44,601 nucleotides of DNA from Christensenellaceae bacterium (GTDB lineage Bacteria > Bacillota > Clostridia > Christensenellales > Borkfalkiaceae), in NCBI GenBank assembly GCA_045535775.1, contig JAZSMG010000253.1, forward strand, positions 1-44,601. Direction: 5' to 3'. Made by a program: the position numbers and the translations under genes. Each line of letters starts with the position of its first letter. Within the stretch, counting starts at the first letter, position 1. Below, one piece after another: positions 1-44,601 of the stretch. A model generated the notes under the pieces. That model saw nothing but the letters and a program-made list of their open reading frames with translations. It was not told the DNA's origin and did not search any database.

Positions 1-1
1 T

Positions 2-55
2 ACCGCAGACGGTAAGGTTGTTCCGTTATTTAGAAAGGGTAATTGGGCCTTCTAA
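2..55 (+). CDS. 3' end of an upstream CDS (partial, ...TADGKVVPLFRKGNWAF*)
   Basis: Frame 2 is open from the window edge to TAA at 53-55. There is no other support. Confidence 0.2.
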   Translation, partial: TADGKVVPLFRKGNWAF

Positions 56-88
56 AATAATCCCTATATACTACGCAATAGTTCGTTC

Positions 89-148
89 TTTTAGTTTTGC
101 TCACATTCCTGCGACCAACAAGGTCGCTCCCTGCGCTCAAAACTAAAA
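89..148. other. 60 nt nested hairpin of unknown role
   Basis: The outer arms TTTTAGTTTTG (89-99) and CAAAACTAAAA (138-148) are perfectly complementary over 11 bp. An inner hairpin is GCGACC (111-116) / GGTCGC (122-127). No T-run follows on either strand. Confidence 0.4.
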
Positions 149-323
149 CGCCTGCTCTTGCTTGTATCTAGTGCTTATTTAATGTGATATAAGCTTTTAC
201 GCGTATTAGGCGAAGCCTTATTCTATAATTAGCGCACCCTAAATTCACACGAGCGCGAATATCTTTTTTGCGCTTTTAACAACGTAAATTATTTCAAGTA
301 AAATTAACTACTAAAGAGGTCTT

Positions 324-1406
324 ATGAATAACGATAACGTTGATATCGACAATTTAGAGCAGGAAGAAAAGGATTCCGTCTTTATTAAATGTGACGGGTG
401 TGGCTCTAATATGACCTTTGATCCGTTAAGTCAAATGCTTAAGTGCGATTATTGCGGTAATCAGCAGGACTTTAAAAAGGATGCGGAGGTTAAAGAGCTT
501 GAAATAGAGCAAGCCTTCTTACAAGATGCTTCTTGGCGAGATGAAACTACTGCATACAGATGTGAAAACTGTGGCGCAAAGTTCGTTATTGGAGTGGGGG
601 AATCTGCGGTAAGTTGCCCGTATTGTTCAACCTCGCATATTGTTAAAACGGAAGATCTTGCCGGTATTAAGCCAAGCGCCGTTTATCCCTTTTTAATAGA
701 TAAGGCGGGCGCTGCATCAGCATCTAAAAAATGGGCAAAAAAGCGACTCTTTGCACCCTCTTCATTTAAAAAGAACTTAAAAGAGGATAACGTTCAGGGT
801 ATATATCTTCCATCGTTTACCTTTGATAGTCAAACCTATTCAGTTTATGAAGGTAGGCTTGGTAAACGCAAAACGCGTACAGTAAGAAGAAATGGCAAAA
901 CCTATACGGAGACGTATATCTCTTGGCGAAGAGTTAGCGGTACGTTTGAGTTGTTCTTTGATGATATTTTAATTACCGCAGGCGATACCTCGCAAGCAGA
1001 ATTAAACAAAATAGACGATTATAAAAAAGATACTATTTGCGTATATGAAAAGAAGTTCTTGGCAGGCTTTTCCGCAGGACATTACACCCGTGAAATAAAG
1101 GCTTGTTGGGGTGATGCTAAAAAGATAATGGATGCAAGGTTACGCCAAGCAATCTTGAACCATTATAACTGTGACGTTGTGGATTATTTAAACGTTTCCA
1201 CAGAGCATCGGTCTGTAACCTATAAATACCTGCTTCTTCCCGTATATAGATTAAATTACAAATTCAAGAAGAAGGAATATCCCGTTTTGGTAAACGGTAA
1301 CAGTGCAAAGGTAACGGGTAAAGCGCCCGTGTCACCGCTAAGGGTTGCAATTACAGTGCTGTTGGGCTTGGCGCTTATAATTGCTATTATTTATGGCAAC
1401 AGTTAA
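324..1406 (+). CDS. double zinc-ribbon protein with C-terminal transmembrane anchor (uncharacterised)
   Basis: Two CxxC...CxxC pairs are present (CDGCG..CDYCG and CENCG..CPYCS). The C-terminus is hydrophobic (VAITVLLGLALIIAIIYG). An AGAGG RBS sits upstream of the ATG. Confidence 0.7.
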   Translation: MNNDNVDIDNLEQEEKDSVFIKCDGCGSNMTFDPLSQMLKCDYCGNQQDFKKDAEVKELEIEQAFLQDASWRDETTAYRCENCGAKFVIGVGESAVSCPYCSTSHIVKTEDLAGIKPSAVYPFLIDKAGAASASKKWAKKRLFAPSSFKKNLKEDNVQGIYLPSFTFDSQTYSVYEGRLGKRKTRTVRRNGKTYTETYISWRRVSGTFELFFDDILITAGDTSQAELNKIDDYKKDTICVYEKKFLAGFSAGHYTREIKACWGDAKKIMDARLRQAILNHYNCDVVDYLNVSTEHRSVTYKYLLLPVYRLNYKFKKKEYPVLVNGNSAKVTGKAPVSPLRVAITVLLGLALIIAIIYGNS

Positions 1407-1437
1407 ATAAATGGCTTTATTTTGCGCTAAAGTATGC

Positions 1438-1453
1438 GTTAATCGCCTTATAG
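1438..1453 (+). repeat. intergenic motif copy GTTAATCGCCTTATAG
   Basis: Read directly from the sequence, between the zinc-ribbon gene and the cyclophilin-like gene. Confidence 0.8.
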
Positions 1454-1500
1454 CGCCACTAAATAAGAAAAAAAATATTAACTTCCTTAGGAGGAATACA

Positions 1501-2394
1501 ATGAAAAAACTTTTCACAAAAATCATTGCTATAGCTTTAGCATTAACAGTTCTTTTCTCTTTTACCGCTTGTGGTGAAGAAGTAGAAGGTGGCAGTAAGA
1601 TTCAAAGAATAAAAATCACACTTCAACTTGATGATGAAAACGTAGAAGTAGAAGCAAAGCTATTCGTTAACTATGCCCCCAAGACCGTTGAACACGTAAT
1701 TGGTCTTATCGAAAAAGGCTACTACAACGGTATGGATATTTCTAACATTGCATCAAGCTATTTCCAATTTGGTGACTACAAGATTGCTAACGGCAAGCTA
1801 GAAGCAGTAGATCAAGGAAGCACCGTTAAGGGTGAATTTGAAAATGCTGGCTTAACCGGTAATAAGCTTACAGTAAGCTCTGGCGCTATTTTATTAAAGC
1901 GCGATAAGGATGATATCAATAGCGGTAAGGCAACCTTAGCAGTAGTTTTATCTGCAAGCGCACCCTTTACTGCAGCTAATTACTGTGTATTTGGTAAAAT
2001 CATTAATGATGACGGCAATAAGGAAGCTGATGCTTCTTCTATGGAATACTTAAGCAGTTTAGAAAGAGTTCAAAAGGTTAAAGAATGCCTTGCAGATGCT
2101 AACGGCAGAAAGGTTTTCTACTGCTTAAAGGATGAGGTTGACAGTGACGTTGAAGGCTCTAAGGATTGGACCGGTTCTTACATCACTTACGCTGAATATG
2201 ATGGTGAAATGGCATATTTTGAAGGCGTGTTAACTGCAGAAGACTTACAAGATAAAGAATTTGCAGAATCAAAGATGATTACAGAAGATCAATTAAACGA
2301 TCTTAGCAACAAGATTACCGTTAGCGAAAACTTTATGCACGTTCCCACCGTTACCGTTAAGATTGTTAAAATCGAATTAATCGATAAGAAATAA
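1501..2394 (+). CDS. lipoprotein with divergent cyclophilin-like (PPIase-fold) domain
   Basis: A GGAGGA RBS precedes the ATG at 1501, and the signal peptide ends in a lipobox (FTAC). The stretch LFVNYAPKTVEHVIGLIEKGYYNG...VFGKI follows the cyclophilin pattern. The FHRV and QGG active-site stretches appear to be replaced. The ORF-track start at 1411 is rejected. Confidence 0.65.
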   Translation: MKKLFTKIIAIALALTVLFSFTACGEEVEGGSKIQRIKITLQLDDENVEVEAKLFVNYAPKTVEHVIGLIEKGYYNGMDISNIASSYFQFGDYKIANGKLEAVDQGSTVKGEFENAGLTGNKLTVSSGAILLKRDKDDINSGKATLAVVLSASAPFTAANYCVFGKIINDDGNKEADASSMEYLSSLERVQKVKECLADANGRKVFYCLKDEVDSDVEGSKDWTGSYITYAEYDGEMAYFEGVLTAEDLQDKEFAESKMITEDQLNDLSNKITVSENFMHVPTVTVKIVKIELIDKK

Positions 2395-2427
2395 TTAAAT
2401 TTTTATCAAAGCTAAAATAAAAAAGTT

Positions 2428-2459
2428 ACCCTTGCCGTTTTTTGGCAAGGGTGTTTTTT
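2428..2459 (+). terminator. rho-independent terminator
   Basis: Stem ACCCTTGCC / GGCAAGGGT followed by a T-run. Confidence 0.8.
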
Positions 2460-2471
2460 AAGGAGTAAGAT

Positions 2472-3350
2472 ATGCAAAAGCTTGTTTCGGTTGTTGGTAC
2501 AACTGCCTCAGGTAAAAGCGATTTAGGCATTGTTTTAGCAAATGAATTTAACGGCGAAATAGTTTCCTGTGATTCCCGCCAGGTTTTTAAGGGCTTAGAT
2601 TTAGGTACCGGTAAGGTTACTAAAGAAGAGCAGGAAATGGCTGTTCATCATTTAATAGATATAATAAACCCAAATGATTATTTTAGCGTTTCAGAATATC
2701 AAAAATTGGCCTATAACGCGATTAACGATATATTATCACGTGGCAAAAGGGCGTTTTTGGTTGGCGGAACGGGGCTTTATTCGCGCGCTGTTTGTGAAGG
2801 GTTCAATATGGGTGAGGAAGAGGTTGATGAGCAGCTTCGCGCCCGTATAAACACACTTTCTAAAGAGCAAATAGAACAAGAGCTTACCGCTTTGGGGCAA
2901 GAAATACCGGAAGGAATATCACCGCGCCATTTGGCAAGAAGGTTAGAAAAAGCCATAAAGGGTGTATCTCATAAGGAAAGTGAGCCTCTTTATGACGTTA
3001 TGCAGTTGGTATTAGTTTACCCAAGAGAAGAGCTTTATAAAAGAATAGAAGAGCGCTTAGATAGGCGCTTGCAAATGGGTATGGTAGAAGAGGTTAGGCG
3101 CTTAAAAGATGAAGGCGCTACCGAGCAGTTTTTAGAAGGGCTTGGGCTTGAATACCGTTACACTAACAGATACTTAAACGGTTTATATTCTTATGAGGAT
3201 TACCGCGCAGAGCTACTAAAGGAAATTCGCCACTTTGCAAAACGCCAAATCACTTGGTTTAAAAAGGAAAAGAACGCCGTGTGGTTAGATATGGCGGGCG
3301 ATTTTACCGCTGAAGCAATTAAGCTTTGCAAGGATTTTTACTCAAAATAA
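2472..3350 (+). CDS. miaA: tRNA dimethylallyltransferase
   Basis: A P-loop GTTASGKS is followed by the typical IVSCDSRQVFKGLDLGTGK motif. An AAGGAG RBS is present and the length of about 290 aa fits. Confidence 0.85.
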   Translation: MQKLVSVVGTTASGKSDLGIVLANEFNGEIVSCDSRQVFKGLDLGTGKVTKEEQEMAVHHLIDIINPNDYFSVSEYQKLAYNAINDILSRGKRAFLVGGTGLYSRAVCEGFNMGEEEVDEQLRARINTLSKEQIEQELTALGQEIPEGISPRHLARRLEKAIKGVSHKESEPLYDVMQLVLVYPREELYKRIEERLDRRLQMGMVEEVRRLKDEGATEQFLEGLGLEYRYTNRYLNGLYSYEDYRAELLKEIRHFAKRQITWFKKEKNAVWLDMAGDFTAEAIKLCKDFYSK

Positions 3351-3362
3351 AAGGGGCAAAAT

Positions 3363-4559
3363 ATGAAAAGGTCTTTTATTTTTATAGCCATAGCATTGGT
3401 TTTAGTTGGGCTTATTTACTTAGGAATTTTTGCTTTGGAAGAAGAAAGCCCAAGCAGTGGCAACGATTCGCATTCGGGTGGTAATCAAAACCAGTCCTCT
3501 TATGAGCAAACCTTTACCCACATTCATTCTTGGCAAGAAGCAACCTGTGTTTTGGCTAAGCACTGCAAAAATTGTGCCGTGGAAGAGGGCGAGCCTTTGG
3601 GGCATGATTACCTTAACGGTGCTTGCAGTAGATGCGGTGAACTTCTATATTTAAGAGAGGGTAATTTTATATACTTTGGTAGTTATCCCCAGTCTGCTGT
3701 AACTGATGAAGGCGTGTTGGCAAGGCTAAACGCCATAGTTGGCGAGTTACCAACGGCACAAAACTTCGGCGAATGGATTGGCTACGGTTACTATATTCTA
3801 AGCCAAAAGCAGAGTTTTGCTTGGTATAATGACGTAGAGCTAGAAGGTGAAAAATACAGAGCGGTTTACTATGCAAAATACCGCCCCTTCTCAACCGATA
3901 GGTCAAGTATAGATACGCAATGCTTCCAAGATGAAAACGGATATGCGGTAAACAGTATTTATTGGTTTAAGTTTGAGCCCATAAAATGGCGAGTTTTAAG
4001 GGAATTGGAGGGTGAACTGTTCTTGCTTTCTAATTTAATATTAGATTCACGCGAGTTTTATACGCACGATAGCCAAAGACGAATTGATGAAAACTCAAGT
4101 TATATATATCCCAATAACTACGCGCATAGTACTTTAAGAAGTTGGCTTAACGGTGAGTTTTATAATCTTGCATTTGGTCAAGATCACAGCGCGCTTATTT
4201 CAACCGCCTTTGTGCTAAACGAGCAAGGCAGTACAGGCACGGAAAGCAACCCCTACGTTTGTGAAAATACCAACGATAAGGTGTTTTTATTAAGCTATTC
4301 AGATTCAATGAACACCAAGCACGGCTTTTATAGCGATAAGGACCGCCAGTTAGGTATAACCGATTACGCACTTTCTCAAGGCGGTGCAGCAAGAGAAGTA
4401 GAAGGTGAAATATTTGGTTATTGGTGGCTTCGTTCCCCATTTTATAACACAGAAAAAATAACCCTATCAATCAACGCAAACGGTGAAATAGAAAACTCCG
4501 GTAGCGTTAACAGCACGGGGTGCGGTGTTGCGCCGGCAATTAAAATAAAGCTTAGTTAA
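3363..4559 (+). CDS. membrane-anchored surface protein, Cys-rich module plus DUF6273-like domain
   Basis: It has an N-terminal TM helix and a Cys module (HSWQEATC..C..C...LGHDY..C..CG). The LRSWLN and YWWLRSP motifs are ones I associate with DUF6273-type domains. Confidence 0.6.
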   Translation: MKRSFIFIAIALVLVGLIYLGIFALEEESPSSGNDSHSGGNQNQSSYEQTFTHIHSWQEATCVLAKHCKNCAVEEGEPLGHDYLNGACSRCGELLYLREGNFIYFGSYPQSAVTDEGVLARLNAIVGELPTAQNFGEWIGYGYYILSQKQSFAWYNDVELEGEKYRAVYYAKYRPFSTDRSSIDTQCFQDENGYAVNSIYWFKFEPIKWRVLRELEGELFLLSNLILDSREFYTHDSQRRIDENSSYIYPNNYAHSTLRSWLNGEFYNLAFGQDHSALISTAFVLNEQGSTGTESNPYVCENTNDKVFLLSYSDSMNTKHGFYSDKDRQLGITDYALSQGGAAREVEGEIFGYWWLRSPFYNTEKITLSINANGEIENSGSVNSTGCGVAPAIKIKLS

Positions 4560-4686
4560 TGACTAAAAAGGTTTAAGTTATTGCAAAACGCGGGCTTAAT
4601 TTTAACGGTTTACAAGTAAACAAAAAAACAATTTATCTTGTGGGGTTTTTTAAATAAATTCCAATCAAATAAAACAAAAAAGTGCC

Positions 4687-4702
4687 GTATAAGGCGATTA
4701 AC
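4687..4702 (-). repeat. intergenic motif copy (minus strand reads GTTAATCGCCTTATAC)
   Basis: The plus strand reads GTATAAGGCGATTAAC. It ends 8 nt upstream of the GGAGG RBS of the LRR gene. Confidence 0.8.
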
Positions 4703-4721
4703 AACACTTTGGAGGTGTGTT

Positions 4722-7700
4722 ATGAAAAAAATATTGACGTTATTACTGGTTATAATTACACTTTTTTCAGCCTTCATTTTTGCTTCTTGTGAAGATGATT
4801 CTACCAGTGGTTTACCTTTACCTAGCGATACAACGGTAGAAGAACTTTTTAAAAACGTTAACATGAAAGAGGTTTACTCTATTTACGTTGACTATGCAGA
4901 AGAAATGGATGAAGAGGTTTTATCCTTTGAAGAGTGGTTTACACTTGTTAAAGGCGAAGAATTTGAAAAGGGTATAATTCCCGAAATTCAAAAGAATTTA
5001 AGTAGCGATTTTTGGGAAATATCATATAACAACGGCAAGGGCTGGAACTCTTTACGTTTTAAAACTGAAACGGAAGAACAAAAAAACTGTAAGCACGCCT
5101 TTAAAAAATGGATTACCTTATTGGATCACAACGAATTTTTTAACGGTATTCGTTACAGAGAGTGTAAGCGCTGTAATTATAAAGAGTATGACTTTAAGTT
5201 AAAGCATAAATTTGAAATAGAGGAAATTCCTTCTACTTGCATTGAGCATGGTTATATAAAATATATCTGTAATGAAAAGGGTTGTGATTATAGTTATACG
5301 GAAGAGCTTCCCTTAGCAGAGCATACCTTTGAAGGCGGTGTTTGCAGTGTTTGCGGTGAAGGAAGCGGTGAAGGAGGCGGTGAAGAATTAGGGCATACGC
5401 CTTATGAATACTTTATATTCACACTTTTAGATGATGAAACCTATTCCATTGCAGCAAACGAGCCTTTTAATTTACCGGATGAGTTGGTTTTACCCTCAAC
5501 TTATATGGGTAAGCCCGTTACCGTTATTGAGAGTGAAGGCTTTGCTCAATCATTTATTAAAAAAGTAATTGTATCCGATAGCGTAATAAGAATTAAAGAA
5601 AGAGCTTTTTACAACTGTTTAGAACTTAGTACGATTGATATTCCCGATAATGTTTTAACAGTTGAAGCTGAATCATTTGGATTGTGTGAAAATTTATCTT
5701 CAATTTCAATTGGTGATGGCGTAATACATATTGGTGTTGATGCCTTTTTGGGTTGCGACTCACTTATTACCACTGAAGAAAATAACATAAAGTATTTAAG
5801 TTTAGAAGAAAATCCATATTTTTATGCCTTAAGCGTGGTAAAAACGGATATTGGAACCGTTCAGATCAATGAAAATTGCAAATTCTTAGGAAATGGTATA
5901 TTTGCAGGTTGTGATAATATAGTTTCAGTGGAAATTCCTGATTCAGTTATTTCTTTAGGCTCTGCTTCATTTTCTGTTTGTAGCAGTCTTGAAAGTGTTA
6001 AATTCGGTGAAAACACTCAGCTTAAATCAATTGATAGATATGCATTTGTGGGATGTAAAAAGCTAAGTGATATTGTTCTTCCTAATAGTGTTATTTATAT
6101 CGGTGCAACGGCATTTGAAGATTGTGATTCGTTAAATTCTTTTAAGTTACCGGATTCGCTTTTAATGATTTGCGAAAGAGCGTTTTGGGATTGTGATTCA
6201 CTCACTGAAGTGGTTATTAGCAAGGATAGTCAAATGAAACGTTTTGGAACTCAAGCATTTGCTCTTTGCTCTTCGCTTGAAAGTATAATCATTCCATTGG
6301 GTGTAGAAGTAATTGAGCCCAATGTGTTCGAATATTGCGACTCGCTAACCATTTTCTGTGAAGCAAAAAGTCAGCCGGAAAGATGGAATAAACAATGGAA
6401 TATAAGCAATCGCCCTGTTTATTGGTACAGTGAAACAGAACCCACCCAAGAGGGTAATTTCTGGCATTATGTAGACGGCGTGCCTACCATTTGGAATAAC
6501 AGTATTGAAGATAACGTAGAAACTTCTAGCGAATATTTCACTTTTACTTTACTAGAAGATGATACTTATTCAATTTCTGCAAAAGACGCTAGCAATATGC
6601 CTGCCAAAGTAGTTATTCCCTCTACCTATGAAGGTAAGGCAGTTACGGTTATTGCAGATGATGCGTTTAGAGATAGTGATTCAATAGTCGGCATTAAAAT
6701 ACCAGAGTCTATTACCTCTATTGGTGATTACGCCTTTTACGGTTGTAAATTATTGCGAAGCATTAAAGTTCCCAATTTAGTCACCACCGTTGGATCTTAT
6801 GCGTTTGCAAGATGTTCATTGTTAACAGAGATTCGTTTTGGCGCTTCAGTTGCGTACATTGGCTATGATCATTTTGAATATTGTGACTTGCTTGAAAGCA
6901 TAGAAGTAGATGAAAACAATCAAAATTATAAATCAATAGATGGGAACGTATACAGTAAAGATGGAAAAACTATAGTTCAGTATGCACGGGGAAAGATTCA
7001 AACGTCGTTTGAAATTCCAGAAGGAGTTGTAACCATCGGTGGTTCTGCGTTTGAAAGATGTAAGTTATTAAAAGAAATAGTAATTCCAAACACTGTTAAA
7101 ACTATTACTTGGAAAGCCTTTCAAGATTGCATTTCTTTAGAAAAAATAGATCTTCCAAATTCTATTGAAATTATTGAATGGAGAGCTTTTTATAATTGTG
7201 ATTCGTTAACAGAAATAGAAATTCCTAATTCTACGTGGCGGCTTGGTGAATATACTTTTTATGGTTGTGATTCATTACTTCGTGTAATGATTCCTGCGTC
7301 CTTAGCGTATATTCAAGATAAGGTGTTTAATCAATGTATATCACTTGTTAGTATAGAAGTAGATGAAAACAATCAAAATTACAAATCAATTGACGGTAAT
7401 TTATATACTAACGACGGTCAAGTGTTAATACAATATGCAATTGGAAAAAAACAAACCTCATTTACCATTCCCAATACGGTTACTCAAATAAAATATAGTG
7501 CATTTGAAAACTGTGATTCATTAAAAGAGATTATAATTCCCGATAGCGTAACTACCATTGGTCAATATGCGTTTAGTGGCTGTGATTCACTAATTAGTAT
7601 TATAATTCCAAAATCTGTTATTTCGATGGGAATGCACATTGTTGATAACTTTGTTGCACCGGTTGTTTATTGTGAAGCAGAAAATCAGCCCACTGGCTGG

Positions 7701-8852
7701 AATAGCAGTTGGAATGATAATTGCAGTGTTGTTTGGGATTGCAACAATAATGACGTTGCAGATGACGGTTGCATTTACCCGATTATTGATGGTGTTCGTT
7801 ATCTTATAAAAGAAGATCACGCTTCTGTTGTGAAACAATCAAAAACCATAGAAAAAGCACATATCAAATCAAGTATAGCGTATAACGGCAACGCGTATCC
7901 TGTTACAACTATTGATGACTGGGCATTTTATTCTTGTACTTTGCTTAATGAGGTAGAGATTCCTCATTCTGTAACTTCTATTGGCATAGCGGCATTTTAT
8001 AATTGTAGAATGCTAACAGAAATTATTATACCTATATCGGTCACAAATATAGCTGCAACAGCTTTTTCCGATTATGGTTTTACCATATATTGTGAAGCGG
8101 AAACTCAACCCATTGGATGGCAAGACGGTTGGAATTCTTCTAGTGATACTGTTTGGGATTGTAATAATAATAACAGTTCGGAATATGGTTGCGTTTGCGC
8201 GGTTATAGGTGGAATTAGATATGGATTATCAGGTGGCAATGCAAGGTTAATTCGTCAGCCAATAGGCACAGAGAACGTAGTTATACCATCAAGCATTACC
8301 TATGAGGGTAGTGAGTACCCGGTTGTTTCTATTGACAACTATGCGTTTTATAATAATGATAAATTAAAAAGTGTTAAAATCCCAAGTTCAATTACTTTTA
8401 TTGGCGAAAACGCTTTTTCGCAGTGTGGGTTACTTGCAAATATTGAAGTTGATGAAAACAATCAGCATTATAAAACAATTGACGGCAATTTATATAGTAA
8501 AGATGAAACTGTTTTAATTCAATATGCCATAGGTAAAAAAGAGTCAATATTTACTATTCCTCAAGGCGTTGTAGTTGTTGATTTACGGGCATTTTGCGAA
8601 GCTGTTTCATTAATAGAAATAATAATTCCAAATTCAGTTACAACTATAAGGAATAATGCAATTACCGGTTGCATTCTGTTACGTAAAATTATTATTCCTA
8701 AATCCGTTGAAAATATTGACGCATATGCGATTGGTGATTGTGATTTGCTTGCTATTTATTGCGAGGCATCAAGTAAGTTAACTGGTTGGAATAGCGATTG
8801 GAATTATGAAAACCGCCCCGTTGAGTGGGGATATAAATCTGAAAGCAGATAA
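4722..8852 (+). CDS. giant BspA-like leucine-rich-repeat (LRR_5 type) surface lipoprotein
   Basis: A GGAGG RBS precedes the ATG at 4722, and the signal peptide ends FASC. Many I/V-x-IP-x-SV-x-x-IG-x-x-AF-x-x-C units are present, with recurring IEVDENNQNYKSIDGNLY blocks. The N-terminal region is Cys-rich. Confidence 0.85.
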   Translation: MKKILTLLLVIITLFSAFIFASCEDDSTSGLPLPSDTTVEELFKNVNMKEVYSIYVDYAEEMDEEVLSFEEWFTLVKGEEFEKGIIPEIQKNLSSDFWEISYNNGKGWNSLRFKTETEEQKNCKHAFKKWITLLDHNEFFNGIRYRECKRCNYKEYDFKLKHKFEIEEIPSTCIEHGYIKYICNEKGCDYSYTEELPLAEHTFEGGVCSVCGEGSGEGGGEELGHTPYEYFIFTLLDDETYSIAANEPFNLPDELVLPSTYMGKPVTVIESEGFAQSFIKKVIVSDSVIRIKERAFYNCLELSTIDIPDNVLTVEAESFGLCENLSSISIGDGVIHIGVDAFLGCDSLITTEENNIKYLSLEENPYFYALSVVKTDIGTVQINENCKFLGNGIFAGCDNIVSVEIPDSVISLGSASFSVCSSLESVKFGENTQLKSIDRYAFVGCKKLSDIVLPNSVIYIGATAFEDCDSLNSFKLPDSLLMICERAFWDCDSLTEVVISKDSQMKRFGTQAFALCSSLESIIIPLGVEVIEPNVFEYCDSLTIFCEAKSQPERWNKQWNISNRPVYWYSETEPTQEGNFWHYVDGVPTIWNNSIEDNVETSSEYFTFTLLEDDTYSISAKDASNMPAKVVIPSTYEGKAVTVIADDAFRDSDSIVGIKIPESITSIGDYAFYGCKLLRSIKVPNLVTTVGSYAFARCSLLTEIRFGASVAYIGYDHFEYCDLLESIEVDENNQNYKSIDGNVYSKDGKTIVQYARGKIQTSFEIPEGVVTIGGSAFERCKLLKEIVIPNTVKTITWKAFQDCISLEKIDLPNSIEIIEWRAFYNCDSLTEIEIPNSTWRLGEYTFYGCDSLLRVMIPASLAYIQDKVFNQCISLVSIEVDENNQNYKSIDGNLYTNDGQVLIQYAIGKKQTSFTIPNTVTQIKYSAFENCDSLKEIIIPDSVTTIGQYAFSGCDSLISIIIPKSVISMGMHIVDNFVAPVVYCEAENQPTGWNSSWNDNCSVVWDCNNNDVADDGCIYPIIDGVRYLIKEDHASVVKQSKTIEKAHIKSSIAYNGNAYPVTTIDDWAFYSCTLLNEVEIPHSVTSIGIAAFYNCRMLTEIIIPISVTNIAATAFSDYGFTIYCEAETQPIGWQDGWNSSSDTVWDCNNNNSSEYGCVCAVIGGIRYGLSGGNARLIRQPIGTENVVIPSSITYEGSEYPVVSIDNYAFYNNDKLKSVKIPSSITFIGENAFSQCGLLANIEVDENNQHYKTIDGNLYSKDETVLIQYAIGKKESIFTIPQGVVVVDLRAFCEAVSLIEIIIPNSVTTIRNNAITGCILLRKIIIPKSVENIDAYAIGDCDLLAIYCEASSKLTGWNSDWNYENRPVEWGYKSESR

Positions 8853-8877
8853 AAAAAGAACCTTTTAATTTTATAGT

Positions 8878-8922
8878 AAAAAAAAGCTATAGTACGTTAA
8901 TAGTGCTATAGCTTTACTTTTT
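8878..8922. terminator. bidirectional terminator containing motif copy GTTAATAGTGCTATAG (8896-8911)
   Basis: An A8 run is followed by stem AAAGCTATAGTAC / GTGCTATAGCTTT and then ACTTTTT. It lies between the convergent LRR and patatin genes. Confidence 0.75.
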
Positions 8923-8980
8923 ATGGTTAAAATGTAAAAAACCACCGCTTTTAGTGATTGTTTAGATTGTTTTGATATTA

Positions 8981-9784
8981 TTAACTGTTTAGTTTTTTCT
9001 TTAAATCATCAATAATATTAAGGGCGCTTTCGTACCCCATTTCGTATGCGCGTTGCATCTGAACTGAATCTATTTTATATTGACTCATATCGCCAAGCTC
9101 TGGCACGCAAAGCATATCGGGTGGGTTTTGTTTTAGGGCGTAATCGTTAACGGTGCTATCGTATATATCTATAATTCTAAGGGTATAACCAAGTATGCTC
9201 TTGATTTCTTCCATTTCACGAACGGGGCCTAAAACGTCAACGCCAACAACAACGTCTGCACCTAAATTTCTTACCTCTTCAACGGGAACTCTGCAAAGGG
9301 GTCCGCCGTCTGCCACAAGCATATTTTCATAGGCAACGGGCGCAAAAACCATTGGGATTGATGAACTTGCCTGAACGGCAATAGCCACCTCGCCTTGGTC
9401 AAAAACCACCTTTTCACCGCTTATAATATCTAGTCCAACGCAGGCAAAAGGAATTCTTAAATCCTCTATTTGGGTATCGTGTAAATATCTGCGAAGAAGG
9501 GCAGCCATCTTTTTACTCTTTAATAAGGTGCCGTTCTTTATGGCAACGGGGGAAAGATCTAAAAGGTCCCTTTTGCGTAGCGATAGCGCAACCTTAATCA
9601 TATATGAAGGGGAAAAGCCCATTGCGTAAAAGCTACCGATAACAGAGCCCATAGAAGTGCCTGCAATATAGTCCGGTTTAATACCGTTATCTTCAAGTGC
9701 CTTTAAAAAGCCTATGTGCGCAATCCCGCGTGAACCGCCTGCACCAAGCGCTAAACCTAACTTTTTCATAAAATCCTCCTGCAT
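8981..9784 (-). CDS. patatin-like phospholipase
   Basis: Contains GAGGSRG (GxGxxG), GTSMG (GxSxG) and ADGG motifs. Confidence 0.85.
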   Translation of the reverse strand: MQEDFMKKLGLALGAGGSRGIAHIGFLKALEDNGIKPDYIAGTSMGSVIGSFYAMGFSPSYMIKVALSLRKRDLLDLSPVAIKNGTLLKSKKMAALLRRYLHDTQIEDLRIPFACVGLDIISGEKVVFDQGEVAIAVQASSSIPMVFAPVAYENMLVADGGPLCRVPVEEVRNLGADVVVGVDVLGPVREMEEIKSILGYTLRIIDIYDSTVNDYALKQNPPDMLCVPELGDMSQYKIDSVQMQRAYEMGYESALNIIDDLKKKLNS

Positions 9785-9859
9785 TAAATTAGATTAAGTA
9801 AATAAAAATAGCAACGGAAAAGCAAGCCCCCTCCATTGCTATTTATCTTCTGTAAAAAA

Positions 9860-11158
9860 TTAGTCTTCTTTATTATCCTCTTCTTCAACGGGATTTATAA
9901 CAACCTTAACGTCTAAAACCCTTCTTTGGGTTAACTTGTTAGTTATAATGGTAAGGTTTTTATAATCAAAGCTGTCAAATTTTTTGGGGAACGTACCCGT
10001 TTGTTCAATAATCCAACCGCTAACCGTTTGAGTTTCAAACTCTTTATCGTCACCGTCTAAGCCGAATAGGGTAAAGAACTTATCAAGCTCTGCTCTACCG
10101 TCTACCATATAGGTTAAGTCGTCTATTTTGGTGAAGTAGTTTACAATTTCATCGTGCTCGTCCCAAATTTCGCCAACAAGCTCCTCTAAAATATCTTCTA
10201 GGGTAGCAATGCCAAGCGTTCCGCCGTACTCATCCACAACTATAGCCATGTGTACCTTTTGCTTTTGCATGCTCTTAAGCAGGGTGGAAATCTTCATATG
10301 CTCGGTTGCGTAAGCAACGGGCGAAATAGCGTTTTTAATGGTTGTGTCGCCCCTTTCTAACGCGGCAAAGAAGTCAATGTTGTGAATCATACCAACTATT
10401 GAATCTATTGTTCCTTTATAAACGGGCATACGTGAGAAATTGTATTCAAGGAAAAGCTTTTTTATCTGTTCCATAGGCATATCAAGCGAAACGGCAATCA
10501 CGCCCACTCTGGGAACAAAAATATCCTCTACTAAAACGTCGTCAAACTCAATAGAGCTTGAAATAAGCTTGGTTTCGTTCTCATTAAGCGCGCCGTCCTC
10601 TTGTGCTTCTTCAACGATGGTAAGCAATTCTTCTTCAGTAATTTTTTCTTCCCCTTCAAGCTTAAATATCTTTTTAAGTAAAGTCTTAAGCCCTGCAAAA
10701 ATAAAGGTTATGGGCCATAAAATTATCATAAAGAATTTTATGGGGTAGCCTAAAACTATGGTAGCACCATAGCTCTTTTCTTTTGCTATCATTTTGGGGG
10801 TAATTTCACCGAATATCAATACTAAAACGGTGGTTACTGCCGTAGAAACCGTTGCTGCAACGTTCGTGTTACCGCTTAATATCTGTTCAAAAATAATTAA
10901 GCATAAGCTTGATAAGGTAATATTAACGATATTGTTACCAACTAAAATAGTGGAAAGAACCTTATCGAAGTTTTCAGTTAAGTCAAGCGCTTGCTTTGCG
11001 CCCTTGTGGCCCTCTTGCGCCTTCGTGCGAAGCTTGGTTTTGTTAACTGATGAAAACGCAGTTTCGGTTGCAGAAAAGAATGCAGATAAGATGATTAGTA
11101 TTACGCATATAAAAATATGTAAGGTAATACTGTCGGGTTCAGGTTCGTCAGAATCCAT
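9860..11158 (-). CDS. CNNM/DUF21-CBS-CorC_HlyC family membrane protein (hemolysin-family / divalent-ion efflux type)
   Basis: It has four N-terminal TM helices, a CBS-pair region and a C-terminal CorC/HlyC-like domain. A GGAGAAAAA RBS favours the ATG at 11158 over the ORF-track start at 11209. Confidence 0.8.
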
Positions 11159-11394
11159 TTTTTCTCCTTTTTTATTAGGGATTTGCCTCTTTTTTCTTGC
11201 AATCCCCAAAATTATTGTTTCTAGATTATACCATAAAAATACTTTAATGTAAACAAAAAAACACTCAATTATAGCCTTTTTCCATTTTTAACCCACTTTT
11301 AACGTTTTTTTTGCAATTTTGTGTTAAAATTAGGCAAATTAAATACTTTTTACCTTTTTATTTGTATAAATATTTGCTTTCCAACATAAAATAT

Positions 11395-11670
11395 ATGGGA
11401 TTTTTATTTATGGAAGATAATAAATTGCATTCGCTTACCCTAGAAGGGCAAAAGAAAATTTGCATCACCTGCGTTTCAGAGGTAGAAAACGTCACCGCGG
11501 AATGTATAAAGTTGGTGCTTGTTGGCGGTAAACGGCTTGTTTTATGCGGTACAAACCTAAAAATGGGTGCTTTTTCCAAGCAAAACGCTACTTTTTGTGC
11601 AGAAGGGCTTATAACAGAAATAAAATATGCCGGGCAAAAGACCTCTTTTGTTAAAAAATTACTCAAATGA
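11395..11670 (+). CDS. yabP: sporulation protein YabP
   Basis: The sequence HSLTLEGQKKICITCVSEVENV...LVLCGTNLKM...GLITEIKY follows the YabP/YqfC pattern, and a yabQ homologue lies downstream. The start is uncertain (11395 or 11410). Confidence 0.75.
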   Translation: MGFLFMEDNKLHSLTLEGQKKICITCVSEVENVTAECIKLVLVGGKRLVLCGTNLKMGAFSKQNATFCAEGLITEIKYAGQKTSFVKKLLK

Positions 11671-12212
11671 CCTTTGAACAGGATCTTCAGTTTACATACT
11701 TTTTGCTCTGCTTTGCCTTCGGCTATGCTTTTGGCATTATAACATTTATATTTGATGGGTTTTTAGAAGGTAAACCGCTTTGCTTTTTTAATAGTGCGCT
11801 TATTGGGTTAAGAATTATTTTGCTTGCCTTTTTCTTTGCGTATATGAAAAACCGTTATGATTTGGGGCAAATACGTGGGTATATGCTAGTAAGTGCCTTA
11901 CTTGGTTTTTATATATACTTAAAAACAATAGCTAAAATAATTGCAAAATTTATAAAAAGGTTGTATAATAATGTCATAAAGATATTACTCAAGGGGAAAA
12001 ATAGGCTTTATGACCTTAGAAAAGCTACAAAGAATAGCCGCTGCGGTAACCGCATCCGCCGTTTTATTGCTCGTTATTTTGGTAGGCACGCTAGTTTATC
12101 AAATGAGCATAATAAACGGAAAGCGCGCAAAAATAGAACAGCTAAACGCAGAAATAGCTACTCTTCGCCAACAAAACGAAGAGGTTCAAAACGATATAGA
12201 CCGTTGGCTTAA
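11667..12212 (+). CDS. yabQ: spore cortex biosynthesis protein YabQ-like (membrane) with long basic tail
   Basis: An ATGA overlap joins it to the yabP stop. It has 3-4 TM helices and sits in the yabP-yabQ-divIC order. The last ~68 codons overlap divIC in another frame. Confidence 0.6.
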   Translation: MTFEQDLQFTYFLLCFAFGYAFGIITFIFDGFLEGKPLCFFNSALIGLRIILLAFFFAYMKNRYDLGQIRGYMLVSALLGFYIYLKTIAKIIAKFIKRLYNNVIKILLKGKNRLYDLRKATKNSRCGNRIRRFIARYFGRHASLSNEHNKRKARKNRTAKRRNSYSSPTKRRGSKRYRPLA

Positions 12213-12273
12213 CGAATGGAAAATTGAAGAACGCGCCAACGAACTTGGCTACGTTTACGAACGTGATAAATAA
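12010..12273 (+). CDS. divIC: septum formation initiator (FtsB/DivIC family)
   Basis: It has a single TM helix, a coiled coil (KIEQLNAEIATLRQQNEE) and a C-terminal ERANELGYVY motif. An AAGGGGA RBS is present. Confidence 0.75.
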   Translation: MTLEKLQRIAAAVTASAVLLLVILVGTLVYQMSIINGKRAKIEQLNAEIATLRQQNEEVQNDIDRWLNEWKIEERANELGYVYERDK

Positions 12274-12284
12274 CGCAACAAGTG

Positions 12285-12325
12285 CGCGTATAAAGCGATT
12301 ATCGCCTTATACGCGTATTTAATTT
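12285..12325 (+). terminator. terminator-like hairpin containing motif copy GATTATCGCCTTATAC (12297-12312)
   Basis: Stem CGCGTATAA / TTATACGCG (9 bp) is followed by TATTTAATTT. Confidence 0.55.
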
Positions 12326-12478
12326 AGCCCTGTGTGAAAAGAATATAGCGCTTTGTGCTACGTTTTTTAGTGAATGTTTTTTAATCATTGCCGGTCATTC
12401 TTTTAATCAATATAAACTAATATTTTTACTTGTAGCAAACGCACTAATTTTTACCGTGTATTATATTTTTTTACTAAT

Positions 12479-13366
12479 ATGAAGTTAACTAACGAATATA
12501 TTGCAATTATAGATATAGGAAGCAACTCCGTAAGGCTAAGGCTTTCTTTGAATAACGAGGTAATTTTAAGAAAAAATATCACCACTCAGCTTTCACGCGG
12601 GATGGTTAGCGGTATTTTGAATAAAGAATCGGTTGAAAGAACGTTGGAAGGCTTAAGCGACCTTGTTGCTATTGCTAAACAAAAAAACGCTAAAATAATG
12701 GTGTTTGCAACCGCCGCGGTAAGGAATTCTGTAAACGGTGGTGAGTTTTGTGAACGTTTTACCGCGAATCACGGTATAACTATTGACGTTTTATCGGGTG
12801 AAAAAGAAGCACAAATGGGTATTTTGGGCGCGCTTGAGGGTAAAGACGGTTGCGTTATAGACGTTGGTGGTGCTTCCAGTGAAGTAGTTATTGCAAAAGG
12901 TGGTAAAATAATATACGCACATTCTCTTCCAATAGGCGCGGTTGTACTTACCGATATCTGCAAAAGGGATTATGGTTGTGCGCTTAGTACCGTAAGCGAA
13001 TATGTAAATAGTTTACCAAGCCCACCGAATGCAGTTGGTAACGTTTATGCGATTGGCGGAACAGCTAATAATATGGCGTTTGTGCATAGCGGAATTACAG
13101 TTTTTAACAGGGAATTAACAAGCGGTATTCAAATGACGGCGAAAGATATTTCTTTGATGGCGAAGAAATTTTACACTCTTTCACCCGAAGAACTGCAGAC
13201 TTGTTACAATATAAGGGATGTGCGCTCTAAGGTTATTCATTCGGGTGCACTCATAATAAGTGAGTTGGTAAACTTTTTGGCTATAGGTAGCGTTACTTTT
13301 ACAGAAAATGATAATCTTGAAGGTTATTACCTTTCAAAAATAATGGGGAAAAAATATGAAGAATAG
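12479..13366 (+). CDS. Ppx/GppA-family phosphatase (N-terminal ASKHA domains only)
   Basis: Contains IAIIDIGSNSVRL and VIDVGGASSEV motifs. No obvious RBS is present. Confidence 0.75.
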   Translation: MKLTNEYIAIIDIGSNSVRLRLSLNNEVILRKNITTQLSRGMVSGILNKESVERTLEGLSDLVAIAKQKNAKIMVFATAAVRNSVNGGEFCERFTANHGITIDVLSGEKEAQMGILGALEGKDGCVIDVGGASSEVVIAKGGKIIYAHSLPIGAVVLTDICKRDYGCALSTVSEYVNSLPSPPNAVGNVYAIGGTANNMAFVHSGITVFNRELTSGIQMTAKDISLMAKKFYTLSPEELQTCYNIRDVRSKVIHSGALIISELVNFLAIGSVTFTENDNLEGYYLSKIMGKKYEE

Positions 13367-14366
13367 AAGGCTAGAAACTATAATAAACCTCTTGCTTTTA
13401 GCCGTATGGCTAACGGTATTTGGCTATTTGGTGGTTTATGCGAAAAGAACGTTTAAAATGTCTGGTATGGATGCGTTTATGCTTAGTATAACGGGGTTCG
13501 TTCTGCATTACGTATTCTCACTTCTTTTTCACGAATTGGGGCACGTTTTGTTTGCAAAAATCAAAAAAATGCGAGTTCAATACGTTAATTTTGGTTTATT
13601 TTCTATAGATTTTACAACGAAAAAGGTAAGATTATTCACTTATTTTTCATCTGATGCAGGCGAAACTGCATTTTTACCAAAAAAGGATATTAGTGTTGGG
13701 GTAATCAAGCTTATTACCTTTGGCGGATTGTTATTTTCATTTATTTATGCAATTTTATGCTTTATACCCTTGTATTTTTTAGTGCAAAGGGAACTGTTTT
13801 GTCTTTTAGGCATCGGCTCATGTTCGGCATTTTATTTACTAACGGTTAATATTTTGCCAATAGATAAAACCTCAGACGGTTCAATTTTACTTTCACGCGG
13901 GGATTACGCCAAGGTGTTAACGCAAATAATAAACCACCAAAGAAGGGAATTGGAAGGGGAAATCCCCGTTGAAGCGCCTATTTTTAAAAACTCATCACAG
14001 CCACTTGCTTGTTATTATCATTATTTGTATTTATTGTTGCAAAGCAGAAAGGAGGAAGCGTTTTACCTTATAAATAAGCTTAGCCTTGATTTGGAAGAGT
14101 TTATTGATGAAGAATACCGCGTAATATTCCCGGAAATTATAACCGTTAACTATCTGCAAGGCATAAACGATGAAAATATAAAGACACGTGCGGAAATTTT
14201 CTTTACCGAAGAAGATAACAGGCCGGCAGTTTTAAGGGCACACTGTATTTACAGGAATTCTCGCGGAGAAACAGAGTGGGCAGAAAGCCTTCGTAAAAGC
14301 TATGAAAAATCATTAAAACATGCAACTGCTTTTACAAAAGCAATAGAAAGCCGTTTTAATTTTTAA
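13356..14366 (+). CDS. M50/site-2-protease-like membrane metalloprotease with C-terminal soluble domain
   Basis: HELGH lies in a TM helix, and a later NILPIDKTSDGS stretch matches the NxxPxxxxDG pattern. It overlaps the ppx-like stop by 11 nt. Confidence 0.6.
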   Translation: MKNRRLETIINLLLLAVWLTVFGYLVVYAKRTFKMSGMDAFMLSITGFVLHYVFSLLFHELGHVLFAKIKKMRVQYVNFGLFSIDFTTKKVRLFTYFSSDAGETAFLPKKDISVGVIKLITFGGLLFSFIYAILCFIPLYFLVQRELFCLLGIGSCSAFYLLTVNILPIDKTSDGSILLSRGDYAKVLTQIINHQRRELEGEIPVEAPIFKNSSQPLACYYHYLYLLLQSRKEEAFYLINKLSLDLEEFIDEEYRVIFPEIITVNYLQGINDENIKTRAEIFFTEEDNRPAVLRAHCIYRNSRGETEWAESLRKSYEKSLKHATAFTKAIESRFNF

Positions 14367-14371
14367 AAAGG

Positions 14372-14410
14372 AAAAGTGGGGTTAACAGCGCTATAGCCCC
14401 ACTTTTATAC
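14372..14410 (+). terminator. terminator-like hairpin with motif copy GTTAACAGCGCTATAG (14381-14396) in the loop
   Basis: Stem AAAAGTGGGG / CCCCACTTTT. Confidence 0.55.
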
Positions 14411-14434
14411 AAATATTTATAAGGAATTTTTATT

Positions 14435-15280
14435 ATGCAGGAATTTTTTGGCGTGGATACCCACCTTGGTTACAGCGAAAGCAGTAGCGTTGTTATGCGT
14501 GAGGTTGGTGAGGCTAATTTAATTAAACAGGAAGAATACACGAAGAAGATGGAGGTGTATGAAAATAGAGCAAAGCTTCCACCTATTTTAAACGTGGTAA
14601 AGATTGCTTGCAACGTGGTTGCCTTCTTTTTGCTTTGCGGTTTTTTATATGCGTTAACCGTTAGCGAAAAAGGCGTAGGAATAGAAAACGCGCTATATTG
14701 GGTTTTGGGCATTGCAATATTCTTTATGGGCGTAGGCTTCTTTATTTCCTTTTACAAAAAAAGACGTGCCAAAAAAGTGGCTAAGGATGAAGGGTATCTT
14801 GCGCTTATAAAAGAGGGTGAGGCAATTTATGATGAATGTGTTGCTTCTTTAAAAATCCCCTCTTCTGCAAAATCAATAGACGTTTTTCTTTACGTTTACA
14901 CCACCAAAAGCGGTGAAGAAAAGCCTGTTAATAGGGCGGTTAAATATATAAATTCGCCCATTAAAGCCTTTACGGAAGGTGGTTACGTTATGATTGCAGA
15001 CCTTCAAATGGTATTCGGGCTTAAAAAAGAATGGTTTAAATCATTTGAAATTATACCTGAAAAGGTTACCTTTAACAGTTGGAATAAGGATGATGGGTTT
15101 GGTACAAACGAATATAAAAAATATGCAATTAAGCCCACGGCAACGGGCGCACTCTCAGTTAAAGGGTGTTATAAATTTATTTTAGAAAAGGATGGCAAGT
15201 GCTTCCAAATAGTTATACCCCCCTATGATGGCGAAGCGTTTTTAAAGCTTACCGGTATTAAATATAAGAAGGCTAAATAA
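14435..15280 (+). CDS. hypothetical two-TM membrane protein
   Basis: An ORF with an AAGGA RBS and two hydrophobic helices. I recognise no family. Confidence 0.6.
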   Translation: MQEFFGVDTHLGYSESSSVVMREVGEANLIKQEEYTKKMEVYENRAKLPPILNVVKIACNVVAFFLLCGFLYALTVSEKGVGIENALYWVLGIAIFFMGVGFFISFYKKRRAKKVAKDEGYLALIKEGEAIYDECVASLKIPSSAKSIDVFLYVYTTKSGEEKPVNRAVKYINSPIKAFTEGGYVMIADLQMVFGLKKEWFKSFEIIPEKVTFNSWNKDDGFGTNEYKKYAIKPTATGALSVKGCYKFILEKDGKCFQIVIPPYDGEAFLKLTGIKYKKAK

Positions 15281-15281
15281 T

Positions 15282-15584
15282 ATGAAAAAGGTTAAAATTA
15301 CCGCCATACGAAAGGTGGAACACAAGGATTTAATGCAGTTGTATGAAAACCCAATAGAGCATACTTGCGATATTAACGAAGGGGACGTGTTTATAAGCGA
15401 AAATGCTTTAAAACCGCAAGGCTTTTGTGAAAGTGCTTGGCAATCGGTTAAGGAATTTGTTGTTGCGCTTGCAAACGGCGGTGGTAACTTTTACGATGGG
15501 TGGATGAAAAACCCATATTCCGCACTTATTTCATGTAACGATGGGTTTCGCCCCGTTAGCTTTTTACTTGAGGTAATAGACTAA
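15282..15584 (+). CDS. TIGR04076-family small protein
   Basis: MKKVKIT..., GFCESAW and SCNDGFRPVSF match the pattern I recall for TIGR04076. It starts 1 nt after the upstream stop. Confidence 0.7.
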   Translation: MKKVKITAIRKVEHKDLMQLYENPIEHTCDINEGDVFISENALKPQGFCESAWQSVKEFVVALANGGGNFYDGWMKNPYSALISCNDGFRPVSFLLEVID

Positions 15585-15620
15585 TTAAAGGGAAAAACAG
15601 ATAAAACTATAAAATAACAA

Positions 15621-15653
15621 AACCGCCGATAATCGACTTATACGGCGGTTTTT
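15621..15653. terminator. bidirectional terminator with motif copy GATAATCGACTTATAC (15628-15643) in the loop
   Basis: Stem AACCGCCG / CGGCGGTT is flanked by A- and T-runs. Confidence 0.75.
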
Positions 15654-15674
15654 ACTTGTATTTAATTATTAGTT

Positions 15675-15758
15675 GCGTTACAACAAGAGGTTGATAAAGG
15701 CTTTAAGTAAATCAAATTTATTTCTTAAAAAATCAACCGTTGTTTGCGCTAATGCCTT
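15675..15758 (+). repeat. long-form hairpin repeat, copy A
   Basis: Reads GCGTTACAACAAGAGGTTGAT...ATCAACCGTTGTTTGCGCTAATGCCTT. The arms pair as GGTTGAT/ATCAACC plus AACAA/TTGTT. Confidence 0.7.
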
Positions 15759-15759
15759 G

Positions 15760-17547
15760 TTATTTAATCTTTTCAAAATCGTTGTAGCCGTGCTTACAAA
15801 GTGGGCAAACGATATCTTCAGGTAGTGGGTGACCTTCATAAACCCAACCGCAAATCTTGCAAACGTAACCGGTAATACCTTCCGTTTGTGGCTTTGGTTT
15901 AACGTTGTTTTGGTAGTAGGTATAGGTCATGGTTTCCTTGTCGGAAATCACTCTGGATTCGGTTACGGAGCAAATGAACATTCCGTGGGTGTTTAAGTCT
16001 ATATACTGTTCTACCTTTAAAGACATAAAGGAATTGATATATCTGGGCAAGAAAACAAGTCCGTTATCAGAGCGTAAGGGGGTGCAGTCCTTAAATTTGT
16101 CAACAGTTCTTCCGCTAACAAAGCCAAAGTTTTCAAAAACGCTGAAGGGAGCTTCCACTGTTAGGCAGTTAACGTTCATAATTCCCGTTTGCTTAATAAC
16201 GTGATGAGAGTAGTTTTCCTTATTGATGGTAACTGCAATTCTGTTGGGGGTATTGGTTACCTGTGAAACGGTATTAACGATAAGTCCGTTATCCTTTTTA
16301 CCATCGTTACAGGTTACAACGTATAAGCCGTATCCAATATTAAACAGTGCGCTAAGGTCGTTTTTATTTGCCTTTTCGCTTTGTGCGATATAGTCCTTGC
16401 AAAGCTCTTCTGCTAAAGCGTTAACGCTTTGGTTGGAGCTTTCGTTTAAAGCAGATAAAATGGTTACGTTATTTTCTGTGTAAGTGATATTTTTGCTCTT
16501 TTCCAGCATACCCTTCATAACCTTGGTTGCAAGGGGAGCCCAGCTTCCGTTTTCTATAAATGCAACGGTGCGGTTTTGGAAGTTGCGTTCTGTTAAATGA
16601 TTTATAAACTCACGCATGAAGGGGAATATATCTGCGTTGTAGGTAGTGGTTGCAAGAACTAATTTGTTATATCTAAAGGCATCTTCAACCGCTTCTGCCA
16701 TATCACAGCGAGCAAGATCGTTAACAACAACCTTGGGTGCGCCAAGCTCCTTAAGCTTTTCTGCAAGAGCCATAACCGCCTTTTTGGTGTGGCCGTAAAC
16801 AGAAGTGTAGGCAATCATAATGCCTTCATCTTCGGGCTGGTAGCTAGACCAAGTGTTGTAAAGGTTTAAGTAGTAGCCAAGATTTTCCGTTAAAATAGGG
16901 CCGTGTAAGGGGCAAATGATTTGAATATCTAAGGTAGAAGCCTTCTTTAAAAGGGCTTGAACCTGAGCACCGTACTTGCCAACTATGCCAATGTAATATC
17001 TGCGTGCCTCGCAAGCCCAGTCCTCTTCCACGTCTAACGCGCCGAATTTACCAAACCCGTCCGCAGAGAATAGAATTTTATCGGTGCTGTCATAGGTAAC
17101 TATTACCTCGGGCCAATGCACCATGGGCGCGGTAACAAAGGTTAGTTGGTGATTACCAAGTGAAAGGGTATCCCCTTCACCAACCACGATTCTTCTTTCC
17201 TCAAAGTCGGTGCCGAAGTAGTTTTTCATCATAATAAATGCCTTAGATGAAGAAACTATGGTTGCTTCGGGGTAGCTCTTTGCAAAGTTAAGTATGTTTG
17301 CAGAGTGGTCGGGCTCCATATGCTGAACGATTAAATAGTCGGGCTTTCTGCCGTTTAGCGCGTTTTGCAGGTTATCCATCCATTCGTGGGTGAATCTTGC
17401 GTCAACGGTATCCATAACGGCAACCTTTTGGTCAAGAATAACATAAGAGTTATACGCCATACCGTTAGGCACGTCGTACTGACCTTCAAATAGGTCAACC
17501 TCGTGGTCGTTAACGCCTATATAAAGAACGTCCTTCGTAACTTTCAT
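15760..17547 (-). CDS. multidomain flavodiiron protein (diiron MBL domain, flavodoxin, flavin-reductase-like domain, rubredoxin)
   Basis: Contains HMEPDH (HxExDH) and the flavodoxin stretch IMIAYTSVYGHTKK. A flavin-reductase-like segment is followed by a C-terminal CKICG...CPLC rubredoxin. A GAGGT RBS supports the ATG at 17547. Confidence 0.8.
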   Translation of the reverse strand: MKVTKDVLYIGVNDHEVDLFEGQYDVPNGMAYNSYVILDQKVAVMDTVDARFTHEWMDNLQNALNGRKPDYLIVQHMEPDHSANILNFAKSYPEATIVSSSKAFIMMKNYFGTDFEERRIVVGEGDTLSLGNHQLTFVTAPMVHWPEVIVTYDSTDKILFSADGFGKFGALDVEEDWACEARRYYIGIVGKYGAQVQALLKKASTLDIQIICPLHGPILTENLGYYLNLYNTWSSYQPEDEGIMIAYTSVYGHTKKAVMALAEKLKELGAPKVVVNDLARCDMAEAVEDAFRYNKLVLATTTYNADIFPFMREFINHLTERNFQNRTVAFIENGSWAPLATKVMKGMLEKSKNITYTENNVTILSALNESSNQSVNALAEELCKDYIAQSEKANKNDLSALFNIGYGLYVVTCNDGKKDNGLIVNTVSQVTNTPNRIAVTINKENYSHHVIKQTGIMNVNCLTVEAPFSVFENFGFVSGRTVDKFKDCTPLRSDNGLVFLPRYINSFMSLKVEQYIDLNTHGMFICSVTESRVISDKETMTYTYYQNNVKPKPQTEGITGYVCKICGWVYEGHPLPEDIVCPLCKHGYNDFEKIK

Positions 17548-17745
17548 TTTTATACCTCGTTTAAGTTGGCGCACCTTATGCGCCCTTTTTTTATTTTTAT
17601 ATTGCAAATCGTTTGCGCTATATTTTGTGTTTTTATACCGGCATCAATATGCGCCGTAATTTTATTTCACCGTTAGCAAAAGCGCAACAATTCGCCTATT
17701 AGTTTATAATATTTTTGCCAAAATTTCAACAAAAATTTCACACTT

Positions 17746-18411
17746 TTAAAATTCTTTTAAAATTTTTCCTTGGGTGGTAATTACCGTAGTTTTTAAGGGT
17801 ATATCTCTTCCGCTGTTTAAAAGCGCCTTTTTTACGGCTACTTCAAGCCCACCGCAACATCCAACGCTCATTATTACAAGGTGGATGCTTTTAATATTAT
17901 TTTGCGTAAATATTTCGGTAAGCTTTTGGGAATAGTCCACACCGTCTAGTTTGGGGCATCCCACTAAGGTTACGCGGTCTTTCATAAAGTCTAAGTGAAA
18001 ATTAGCGTAAGCGTATGCAGTGCAGTCCGCCGCGATTAGTAAATTTGCATTTTCAAAGCAGGGCGCGTTTACCGGTAAAAGCTTGATTTGGCAGGGCCAC
18101 TGGTTAAGTTGGCTTTGCGCGCTACCGTATGAGGTGGGATTATTGCTTTCGCTTGTTGCAGTAGATGCTTGCTTTAACGCCTTTGCTTTAAGAACTGCCT
18201 GCTCGTCGTAAGCAGGTGCTTCGCGCTCTTCAAAAGTAATTGCGCCGGTAGGGCAAGCGGGTAAACAGTCACCAAGCCCGTCGCAGTAATGTTCTTTAGA
18301 AAGGGTTGCCTTTCCATCTATAAGCTCAATGGCTCCTTCGTGACAGGCTGTTACGCACAGACCGCAACCGTTGCATTTTTCTTTATTTATATTTATAATT
18401 TTTCTTATCAT
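17746..18411 (-). CDS. 4Fe-4S dicluster domain protein
   Basis: Contains CNGCGLCVTAC and CDGLGDCLPACP motifs. The C-terminal domain is unassigned. Confidence 0.7.
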   Translation of the reverse strand: MIRKIININKEKCNGCGLCVTACHEGAIELIDGKATLSKEHYCDGLGDCLPACPTGAITFEEREAPAYDEQAVLKAKALKQASTATSESNNPTSYGSAQSQLNQWPCQIKLLPVNAPCFENANLLIAADCTAYAYANFHLDFMKDRVTLVGCPKLDGVDYSQKLTEIFTQNNIKSIHLVIMSVGCCGGLEVAVKKALLNSGRDIPLKTTVITTQGKILKEF

Positions 18412-18452
18412 AAAGTCCTTTTTTATTGTTGGTTTTTAATTTAGTATATGTA

Positions 18453-18468
18453 GTTAATCGACTTATAC
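18453..18468 (+). repeat. intergenic motif copy GTTAATCGACTTATAC followed by GCCCACTTTTT
   Basis: Read directly. It lies between two minus-strand genes and has no complementary partner nearby. Confidence 0.8.
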
Positions 18469-18479
18469 GCCCACTTTTT

Positions 18480-18520
18480 ATATAAAAATACGAAAGTAAC
18501 GGTTAAAATTACCTTCGTAT
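18480..18520 (-). terminator. rho-independent terminator of the aldo/keto reductase gene
   Basis: The 12 bp arms ATACGAAAGTAA / TTACCTTCGTAT have one mismatch. A T-run follows on the minus strand. Confidence 0.7.
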
Positions 18521-18530
18521 TATAGCTCTA

Positions 18531-19661
18531 TTATTTATTCTCGAAATGTTTAGCAACCATTTCAAGCATATCTCTTATTTTTATATGTTGTGGGCAAATA
18601 TCTTCACACGCACCGCATTTAATGCAATCGCTTGCCTTGCCGTTTTTCTTTGTGCTCATTGAATAGTGCCAATTGCGAATAACGCCGGTGAAAACCTTTT
18701 CATCGTTAAAGTATGCAAATAAATCGGGAATGCGAATGCTTTGTGGGCAACCCTCAACGCAGTAACTGCAACCGGTGCAGGGGATTACCTTAAGTGTTTC
18801 AAGCAGTGCCTTAACTTCTTCAATGGTCTTAAATTCTTCCTCGCTAAGAGGCTTAAAGTCGGTCATAAAGGAAAGGTTATCTTGCATTTGGGCAAGGTTA
18901 CTCATACCCGATAAAATCATAACGTTGTTTTCAAAACTACCGCAGTATCTAATAGCATAGCTTGCAGGGCTAGCGTTTCCAAGTAAAGCGAATTTTTCAA
19001 CGGCTTGGGTTGGTAGGTTGGCAAGTTGACCGCCCTTTACGGGCTCCATAATCAAGCAGGGCTTGCCGTGCTTTAAGCAAACGTCATAGCAGGCGCGTGA
19101 TTGAACGTCTGCATCCTCATAGTCAAGGTAGTTAAACTGTATTTGAACTATTTCTATTTGAGGATATTCAGTAAGAATTAAATCAAGATAGTCTGCGCTA
19201 TCGTGGAAGGAAAGTCCAACGTGCTTAACCTTGCCTTCCTTCTTAAGCTCGAAAGCCTGCTCGTACGCCTTACACTGCTTAAAATGGGGGTAATTGCCAC
19301 GGCCTTGGGCATGCATGAGATAAATATCAAAATAATCCACCCCGCAAGCCTCAAGCTGAATTTCAAAGATTTTTCTAACTTCATCTTCGCTTTTAAAGTA
19401 AGGGCCGGAAAGCTTGTTGGTTAAAATAAAGCTTTCCCTTGGGTAGCGCTTAACAACGCATTCACGAATGGCAATTTCGCTTTTGCCTTCAAGATAGCCG
19501 TGGGCGGTGTCGAAGTAATTAAAACCTGCTTCAACGAAAGCGTCTGCCATTTTAATAAACTCTTCATAATCAACTTCGCCGTTTTTCATGGGAAGTCGCA
19601 TACATCCAAAACCGAATTTTTTGGGTAGTTTTTGTAATAATTCACTACTTTTATCTAACAT
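18531..19661 (-). CDS. aldo/keto reductase with C-terminal 4Fe-4S ferredoxin domain
   Basis: An AKR-like N-terminal region (GFGCMRLP..., FDTAHGY) is followed by CTGCSYCVEGCP and CIKCGACEDICP. An AAGGAG RBS is present. Confidence 0.8.
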   Translation of the reverse strand: MLDKSSELLQKLPKKFGFGCMRLPMKNGEVDYEEFIKMADAFVEAGFNYFDTAHGYLEGKSEIAIRECVVKRYPRESFILTNKLSGPYFKSEDEVRKIFEIQLEACGVDYFDIYLMHAQGRGNYPHFKQCKAYEQAFELKKEGKVKHVGLSFHDSADYLDLILTEYPQIEIVQIQFNYLDYEDADVQSRACYDVCLKHGKPCLIMEPVKGGQLANLPTQAVEKFALLGNASPASYAIRYCGSFENNVMILSGMSNLAQMQDNLSFMTDFKPLSEEEFKTIEEVKALLETLKVIPCTGCSYCVEGCPQSIRIPDLFAYFNDEKVFTGVIRNWHYSMSTKKNGKASDCIKCGACEDICPQHIKIRDMLEMVAKHFENK

Positions 19662-19992
19662 AAAGCGCTCCTTTTTGCCTAATTTTTAATGGGGAATATC
19701 CCGTTTTTTGCCTTAAATTTTCTATAAATGCGTTAAAATTGAGAATGAGTTTATTTTATTATACCAAATATTCAAAAAATGTCAATAAAAATAACTGTTT
19801 TATATTTTTAGAGGGTTAAAAAAGTAAAAATTTTAAAAAAATCACTCTAAAAAAATGAGTGGTAAAGCTAAAAACCGTTAACTTTTTTACTTGCAAAAGG
19901 GCAGTTATTCACTCGTTTTTAATAAATTGTGAATAAATAGGTAAAAAAAGAGCAAATTTATACCTTTAGGTATAAAAAAAGTCATAAATCGC

Positions 19993-20021
19993 TTTACAAA
20001 ATCTTAAATATATTATATAAT
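19993..20021 (+). promoter_or_regulatory. sigma-A-type promoter of gyrBA
   Basis: TTTACA, a 17 nt spacer, then TATAAT. Confidence 0.55.
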
Positions 20022-20059
20022 ATATTTATACTATTATATAAAATAGGAAAGTATTGTTG

Positions 20060-22024
<1,965 letters not shown>

Positions 22025-22038
22025 GGAGATTTAGGCAT

Positions 22039-24759
22039 ATGGCAAAGAAAGAATTTAATTCCGTTTTAACAGATGAATTTCGTAAAACGTTAGAGCAAAC
22101 TAAGCTTATAAATATAGAAGTTGATAACGAGCTTAAAAAGTCCTTTATCGCATACGCAATGGCGGTTAACGTTTCACGTGCTATTCCCGACGTGCGCGAC
22201 GGCTTGAAGCCCGTTCACAGAAGAATACTTTACTCTATGAACGAAATGGGCTTAACCCCCGAAAAGGCGTACAAAAAATGTGCGGCAATCGTTGGTGACG
22301 TGCTTGGTAAATACCACCCCCACGGCGACAGTTCGGTTTACGACGCGTTAGTTCGTATGGCGCAAGATTTCTCTATTAACCTTCCGTTAGTAGACGGACA
22401 CGGTAACTTCGGCTCAGTTGACGGCGACCCCCCAGCTGCTTACCGTTATACCGAGGCAAAGATGAGTAAGCTTGCCGTAGAAATGCTTCGCGATATAGAT
22501 AAAGAAACTGTAGACTTTTATCCCAACTTCGATGATACCAGAATGCAACCCACCGTTCTTCCCTCAAAGTTCCCCAACCTATTGGATAACGGAACGGACG
22601 GTATTGCGGTAGGTATGGCAACCAACATTCCCCCTCATAACCTAACGGAGGTTATCAACGGAACGGTTGCTTTAATAGAAAACCCCGATATTACTGTTGA
22701 CGAGCTAATGGAACACATTCCCGCACCCGATTATCCCACCGGCGCTATTCAGCTTGGTAGAGCGGGCGTTAAAAATGCTTACAGAACAGGTCGCGGTAGC
22801 GTTATTCTTCGCAGTAGATGTGAAATTGAAGATTTTAATAACGGAACGCGCCATAGAATAGTTGTTACGGAGCTTCCTTACCAAGTTAATAAGGAAAAGC
22901 TTATTAAGTATATCGTAGAACTAGTTAAGGATAAGCGTATAGAAGGTATTGCGGATATCAACGACGAATCCGACCGCCACGGTATGAGAATCGTTATTGA
23001 CTGCAAGAAGGACGCTAACCCTCAAGTTCTTCTAAATTCACTTTATAAGCACACCGAGCTTCAGGTAAGTAACGGTATTACCTTACTTGCTTTATTAGAC
23101 GGCGAGCCCAAGATTTTAAACCTTAAGCAAATTTTAGAAGCTTACGTTAAACACCAAATAGATGTTGTTACAAGAAGAACTAAATACGATTTAGCTAAAA
23201 CGGAAGAGCGTGAGCATATCGTTAAGGGCTTAGTTATTGCACTTTCTTCTATAGACGAGGTTATTGCGGTAATCAAGCGCTCGCGTGATCGTCAGGAAGC
23301 TATCGCAAACCTAGTTGGCTCCTTTAATTTATCAGATAAGCAGGCAGGCGCTATCTTGGATATGCGCTTACAGCGTTTAACCTCTTTAGAAGTAGAAAAG
23401 CTTCAAGCTGAACTTGAAGAATTAGATAGAATTATGGCTGACCTTAAGGATATTCTTGCAAGACCGGAAAGAATTCTTGCCATCATTAAGAACGAGCTAT
23501 TAGAGCTTCGCGATAAGTATCCCTCACCCAGAAAAACTGAACTTTCTTACGATCCTTCAGAAATTGATATTGCAGATCTTGTTAAGAAGGAAGACGTTGT
23601 TATCAGCGTAACTCACCTTGGTTATATCAAGCGTTTATCATTAGAAGAATATAAAACTCAAAAGCGCGGTGGCAGGGGCGTTACCGGTCACAAGCCCAAG
23701 GAAGAGGACTTCGTTGAAGATATGTTTATTTCTTCTACTCACGATAGATTGCTTATGTTTACCAACTTCGGTAAGGTTTACAGATTGATGGGCTATGAAA
23801 TCCCCGAAGCGTTAAAGGCTGCAAGGGGCAGAGCACTAGTTAATCTATTACCCCTATCAGAAGGGGAACACGTTTCTGCAGTTATTCCCTTAAATCCCAC
23901 CGTGGAAGAGCTTCCTGAAGGTGAAGACGGTGAAGAAGTAGCCGTTGCAGAAGGCGCAGAAGTAGCAGAGGGCGCAGAAGTAACTGAAGAAAACGCTCAA
24001 GAAGAGGTTGCGGTAGACGGCAAGAAATATATCGTTATGGCAACCCGCCGCGGTTTAATTAAGAAGACTGCAGTTGCTCAGTTCGATAATATTAGAAAGA
24101 ACGGTAAGATTGCTATTAACCTAAACGAAGGCGACGAGCTTATTTCAGTTCAGGTATCTTCCGGTGAGGATGAAATTTTAGCAGCTTCTTACGAAGGTAA
24201 GTGTATTAGATTTAGCGAGCATGACGTTCGCCCCATGGGCCGTGATACTCAAGGTGTTCGCTGTATGCTTATCTCTGATGAAGATAGACTTGTAGAAATG
24301 ACCGTTGTTAAAGAAGGCTACGACGTATTAACCATAAGCGCTAACGGCTTTGGTAAGCGTAGTGATATTGAAGATTACCGTTTACAGTCACGTGGCGGTA
24401 AGGGTATTAAGGCAGGCGTATTTAACGATAAGACGGGTAGACTGGTAAGCTTAAAGCTCGTTAAGGAAGATAACGATATTATGCTTATTGCAGATAACGG
24501 CATAGTTATTAGAACACCCGCTTGCGATATTTCTAAGATCGGCCGTGATACCAAGGGTGTTAAGGTTATGAGAATAGACGGCGGTAGAGTAGTTACCGTT
24601 GCAGTAGTTGCTCATCAAGAGGATGAAAAGGAAGAACCTATTGATGGCGAAGAAATATTAGAAGGCGTTACCGAAGATGAAGTAGTTACCCCCGCTGAAG
24701 AAGGCGAAGGAGTTACTGTTTCAGAAACAGCTAATGAAGATAACGGCTCTAACGAATAA
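22039..24759 (+). CDS. gyrA: DNA gyrase subunit A (acidic insertion in the C-terminal domain and acidic tail)
   Basis: Contains the [12 protein letters not shown] and [10 protein letters not shown] (catalytic Tyr) motifs, and the CTD blades are recognisable. Confidence 0.95.
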
Positions 24760-24786
24760 CTTTAAAAATTCAATCAAATAACTTTT

Positions 24787-24818
24787 AAGGAGTAAGCTTT
24801 TAAGCCTACTCCTTTTTG
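24787..24818 (+). terminator. rho-independent terminator after gyrA
   Basis: Stem AAGGAGTA / TACTCCTT followed by TTTGT. Confidence 0.65.
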
Positions 24819-24876
24819 TATATATTTAAGTTTTTTATTTTTATAATTTGGTTGCAAGTATTTTACTCAAACCTGC

Positions 24877-24892
24877 GTTAATCGCTCTATAG
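24877..24892 (+). repeat. intergenic motif copy GTTAATCGCTCTATAG followed by CCCCACTTTTT
   Basis: Read directly. The tail CTATAGCCCCACTTTT is identical to the copy at 14391-14406, but no complementary arm lies upstream. Confidence 0.8.
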
Positions 24893-25067
24893 CCCCACTT
24901 TTTGTTTTAAAATTAAATAAAAACAAATAAGATAAGCGCTAAAAAAGCATTTTTATCCTTAAATAACGGCGGTTTTTAAATGGTTAATAATACTTAAATT
25001 GCTTTGACAAATATTTTAAAGAGTATTATAATTAAAATTAAGAAAAATTATTTGATAGGAGATAAAA

Positions 25068-26738
25068 ATGAGTTTTATTAAAAAGTTAATAACCTTACTT
25101 TGTATTGTTCTTTGCGGTTCGCTAGTTATTGCCTGCAATACTACCTCTAACAATTCAAGTGAGTCCTCTTCCGGGGTGGAAGAAGAAAGTAGTTTAAGCA
25201 GCGAAAGCAGCTTCATCGATTCTAACCGTTCAAGTGAAGACAATAGTTCCGTTGATTCTGATAGCAGTTCAACCGAGGAAGAAATTGTTCCCGTTGGCTT
25301 AGAGGTAATCGATCAAACTACTTCCTTTACCGTATTAGAAAAATTCCTTTTTGACGGAACTGTATATTTAGAATATTCAGACGGAAGCAAGGTAGAAATT
25401 GATGATTATTGGGTTGAATACGGCAATTATAATAAAGAAAAGGTTGGCAGTTATTCAATTAAAGTTTGCACCAATGAATTTGAAAGTGAATACCAAGTTT
25501 CCGTTAATCGCCGTAACACCTTTAAGGTTCTTATGATAGGTAACAGTTTTTCAGACGATACCTCTGAATACGCTCCCATGATAGCTAAGTCGTTAGGTAT
25601 TACCGACGTTGAGGTTGGTAATTTATTTATCGGCGGTTGTTCTATCAATACTCATTACAATAATTTATTAACCGGCACGGCTGCTTACGACTTCCGTTAC
25701 TACGGAGCAAGCGGGGCTTGGGATTATACCGTAGGTGGAGTAAAACAATCCTTACAGTATGCAATTAAATACGCAGATTGGGATATTATAACCTTCCAGC
25801 AGGCAAGCCCGGATAGTGGCGTTGCTTCTACTTATACTAATTTGTTAAATTTGATAAACGGTGTAAAAAATCTTGCTACTAATAAGGACGTAATATTCTT
25901 ATTTAACATGACTTGGGCTTACTAAGCTAACAGCACTCACAGCGCGTTCCCGACCTATAGCAATAGCCAAGAAATTATGTATAATTCAATAGTTGGCACT
26001 GTTCAGCACACCGTTTTAAGGCATACGGTTATTAGTTCAGTTATTCCCAACGGCACGGCAATCCAAAATGCAAGAACTTCTTTCGTTGGCGATAATTTAA
26101 CAAGGGACGGTTATCATTTATCTTACGATTTAGGTAGATATATTGCAGGGCTTACTCTTGTTGCAAAGGTAACCGGCATTAGTCCTGAAGAAGTTACTTA
26201 CGCGCCAAGCGGAATGCTTTCTGCTTACGTAAGCGTTGCTAAAGAAAGCGCGTCTAACGCAATTAACAATCCTTACCAAGTAACTACGTCTAAATATACT
26301 AATATGGAAAGTGTTATTCCGGAAGGCTATAGGGAGCTTAGCTACGAAGAGTACGGTTGGACTAATACTTGGGGATTTTGGGATTCCGGTAACGGTTTAA
26401 CAACCCCTATAACGAATACCTCTCTAGCAGAAAAATTCGTTGCTACTAAAAGATTTACAAAGGCAGAGTTACCCATTGGGTCTATAATCGTAATCGAAAG
26501 CGGTTGGCAATACCGCCCCGATGCATGGATGGCAAACAACGGTAAGCCCGCATCAAGACCTAATAACGTTAGCGTTACTTATACGGAAGTTACTGAAGAA
26601 TGGTGGGGGAGCTATGCAGAGCGCGCGTTCAACGTAAGCTTAACCTCAGGCGCTACCTTAAACGACGGTTCAACCCCTGCAAAATACGAGCTTGCAAAGC
26701 AGGCGTTTAAGATTTTTGTTCCCAACACGTCAAAATAG
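25068..26738 (+). pseudogene. DUF4886-type (SGNH-like) lipoprotein gene interrupted by one in-frame TAA (25923-25925)
   Basis: ORFs 25068-25925 and 25977-26738 share one frame. The stretch NMTWAY*ANSTHSAFPTYSNSQEIMYNSIV reads through a segment I recall as conserved (WAY..NSTH..F..Y...Q..MY). A lipobox (VIAC) and the MIGNSFSDD motif are present. Confidence 0.65.
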
Positions 26739-26740
26739 CC

Positions 26741-26756
26741 GTTAATCGTGCTATAG
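26741..26756 (+). repeat. intergenic motif copy GTTAATCGTGCTATAG followed by AGCTACTTTTT
   Basis: Read directly. It starts 3 nt after the stop codon. Confidence 0.8.
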
Positions 26757-26896
26757 AGCTACTTTTTATGTAAAATAATAGCGGTTTAATTATAAAAATT
26801 AGTAATTACAACAAAAAAAGAGCAACCATGCAAAGGGTGAATTTTGCGTGTTTGCTCTTTTTAATTATAAATTTAAAATTAAATTTTTATAATATA

Positions 26897-27328
26897 TTAA
26901 CCAAGTAAGCAGTCTTCTAAAAAGTCTAAATCATCGTAAGTAAAGCGCCCGTCGGAGCACATTGCCGCAATGCAAAGACTAATGAATGAAACCTTAACGC
27001 TACCGGGTAATCTTTTACAAAGATTGCTTACGTCCCGCTTGATAGATATAGAACGCTTTTGGTCTATCATTTCTTCGTAATAATCCCTGTTTATTTCGCT
27101 AATCTTAAATATATATTTTAAAAACTCCCATTCGCCGTTAGATAAATATCCATCTAACGCAAAGCAAACCACAAGGCATTCAATAATACCCTTGTTGGTT
27201 TCTAAGTGGTTGTGTGTTATAGGGTTAAGGTAATCAAAAATCTCACGGTATCTATCATAGCCGTATTGCAAAAGCTGGGTAAAATCAAGTGATTTACAGT
27301 GATTTAAAATTTCTTGTGCGCTTGGCAT
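26897..27328 (-). CDS. hypothetical protein, possibly TerB-like two-repeat fold
   Basis: DG-x5-E-x3-L-like segments occur twice (LDGYLSNGEWEFLKYI and SDGRFTYDDLDFLEDC). The family assignment is weak. Confidence 0.5.
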   Translation of the reverse strand: MPSAQEILNHCKSLDFTQLLQYGYDRYREIFDYLNPITHNHLETNKGIIECLVVCFALDGYLSNGEWEFLKYIFKISEINRDYYEEMIDQKRSISIKRDVSNLCKRLPGSVKVSFISLCIAAMCSDGRFTYDDLDFLEDCLLG

Positions 27329-27369
27329 ATCTATTTTCCTTCCTGTTTTGTTTTTATTACAAAAATATC

Positions 27370-27385
27370 GTTAATCGCCTTATAG
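27370..27385 (+). repeat. intergenic motif copy GTTAATCGCCTTATAG followed by AGGGGTTTTTT
   Basis: Read directly, between two minus-strand genes. Confidence 0.8.
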
Positions 27386-27436
27386 AGGGGTTTTTTAATA
27401 AGAAAGCGATGCTTTTTTGCACCGCTTTTTGTTGTT

Positions 27437-28159
27437 TTATTTTAAAAGTGAAGCTGCTGCTTCGTCAATAATTAAGGTGCAGTCTGGGTGAAGTTGAAGA
27501 ACGCTTGCGGGAAGACTTTCCGTAACTTCGCCGTGAATCATTCCGTAAACGGCTTTAGCCTTGTTAGCACCGCTTGCTAAAATTAAAATCTTTTTAGCGT
27601 TCATAATGTTCTTTAAGCCCATAGTAAAAGCTTGGCGGGGAACTTCTGAAATATCATTGAATAATCTTGCGTTGTCTTTAATGGTGCTTTCCTGAAGGTC
27701 AACTACGTGGGTTACGCTACCAAAGGGAGTGCCGGGCTCGTTAAATGCAATATGACCGTTAGAGCCTAAGCCTAAAAGTTGAATATCCTGTTGAAGAACC
27801 TCTAAAAGCGCGTTATATCTTGCGCATTCTTCTTCTGCATTTTCTGCCTTGCCGTTTTCTATATTGGTGTTGTTTAAATCAATATCAATATGGTTAAATA
27901 GGTTATCACGCATGAAATATACGTAGCTTTGGTCGCTAGTAACGTCTAAGCCCTTGTATTCATCAAGGTTAACCGTTTTAATATTTTTATAAGAAGTGCC
28001 TTGTTTGCAATCTTCAATCATTCTTTTGTAAAGACCGATAGGGGTAGTACCGGTTGCAAGACCTAAAACGCCGTTGGGGTTAGCAACAACAACCTGCTTC
28101 ATAATTTCAAACGCCTTATCGCTCATCTGTTCGTAATCTTTAACAACGATAACTTTCAT
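27437..28159 (-). CDS. nagB: glucosamine-6-phosphate deaminase
   Basis: Contains MKVIVV...GLATGTTP...NLDEY and GLGSNGHIAFNEPG motifs. An AAGGAG RBS is present. Confidence 0.9.
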   Translation of the reverse strand: MKVIVVKDYEQMSDKAFEIMKQVVVANPNGVLGLATGTTPIGLYKRMIEDCKQGTSYKNIKTVNLDEYKGLDVTSDQSYVYFMRDNLFNHIDIDLNNTNIENGKAENAEEECARYNALLEVLQQDIQLLGLGSNGHIAFNEPGTPFGSVTHVVDLQESTIKDNARLFNDISEVPRQAFTMGLKNIMNAKKILILASGANKAKAVYGMIHGEVTESLPASVLQLHPDCTLIIDEAAASLLK

Positions 28160-28186
28160 TTTGTATCTCCTTTATTTAGTGGATTT

Positions 28187-28240
28187 GCCGTAACGGTAAG
28201 ATTTTTTAAAAACAACTGCCGTTTGCGCCATCACCATTTT
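28187..28240 (+). repeat. long-form repeat, degenerate copy C
   Basis: GCCGTAACGGTAAG...CAACTGCCGTTTGCGCCATCACCATTTT aligns with the right half of copies A and B. Confidence 0.45.
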
Positions 28241-28347
28241 AAATTCTAACAATATTTTAACAGTTTTTATTCTTTAAATCAAGTATTGATTTAACTCTTT
28301 TGTTTTATTTGCACATTTAAAGTCCTATAGTGAAAAGAAAATGGGGT

Positions 28348-28382
28348 AAAATACAACAAAGGGCTTTATTTTTTGCCCTTTG
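28348..28382 (-). terminator. rho-independent terminator after the GH43 gene
   Basis: Stem CAAAGGGC / GCCCTTTG, with TTGTATTTT following on the minus strand. Confidence 0.65.
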
Positions 28383-28395
28383 CCTTTGTAAATTA

Positions 28396-29334
28396 TTAAA
28401 TTTTATCTTCAAATCTAACAGCGGTAAGCTTTTCGCCGTCAAGCTCTAATCTGCAAATACGCGCGGTGCGGTCGTCGCCGATAAGTCGCTTATCGGGAAC
28501 TAAATCTCTTCCGTGATAAACGGCGTACCAAACTCCGTTATCTTTAATAACGCTGTTGTGGCCCGTGCCTGCTTCAAATTCGTTCTTACAAATAAGTGGG
28601 CAGTAGGTGTTTTCGTTGGGGTATTTTGTGAATTTAATCTTGGTTAAATCTCTTTCTGCCGTTTTAGCAACCGCATAGCCAAGGTAGTAATATTCGTTTT
28701 GGTAGCAGTTACCTGAATAAATTAAGTAATGCCAGTCCCCTTCGTTAAAGTAAAATGCGCCCTCTAAGGTGTGCCAATGCTGATCTTGCTTAAATCTGTT
28801 TTTCATAAAGATTTCTTCATCTAAGGTGGGGCGAACTACCGCAACAGGGTTACCACAGGGGGTAAATGGATCGCTCATTTTATCAACTACAACGTAAGTG
28901 CCTGCGCGTTCTGCTTCGTAATCGTTTACCGAATAGAAGATGAATAAGCCTGCTTCGTTTTCAACTACGTGTGCGTCTATAGAAAAGGGTGCTATTATTT
29001 GCTTTGCGTTAACGAACGGGCCGTTAGGAACGTCTGCAACGGCAACGTGCATAGCCTGCTCGTGAACGTCATCGCTTTCTTTAGGCATGCAAGAAACGTA
29101 CATATAATATTTGCCGTTAATAATAGTAACTGCAGGCGCCCAATATTCCTTTTTATCAGCTAAGCTAAAAACAACGCCAATATCAGTATATTCACCGCAT
29201 AAAGAAGTTGCTTCGTATGCGTGAACGCCGTCACATCCCGTAACGTACATGTAATACTTGCCGTTATCTGCTTTTAAAACGTATGGGTCTGCCTGAGAGT
29301 TAAATTGACCTTCTTTGTAATGAATAAGCTTCAT
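28396..29334 (-). CDS. glycoside hydrolase family 43 protein
   Basis: Contains DPYVLKADNGKYYMYVTG, a repeated YWAP..GKYYMY blade pattern and the GTGHNS motif. Confidence 0.8.
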   Translation of the reverse strand: MKLIHYKEGQFNSQADPYVLKADNGKYYMYVTGCDGVHAYEATSLCGEYTDIGVVFSLADKKEYWAPAVTIINGKYYMYVSCMPKESDDVHEQAMHVAVADVPNGPFVNAKQIIAPFSIDAHVVENEAGLFIFYSVNDYEAERAGTYVVVDKMSDPFTPCGNPVAVVRPTLDEEIFMKNRFKQDQHWHTLEGAFYFNEGDWHYLIYSGNCYQNEYYYLGYAVAKTAERDLTKIKFTKYPNENTYCPLICKNEFEAGTGHNSVIKDNGVWYAVYHGRDLVPDKRLIGDDRTARICRLELDGEKLTAVRFEDKI

Positions 29335-29511
29335 AATTAAATCCTTGTTTGTAAGTTAATTTTTAAGTTGCTTTGGCATTTTTTATAGGTGTTTGCCTTA
29401 TTTTTGCGCCATTGTTTATTATAACACCGCGAAGGGTAGTTGTCAATACTTTTAGTTAATTTTTAGCCGTAGTTATATTTTTTAACTAACGTGTGCCGTT
29501 TTTTAATGTTT

Positions 29512-30918
29512 TTAAAGTATAAAATAGTTTATTATTAAGGAAACTATGCCGTAATAGGTTAATGCGGAAACCAAGTCGCTTGCAGTAGTTATTAGCGGAC
29601 CGGATGCCGCCGCAGGGTCTACCCCCATCTTTTTAAATAAAATGGGAACGGCGCAACCGCAAAAGCCGGAAACTGTCATAGAGCAAACCAAGGCAATCGC
29701 AATACACGCAGAAAGGGTAAAGGACCTATCTAAGGGCATATCTTTAAAGAAGTAAACGTATGCGCCAAGTAGCGCAAAGCTTATTATAGCCAAGAAAATT
29801 CCGTTAATAAAGGCAAGGCTTATTTCGTTTGCAAACATTCGCCTTATCTTTTTGCGCTGGGTCGCTTCGGGTAAATTCCTAATAGTAACGCCAAGCGCTT
29901 GAGTGCCTGTATTACCGCTCATACCAAGAATCATTGGTTGGAAGAACGCAAGCAAGGGTAGCATTGCAACAACGTGGTCAAATATGCCTATCAATGCAGA
30001 TACGCCAAGGCTTAAGCAAAGCAAGATTAAAAGCCAGGGAAGCCTTGCTTTAAGGCTTAAAAGTAAGCTGTTTTTTTCTTCAGTATAAGAAGAAATACCT
30101 GCTAGTTTAGAATAGTCTTCCTTTAACTCGTTTTCCGTTGCTTCAACCAAGATAGCGTCCGTAAGTGCGCCTATAAGGCGATTATCGTTATCTACAACGG
30201 GCAAAGAATCTTCAGAATAGTCTTGCAAACTCTCTAAAACGTCTGCAATTTTTAAATTTGCGTTAAAGCAGGGGTAAGATGTTGCTATAATATCTTCAAG
30301 CGGGGTATTAGCTCTTGCAATAAATAAATCTTTAAGCTGAATAGCGCCGTAGTAGCAATCCTTTTCGTCCGTTACGTAAATGGTGGTTATGTTATTACAG
30401 CTTTCTGCTTGAGCAATTAAGCTGTTCATGGCTTCCTTAACGCTAAAGGTGTTCTTTATGCTTACGAAGTCGTTAGTAATAATACTACCAAGGCAGTCCT
30501 CTTCGTAGGTGGCAATAAGTTCAACGTCTTTTGCAACCTCTTCATCAAGTAACTCTATAACCTCTTTTTGCTTTTCTTCATCTAACTCTTCTAACACGTC
30601 AACCGCGTCGGCAGAGTCCATTTCCTCAATAATGTCTGCAACCTTTTGGTTAGATAGTTCATCTACAAACTCTGCGGGGTTATCTAAGTATGCAAATATA
30701 TCAGAAAGCTCTTCGTTAGAAAGAACGGTGTAAAGTCTAAGTCTTTGATCCTTGGGTATTTCGGGTAAGATATCCGCAATATCCTTAGCGTGGTAGTCAG
30801 AAAGCTTTTCGCGCAATTTTTCTGCGTGGTAGCCTGCGTTTATAATTTGCATTAACTGGCTTTCTCTTATCTTTTGCGGATCGTTTTCATTTGGCAAAAG
30901 AAAATCCTTTTCTTCCAT
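29512..30918 (-). CDS. mgtE: magnesium transporter MgtE (paralogue 1)
   Basis: It has the MgtE N-domain, a CBS pair and a TM domain with MSGNTGTQ. An AAGGAGG RBS supports the ATG at 30918. Confidence 0.9.
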   Translation of the reverse strand: MEEKDFLLPNENDPQKIRESQLMQIINAGYHAEKLREKLSDYHAKDIADILPEIPKDQRLRLYTVLSNEELSDIFAYLDNPAEFVDELSNQKVADIIEEMDSADAVDVLEELDEEKQKEVIELLDEEVAKDVELIATYEEDCLGSIITNDFVSIKNTFSVKEAMNSLIAQAESCNNITTIYVTDEKDCYYGAIQLKDLFIARANTPLEDIIATSYPCFNANLKIADVLESLQDYSEDSLPVVDNDNRLIGALTDAILVEATENELKEDYSKLAGISSYTEEKNSLLLSLKARLPWLLILLCLSLGVSALIGIFDHVVAMLPLLAFFQPMILGMSGNTGTQALGVTIRNLPEATQRKKIRRMFANEISLAFINGIFLAIISFALLGAYVYFFKDMPLDRSFTLSACIAIALVCSMTVSGFCGCAVPILFKKMGVDPAAASGPLITTASDLVSALTYYGIVSLIINYFIL

Positions 30919-30984
30919 TGCGAATACCTCCTTTTGATGATATGCACGCTTTCGCGTGATGATATGCAACCTTGCGGTTGGTGG
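30919..30984 (-). promoter_or_regulatory. conserved mgtE leader (copy 1)
   Basis: The minus strand reads CCACCAACCGCAAGGTTGCATATCATCA-CGCGAAAGCGTG-CATATCATCAAAAGGAGG. Confidence 0.6.
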
Positions 30985-30995
30985 TAAAAGTAGGG

Positions 30996-31011
30996 CTATA
31001 GGTCGATTATC
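30996..31011 (-). repeat. intergenic motif copy (minus strand reads GATAATCGACCTATAG followed by CCCTACTTTT)
   Basis: The plus strand reads CTATAGGTCGATTATC. It lies between the two mgtE genes. Confidence 0.8.
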
Positions 31012-31026
31012 TATAGTTTTTTACTG

Positions 31027-32430
31027 TTAAATAAGTAGCATTAGAGCAAAACCGTAATATACCGTTATTGCTATAAGGTCATTTAAGGTAGTAATTAAAG
31101 GGCCGGATGCAACCGCAGGGTCAACCTTTAATTTGTTTAAGGTAATGGGAATAAGAGCGCCCGTTAAAGAAGCAACCGTGGTAGAAATTAACATTGCTAG
31201 GCCCACGGCAAATCCCGTTTGTAAATCTGTTGTAAACGAGCCTGTTGCGCTGGTTAAGTATGCGTAAAGGGTAACTGCGGTAAATGAAATAAGCCCTGTG
31301 ATTAAGCCTATAAATAAGCCTACCTTTACTTCGTTAAATAAAAACTCGCGCTGTTTTTTGCCGTCGTCTGAATAATCGGAAAGCAGGTTGACCGCAGAAG
31401 CCAGCGTTTGGGTGCCTGTGTTACCACTCATACCTGAAACAAGCTGTTGGAAGCTTACTAAGAAAGGCAAGCCAATAACAACCGCTTCAAAAATGCCAAT
31501 ATACATACCTATAAAAAGGTCCAAAACAAGCAACACAACAAGCCAAGGCAATCTTTTTAACGCGCCGGAAAAAATCTGTTTTCTTTCAAGCGCTTCCTCT
31601 AAATCCTCTTCTGTAAGACCAACTAGTTTTGCATAGTCTTCCGTTAACTCTTCATCTAACGCTTCTAAGGTGTCTGCACTGGTAAGTGCGCCTATAAGGC
31701 GATTATCGTTATCTAAAATGGGTAAAGTGGGCTCTGAATACTCTCTTACGTCCCACACACTTTCCTCTACCGTTGCACTTGCGTATAGGAAAGGAAAGGA
31801 TTTTATTATAATCTCTTCTAACGGTGTATCTGCACGTGCAATAACTAAATCTCTTAATCTAATTGCACCCAAGTAGATGCCGTTTTCATCGGTAACGAAT
31901 ATTGTGGAAATGTTATCCATTTCGCCTGCTTGGTGAATAACACTGCGCGTTGCTTTTTTAACGGTGAGGGTGTTTTGTATACTAACGAAGTCGTTTGTCA
32001 TACGGCTACCGATTAGCTCGTCCGGGTAAGCGGAAATAAGCTCAACCTCTTTTGCAACCTCTTCGTCCAAAAGCTCTATAACTTCTTTTTGCTTTTCTTC
32101 ATCTAAGTCCTCTAAGATGTCAACCGCATCGTCAGAGTCCATTTCCTCAATAATATCCGCCACGCGCTCGTTAGAAAGTTCTTCTATAAAGTCCGCAGGG
32201 TTTTCTAGGTGGGTGAATATATCAGAAAGGCGCTCGTCGCTTAACGCCTTGTAAAGAATAAGCCTTTGCTTTTTATCTAAAAGGGGAATAGCGCGCGCAA
32301 TATCGTAATCGTGGTAATCGTAAAGAAGCTCTGCAATTTCGCTTTGCTTTGCGCTTTGAATAATTGCTATAATTTCCGCAATAAAATCGGGTGATTTAAT
32401 TTCTAATTCTTCATTAAAATCCTTATTCAC
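31027..32430 (-). CDS. mgtE: magnesium transporter MgtE (paralogue 2, GTG start)
   Basis: Same architecture as paralogue 1. The segment VADIIEEMDS.DAVD.LE.LDEEKQKEVIELLDEEVAK is near-identical between them. A GGAGGA RBS is present. Confidence 0.9.
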   Translation of the reverse strand: MNKDFNEELEIKSPDFIAEIIAIIQSAKQSEIAELLYDYHDYDIARAIPLLDKKQRLILYKALSDERLSDIFTHLENPADFIEELSNERVADIIEEMDSDDAVDILEDLDEEKQKEVIELLDEEVAKEVELISAYPDELIGSRMTNDFVSIQNTLTVKKATRSVIHQAGEMDNISTIFVTDENGIYLGAIRLRDLVIARADTPLEEIIIKSFPFLYASATVEESVWDVREYSEPTLPILDNDNRLIGALTSADTLEALDEELTEDYAKLVGLTEEDLEEALERKQIFSGALKRLPWLVVLLVLDLFIGMYIGIFEAVVIGLPFLVSFQQLVSGMSGNTGTQTLASAVNLLSDYSDDGKKQREFLFNEVKVGLFIGLITGLISFTAVTLYAYLTSATGSFTTDLQTGFAVGLAMLISTTVASLTGALIPITLNKLKVDPAVASGPLITTLNDLIAITVYYGFALMLLI

Positions 32431-32505
32431 GCTAAATCCTCCTTGTTTTGATGCAAGCCGACGGCTTGATGATATACAACCTTGCGGTTGGTGATACTAA
32501 TTATA
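32431..32505 (-). promoter_or_regulatory. conserved mgtE leader (copy 2) with putative -10 TATAAT
   Basis: The minus strand reads TATAAT-tagtat-CACCAACCGCAAGGTTGTATATCATCA-AGCCGTCGGCTT-GCATCAAAACAAGGAGG. Confidence 0.6.
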
Positions 32506-32518
32506 TGCTTAATAGCCA

Positions 32519-32550
32519 ATAAAAAAAGCATCCGCAAAAAACGGATGCTT
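32519..32550 (-). terminator. rho-independent terminator
   Basis: Stem AAGCATCCG / CGGATGCTT, with T7 following on the minus strand. Confidence 0.8.
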
Positions 32551-32763
32551 AAAAAACACTATAATACACAGCGCCCAAAAATATGGGTGCAATTGCAATT
32601 TATAATGAAAATAATTCCGTTTAAAATAAATATATTCTGTTTTTAAAATTTAATTTTGTTACTGCGTTAAAGAAATTAAAACTTTCCGCAGGGGGCTCTG
32701 TTGAGTTTTTCATAACGTATTTGCTATCCTTTGTGAATGATTGAAAGGTTATTAAAGTAAATG

Positions 32764-33786
32764 TTAGTATTTATGTGTGAAAGATTTTAAAGTATAAACC
32801 AAATTACCTGCAGAAAAGGCAAGCTGACTTTGCATTTTTACTAAAATTCTGCGGTAAGTTGCTTGGTCAACCGTATAGTATAGGTCAATGCTACTGCCAG
32901 AGAAGGTATTTGCAATAGAAAGCTTAACGTTGTAAACGGTAAGTTCAGTTTCATCTGGAGTTTGACCGGTGGGAACGGTAAACTTTTGAAGCTTTACCGT
33001 TGAAGTGGGGTTGGTTGAATCAAGTGATAAATACATTTTTTGTATCTTGTTATCCAATGCGCTCAACGTGTAAAAATAAGAGCTAAAGCCGTTTTCACCA
33101 AGGTCGGAAGCGCGTGGGATAAAGAATAGACTTTCGTTATCGAAGAAAATACCTTCCTTTGCGTAATCTTCAATTTTAACACCCTCTTTATTGGGAACCT
33201 TAAAGCCTTCGGTTGCCTTTTCACCGCAAGTAAGGTCAATAATAGCACTGCCTTCTTCGCGGTTATACGTGGTTTTAAGTGTATATTCCATCGTGCCGAA
33301 CGAAGCGTTTCCACCTAAAGAGGTTGCAATACTGGGCACGGTAGAAAGTAAATATTTTTCGCTGTATAATGGGGTAAGATTATCTGCAATACCAAGGAAG
33401 TAAACGGCAGAAGTAGCCACGTCGTTAACGGTTGCTCTGACGTCTGTTGTGTAAACGTATTCACCGGTCAAAGAAAGGCTTGTAGAGAACTTATAGCAGG
33501 CAGTTCCTTGGTAGCTTGACTTTTCTAAGCGAGTAGTTAACGTGCCACTAATATCTGCAGTTAAGTAGTTATTAGAAGTATCTTCCGGAACTATAGGTTC
33601 AAAGCTAATTTCGTAAACACATTCTTCAAGCACGTCACCAACGCCGGTTTCATCAAGGTTCTTTAGCCAATTGGATTTATGAACCAAATTAGTGCTTACC
33701 GCAGGCTGACCGCTGCCAAAGCATGCAGATGAAAATAGTGTTGTTAAAGTTAGAATAAAAATTAAAGCGCTTTTAAAAAATTTCAT
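32764..33786 (-). CDS. hypothetical lipoprotein
   Basis: The signal peptide has a lipobox (FSSAC). I recognise no family. Confidence 0.65.
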   Translation of the reverse strand: MKFFKSALIFILTLTTLFSSACFGSGQPAVSTNLVHKSNWLKNLDETGVGDVLEECVYEISFEPIVPEDTSNNYLTADISGTLTTRLEKSSYQGTACYKFSTSLSLTGEYVYTTDVRATVNDVATSAVYFLGIADNLTPLYSEKYLLSTVPSIATSLGGNASFGTMEYTLKTTYNREEGSAIIDLTCGEKATEGFKVPNKEGVKIEDYAKEGIFFDNESLFFIPRASDLGENGFSSYFYTLSALDNKIQKMYLSLDSTNPTSTVKLQKFTVPTGQTPDETELTVYNVKLSIANTFSGSSIDLYYTVDQATYRRILVKMQSQLAFSAGNLVYTLKSFTHKY

Positions 33787-33918
33787 TTATTCACCAATAG
33801 ATAAGTTTATTTACAGTAATTTCTATTTAATTATAGCAGTATTTTTTTTAAAGTGCAACCTTTTTTATAAATTGCAGTAAATAAAATAAAATTTAATTAA
33901 AAAATTACCTCAAAAGTA

Positions 33919-33947
33919 TTGAAAAAATTGGCGTTTTATAGTATACT
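33919..33947 (+). promoter_or_regulatory. sigma-A-type promoter
   Basis: TTGAAA, a 17 nt spacer, then TATACT. It lies about 130 nt upstream of the ATG at 34079. Confidence 0.45.
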
Positions 33948-34078
33948 TATATGCAAGAAATACTTTACTAAATAGACTCTTTGGTTTAATTGCCTTAAAA
34001 TTAGCTTTTAACCGTTGCATATTAGAAAGGAATTTTTTTAATCCCTCCTTATTCTTAAAGATATCGATTGGAGAAAAA

Positions 34079-34810
34079 ATGTCAGAAGAAAAAAGAAAAA
34101 AAGGCATAAAGCCCGGTCAAAGAAGAACGTGGTTTAAGTGCGTAAAAGCCATTTTAAAATTATTCATAAAAAAACCACGCTTCGTATTCCTTGGGGAGGA
34201 ATTTGTTGACTGTTGCTTGGTTTTAAGCAATCACGTTGGGGCAAGCGCGCCTTTAACGCTGGAATGCCATTTTCCAAAGCCCTTTAGATTTTGGGGTACT
34301 TACGAAATGAACTCTTCCTTAAAGGAAGTTTACAAGTATTTATCAGAAATTTATTTTCACCAAAAAAAGCATTGGAAGCTATTCTGGTCAAAGCTGTTTT
34401 GTATAATTGCCGCGCCCGTGGCTTATTTATTTTATCGCGGGCTAACCCTTATTTCTACCTATCGCGATCACAGGTTTAGAAATACTTTAAAAGAAAGCAT
34501 CAGAACAATAGAAGCAGGCGCAAGCTTGGTCATCTTCCCGGAAGATTCTTCAAAGGGTTACTTCAGTACCATAACCGGCTTCTTTTCCGGTTTTGTTACC
34601 TTGGCGCACGTATGCTATAAAAAAGGCTATGATCTTCCCATTTACTTAAGCTATTTACGTAAAAAAGATAAGGTGTATATCGTAGATAAGCCAATCCGTT
34701 ATAGTGAGCTTATGGAAAGCGGGTTAGATAAATACCAAATTGCAGAAGAGCTTCGCCAAAAATGCAACGCGTTAGGCGAAATGGAAATTCCTGCAGAAGT
34801 TGCCAAATAG
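34079..34810 (+). CDS. acyltransferase-like protein (LPLAT/PlsC-like, HX4D not intact)
   Basis: LSNHVGASAP occupies the position of NHxxxxD, with Ala where Asp is expected. VIFPEDSSKG resembles the FPEGT block. A GGAGA RBS is present. Confidence 0.5.
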   Translation: MSEEKRKKGIKPGQRRTWFKCVKAILKLFIKKPRFVFLGEEFVDCCLVLSNHVGASAPLTLECHFPKPFRFWGTYEMNSSLKEVYKYLSEIYFHQKKHWKLFWSKLFCIIAAPVAYLFYRGLTLISTYRDHRFRNTLKESIRTIEAGASLVIFPEDSSKGYFSTITGFFSGFVTLAHVCYKKGYDLPIYLSYLRKKDKVYIVDKPIRYSELMESGLDKYQIAEELRQKCNALGEMEIPAEVAK

Positions 34811-34820
34811 GTCGATTAAC
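34805..34820 (-). repeat. motif copy (minus strand reads GTTAATCGACCTATTT) spanning a stop codon
   Basis: The plus strand reads AAATAGGTCGATTAAC and covers the TAG at 34808-34810. Confidence 0.6.
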
Positions 34821-34861
34821 GGCTAGTTTGTTGTAAAAATAAACGCAAATTAAATATCAAT

Positions 34862-34900
34862 AAAAGCGATTTTAGTAAAAACTATTATCGCTTTTTTATT
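34862..34900 (+). terminator. rho-independent terminator
   Basis: Stem AAAAGCGAT / ATCGCTTTT followed by TTATTTT. Confidence 0.65.
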
Positions 34901-34905
34901 TTGCT

Positions 34906-34984
34906 CCGTTACAACAAGTGGTTGATAAAAAGTATTTTTAATTATAAAAAAACAACCGTTGTTCGCGCCATCGCCTTTTACTTT
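34906..34984 (+). repeat. long-form hairpin repeat, copy B
   Basis: Reads TCCGTTACAACAAGTGGTTGATAAA...AACAACCGTTGTTCGCGCCATCGCCTTTTAC. Confidence 0.7.
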
Positions 34985-35125
34985 AAAAGGTGGAAGTAGT
35001 TAAATAAAATTAGGCAAAAGGGTAAAAAGTGTTAATTATTTTTAAAAATTTACTTAATATTATTGTGTATATTTTAAGTTTATGTTAAAATAGCGGTATA
35101 AACGCAAATCAAGAAGGGGAAAAAT

Positions 35126-36385
35126 ATGAAGATTAAGCGTAAAAAGGCAAGCTATCAAGAAGTGCTAAAAATGCCAAAGGCAAAACACTTTAATCCAAGA
35201 AAGCCCAGCTTTTTATTTTCTACAATAGTGCGATTGCTTGCTATCGGTGACCTTACTAAAACTAAGTTTACTTATACGACTGAGCGCGCAGAGCTCTTAA
35301 AGCAAGGGCCGTGCTTAATTTTAATGAATCATTCCAGCTTTATAGACCTGCAAATGATTTCTAAAATTATGTACCCCAAAAGATACAATATCGTTTGCAC
35401 GTCAGACGGGTTCGTTGGTAAAAAGTGGCTAATGCGACTTCTTGGCTGTATTCCCACTAAAAAGTTCGTTACAGATTTGACGTTAATTAAAGATATTAGC
35501 TACGCCTTAAAAAAGGGAACGCACGTGCTAATGTATCCCGAGGCAAGCTATAGCTTTGACGGTTGCGCCACCCCATTACCGCAAAAGATGGGCGCGCTTA
35601 TAAAGCTACTTAAAGTTCCCGTTGTAACGGTTATTACAAAAGGCGCGTTTGCTTACGATCCGCTGTATAACTGCTTGCAAAAAAGAAGGGTTAAAACAAG
35701 CGCTCACGTTAAAGGGCTTTTTACTAAGGAAGAGGTACAAAGCCTTTCTGCAGAAGAGCTGTCTAAGCGTTTAGAAGAGCAGTTTACCTTTGATAATTTT
35801 AAATGGCAACAGCAAGAAGGCGTAAAGATAAAAGAGCCCTTCCGCGCGGATGGATTGCACCGCATATTATATAAATGCCCCCATTGTAATAGCGAAGGAA
35901 AAATGGAGGGAAAGGGCGTAAATTTAACCTGTTCTGCATGCGGTAAGGTATATACCTTAACGGAAGAGGGTTTTATGAAGGCGGTAGACGGTAAAACGGA
36001 ATTTACTCATATTCCCGATTGGTATAATTGGGAACGCGCTAACGTAAAGCAAGAAATTTTAAAGGGCGAATATTTGCTAGATACCGAAGTTGATATAACT
36101 ATGATGGTAAACTATAAAGCGGTTTACGATATCGGCAAAGGCCACCTTATTCACAACGAAAACGGCTTTACTCTTACAGGCGCAAACGGCGAGCTAAATT
36201 ATAGCCAGCCACCCCTTGCATCTTACAGCTTATACGCAGACTATTATTGGTATGAAATTGGGGACGTTATTTGCATTGGTAACAACGATTGCCTATATTA
36301 TTGCTTCCCCAAAAAACAGGGCGTGGTTTCTAAAACAAGAATGGCAACCGAAGAGCTGTTTAAATTAAATAAGCATAGCAAATAA
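35126..36385 (+). CDS. lysophospholipid acyltransferase-family protein with internal zinc ribbon and C-terminal domain
   Basis: Contains NHSSFID (HX4D), MYPEASYSFDG and CPHCNS...CSACG. An AAGGGGA RBS is present. Confidence 0.65.
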   Translation: MKIKRKKASYQEVLKMPKAKHFNPRKPSFLFSTIVRLLAIGDLTKTKFTYTTERAELLKQGPCLILMNHSSFIDLQMISKIMYPKRYNIVCTSDGFVGKKWLMRLLGCIPTKKFVTDLTLIKDISYALKKGTHVLMYPEASYSFDGCATPLPQKMGALIKLLKVPVVTVITKGAFAYDPLYNCLQKRRVKTSAHVKGLFTKEEVQSLSAEELSKRLEEQFTFDNFKWQQQEGVKIKEPFRADGLHRILYKCPHCNSEGKMEGKGVNLTCSACGKVYTLTEEGFMKAVDGKTEFTHIPDWYNWERANVKQEILKGEYLLDTEVDITMMVNYKAVYDIGKGHLIHNENGFTLTGANGELNYSQPPLASYSLYADYYWYEIGDVICIGNNDCLYYCFPKKQGVVSKTRMATEELFKLNKHSK

Positions 36386-36389
36386 AAAC

Positions 36390-36420
36390 AAAACTCTGCC
36401 TTGATTGGCAGAGTTTTTTA
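36390..36420 (+). terminator. rho-independent terminator
   Basis: Stem AAAACTCTGCC / GGCAGAGTTTT followed by TTAT. Confidence 0.85.
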
Positions 36421-36477
36421 TATACGTTATGGGTTTTTTGCTACCTTTTCGTTAAAAATTACCGTTAATTCACCCTT

Positions 36478-37503
36478 TTAAGCTAATAAATCCTTAACGA
36501 AATACGCGTTTGTATTTGCGTGCTTGCCTTCCTTATCGGTTACGGTTATACGAACGAAAATATCATCTTCTAAAACGTTAAAGCAAGCTTCGGTTAGGGG
36601 CTTATCTTCAGCGTAAAGAACTTCCGTACGGCGAACGCCACAGTTAAGTCTAATGCTTTCTGCTCCTTCGCAGGTTATATGAATTTTACCATCTTCAAAC
36701 CAAAGCTCGTTGATTTTTGGGCCTTGAGAAGCATAGAATTTACCGTTTACAAGAGCGTCCGTAATAGCGGTGTATTCAAGCTTGGGCGCTTTAATCATAG
36801 TAAATCCGCCAAAGGAATCACACTTCTTGCTATCAAAGGGATGAACGTTGTGGTTATCGTCAGTAGCGGTGCAAAAGATTTGGTTTCCTAATAGCAATAA
36901 CTCGTCGTAAATCCTTTCGTTATAATCGTTAAACCCGCCAACTAAACAGCTGTTGTTAACTATTTCCATAGCGTGCATATTCTTATAACCGCCGTATTCG
37001 TTAAGCGTTTCCATAGACCAAACGGGGTGGTTATAGGTAACGAAAAATCCGTTATCTCTTCCCACTTTCATCATTTCACTAATGCCTTCTGGGGAATAAA
37101 CGCGTTCGTAGTCTGGCGCGCTTTCGTCAAACTTAAGCTGGCTTCTAAAGCCGGGTGCGTTACCGAATAAATATTTTTCGCGGTGGTAAAGCACTTGGTT
37201 TAAATTATCCGGCTTTAACGCTATAAAGCACATATGGCAGGTTTTAATTTTTTTAAAGGGCGCGTTGGGGATAAACTCGTTAACCTCTAACTCGTAGCCG
37301 TTTAACGCTAAAAATCTTTGGTCGCAAAGGGTGGCGCGGTCAAGTAAAATATCGTGGTCTGTGTATGCAATAACGGAATAACCCCTTTTTAAGTAAGCAT
37401 CTTTTACCTGCTCGGGGGTAAGCTTTCCATCTGAATTAGTGGTGTGGCAATGTAGGTTAGCTTTGTAAAAATTACCTTCGTTTGGTAAGAGATATTTTTT
37501 CAT
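36478..37503 (-). CDS. PHP-domain phosphoesterase
   Basis: Contains NLHCHTTNSDG and AYTDHD motifs. A GGAGA RBS is present. Confidence 0.75.
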   Translation of the reverse strand: MKKYLLPNEGNFYKANLHCHTTNSDGKLTPEQVKDAYLKRGYSVIAYTDHDILLDRATLCDQRFLALNGYELEVNEFIPNAPFKKIKTCHMCFIALKPDNLNQVLYHREKYLFGNAPGFRSQLKFDESAPDYERVYSPEGISEMMKVGRDNGFFVTYNHPVWSMETLNEYGGYKNMHAMEIVNNSCLVGGFNDYNERIYDELLLLGNQIFCTATDDNHNVHPFDSKKCDSFGGFTMIKAPKLEYTAITDALVNGKFYASQGPKINELWFEDGKIHITCEGAESIRLNCGVRRTEVLYAEDKPLTEACFNVLEDDIFVRITVTDKEGKHANTNAYFVKDLLA

Positions 37504-37625
37504 TTTTTCATCTCCAAAATAAAGTTAAGCATATTATATCACTAGTAAAAGTTAAAGTCAATATTAAAGCCAAAAAAACTCGTAAATATATTTAATTTTA
37601 CTTTTAAAAGGATTACCAAAAATAA

Positions 37626-37660
37626 AAAAACCACGCTATAGCGCGGTTAATGGGGTGTTT
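37626..37660 (-). repeat. 35 nt repeat, copy 1 (contains the motif and a short terminator hairpin)
   Basis: The plus strand reads AAAAACCACGCTATAGCGCGGTTAATGGGGTGTTT. On the minus strand, CCGCGC-TATA-GCGTGG is followed by T7, immediately 3' of the XRE gene. Confidence 0.75.
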
Positions 37661-37662
37661 GC

Positions 37663-37872
37663 TTACTGTTCGCTTATTCCTGCAAGATAGTCTAAGGAAA
37701 CTTCAAAAAATTTAGCAAGGGCAATTAGGCTAGATAAAGTGGGTTCTCTTAAGCCGTTTTCCCATAAGCTAATAATTCCTTTACTAACGCCAATTTCTTT
37801 AGCTAACTGAATTTGACCTATTTTCTTTTCTATTCTTAATTCTTTTAAGCGTTCTGCAAAATTATTATTCAT
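37663..37872 (-). CDS. XRE-family helix-turn-helix transcriptional regulator
   Basis: ERLKELRIEKKIGQIQLAKEIGVSKGIISLWENG is a classic HTH_3 pattern. The start is uncertain (ATG 37872 or TTG 37884) and no clear RBS is present. Confidence 0.8.
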   Translation of the reverse strand: MNNNFAERLKELRIEKKIGQIQLAKEIGVSKGIISLWENGLREPTLSSLIALAKFFEVSLDYLAGISEQ

Positions 37873-37945
37873 ATTATAACCCAAAAAATATTATTCTCAA
37901 TTACCTAAACGATTAAGCAAAATTGATAATAAAATTATCTCACAA

Positions 37946-37989
37946 AAGTAAGAATTTTACTTGACTTCTTACTATTGTAAGAGTATAAT
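37946..37989 (+). promoter_or_regulatory. sigma-A promoter with two overlapping inverted repeats (candidate XRE operators)
   Basis: TTGACT (37961-37966), a 17 nt spacer, then TATAAT (37984-37989). TCTTAC-tatt-GTAAGA lies within the spacer, and AAGTAA-gaatt-TTACTT overlaps the -35. Confidence 0.6.
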
Positions 37990-38043
37990 AAAAGTGTTCT
38001 TCAAATAGAAGGATAATATTTTTACAAAAAAGGAGAAGAATAA

Positions 38044-38442
38044 ATGAGAAAAGGTGTAACAATTTTAATCAGTTTACTATGCATAATCATAGTATTCTTT
38101 GCAAGCTCTTGCGGTATTCCCAGCAGTTTGGGCGAAATAACTTTAAACCTTACTGAAAACGGATACGAAGAAATTGAGATTTATGAAGACGAAGAAGTTG
38201 CGGATTTGTTAGATTGCGAGGGCAAGCTTTATATACTAGAAGGATATAAGGATGGCATTTCCGAAAAATACGTTGCAATATTTTCTTTTGAAAAACGTAA
38301 TGACTTTAAAAAGGCTTGTGAAGAAATAGATGGTTTAATTGAAGAATTTTTCGGCGAGGATGACGATAAGGTTGCTTACGAAACAAAAGGTAAAATGATT
38401 ATTTTAGTAAGTAAAAAAAGTGTATTGGATGATTTAAAATAA
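38044..38442 (+). CDS. small acidic lipoprotein, uncharacterised (paralogue 1)
   Basis: An AGGAGAAG RBS and a lipobox (ASSC) are present. It resembles the next ORF: GYE.IE.Y, KYV.IF.FE...DF, and KGK..I.V....VLDD. Confidence 0.7.
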   Translation: MRKGVTILISLLCIIIVFFASSCGIPSSLGEITLNLTENGYEEIEIYEDEEVADLLDCEGKLYILEGYKDGISEKYVAIFSFEKRNDFKKACEEIDGLIEEFFGEDDDKVAYETKGKMIILVSKKSVLDDLK

Positions 38443-38457
38443 TAGGAGGTACATATA

Positions 38458-38862
38458 ATGAAAGTAAAGAAGGTTGCTATATTTGCCGTTATAGTTGTTG
38501 CTATTACTGTACTTTTAATTGTGATTTGCAGTGGCTCAAAGGTAGGAAAGTATATTGATAACTTAGTTGAAGTAGGTTATGAAATTGAAGTTTATATGCC
38601 TGATGAAGATGAAAGAGAAGAAGTTAATATGGAAGGTAAAATTGTTGCAATAAACGCTTTTAAAGCCGGAATGACAACAAATTCAGATAAATACGTAAGC
38701 ATTTTCGTATTTGAAAACAAAAGTGATTTTAATACCTTCTATGAAGATTATATTGAAGAATACGAAGAATATATTGAAGAAGGGGAAATGGTTATTAAAA
38801 AGAAGGGTAAAGCTTTAATAATCGTTAATGACGAAGACGTATTAGATGATGTACTTGGCTAA
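38458..38862 (+). CDS. small acidic membrane-anchored protein, uncharacterised (paralogue 2)
   Basis: A TAGGAGG RBS and an N-terminal TM helix are present. It is a paralogue of 38044-38442. Confidence 0.7.
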   Translation: MKVKKVAIFAVIVVAITVLLIVICSGSKVGKYIDNLVEVGYEIEVYMPDEDEREEVNMEGKIVAINAFKAGMTTNSDKYVSIFVFENKSDFNTFYEDYIEEYEEYIEEGEMVIKKKGKALIIVNDEDVLDDVLG

Positions 38863-38929
38863 TTATTTTTCACAGTTATTTAAAAATAAAAGGCAAAAAA
38901 TCTTTTAAAAAAACAAGCAAAACAAAAAA

Positions 38930-38959
38930 ATCACGCTCTTTTTCGGGCGTGATTTTTTA
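38930..38959 (+). terminator. rho-independent terminator
   Basis: Stem ATCACGC / GCGTGAT followed by TTTTTAT. Confidence 0.7.
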
Positions 38960-38984
38960 TGTGCTAAAATAAATTTATTTTTAC

Positions 38985-39019
38985 AAAAACCATGCTATAG
39001 CGCGGTTAATTGGGTGTTT
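38985..39019 (-). repeat. 35 nt repeat, copy 2
   Basis: The plus strand reads AAAAACCATGCTATAGCGCGGTTAATTGGGTGTTT, 33/35 identical to 37626-37660. It lies immediately 3' of the dehydrogenase gene. Confidence 0.75.
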
Positions 39020-40053
39020 TAGAAGCATTTGCCCGTTTTGCAGTCGCCTATTTCGCCACCCTTAAAGCATACCTCGTTGGGGCATTTGCCTTCTGCAATT
39101 ATACTGCAAATATTATTCACGGTGGTTTCTGCAATATTTTCTAAAGCTTCTTCGGTTAAAAATGCTTGGTGAGAGGTTACTATTACGTTGGGCATAGAAA
39201 TAAGTCTTGCTAAAACGTCGTCATCCATAATATGGCCGGAAAGGTCTTCAAAGAAAAAGTCTGATTCTTCTTCGTAAACGTCTAAGCAAGCACCGCCTAC
39301 CTTACGTTCCTTAATGGCGGTAAGCAACGCTTCGGAATCAACTAGCGCCCCGCGTGAGGTGTTAATAATAACAACCCCCTTTTTGCATTTTTCAAGGGCA
39401 GTTTTATCTATTACGTGGTGAGTTTCTTCCGTTAGGGGGCAATGAAGTGAAATAATATCGCTATTTTCAAAAAGCTCGTTAAGTTCTACGTATTTAACCT
39501 TACCGCTAGCTATTAGCCCTTGGTTTGGGAATTTATCAAATGCAAGCACGTTCATTCCAAACCCTTTGCAAATATCAATAAATACTTGGCCTATTCTACC
39601 CGTACCTATAACGCCAACCGTTTTACCGTGAAGGTCAAACCCCGTCATGTTGGCAAGGCTAAAGTTAAAATCGCGGGTGCGAATATACGCCTTGTGTATT
39701 CTTCTTACTATAGTTAAAAGCATTGCAACGGCGTGCTCTGCTACGGCGTAAGGGGAGTATGCAGGCACTCTTACAACGTGAATTTTAGAAAGCGCGTGTT
39801 TTACGTCTACGTTATTAAAGCCCGCGCACCTTAGCGCAATAACCTTAATACCCATTTCGTAAAGCGCATCTATTACCTTGCTATTTGCAACGTCGTTAAC
39901 GAATATGCAAACCCCGTCGAACCCCTTTGCAAGGTAAACGGTATCTTCTGTTAATTTAGTTTCAAAATATTTAAAGCAAACGCCGGCTTTTTTGCCGTAT
40001 TTTTCAAAGGACGGCTTATCGTAAGGCTTTGCATCAAAGAATGCTATTTTCAT
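39019..40053 (-). CDS. ldhA: D-isomer-specific 2-hydroxyacid dehydrogenase (D-lactate dehydrogenase-like) with a 4-Cys C-terminal tail
   Basis: Contains GVIGTGRIGQ (NAD binding), NTSRGALVD and TSHQAF motifs. The tail reads CPNEVCFKGGEIGDCKTGKCF. Confidence 0.8.
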   Translation of the reverse strand: MKIAFFDAKPYDKPSFEKYGKKAGVCFKYFETKLTEDTVYLAKGFDGVCIFVNDVANSKVIDALYEMGIKVIALRCAGFNNVDVKHALSKIHVVRVPAYSPYAVAEHAVAMLLTIVRRIHKAYIRTRDFNFSLANMTGFDLHGKTVGVIGTGRIGQVFIDICKGFGMNVLAFDKFPNQGLIASGKVKYVELNELFENSDIISLHCPLTEETHHVIDKTALEKCKKGVVIINTSRGALVDSEALLTAIKERKVGGACLDVYEEESDFFFEDLSGHIMDDDVLARLISMPNVIVTSHQAFLTEEALENIAETTVNNICSIIAEGKCPNEVCFKGGEIGDCKTGKCF

Positions 40054-40109
40054 AAAAACTCCTTTTTATGTGAGTATGTGAATACGTGTTAAAATTATGC
40101 TTTTATGCC

Positions 40110-40125
40110 GTTAATCGCGCTATAG
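40110..40125 (+). repeat. motif copy GTTAATCGCGCTATAG followed by GCTATCTTTTT
   Basis: Read directly. It ends 1 nt before the ygiQ stop codon (minus strand, 40127-40129), and its ACTTTTT-like tail runs into the ygiQ coding end. Confidence 0.8.
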
Positions 40126-40126
40126 G

Positions 40127-42028
40127 CTATCTTTTTCCGCCCTTTTTACCACCGGTAAAGGGCTTTTTACCCGTAGTTTTTTTATTTTGCGGTTTGGTTT
40201 TGGTTTGGGTAAAGGGCTGTTTGGGGTTGGGGCTGTCGTCTGCAACCAAGCAGTTTTTACCCCTACCTATTAAATCGTATCTTCCCGCCTTTTTAAGCGC
40301 AGAAAGAACGAACGCCTTATTTTCCGGGCGGTAGTACTGAAGTAGCGCGCGCTGTTCAGCCTTTTCTTGCGGTGTTTTGGGAACGTAAACCTCTTCCATA
40401 GTATAGGGATCTAACCCCGTATAGAACATACAGGTAGAAACCGTGCCGGGGGTGGGGTAGAAGTCCTGCACCTGCTCGGGATGAAGATTTTCACTTTTTA
40501 AAAATAAAGAAAGCTCTATTGCGTCCTTTAAAGTGCTTCCCGGGTGTGAAGACATTAAATAGGGAACTAAAAATTGCTTTTTATTAACGCTTTGGGTAAT
40601 TTCGTAAAAGCGTTTTTTAAATCTATTGTAAACCTCTATATTAGGCTTGCCCATTCGCTTAAGCACGTTATTGCTACAATGCTCCGGCGCAACCTTAAGC
40701 TGACCGGAAACGTGATGCTCAACCAGCTCTTTAAAAAAACTTTCGTCCTTATCGGCAATAAGGTAGTCGAAGCGAATACCTGAACGAATGAAAACCTTTT
40801 TAATCTTGGGTAGCTTTCTTAGCTTGCGTAAAAGGGCTAAATAGTCCTCGTGATTAACCTTAACGGCAGGGCAAAGGGTGGGCGCAAGGCATTTTTTATC
40901 CGGGCACATACCGCGTTTTTCCTGACCGTCACAGGAAGGCGCGCGGAAATTTGCGGTTGGTCCGCCAACGTCGTGGATGTATCCTTTAAAGTCCGGCATT
41001 TCGGTAATTTTAACCGCTTCTTCAATAACGGATTGGTGGCTTCTTACGCTAATCTTGCGACCTTGGTGGTATGCAAGCGAGCAAAAATTACAAGCTCCGT
41101 AGCAACCGCGGTTGTGAATAATAGAAAACTTAACCTCTTCTATACCGGGCACTCCGCCAAGCTCTTTATAAGAAGGGTGGTAATCACGCATAAAGGGAAG
41201 AGAATAGGTTGCATCCATTTCTTCGGTGGTAAGCGGTAGGCAAGGCGGGTTTTGAATAACTATTTTATCGCCGTGGCGTTGAATAATTTTTTTACCGCGA
41301 ATTGCATCATGCTCTGCTTGCTGAATAAAGCAAGCCTTGGCGTAATCTCTTTTACCTTGCGGGGTGGGCGCGGAAACCGCCTCAAACGAAGGACATTCTT
41401 TAACGGGCCCGGCCTTATATTCGCTTGTTTTAACTGCGTAGCAAGTACCCAAAATATCGTGAAGCTCTTTTATACTTTCGCCCGCGTTTAAGCGGTTAGC
41501 AATTTCCACGATATGCTTTTCGCCCATGCCGAACATTAAAAGATCAGCGGTGCTATCTAATAAAAGGGAAGGCATAACCTTATCTGCCCAGTAATCGTAA
41601 TGCGCAAATCTACGCAAAGAAGCTTCTAAACCGCCAATAGCAATAGCCACGTCGCCAAAATATTTTCTTATTTCCTTGCAGTAAACGGTAACCGCTCTAT
41701 CCGGTCTAGCGCCCGCTTTACCGCCGGGGGTATAAGCGTCGTCACTTCTTTTTTTCTTGGCGGCGGTGTAGTGCGCCACCATAGAGTCAATATTACCGCC
41801 GTTTACCAAGAAAGCAAGTCTTGGCGCGCCAAACTCCGTATAATCGCTTTTGCTTTTTGGTTGGGAAATAATGCAAACCTTATATCCCTTGCTTTCCAGC
41901 ACGCGTGAAATTATAGCAGTACCAAAGGATGGGTGATCTACGTAAGCATCCCCGGTTACTAAAATAAAGTCCGCCTGAGTCCAACCGCGTTCCAGCATTT
42001 CATTTTTGGTTATTGGTAAAAATGGCAT
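40127..42028 (-). CDS. ygiQ: YgiQ-family radical SAM protein (UPF0313) with Lys-rich tail
   Basis: Contains FLPITKNEMLERGW...DFILVTGDAYVDHPSFG and CYGACNFCS (CxxxCxxC). A GAGGG RBS supports the ATG at 42028. Confidence 0.85.
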   Translation of the reverse strand: MPFLPITKNEMLERGWTQADFILVTGDAYVDHPSFGTAIISRVLESKGYKVCIISQPKSKSDYTEFGAPRLAFLVNGGNIDSMVAHYTAAKKKRSDDAYTPGGKAGARPDRAVTVYCKEIRKYFGDVAIAIGGLEASLRRFAHYDYWADKVMPSLLLDSTADLLMFGMGEKHIVEIANRLNAGESIKELHDILGTCYAVKTSEYKAGPVKECPSFEAVSAPTPQGKRDYAKACFIQQAEHDAIRGKKIIQRHGDKIVIQNPPCLPLTTEEMDATYSLPFMRDYHPSYKELGGVPGIEEVKFSIIHNRGCYGACNFCSLAYHQGRKISVRSHQSVIEEAVKITEMPDFKGYIHDVGGPTANFRAPSCDGQEKRGMCPDKKCLAPTLCPAVKVNHEDYLALLRKLRKLPKIKKVFIRSGIRFDYLIADKDESFFKELVEHHVSGQLKVAPEHCSNNVLKRMGKPNIEVYNRFKKRFYEITQSVNKKQFLVPYLMSSHPGSTLKDAIELSLFLKSENLHPEQVQDFYPTPGTVSTCMFYTGLDPYTMEEVYVPKTPQEKAEQRALLQYYRPENKAFVLSALKKAGRYDLIGRGKNCLVADDSPNPKQPFTQTKTKPQNKKTTGKKPFTGGKKGGKR

Positions 42029-42391
42029 AGTAAAGCCCTCAACAGTAAATTTCTTTTGTAAGTATACCAAAAACTCAAAAAATAATCAACGGTTTTTAGG
42101 CAAACAAGCGCTAATAAAAATAAGGCAGTAAGCAAACGGCCAATTATTTCCACCCTTTTTGCAGTATAAGTAAAGTTAGAATTGATATTAACTAAAAAAT
42201 AACGTAATTTTTAATAAGTATTTTAAAAGCAAAAAATAGCAAAGGGTGTTTTAGTAAGAATATTGCAAAAAGCCTTGAAAAGCAGTTGGTTTTGTGTTAA
42301 AATATAGCTGTAAAAAATGCAATTTACGATTTATAGCCATAAATGCAAACTGTCGGTGTTAAAATTGATAAATATCTTTAAGAGGTGAATT

Positions 42392-42955
42392 ATGAGCAAG
42401 GCAATAGGAATAAAAATTACCAAGGCAGGCGATTTTTACGACGTAGGCGCAAGTAAGTTTTTTGGTGCGCCAACCATTCCGGGCGAGTGGTTAGATGATA
42501 GATTTACCCAAGATGAAATATTTTTTTGCCAAATAAGGCTTTCTGATATTGCAAAGATTGATAGTGAAAACAGGCTTCCCCACGAAGGCTATTTATACTT
42601 TTTCTTGCGCACCGCAAACGGAAAATATGCACTAGAGGCAGTGATTCGTGATTGTTTGGAAAAACCAAGGGTTGCAGTTGATAGGTTTAACGAATGTGTG
42701 GAAGGGTACGAGCATTTAGTTGATGACTACCTAATAGAATTTTTTGAGGTAGATGAGGATTATGAGGGAACTAAACTATTTGGCACACCCTCTTCTTGGC
42801 AGTATGCAGAAAATCCCCCCAAGCTTTTGTTGCAGTTTGATCCACTTGATACGGATGCCGGCTTTTTAAGCGAGGTTGATGGGTATTTATACTTTTTCCT
42901 TGGGGAGGACGAATTGGATTTATCGCAAGTAAAAGCGCATTTGGAGCATAGCTAA
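42392..42955 (+). CDS. DUF1963/YwqG-like protein
   Basis: KFFGAPTIPGEW, FFCQIRLSD and LPHEGYLYFF follow the DUF1963 pattern. An AGAGGTG RBS is present. Confidence 0.65.
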   Translation: MSKAIGIKITKAGDFYDVGASKFFGAPTIPGEWLDDRFTQDEIFFCQIRLSDIAKIDSENRLPHEGYLYFFLRTANGKYALEAVIRDCLEKPRVAVDRFNECVEGYEHLVDDYLIEFFEVDEDYEGTKLFGTPSSWQYAENPPKLLLQFDPLDTDAGFLSEVDGYLYFFLGEDELDLSQVKAHLEHS

Positions 42956-43026
42956 CGGGCTTAGTATAGAAACGGATGCACTAACGAATTTGATTAAAAC
43001 AAATGAATAACAAAGTATTACTAAAC

Positions 43027-43057
43027 GGGCTTTTTTACAAGCCCTTTTATTTTTTTG
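43027..43057 (+). terminator. rho-independent terminator
   Basis: Stem GGGCTT / AAGCCC followed by TTTTATTTTTTT. Confidence 0.7.
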
Positions 43058-43241
43058 CGGTATTATTTTTTGTTTATAGCATAGCCTTGTTAAAAACCGT
43101 ATTGTGTTTGATTGTGGATGAAGGTTAGTGAGTTTTTAGTAAATAGCTTGTTAAAAATGCCAAAAACCCCCTTTGTTTTGTGCAAAAGGTGTGAAATTTT
43201 TTTTATTTTATAAAAAAAGTAAAAAAAGAGTAGGTAAAGTA

Positions 43242-43270
43242 TAGACCTTTACGGTTTTGTGTGCTATAAT
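43242..43270 (+). promoter_or_regulatory. promoter with extended -10
   Basis: TAGACC, a 17 nt spacer ending in TGC, then TATAAT. Confidence 0.45.
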
Positions 43271-43304
43271 AAAAAAGTTAGTAGAAAGAAGGCTTTGTTA
43301 AAAT

Positions 43305-43352
43305 AAGTGGTTGATAAATCAACTATTGTTCGTGCATCGCCTTAAAATTTAC
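43305..43352 (+). repeat. long-form repeat, short-loop copy D (in the 5' UTR)
   Basis: AAGTGGTTGATAAATCAACTATTGTTCGTGCATCGCCTTAAAATTTAC lies between the putative promoter and the RBS of the next gene. Confidence 0.55.
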
Positions 43353-43380
43353 TAATGAAATAAAAGGAGAAATTTTAAAA

Positions 43381-44601
43381 ATGAAAAAAGTAGCGCTATT
43401 ACTGTTGGCAATCGTTTTTGCCTTTATGCTTTTCTCATGTGCAGCACCCGGTGCAGGTGAAAGTGGAGTAACTATAGATCCCGGTCACGAGCACGTTTAC
43501 GATGGTGAATTACAGTATAATGCAACCTCTCACTTCCGCAGATGTAGTTGTGGTAAGGCTGGCATTTCTGAATCTCACGTGGATGAAAATAAAGATGGCT
43601 TTTGTGACGTTTGCGTTTTTGGTTTAGAGGTTATTACCTGTGAACACCAATGGGTTGAATACTGTGATCAAAATAAAACCTGTGCTATTTGCGGTGGTTG
43701 GCAATGGGATAGTATTCGTGGGCACCTTTATGAAGCGGTTGTAACTGCGCCTACTTGTAAGGATGAAGGTTTTACCACTCATACCTGTTCATATTGCGGT
43801 GACGTTTATACCGATACTCCTGTTCCCGCTTTAGGGCACACCCCTGTTGCAGATAGTGCTGTTGCTCCCGATTGTGTAAACACCGGTTTAACGGAAGGCT
43901 CTCACTGCTCGGTTTGTGAAGAGGTAATAGTAGCACAAGAGGTTGTTCCTGCATTAGGTCATACTTGGGTAGCGGCTACTTGTAATGATCCTGCAACCTG
44001 TGGCGTTTGTGGCGAAACAACAGGTGAGGCTATCGGTCACGATGAAGTTGTACACGAAGCAAAAGCTGCTACTTGTACCGCAATTGGTTGGGAAGTATAC
44101 GTAACTTGCTCTCGTTGTGATTACAGCACTTACGAAGAAATCCCTGCATTAGGTCATACTGAAGGTACGGTTGTAGTTGAAAATAACGTAGCGCCCGATT
44201 GTGTAAGCGATGGCTCTTATGATAACGTTGTTTACTGTACCGTTTGTAACGAAGAACTAAGCAGAGAAACTGTTACCGTTGACGCTTTAGGTCATACTGA
44301 AGGTACGGTTGTAGTTGAAAACAACGTAGCGCCCGATTGTGTAAACGCTGGCTCTTACGATAACGTTGTTTATTGTACCGTTTGCGGTGAAGAGTTAAGT
44401 AGAAAAACTGTTACTGTTGATGCTTTAGGTCATACTGAAGGTACGGTTGTAGTTGAAAATAACGTAGATCCTGATTGTGTAAGCGCTGGCTCTTATGATA
44501 ACGTTGTTTACTGTACCGTTTGTAACGAAGAACTAAGCAGAGAAACTGTTACCGTTAACGCATTAGGTCATAAGCCTGGCGCGGAAGCAACTTGTACCAC
44601 C
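43381..44601 (+). CDS. Cys-rich repeat surface lipoprotein (partial, runs off the window)
   Basis: Absent from the ORF track because no stop is reached. An AAGGAG RBS is present and the signal peptide ends LFSC. The open frame covers 407 codons, with recurring ALGH...C...G......C..C modules. Confidence 0.8.
   Translation, partial: MKKVALLLLAIVFAFMLFSCAAPGAGESGVTIDPGHEHVYDGELQYNATSHFRRCSCGKAGISESHVDENKDGFCDVCVFGLEVITCEHQWVEYCDQNKTCAICGGWQWDSIRGHLYEAVVTAPTCKDEGFTTHTCSYCGDVYTDTPVPALGHTPVADSAVAPDCVNTGLTEGSHCSVCEEVIVAQEVVPALGHTWVAATCNDPATCGVCGETTGEAIGHDEVVHEAKAATCTAIGWEVYVTCSRCDYSTYEEIPALGHTEGTVVVENNVAPDCVSDGSYDNVVYCTVCNEELSRETVTVDALGHTEGTVVVENNVAPDCVNAGSYDNVVYCTVCGEELSRKTVTVDALGHTEGTVVVENNVDPDCVSAGSYDNVVYCTVCNEELSRETVTVNALGHKPGAEATCTT
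44146..44559 (+). repeat. three near-identical 138 nt (46 codon) coding tandem repeats
   Basis: GC(A/T)TTAGGTCATACTGAAGG recurs at 44146, 44284 and 44422. A fourth, diverging unit starts at 44560. Confidence 0.9.

Follow-up and report, generated by a model that had tools for sequence, protein, structure and literature searches.

What kind of sequence recurs about every 2 kb along a 44,601-nt stretch of Christensenellaceae DNA (hereafter the window), and what keeps it there? The full motif is a unit of ~36 bp, aAAAgtgcC-GTTAATCG-nS-YTATAG-sCsg-ACTTTT, in which 13 positions are nearly invariant and an A-run at -8/-7 (83-88% A) is conserved though it falls outside every search pattern; the ACTTTT tail, which the original prediction had described as ACTTTTT or a T-run, is real and conserved. 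With at most three mismatches to GTTAATCGNNCTATAG, the window held 25 matches compared to 4.8 ± 2.6 in dinucleotide shuffles, with 0 of 100 shuffles reaching 25. A 38-nt PWM, built from genomes other than that of the window, detected 20 copies (19-40 bits) compared to 0.0-0.2 in first-order Markov controls; the frequency is hence far above that of either control. Six of the window copies match the consensus perfectly, six have one mismatch, and seven have two. All 16 copies originally listed are present at their coordinates (the high end being quoted for those on the minus strand), but four strong ones had been missed, namely 2711(-), 12288(-), 30171(-), and 31692(-). The copies, with PWM scores in bits, are as follows:

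1428-1465, plus strand: motif copy (core 1438-1453; 27.2), between two plus-strand genes, 32 nt 3' of the stop of ORF 324-1406
2699-2736, minus strand: motif copy in miaA (core 2711-2726; 37.8), antisense to the gene, coding for QKLAYNAIND
4675-4712, minus strand: motif copy (core 4687-4702; 30.7), past the upstream terminator and ~20 nt 5' of the RBS of an LRR adhesin gene
8886-8923, plus strand: motif copy in a convergent region (core 8896-8911; 19.1), paired with a partial inverted copy upstream in a terminator-like hairpin (8883-8915)
12276-12324, both strands: a pair of inverted copies that overlap (cores 12288-12303, minus, 28.9, and 12297-12312, plus, 21.8), together making up a long palindrome (MFE -21 kcal/mol)
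14371-14408, plus strand: motif copy (core 14381-14396; 37.3), the loop of hairpin AAAAGTGGGG...CCCCACTTTT, with a stop codon 15 nt upstream
15618-15655, plus strand: motif copy in a convergent region (core 15628-15643; 37.2), within the loop of a CCGCC/GGCGG hairpin
18443-18480, plus strand: motif copy (core 18453-18468; 38.4), directly past the canonical terminator (18521-18487) of gene 18531-19661 (minus), with the next start codon 42 nt away, antisense to both flanking genes
21997-22034, minus strand: weaker motif copy (core 22009-22024; 22.3) overlapping the gyrB stop (…L D V stop = CTTGACGTATAG), with the gyrA start 15 nt further
24867-24904, plus strand: motif copy (core 24877-24892; 37.8), ~60 nt past the gyrA terminator, with a perfect TTGACA-17-TATAAT promoter (25004-25032) ~110 nt downstream
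26731-26768, plus strand: motif copy in a convergent region (core 26741-26756; 38.9), with a stop codon 3 nt upstream and then a separate terminator
27360-27397, plus strand: motif copy (core 27370-27385; 39.9), past the nagB terminator, 42 nt upstream of where gene 26897-27328 (minus) starts
30159-30196, minus strand: motif copy in mgtE paralogue 2 (core 30171-30186; 30.1), in the sense direction, coding for DNRLIG
30984-31021, minus strand: motif copy between the mgtE genes (core 30996-31011; 37.6)
31680-31717, minus strand: motif copy in mgtE paralogue 1 (core 31692-31707; 28.8), in the sense direction, again coding for DNRLIG
34793-34830, minus strand: motif copy (core 34805-34820; 25.9), overlapping the stop codon of gene 34079-34810 (plus)
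37624-37661, minus strand: motif copy of the ATTAACCG variant (core 37636-37651; 30.6), 11 nt 3' of the stop of a 73-aa HTH gene (37663-37884, minus), with a CCGCGC-TATA-GCGTGG hairpin (37648-37629) and T run
38983-39020, minus strand: motif copy of the ATTAACCG variant in a convergent region (core 38995-39010; 25.3), 9 nt 3' of the D-lactate dehydrogenase stop
40100-40137, plus strand: motif copy (core 40110-40125; 31.5), abutting the YgiQ radical-SAM stop codon (antisense), with the next start codon 57 nt on

The motif is a single indivisible word of double-stranded DNA, read as DNA in either orientation. Both orientations had been expected, and the window carries 9 plus-strand and 11 minus-strand copies. 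Its four conserved blocks (at -7.5, +3, +12.5, and +23.5) lie approximately one helical turn apart, with a weak two-fold symmetry of the word (similarity of 0.4). On either side, A/T tracts phased every 11-12 bp reach to ~±60 bp, and such phased segments surround the core of coding and non-coding copies alike. Some copies form local arrays of direct repeats 68-240 nt apart. At 0.45 copies per kb, the likeness in density to REP or uptake-signal sequences drawn in the original prediction is upheld.

Neither is the word a local duplication peculiar to the window; it is common to an entire clade of uncultured Clostridia from the gut that carry the label Christensenellaceae/Christensenella. Strict matches numbered at least 112, and every one came from a set of 42 MAG assemblies from the gut (GC 34-50%) under the label Christensenellaceae/Clostridia, such that at least 42 related assemblies bear the motif, with the same consensus and small dialects. 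A relative chosen without regard to the motif (L115) yielded four matches in 7.2 kb, and 36 loci (315 kb) from other gut bacteria yielded none. The cultured phages searched contained no match, and the plasmid collections searched contained only partial matches at chance level. Viral contigs gave zero strict and two weak matches, a depletion of little meaning unless those collections include phages of this clade.

Non-coding copies mark the 3' ends of genes, in either orientation. The motif occupies 52 of 83 convergent intergenic regions (63%), 116 of 411 tandem ones, and 8 of 80 divergent ones (10%), with 3' zones preferred ~seven-fold over 5' zones; in the window, ~16 of ~27 gene or unit ends are marked by a copy. 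Within tandem regions, 74 copies are co-oriented and 55 anti-oriented, i.e., without bias relative to the flanking genes. Many copies lie 10-57 nt 5' of start codons or within operons, e.g., gyrB-gyrA. The claim that every clear copy is intergenic or at a stop codon did not survive, as coding sequence contains 3 of the 20 copies in the window and, in related genomes, 29-34% of 372-392 copies; tandem and convergent intergenic DNA is still roughly 12-19 times denser in copies than coding DNA. ORFs of at least 200 aa hold 114 of 392 copies, 106 of these 114 lying in the three frames in which the word has no stop codon.

Copies arise and persist in place via base substitution, also within genes, where they fix codon choice. 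The miaA copy uses the same codons in the window genome and in two others (L042 and L065; three genera in all), and where AYNAIND has become AYRSIND in L065, every fixed motif base is kept. The mgtE copies are identical at 16 of 16 nt across four divergent mgtE genes, whereas neighbouring synonymous sites vary. Alignment of the miaA copy with PDB MiaA structures 2qgn/3d3q, and of the mgtE copies with 2yvx/2oux, revealed no gap at the motif; the same gap test had earlier ruled out an insertion origin for USS (PMC1626085). Within the 16.5 kb shared with a genome of 92% identity (SIG378), all copies are kept, including those at 18453-18468, 22009-22024, and 26741-26756 (the latter also in L115), and substitutions fall mostly at degenerate positions; the first of these three has one off-consensus change (position 15, C to A). 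The copy between the mgtE genes has the same place and orientation in both these genomes and in the ~70%-identical L096, while SIG378 is without both gene 26897-27328(-) and the adjoining copy at 27370-27385. A patatin gene followed by a copy in the same orientation is found in the window genome and L096, though its spacing from the stop differs (~2 nt vs. 70 nt).

Taken together, we tentatively favour the reading that the motif is a protein-recognized DNA word that would accumulate in situ in the manner of USS/DUS uptake sequences, with several other explanations to be weighed against it. Spread into gene 3' regions by transposition of a miniature mobile element, either REP/REPIN-RAYT-like or a MITE of two abutted Correia-type-related terminal repeats, would fit a short, high-copy word with 3'/convergent bias, both orientations, and local direct-copy arrays, and a likeness to the Correia end (below) would also speak for it. 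REP/BIME and REPIN-RAYT elements of Proteobacteria likewise number in the hundreds, measure ~35 bp, occur in either orientation and sometimes in clusters, concentrate after genes and between convergent genes, are rare in divergent promoter regions, and have a candidate gyrase or IHF binding role. The REP/MITE-like candidate put forward originally is nevertheless very improbable: the motif lacks a hairpin-forming palindrome and covariation, its halves are no more frequent on their own than chance predicts, no inverted pairs stand at MITE spacing, and the ~30% of copies in genes show neither insertion gap nor target duplication, which largely refutes transposition for coding copies. The copies are also ancient and positionally stable, without presence/absence polymorphism over the 16.5 kb above, and no RAYT was seen in these partial-genome data, with a crude screen for HUH/Y1 over 860 kb likewise negative. 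A transposed insert was rejected on the missing lone halves and gap-free coding copies. Of note, the terminal inverted repeat of the Correia element of Neisseria (CREE/NEMIS), 5'-TATAGTGGATTAACAAAAA…, ends in TATAG-TG-GATTAAC (PMC5039591). Read on the opposite strand, the motif core is CTATAG-NNC-GATTAAC and has the same 12 fixed bases in the same order, but its spacer is one base longer, and the motif is solitary rather than paired in inverted orientation around a 50-150-bp core, with neither TA duplication nor insertion signature; the resemblance may be coincidental. Fainter still is the prospect of an RNA-level or transcription signal, be it a 3'-end/terminator module, a site for an RNA-binding protein, or a (phage-type) promoter. 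The T-run, the closeness of copies behind stop codons, and the terminator hairpins formed by some of them (at 8896, 12288/12297, 14381, 15628, and 37636, much as originally claimed) would suit it, as would a resemblance to phage promoters, of TTAATCGACCTATAG to TAATACGACTCACTATAG of T7 and of ATTAACCGCGCTATAG to ATTAACCCTCACTAAAG of T3. Set against this are its occurrence in either orientation to transcription, the absence of covariation at any position pair tested, and a hairpin in just 62 of 225 motif tails (~27%), marginally above permuted flanks (p = 0.04). Folding confirmed that some copies have no complementary partner, and it is the primary sequence rather than a fold that is conserved, as first proposed, ~73% of copies being hairpin-free. 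Of the original candidate roles, a 3'-end module holds for location, but canonical terminators and sigma-70 (TTGACA-17-TATAAT) promoters are separate from the motif and adjoin it, and copies also stand in both orientations and within operons and genes. A site for an abundant DNA-binding protein is the class of role that the evidence supports; an RNA-binding role is not supported, given that the motif has no structure and works either way round. A promoter is further opposed by occupancy of just 10% of divergent regions and by a candidate -10 hexamer without the invariant final T. RNA structure (no covariation, few hairpins, and no Rfam match) and promoter or terminator identity (canonical ones adjoining separately) were thus rejected.

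The main rival, possible though doubtful, holds that the motif marks architectural or topological sites at which ~120 bp would be wrapped on an abundant protein, either a hypothetical clade-specific and sequence-specific bender of DNA (IHF/HU-like, Lrp-like, or other) or DNA gyrase/topoisomerase IV. Placed as punctuation where transcription units end, such sites would relieve positive supercoils or insulate adjacent units, a role likened to that of REP/BIME elements in enterobacteria. The two-sided phasing at coding copies too, the helically spaced blocks with weak two-fold symmetry, the convergent over divergent occupancy and marked unit ends, and the placement of copies beside canonical terminators without replacing them are all consistent with this; the A-run, 8 nt, and AATCG may also resemble the layout of IHF sites (A-tract, ~8 nt, then WATCAR). 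Less compatible are the copies at arbitrary positions in genes, as well as those ahead of start codons or within operons, through which RNA polymerase must read. Per-site selection, on 1 of ~1000 sites, would also need enough strength to hold synonymous codons fixed over long periods, and 13 nearly invariant positions sit poorly with the low sequence specificity of gyrase. Improbable, finally, is a by-product of mutation or repair bias, or of another genome-wide process, as may be compared with HIP1 (GCGATCGC) of cyanobacteria. HIP1 is over-represented throughout its lineage, within genes as well as between them, and is conserved at its positions, while a dedicated cellular reader for it is not known; the motif matches it in lineage-wide conservation, in its presence in coding and non-coding DNA, and in its in-situ origin. 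HIP1, however, is an 8-bp perfect palindrome without 3'-end bias, whereas the motif is long and asymmetric with phased flanks; no known repair bias specifies such a 36-bp word, nor would its strong 3'-zone preference be expected of a mutational bias.

Under the uptake-type reading, a conserved protein of the clade would recognize the word on duplex DNA and probably bend it, and the phased A/T tracts would be accounted for by such bending. During uptake and recombination of conspecific DNA, fragments with the word would have an advantage, and a bias of this kind (molecular drive) would install the word wherever it is tolerated while keeping old copies intact. Sites just past stop codons, and those within or next to terminators, have an A-run, GC-rich, T-run layout that is already similar to the outer portions of the word, and would for this reason be preferred; promoter-bearing divergent regions would tolerate it poorly. 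It is the writing of the word into gene ends and genes by point mutation that would amount to the behaviour of an uptake "self tag". To our knowledge, such tags have so far been described only in Neisseria and Haemophilus relatives, and Gram-positive natural transformation is sequence-independent; we know of no sequence-specific uptake in anaerobic, sporulation-gene-bearing gut Clostridia such as these hosts. Several observations run counter to the uptake-type reading: (i) compared with USS/DUS, the word has far greater length and information content, with two conserved blocks and weak two-fold symmetry; (ii) two-sided phasing over ~120 bp looks more like wrapping on a cytoplasmic protein; (iii) the consensus is relaxed, whereas that of USS is very sharp; and (iv) the seven-fold 3'-zone preference exceeds the expectation from simple tolerance and could reflect a gene-end function.

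Compared directly, USS/DUS have a 9-12-bp core rather than ~36 bp with two invariant blocks, and inverted pairs of the motif, unlike theirs, seldom form a terminator stem; A/T phasing on both sides, weak symmetry, and a more relaxed consensus also set the motif apart. The likenesses are as follows: (i) ~0.5-1 copy per kb without orientation bias; (ii) a word of a family-level clade, with dialects, absent outside it; (iii) origin by point substitution and not insertion (gap test), with stable orthologous positions; and (iv) occurrence within genes in tolerated frames, with a strong concentration where operons end and in or close to terminators. As with the motif, the USS core has A/T-rich segments beside it, spaced by about a helical turn (~12 bp; PMC1626085), and in Neisseria, DUS are found in 55% of terminators (PMC1852404).

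The pattern GTTAATCGNNCTATAG, allowing up to three mismatches, matches the window 25 times, against 4.8 ± 2.6 times in dinucleotide-preserving shuffles, of which 0/100 reached 25 matches. A 38-nt position-weight matrix (PWM) made from copies of other genomes and then run over the window returned 20 matches at 19-40 bits and one weak match at 13 bits, with first-order Markov controls yielding 0.0-0.2 matches. All 16 copies listed in the original prediction were recovered in place by pattern matching in the window, together with four strong copies that it had overlooked (copies are named here by core start):

2711, minus strand, within miaA
30171 and 31692, minus strand, within two tandem mgtE paralogues
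12288, minus strand, forming an inverted pair with, and overlapping, 12297 on the plus strand

The earlier statement that every clear copy is intergenic thus fails for miaA and for both mgtE paralogues. Like the uptake sequences of Pasteurellaceae (USS) and Neisseriaceae (DUS), the copies display no strand bias (9 plus, 11 minus). The GC skew of the window is positive in nearly every 2-kb bin, and cumulative skew climbs throughout.

Built first on 224 and later on 371-392 instances, the consensus of the unit is aAAAgtgcC-GTTAATCG-nS-YTATAG-sCsg-ACTTTT. Its A-run (83-88% A at -8/-7) lies outside every search pattern and is therefore an independent conserved feature; the outer AAAgt… and …ACTTTT segments are also preserved in coding copies, making them part of the word and not of terminators. 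Conserved blocks are centred at approximately -7.5, +3, +12.5, and +23.5, i.e., roughly one helical turn apart, and further A/T-rich peaks at ~-42, -30, -17, +32, +44, +56, and +67 are present in coding and non-coding copies alike. Mirror symmetry is weak (similarity ~0.4 around +3, +8, and +12.5). The two halves form one unit: the right half accompanies 171 of the 209 occurrences of GTTAATCG in 863 kb, the 38 solo cases compare with 33 expected by chance, and "solo" right halves are mostly degenerate full copies.

Among the matches listed for a species-representative genome collection, the strict 26-nt pattern was found on at least 112 stretches from 42 gut MAG assemblies, which span 34% to 50% GC and are labelled Christensenellaceae, Christensenella, or uncultured Clostridia(les), save for a few implausible names. 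Hosts of motif-bearing MAGs are human, goat, sheep, roe deer, and reindeer. Across assemblies the consensus is uniform apart from minor dialects (e.g., GTTAATCG versus GATAAC[CG]G). The nearest relative of the window is the MAG SIG378 (~92% identity); a metagenome contig of the SIG378 species, picked by protein homology and not by the motif (L115), carries 4 PWM matches in 7.2 kb, compared with 0 in 36 contigs of other gut bacteria (315 kb) from the same homology retrieval. Strict matches were absent from viral contigs, which had 2 weak single ones; cultured phages gave none, and plasmids gave partial matches only, at chance level. The implausibly named motif-bearing assemblies (Parasutterella, Acidiphilium, Subdoligranulum) are represented by contigs L007, L008, L011, L023, L041, and L043, and likewise by L046, L065, L067, L090, L094, and L097 (GC of motif contigs 37-52%); the misfit of these names with motif and GC points to MAGs that were mislabelled or mis-binned.

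Stop-to-stop ORFs with a length of 200 aa or more contain 114 of the 392 PWM matches, and 106 of these 114 coding copies use one of the three frames where the word is free of stop codons.

Peptides encoded by the word in its three stop-free reading frames
Sense frame 0: xVNRLI[GED]xL
Antisense frame 2: [EQK]KxAY[KNR]x[IV]N
Antisense frame 1: KSxxISRLT

The miaA copy occupies identical codons in three genera (protein identity 64-68%). In the miaA gene of contig L065, AYNAIND has become AYRSIND, yet every fixed motif base is retained (CTATAGGTCGATTAAC); the miaA copy of contig L042 differs by one base. Four divergent mgtE genes share all 16 core bases, with nearby synonymous sites varying. A gap test covering these two gene families aligned MiaA to distant solved homologues (2qgn, 3d3q), and MgtE to 2yvx and 2oux, with no gap over the motif-encoded residues; the same test was used by Redfield et al. 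to show that USS are not insertions (PMC1626085). Across the 16.5 kb common to the window and SIG378, every copy is retained and substitutions fall mostly at degenerate positions, while the copy in the mgtE-mgtE spacer is kept in place at ~70% nucleotide identity. Turnover was also detected, with the CNNM-patatin spacer containing a copy in L042 and none in the window. In window and L042 alike, the patatin gene is followed by a copy of the same orientation, at 70 nt versus ~2 nt from the stop codon, and these differing distances imply that the two copies may be independent.

The tandem mgtE paralogues (window 29512-32430) each carry the motif at the same CBS-domain codons (DNRLIG), and the copy thus appears either to predate the duplication or to have been homogenised between paralogues. 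Elsewhere, within window 26780-27436, a gene at 26897-27328 (143 aa, no Pfam match) and copy 27370 are missing in SIG378 and L115, a gene-level indel whose flanking genes are convergent. The SIG378 flanks lend no support to a deletion through recombination of copy 26741 with copy 27370.

Intergenic placement of the word varies with the arrangement of the flanking genes. Occupancy was scored from crude ORF calls; as loci were chosen for a strict match, absolute densities there are inflated, though contrasts among region types should hardly be altered.

Intergenic regions occupied by the word (window and 112 loci)
Convergent: 52/83 occupied (63%)
Tandem: 116/411 occupied (28%)
Divergent: 8/80 occupied (10%)

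Tandem regions hold 74 co-oriented and 55 anti-oriented copies relative to the genes. Copies of either orientation lie near the stop codon upstream (medians 27 and 36 nt), and some supply that stop codon themselves. Approximately 16 of ~27 gene or unit ends in the window are marked by a copy, and the 3' zone is preferred ~seven-fold over the 5' zone. The sole window copy that seems "divergent" (37636) is in fact located 3' of a 73-aa HTH gene with its own promoter. This Xre/Cro-type gene of unannotated size, 37663-37884 (-), stops 11 nt before the copy and has a promoter-like site, TTGAGA-16-TATAAT, at 37900-37873 (-).

A function exerted through RNA or as a promoter has hardly any probability in our estimation. 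No position pair over -20..+30 shows complementary covariation, and neither do the tested stems 9-15, 8-16, 7-17, 6-18, and flank to tail; exchanging flanks among copies leaves folding energies almost as good (p = 0.04), and Rfam contains nothing at gathering score and, at E up to 1, one unrelated weak match. An RNA structure was rejected on these three grounds. Certain copies do sit in a hairpin loop or stem (8896, 12288/12297, 14381, 15628, 37636). An intrinsic terminator requires, in one orientation, a GC-rich hairpin with a U-tract directly behind it; the tail lies within a reasonable hairpin in 62 of 225 copies (27%), leaving 73% without one, both orientations occur, and separate canonical terminators adjoin the word, preceding the copy at gyrA (24877), 18453, 27370, and 4687 and following copy 26741. 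Further copies are found in operon spacers (gyrB-gyrA) and 10-57 nt 5' of start codons, in both orientations, positions through which RNA polymerase must read. As a sigma-70 promoter in either orientation, the word misfits in the -35/-10 hexamers and their spacing (16-18 bp), true promoters lie elsewhere (e.g., TTGACA-17-TATAAT at 25004-25032), and few divergent regions are occupied; a T7/T3-type promoter, which it resembles, is likewise rejected by where the copies lie. Sigma-28, sigma-54, cre, Fur, CRP, RTP/Ter, and dif look-alikes misfit in key positions, spacing, or copy number, and no tRNA-linked arrays were found.

A REP- or MITE-like mobile element is very improbable as well, even though the motif core TATAG-NNC-GATTAAC resembles the Correia terminal repeat, TATAG-TG-GATTAAC (PMC5039591), a resemblance that we take as a lead and not as evidence of membership. 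REP elements are strictly extragenic imperfect palindromes that can form a stem-loop, whereas 29-34% of copies of this word fall in coding sequence and its hairpins are about as frequent as with permuted flanks, without covariation. In 860 kb, crude screening for the HUH…Y motif revealed no RAYT (HUH Y1 transposase) gene of the kind that REP repeats flank. A parent transposon with the halves as its separate ends is contradicted by halves not occurring alone beyond chance, and a MITE or Correia-type element by the lack of solo halves, of inverted pairs at MITE spacing, of insertion gaps, and of polymorphism relative to SIG378.

Taken together, these properties rule out an RNA element, a promoter, and a terminator, as well as transposition for at least the coding copies. 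The word is recognised on duplex DNA in either orientation, and its copies arise and persist in situ. Among well-understood phenomena, only the DNA uptake sequences of Pasteurellaceae and Neisseriaceae have the whole property set, and by analogy the word may be a self-DNA tag of the USS/DUS type that biased uptake and recombination maintain, a reading that we favour tentatively. As with USS and DUS, which number hundreds to thousands per genome, there is approximately one copy per kb, well in excess of chance (44.6 kb hold 20 copies versus ~0 in controls), with no orientation bias; the word is confined to a family-level clade, with dialects (42 assemblies among the matches listed; 0 matches in 315 kb outside); copies originate by point mutation, are positionally stable (two gap-tested families; intergenic copies retained), and occupy tolerated frames when coding; and there is a strong tie to operon ends and terminators, DUS being present in 55% of Neisseria terminators (PMC1852404). 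USS also have flanking A/T segments ~one helical turn apart (PMC1626085). Uptake would presuppose that these bacteria are competent and possess a receptor, and that the drive exists, all of which we infer. To our knowledge, Gram-positive transformation is sequence-independent, which counts against uptake. Unlike USS and DUS, moreover, this word is ~36 bp long with two invariant blocks, has A/T phasing on both sides over ~120 bp, and follows a relaxed consensus. Its ~seven-fold 3'-zone preference is also only partly explained; terminator A-run, GC-rich, and T-run "seeds" would account for part of it.

The phasing and the convergent-region bias would be better accounted for by an architectural or topological site, REP/BIME-like, at which a sequence-specific bending or wrapping protein, or gyrase, acts at transcription-unit ends; such a site fits less well with the ~100 copies inside genes, with the positions that polymerase must read through, and with a core that hardly varies, and we consider it somewhat unlikely. 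Less likely again is that the word anchors a bacterial chromatin or insulator system new to science, wherein about a thousand fixed positions, most of them at transcription-unit ends, would each have ~120 bp of phased DNA wrapped by a sequence-specific protein peculiar to the clade, which would thereby divide the chromosome into transcriptional or topological units. That the word is a HIP1-like by-product of some genome-wide bias is improbable.

No description of the motif was found in the literature on Christensenellaceae or Christensenellales, nor in Rfam. According to a 2025 preprint, uptake-enhancing sequences comprise the Neisseriaceae DUS and the Pasteurellaceae USS (10.1101/2025.10.24.684340). 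Judged from sequence, we rate the word as a genome-wide signature of the USS/DUS/REP/HIP class, with a lineage and an architecture that appear not to have been described before. Its interest lies in clean comparative evidence for constraint at the DNA level and in the experiments thus enabled. An uptake or self tag would be the first beyond two proteobacterial families (and the first DNA-uptake signal outside Proteobacteria), set in a gut lineage that is abundant, associated with health, and mostly uncultured; it would imply sequence-selective gene exchange, and the word added to donor DNA would provide a genetic handle. An architectural site would instead constitute sequence-defined punctuation of transcription units. 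In either case the word is a specific lineage barcode (0 matches among 315 kb from other gut bacteria) that can flag mis-binned or mis-named MAG contigs and separate core from recently acquired DNA, and the codon choice it fixes inside genes matters for evolutionary-rate analyses.

Several loci bear further features. Directly downstream of copy 38995, window 38921-38994 (-) has a sub-threshold Rfam match to the enterobacterial sRNA STnc370 (34 bits versus a gathering score of 54; E = 0.5), probably by chance. Downstream of copy 30996, the mgtE spacer (30905-30995, minus strand) contains two short hairpins, each followed by GCATATCATCA, and then an RBS before the second mgtE gene; the SIG378 spacer (L050) has an extra insert of ~100 nt, and this spacer, which has no Rfam match, may be a regulatory leader. 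At L035 1-520 (JAFTIY010000083.1), a tandem array of ~120-nt units carries on the opposite strand of each unit an RBS, a ~20-aa ORF (MRQMPKRRDRNPFIYYTHFT and variants), and the motif right after the stop codon; these may be multi-copy small peptides or precursors. Long intergenic regions at L005 380-860 and L056 2880-3500 hold 3-4 direct motif copies each, spaced by a ~110-nt unit homologous between the two MAGs (…AAGTTAAAAAC.AAGTTG…AAGCGAAGT…TCTAGTTAATTTA…), which may represent a gene for a small RNA or a spacer that was duplicated. Adjacent ORFs 25068-25925 and 25977-26738 match one DUF4886 domain, the first its N-terminal part (profile positions 1-130) and the second its C-terminal part (149-242); splitting or frameshifting of one gene may explain them, or they may form a two-part family. 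Finally, window 11311-11670 encodes a YabP-family sporulation protein, followed by an unassigned 181-aa ORF, indicating a lineage with sporulation genes.

Follow-up and report, generated by a model that had tools for sequence, protein, structure and literature searches.

REP/BIME elements of enterobacteria and pseudomonads are short intergenic hairpins that cluster, occur in both orientations and often lie after genes and terminators or inside operons. REP elements serve as mRNA stabilizers and as recombination substrates. The BOX elements of Streptococcus pneumoniae, which have the architecture boxA-(boxB)n-boxC, and MIRU-type variable-number tandem repeats are modular intergenic sequences that are predicted to fold and whose internal unit number varies between strains; repeats of this type are sometimes located in 5' UTRs, where they alter the expression of a neighbour gene (PMC3184786). 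Firmicutes also carry the M-box (ykoK leader, RF00380) upstream of mgtE. Here we analysed a window of 44,601 nt (the whole stretch of Christensenellaceae DNA under study) that encodes two mgtE paralogues, mgtE_up and mgtE_dn. Our data suggest that the leaders of both genes hold a short array of dispersed, oriented mini-hairpin tandem repeats of varying copy number, a reading that we consider probable.

The two mgtE leaders

The mgtE_up and mgtE_dn proteins are 49% identical, and their leaders share a 27-mer, CACCAACCGCAAGGTTGYATATCATCA, that is present at exactly two positions, 32467-32493(-) and 30957-30983(-). Not one of 100 shuffles contained a match to this 27-mer, even with three mismatches allowed, and none is expected by chance. 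The original prediction had described such a near-identical block containing a hairpin, a decamer repeated in the downstream-gene leader and a TATAAT box 6 nt upstream of the mgtE_up copy, and on these points it was accurate: the first hairpin is present in both leaders, the decamer CATATCATCA is found after both hairpins of the mgtE_dn leader and the box is in place (Table 1). This -10-like box was not among the sites listed by a consensus promoter scan; it is kept as CATAWAAT in relatives both with and without arrays. Similar coding patches in the two genes are 1521 nt apart, the leader blocks are 1510 nt apart and the N-terminal codons between them are unalignable. Therefore, the block is not a continuation of the coding similarity. 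ATAATCGACCTATAGCCCTACTT, a block in the intergenic region of the two genes, does not belong to the repeat; it may represent an internal promoter or another signal.

All four leader hairpins (5-6 bp, two per leader) appear in the minimum-free-energy folds, and pairing among units exceeds that of shuffles (see below), which bears out the expectation of structured leaders with maintained pairing; the folding energy of the leaders is unremarkable by itself (z -0.5 and -1.7). The second hairpin had been put forward as a case of compensatory change between the two copies. Its sequence indeed differs and its pairing is kept in both, but the "compensatory" change is the presence of another unit type drawn from a shared pool rather than a mutated version of one hairpin.

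Table 1 Features of the mgtE locus in window coordinates
Feature	Position	Strand	Remarks
mgtE_up coding sequence	31027..32430	-	467 aa, GTG start; MgtE_N, CBS and MgtE domains
mgtE_dn coding sequence	29512..30918	-	468 aa, ATG start
Intrinsic terminator of upstream 340-aa gene	32526..32550	-	Array starts ~35 nt past its T run
TATAAT -10-like box, putative promoter	32500..32505	-	6 nt before block; no good -35
mgtE_up leader unit 1 hairpin, CAACC-GCAA-GGTTG	32477..32490	-	Covariance-model match 32469-32496, E 2e-4
mgtE_up leader linker, TATATCAT	32469..32476	-	Family consensus YATRTMAY
mgtE_up leader unit 2 hairpin, CAAGCC-GTC-GGCTTG	32454..32468	-	Then CATCAAAACAA, then SD GGAGG (32438-32442)
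mgtE_dn leader unit 1 hairpin, CAACC-GCAA-GGTTG	30967..30980	-	Sequence and fold
mgtE_dn leader linker, CATATCAT	30959..30966	-	Sequence
mgtE_dn leader unit 2 hairpin, CACGC-GAAA-GCGTG	30945..30958	-	Covariance-model match 30937-30966, E 5e-8
mgtE_dn leader second linker, CATATCAT	30937..30944	-	Then CAAAA, then SD GGAGG (30927-30931)
Intergenic block ATAATCGACCTATAGCCCTACTT between mgtE_up and mgtE_dn	30988..31010	-	Kept in array-free relatives L002 and L072, partly in L076

The leaders were predicted not to be M-boxes, and RF00380 was absent both from the window at gathering score and from the leaders at E ≤ 10, while with the same model two mgtE loci of other Firmicutes, the positive controls L033 and L037, reached 140 and 147 bits. 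No other Rfam family was detected either, at E ≤ 10 on the leaders or at gathering score across the window; when 19 loci were scanned along with the window at the gathering threshold, nothing fell on the arrays. Weak Hrs13, MicF and RyhB matches at 32520-32619 correspond to the terminator of the upstream gene. Neither mgtE leader contains a candidate intrinsic terminator site and no anti-SD sequence is conserved between the two; therefore, the leaders show no evident expression platform. Pairing to the SD was found in one leader only, where it is weak and not conserved.

The repeat unit and its distribution

The leaders are periodic, with two 22-nt units each, starting at 32490 and 32468 upstream of mgtE_up and at 30980 and 30958 upstream of mgtE_dn. 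One unit of ~22 nt is composed of a mini-hairpin of 5-7 bp and the 8-nt linker YATRTMAY, whereby the hairpin has a CA...TG closure and a loop of the G...A type (GCA, GAA, GCAA or GAAA), and its inner stem varies. The CA...TG closure, the C-G pair that closes the loop and the linker are conserved across units, and the stems vary. Units are arranged head-to-tail with a period of 22-25 nt (Tandem Repeats Finder gave 22/44 on L001), meeting in a conserved 12-nt joint, TG-linker-CA (UGYAURUMAUCA in RNA form), and the palindromic inserts between joints are 10-18 nt long.

Across loci we collected 43 different hairpins whose stems have 5 bp or more; these stems include three G.T pairs and no A.C pair. 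Their loops show a strand bias, the first base being G in 32 and the last base A in 37 of the 43; G...A hairpin loops are very stable in DNA. In the 14-nt class, which comprises 15 units, 97.3% of cells pair compared to 78.9% in shuffles, none of 500 shuffles reached 97.3%, and controls in which the 3' partner was shifted by 1-3 columns gave 15-43%. A covariance model run with filters off matched only the two mgtE leaders within the 44.6-kb window. The other Mg2+-related gene of the window, CNNM/CorC at 9860-11209(-), has no unit, and in the ~50 kb of the host organism that was read, arrays occur only at the two mgtE genes; the status of the repeat as dispersed rests on other genomes.

The close set, defined by MgtE at least 91% identical to that of the window, consists of six assemblies, including L070, L090, L001, L071 and L188, with 2, 2, 4, 7, at least 7 and 7 units at the locus. 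The window has 2 + 2 units (upstream + downstream leader), L070 two units upstream and diverged units in the downstream leader, L090 4 + 2 units, L001 seven upstream and 3-4 downstream, and L071 at least seven upstream, where the array meets the contig end, and two downstream. In L188 the mgtE_up promoter is fused through a 7-unit mosaic array to the mgtE_dn start. It seems that mgtE_up has been lost here through a deletion from one array to the other, and the fusion could also be an assembly mis-join across repeats. Variation between strains involves whole 22- or 44-nt units, alters the length of the 5' UTR several-fold between near-identical strains and extends to unit order as well as number; L001 includes one chimeric, unpaired unit. 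All six close strains retain an array at mgtE in the mRNA sense, which could reflect selection for a role there.

The distant set comprises eight orthologous loci of 59-81% identity (L072/73, L074, L075, L076/77, L078-80, L002), all of which keep synteny, and all of which keep both paralogues except the most distant, L078-80. Their leaders contain no unit, either by eye or with the covariance model at E ≤ 1. The original prediction had itself named absence upstream of mgtE in related genomes as evidence against it, and this absence was found at mgtE_up and mgtE_dn orthologues alike. The up and down orthologues separate cleanly; thus, the mgtE duplication is the older event. Furthermore, as the units are missing from orthologues that keep both paralogues, the duplication predates the repeat. 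The proposal that the leader elements had been conserved since the mgtE duplication is therefore not upheld.

Matching units with the linker were found at unrelated intergenic sites of other metagenomic genomes with GC contents of 36-53%, in either orientation relative to genes, and the repeat spans compositionally diverse uncultured anaerobes. The neighbours include PHP-domain, four-helix-bundle and hydrolase-like genes, tRNA genes and others. In L084 = L087, nine units lie antisense to a PHP-domain gene within its 3' UTR, and another array has six units (L099 = L114 = L138). In the composites L082, L085, L091, L155 = L180, L181 and L183, a forward array and a reverse array flank a centre, mostly next to a terminator plus a tRNA gene or a fragment of one. 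Genomes have identical units in common; for example, the window and L084 both contain CAACCGCAAGGTTG, and CACGCGAATGCGTG is found in L082, L084 and L085. L082 and L085 also share a ~240-nt array element with differing left flanks. Many arrays begin directly after a terminator T run, as TTTTTTAT followed by a hairpin; array edges fade into degenerate units and sharp element boundaries were not seen. Such intergenic spacers also accumulate other small repeats.

A strict pattern scan yielded six true loci in metagenome_contigs and ~8 in viral_contigs (four distinct elements, some on near-duplicate contigs), while L081, L083, L086, L088/89 and most of the 93 viral matches were unrelated simple repeats or chance pattern matches. 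Such a small number in very large collections means that the family is rare or that most members deviate from the pattern. The nine-unit array had no blastn match in PLSDB plasmids or GenBank phages, a literature search with the linker sequence returned unrelated primers only, and searches on tandem hairpins and intergenic repeats found nothing equivalent. The combination of conserved linker, hypervariable stems, G...A loops and both direct and convergent arrays is unmatched in Rfam 15 and in text searches.

Origin and possible roles of the arrays

The architecture, pairing, strand bias, copy-number variation, absence in orthologues and unrelated contexts were observed directly. The arrays fit a variable-number tandem repeat, being head-to-tail with unit numbers that differ between close strains, and they fit dispersed hairpin repeats, in that copies of either orientation lie at several intergenic sites unrelated to one another and retain hairpin potential. 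Most likely, the repeat represents an undescribed family of oriented hairpin repeats that resembles REP/BIME or BOX elements. The arrays would be recent arrivals or expansions in both leaders, belonging to a narrow clade and much younger than the mgtE duplication, and would expand, contract and swap units via slipped-strand mispairing and recombination across the 12-nt TG-linker-CA joints; slippage alone does not fully account for the stem diversity and fast turnover. At mgtE they are probably transcribed as the extreme 5' end of each mRNA, where any effect would most likely be generic, a stable 5' hairpin and an unstructured C/A-rich pre-SD stretch altering mRNA stability or translation, and would not involve Mg2+ sensing. 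The two arrays also form direct repeats flanking mgtE_up, through which this gene may have been deleted in one strain. The repeat may also favour loss of one mgtE copy and, if so, would be a simple means of varying the dosage of Mg2+ transporters.

The arrays might instead be a platform for a trans-acting factor, whereby a protein reads the linker UGYAURUMAUCA, as RNA or ssDNA, between hairpins, much as GGA motifs are presented by CsrB/RsmZ, the mgtE copies having been co-opted such that both paralogues fall under this factor. The linker is kept across genomes of 36-53% GC while stems vary, the module is oriented, with G...A loops, in a multivalent and regularly spaced arrangement, and at both mgtE genes it sits in sense orientation beside the SD. 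However, no candidate protein emerged, the flanks that were read showed no gene accompanying the arrays, some arrays are antisense or apparently untranscribed and copy number is unconstrained, and we regard the platform as unlikely. A broader version would make the arrays a new class of oriented multivalent element in which hypervariable mini-hairpins display a conserved single-stranded motif of 12 nt, read by a putative protein as RNA or ssDNA, and which was co-opted in this clade to couple expression or recombinational loss of both mgtE genes, with the tRNA-side composites acting as stand-alone sponge RNAs or as origin- or transposon-like sites; we view this, too, as a speculative and rather doubtful possibility.

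Another proposal is that a small non-autonomous mobile element, which moves as ssDNA (IS200/IS605- or REP/RAYT-like) or by another route, is represented by the arrays as its ends or remnants, with their presence at mgtE reflecting an insertion-site preference, for example downstream of terminators. Several properties of the arrays are compatible with mobility, including identical units in compositionally different genomes, strand-specific hairpins with G...A loops, starts at a terminator T run, the element common to L082 and L085 beside differing left flanks, and spacers that collect other small repeats too. Yet boundaries are not sharp and edges are degenerate, target duplication was not seen, neither the window nor the flanks yielded a transposase (none among the Pfam matches of the 27 window ORFs scanned), and strains differ by whole 22- or 44-nt units, as slippage predicts. 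A mobile origin of this kind is thus improbable.

The original prediction favoured a dedicated cis-regulatory RNA, a small riboswitch for Mg2+ or another ligand or a thermometer-like element, conserved since the duplication and controlling Mg2+ uptake through mgtE. The hairpins do lie on the sense strand just before the SD of both paralogues with their pairing maintained, arrays are kept at mgtE in all six close strains and the clade is without an M-box, which makes some other control plausible. Nonetheless, the element is missing from orthologous leaders of 59-81% identity, strains differ in unit number (2 to at least 7) and in unit order, identical unit types occur at unrelated genes and in antisense and 3' UTR positions, the leaders have no terminator and only the weak SD pairing of one of them, and the CNNM/CorC gene is without a unit. 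This reading is close to refuted, and we give it very little credence. For annotation, the locus shows how a perfect block with "compensatory" hairpins before two paralogues can mimic a riboswitch candidate when the underlying feature is, as appears here, a young repeat; a check of orthologous leaders tells the two apart.

That a DNA-binding regulator of mgtE recognizes the 12-bp linkers as dsDNA operator or iteron sites at a spacing of two helical turns is scarcely credible: the 22-bp period, the conserved 12-bp motif and the location between a -10-like box and the gene would suit it, but this idea does not explain why the 10-14 bp in between remain palindromic through compensatory changes, leaves the loop strand bias unexplained, and is at odds with up to nine sites in a 3' UTR, others beside tRNA terminators and a motif missing from orthologous promoters.

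Other candidate identities were rejected. PATEs have near-terminal palindromes and are not tandem arrays with variable stems (PMC3119063). The ANTAR two-hairpin substrate requires hexaloops with A at position 1 and G at position 4 overlapping a terminator, whereas the loops here are 3-4 nt and there is no terminator. Resemblances of the linker to cre/CcpA-, PhoP-box-, Ter-site- and Pumilio-like motifs were partial and not reproducible across units. A long-range helix between forward and reverse arrays was discounted, as the nested linker Y/R variants do not co-vary by eye (L082, L085, L181, L183); the L155 composite fold is very stable (z -7.8), as expected of any inverted repeat. Several arrays are located near viral-contig ends and near tRNAs, from which the idea of integrase arm-type sites at prophage ends arose. 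This idea was dismissed because the tRNA's own terminator separates it from the array, which resembles host flank.

Comparison with known systems

The M-box shares with the mgtE leaders its place in front of the gene. It is, however, ~160 nt long and has a three-helix Mg2+-binding core and an expression platform, while these leaders are ~65 nt, contain two independent hairpins and have no terminator. CRISPR arrays likewise alternate a short conserved repeat with variable segments and have a strain-dependent length, but their period is 55-75 nt with repeats of 23-50 nt and unique spacers of comparable length, in contrast to the 22-nt period, shared-pool palindromes and convergent pairs described here. 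No cas domain was found among the window ORFs scanned against Pfam. In the sponge RNAs CsrB and RsmZ, a short single-stranded motif is also repeated between or on many small hairpins; there the motif is GGA rather than UGYAURUMAUCA, for which we know of no partner protein, and many copies of the present repeat are not stand-alone RNA genes.

The closest parallels are the repeats with which we began. REP palindromes are ~35-40 nt, conserved in sequence and of alternating orientation in BIMEs, whereas the mgtE repeat has hypervariable stems, a conserved single-stranded linker of 8-12 nt and a head-to-tail period of 22-25 nt, and no RAYT transposase was seen among the 27 window ORFs scanned. BOX and MIRU units are 40-100 nt, conserved in sequence, built without the design of hypervariable stem and conserved linker and show no sequence similarity to the units at mgtE. 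Thus, the mgtE repeat, with neither a conserved palindrome nor boxA/B/C, is of the same kind as REP and BOX but a member of neither named family.

Hairpin-linker units in the two mgtE leaders

The almost identical block that the original prediction placed in both mgtE leaders (the stretches 5' of the tandem paralogues mgtE_up and mgtE_dn) is present as an exact 27-mer, CACCAACCGCAAGGTTGYATATCATCA, which occurs exactly twice, once per leader, and had no match in 100 shuffles with up to three mismatches tolerated. The four leader hairpins fold as described there, the decamer CATATCATCA lies 3' of each hairpin in the mgtE_dn leader, and the TATAAT box is found 6 nt 5' of the block in the mgtE_up leader. 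These observations are true, and the description is amended: two 22-nt units make up each leader, a unit being a mini-hairpin (CA-stem-loop-stem-TG) followed by the 8-nt linker YATRTMAY. A covariance model built from 15 repeat units (R1), run over the whole window with filters off, matched only the two leaders (E 5e-8 and 2e-4). The leaders were expected not to be M-boxes (the ykoK Mg2+ riboswitch, RF00380), and Rfam yielded no gathering-score match anywhere in the window, while a search of the leaders at E ≤ 10 drew a blank; as a control, the M-box model recognised the mgtE upstream regions of two other Firmicutes loci, with scores of 140 and 147 bits.

The mgtE_up array sits between a -10-like box, conserved as CATAWAAT also in array-less relatives, and the SD; like many arrays elsewhere, it starts just past a terminator T run. 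The mgtE_dn array lies directly 3' of a conserved block, TAATCGAC-TATAGCC, and no terminator-like site was found between the two genes. From these positions we infer that each mgtE mRNA would carry its array at the very 5' end.

Features of the window and of related loci (L handles denote loci in other assemblies, metagenomic or viral contigs)
Feature	Position	Strand	Remarks
mgtE_up	31027-32430	minus	GTG start, 467 aa; MgtE_N, CBS, MgtE domains
mgtE_dn	29512-30918	minus	ATG start, 468 aa; MgtE_N, CBS, MgtE domains
27-mer, mgtE_up leader	32467-32493		unit starts 32490/32468
27-mer, mgtE_dn leader	30957-30983		unit starts 30980/30958
Block ATAATCGACCTATAGCCCTACTT	30988-31010	minus	5' of mgtE_dn
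Intrinsic terminator	32526-32550		strong; of the 340-aa gene upstream of mgtE_up
340-aa gene	32764-33786	minus	no Pfam match
243-aa gene	34079-34810	plus	divergent; no Pfam match
Like mgtE coding patches	30161-30223 vs 31682-31744; 30405-30704 vs 31926-32225		unusually alike in nucleotides
CNNM/CorC-type gene	9860-11209	minus	putative Mg2+/Co2+ efflux
Leader of CNNM/CorC-type gene	11160-11300		TATAAT box, small hairpin of its own; neither M-box nor any repeat unit
138-nt tandem repeat	44149-44572	plus	3.1 copies, 88% identity, reaching window end; probably a repeated domain of a large surface protein
Large ORF after DUF6273 gene	4638-8852	plus	1404 aa
Counterpart of large ORF	L185:5259-11411		2050 aa, LRR_5 repeats
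Promoter-array-mgtE_dn junction	L188:300-830		ena:ERZ27317464:k141_1308693
Long spacers between mgtE genes	L070:3904-4464; L072:3904-4403		
Second tandem repeat	L084:9700-9790	minus	~45 nt, ATCCGCTTCATCACGCGAAGTGATCC...
Composite arrays	L082:6990-7215; L085:5540-5760; L155:140-345 (L155=L180); L181:548-760; L183:208-400; L091:1170-1450		forward array, short centre, reverse-complement array

The MgtE proteins are 49% identical. Likeness of the leaders as a continuation of coding similarity is ruled out, since the spacing is 1521 nt for the in-register coding patches but 1510 nt for the leader blocks, and the first ~17 codons are unalignable. Among the patches themselves, one is an identical 33-nt run and another is 76% identical over 300 nt, which hints at gene conversion, or at strong constraint acting locally. 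The 340-aa and 243-aa genes keep synteny with the mgtE pair in every relative, including those at 59% identity.

Arrays in close and distant relatives

Among close relatives, defined as assemblies whose MgtE proteins are at least 91% identical to those of the window, unit number before mgtE_up and mgtE_dn varies from two and two in the window to four and two in L090 (MgtE_up 95% identical), seven and three to four in L001 (96%; period 22/44 in Tandem Repeats Finder), and at least seven, where the contig ends, and two in L071 (91%). L070 (96%) also carries two units before mgtE_up, with different loops and linker, and diverged units in a 560-nt spacer before mgtE_dn. The stems vary (ACC/GGT, CGC/GCG, GTC/GAC, AGCC/GGCT, AGGC/GTCT) while the CA...TG closure and the linker stay constant; one unit in L001 is an unpaired chimera of two types. 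In L188, a strain encoding an exact copy of the window protein at 42392-42955, the mgtE_up promoter region leads into a seven-unit mosaic array and then the RBS and ATG of mgtE_dn. Thus mgtE_up is missing there: the gene between the two directly repeated arrays seems to have been lost by deletion, unless the assembly is mis-joined across the repeats. Arrays change in whole units and swap units, a pattern that fits slippage together with recombination at the 12-nt TG-linker-CA joints.

The spacer between the mgtE genes measures 500-560 nt in L070 and L072, against ~108 nt, and is packed with other small structured repeats, including a palindromic GTCATTCTGAGCGGAGC...GCTCAACATGAC-type element and hairpin units with an ATTTCAT linker; the spacer has the look of a hotspot where repeats insert. 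Length varies at a second locus too: the large ORF after the DUF6273 gene has its longer counterpart in a strain (L185) whose neighbouring proteins are otherwise identical to those of the window.

The original prediction held that the leaders had been conserved since the duplication. This does not stand: at the more distant orthologous loci (L072/73, 81% identity; L074, 72%; L002, 67%; L075, 66%; L076/77, 62%; L078-80, 59%) synteny is kept throughout and both paralogues in all but L078-80, and the mgtE leaders contain no repeat units; R1 had no match at E ≤ 1 in array-less relatives. Absence of the block from related genomes is an outcome that the original prediction itself had named as telling against it. 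By tblastn, up and down orthologues separate cleanly (62-97% identity to their own type, 46-50% to the other), indicating that the duplication is older than these lineages and that the repeats arrived later, within a narrow clade. Block ATAATCGACCTATAGCCCTACTT is kept in the unit-less relatives L002 and L072 and partly in L076, the relatives sharing it reaching down to 67-81% identity; it may serve mgtE_dn as an internal promoter or as some other signal.

A probable dispersed family of oriented units

A spacer-hairpin-spacer pattern (metagenome collection) and a linker-pair pattern (IMG/VR) both recovered true arrays in contexts unrelated to mgtE. Nine units, all with different stems, run antisense to a PHP-domain gene, past its stop codon and ahead of its terminator (L084=L087), and six adjoin a terminator-like hairpin (L099=L114=L138). 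Most of the composites run on into GGATAAAAAA and an intrinsic terminator, which they share with a convergent tRNA gene or the 3' fragment of a tRNA; folded as RNA, the L155 composite has z = -7.8, and composites could be RNA genes in their own right, or else DNA elements. The host genomes span 36-53% GC, and individual units recur: CAACCGCAAGGTTG is identical in the window and L084, CACGCGAATGCGTG in L082, L084 and L085, and CCAAGCC-GCA-GGCTTGG in L091 and L183, with the near-identical TCAAGCC-GCA-GGCTTGG in L181. The family had no match in plasmid records, phage records, Rfam, or literature searched by text. The second tandem repeat in L084, adjoining the nine-unit array, holds a related hairpin, ATCAC-GCGAA-GTGAT.

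Across the arrays we found 43 distinct hairpins (stem of at least 5 bp, linker immediately 3'). For the 14-nt class (15 units), standard pairs form in 97.3% of cells, against 78.9% in shuffles (reached by 0/500), and 12 cells show both-sided changes, against 4.5 expected; displacing the 3' partner by 1-3 columns left 15-43% pairing. Such compensatory changes call for caution, since in palindromes intrastrand template switching (quasi-palindrome correction) can produce them too, with no selection on RNA. With each hairpin oriented by its linker, 32/43 loops start with G and 37/43 end with A, most commonly GCA (eight), GCAA (six), GAA (four) and GAAA (three), and the bias holds for reverse arrays once reverse-complemented. 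Non-Watson-Crick stem pairs comprise three G.T and no A.C. Strand-biased loops and G.T without A.C thus mark the unit as an oriented module that suits one single strand, RNA or single-stranded DNA; in both, loops of the form G-N-A and G-N-N-A, with a sheared G.A pair, are stable. On the best-supported reading, these tandem repeats are a dispersed family of oriented mini-hairpins whose copy number varies.

Possible consequences at mgtE and relation to known repeats

The most plausible consequence of the arrays at mgtE would be a generic one: the mRNA could gain stability from a hairpin at its 5' end, and the C/A-rich unstructured stretch ahead of the SD could help translation, both effects being known in other systems. 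Within ~50 kb of this organism, arrays occur only at the two mgtE genes; all six close strains (6/6) retain a sense-orientation array at mgtE; and the linker is conserved among very different genomes. These three points leave some room for a mobile-element origin of the arrays, or for a trans-acting factor reading the linker, the latter improbable in our view. Mg2+ sensing by the leaders is unlikely: of the earlier riboswitch-like reading, structure and distinctness from the M-box hold and the rest is unsupported. The leaders lack a terminator or a CCUCC anti-SD, and the last linker pairs weakly with the SD in the mgtE_dn leader only.

The repeat family is of interest in itself and for the variation that it brings to the mgtE locus. 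On the reading favoured above, it consists of intergenic hairpin repeat arrays, the same kind of element as REP/BIME and BOX, but with the logic inverted, the linker being conserved and the stems hypervariable.
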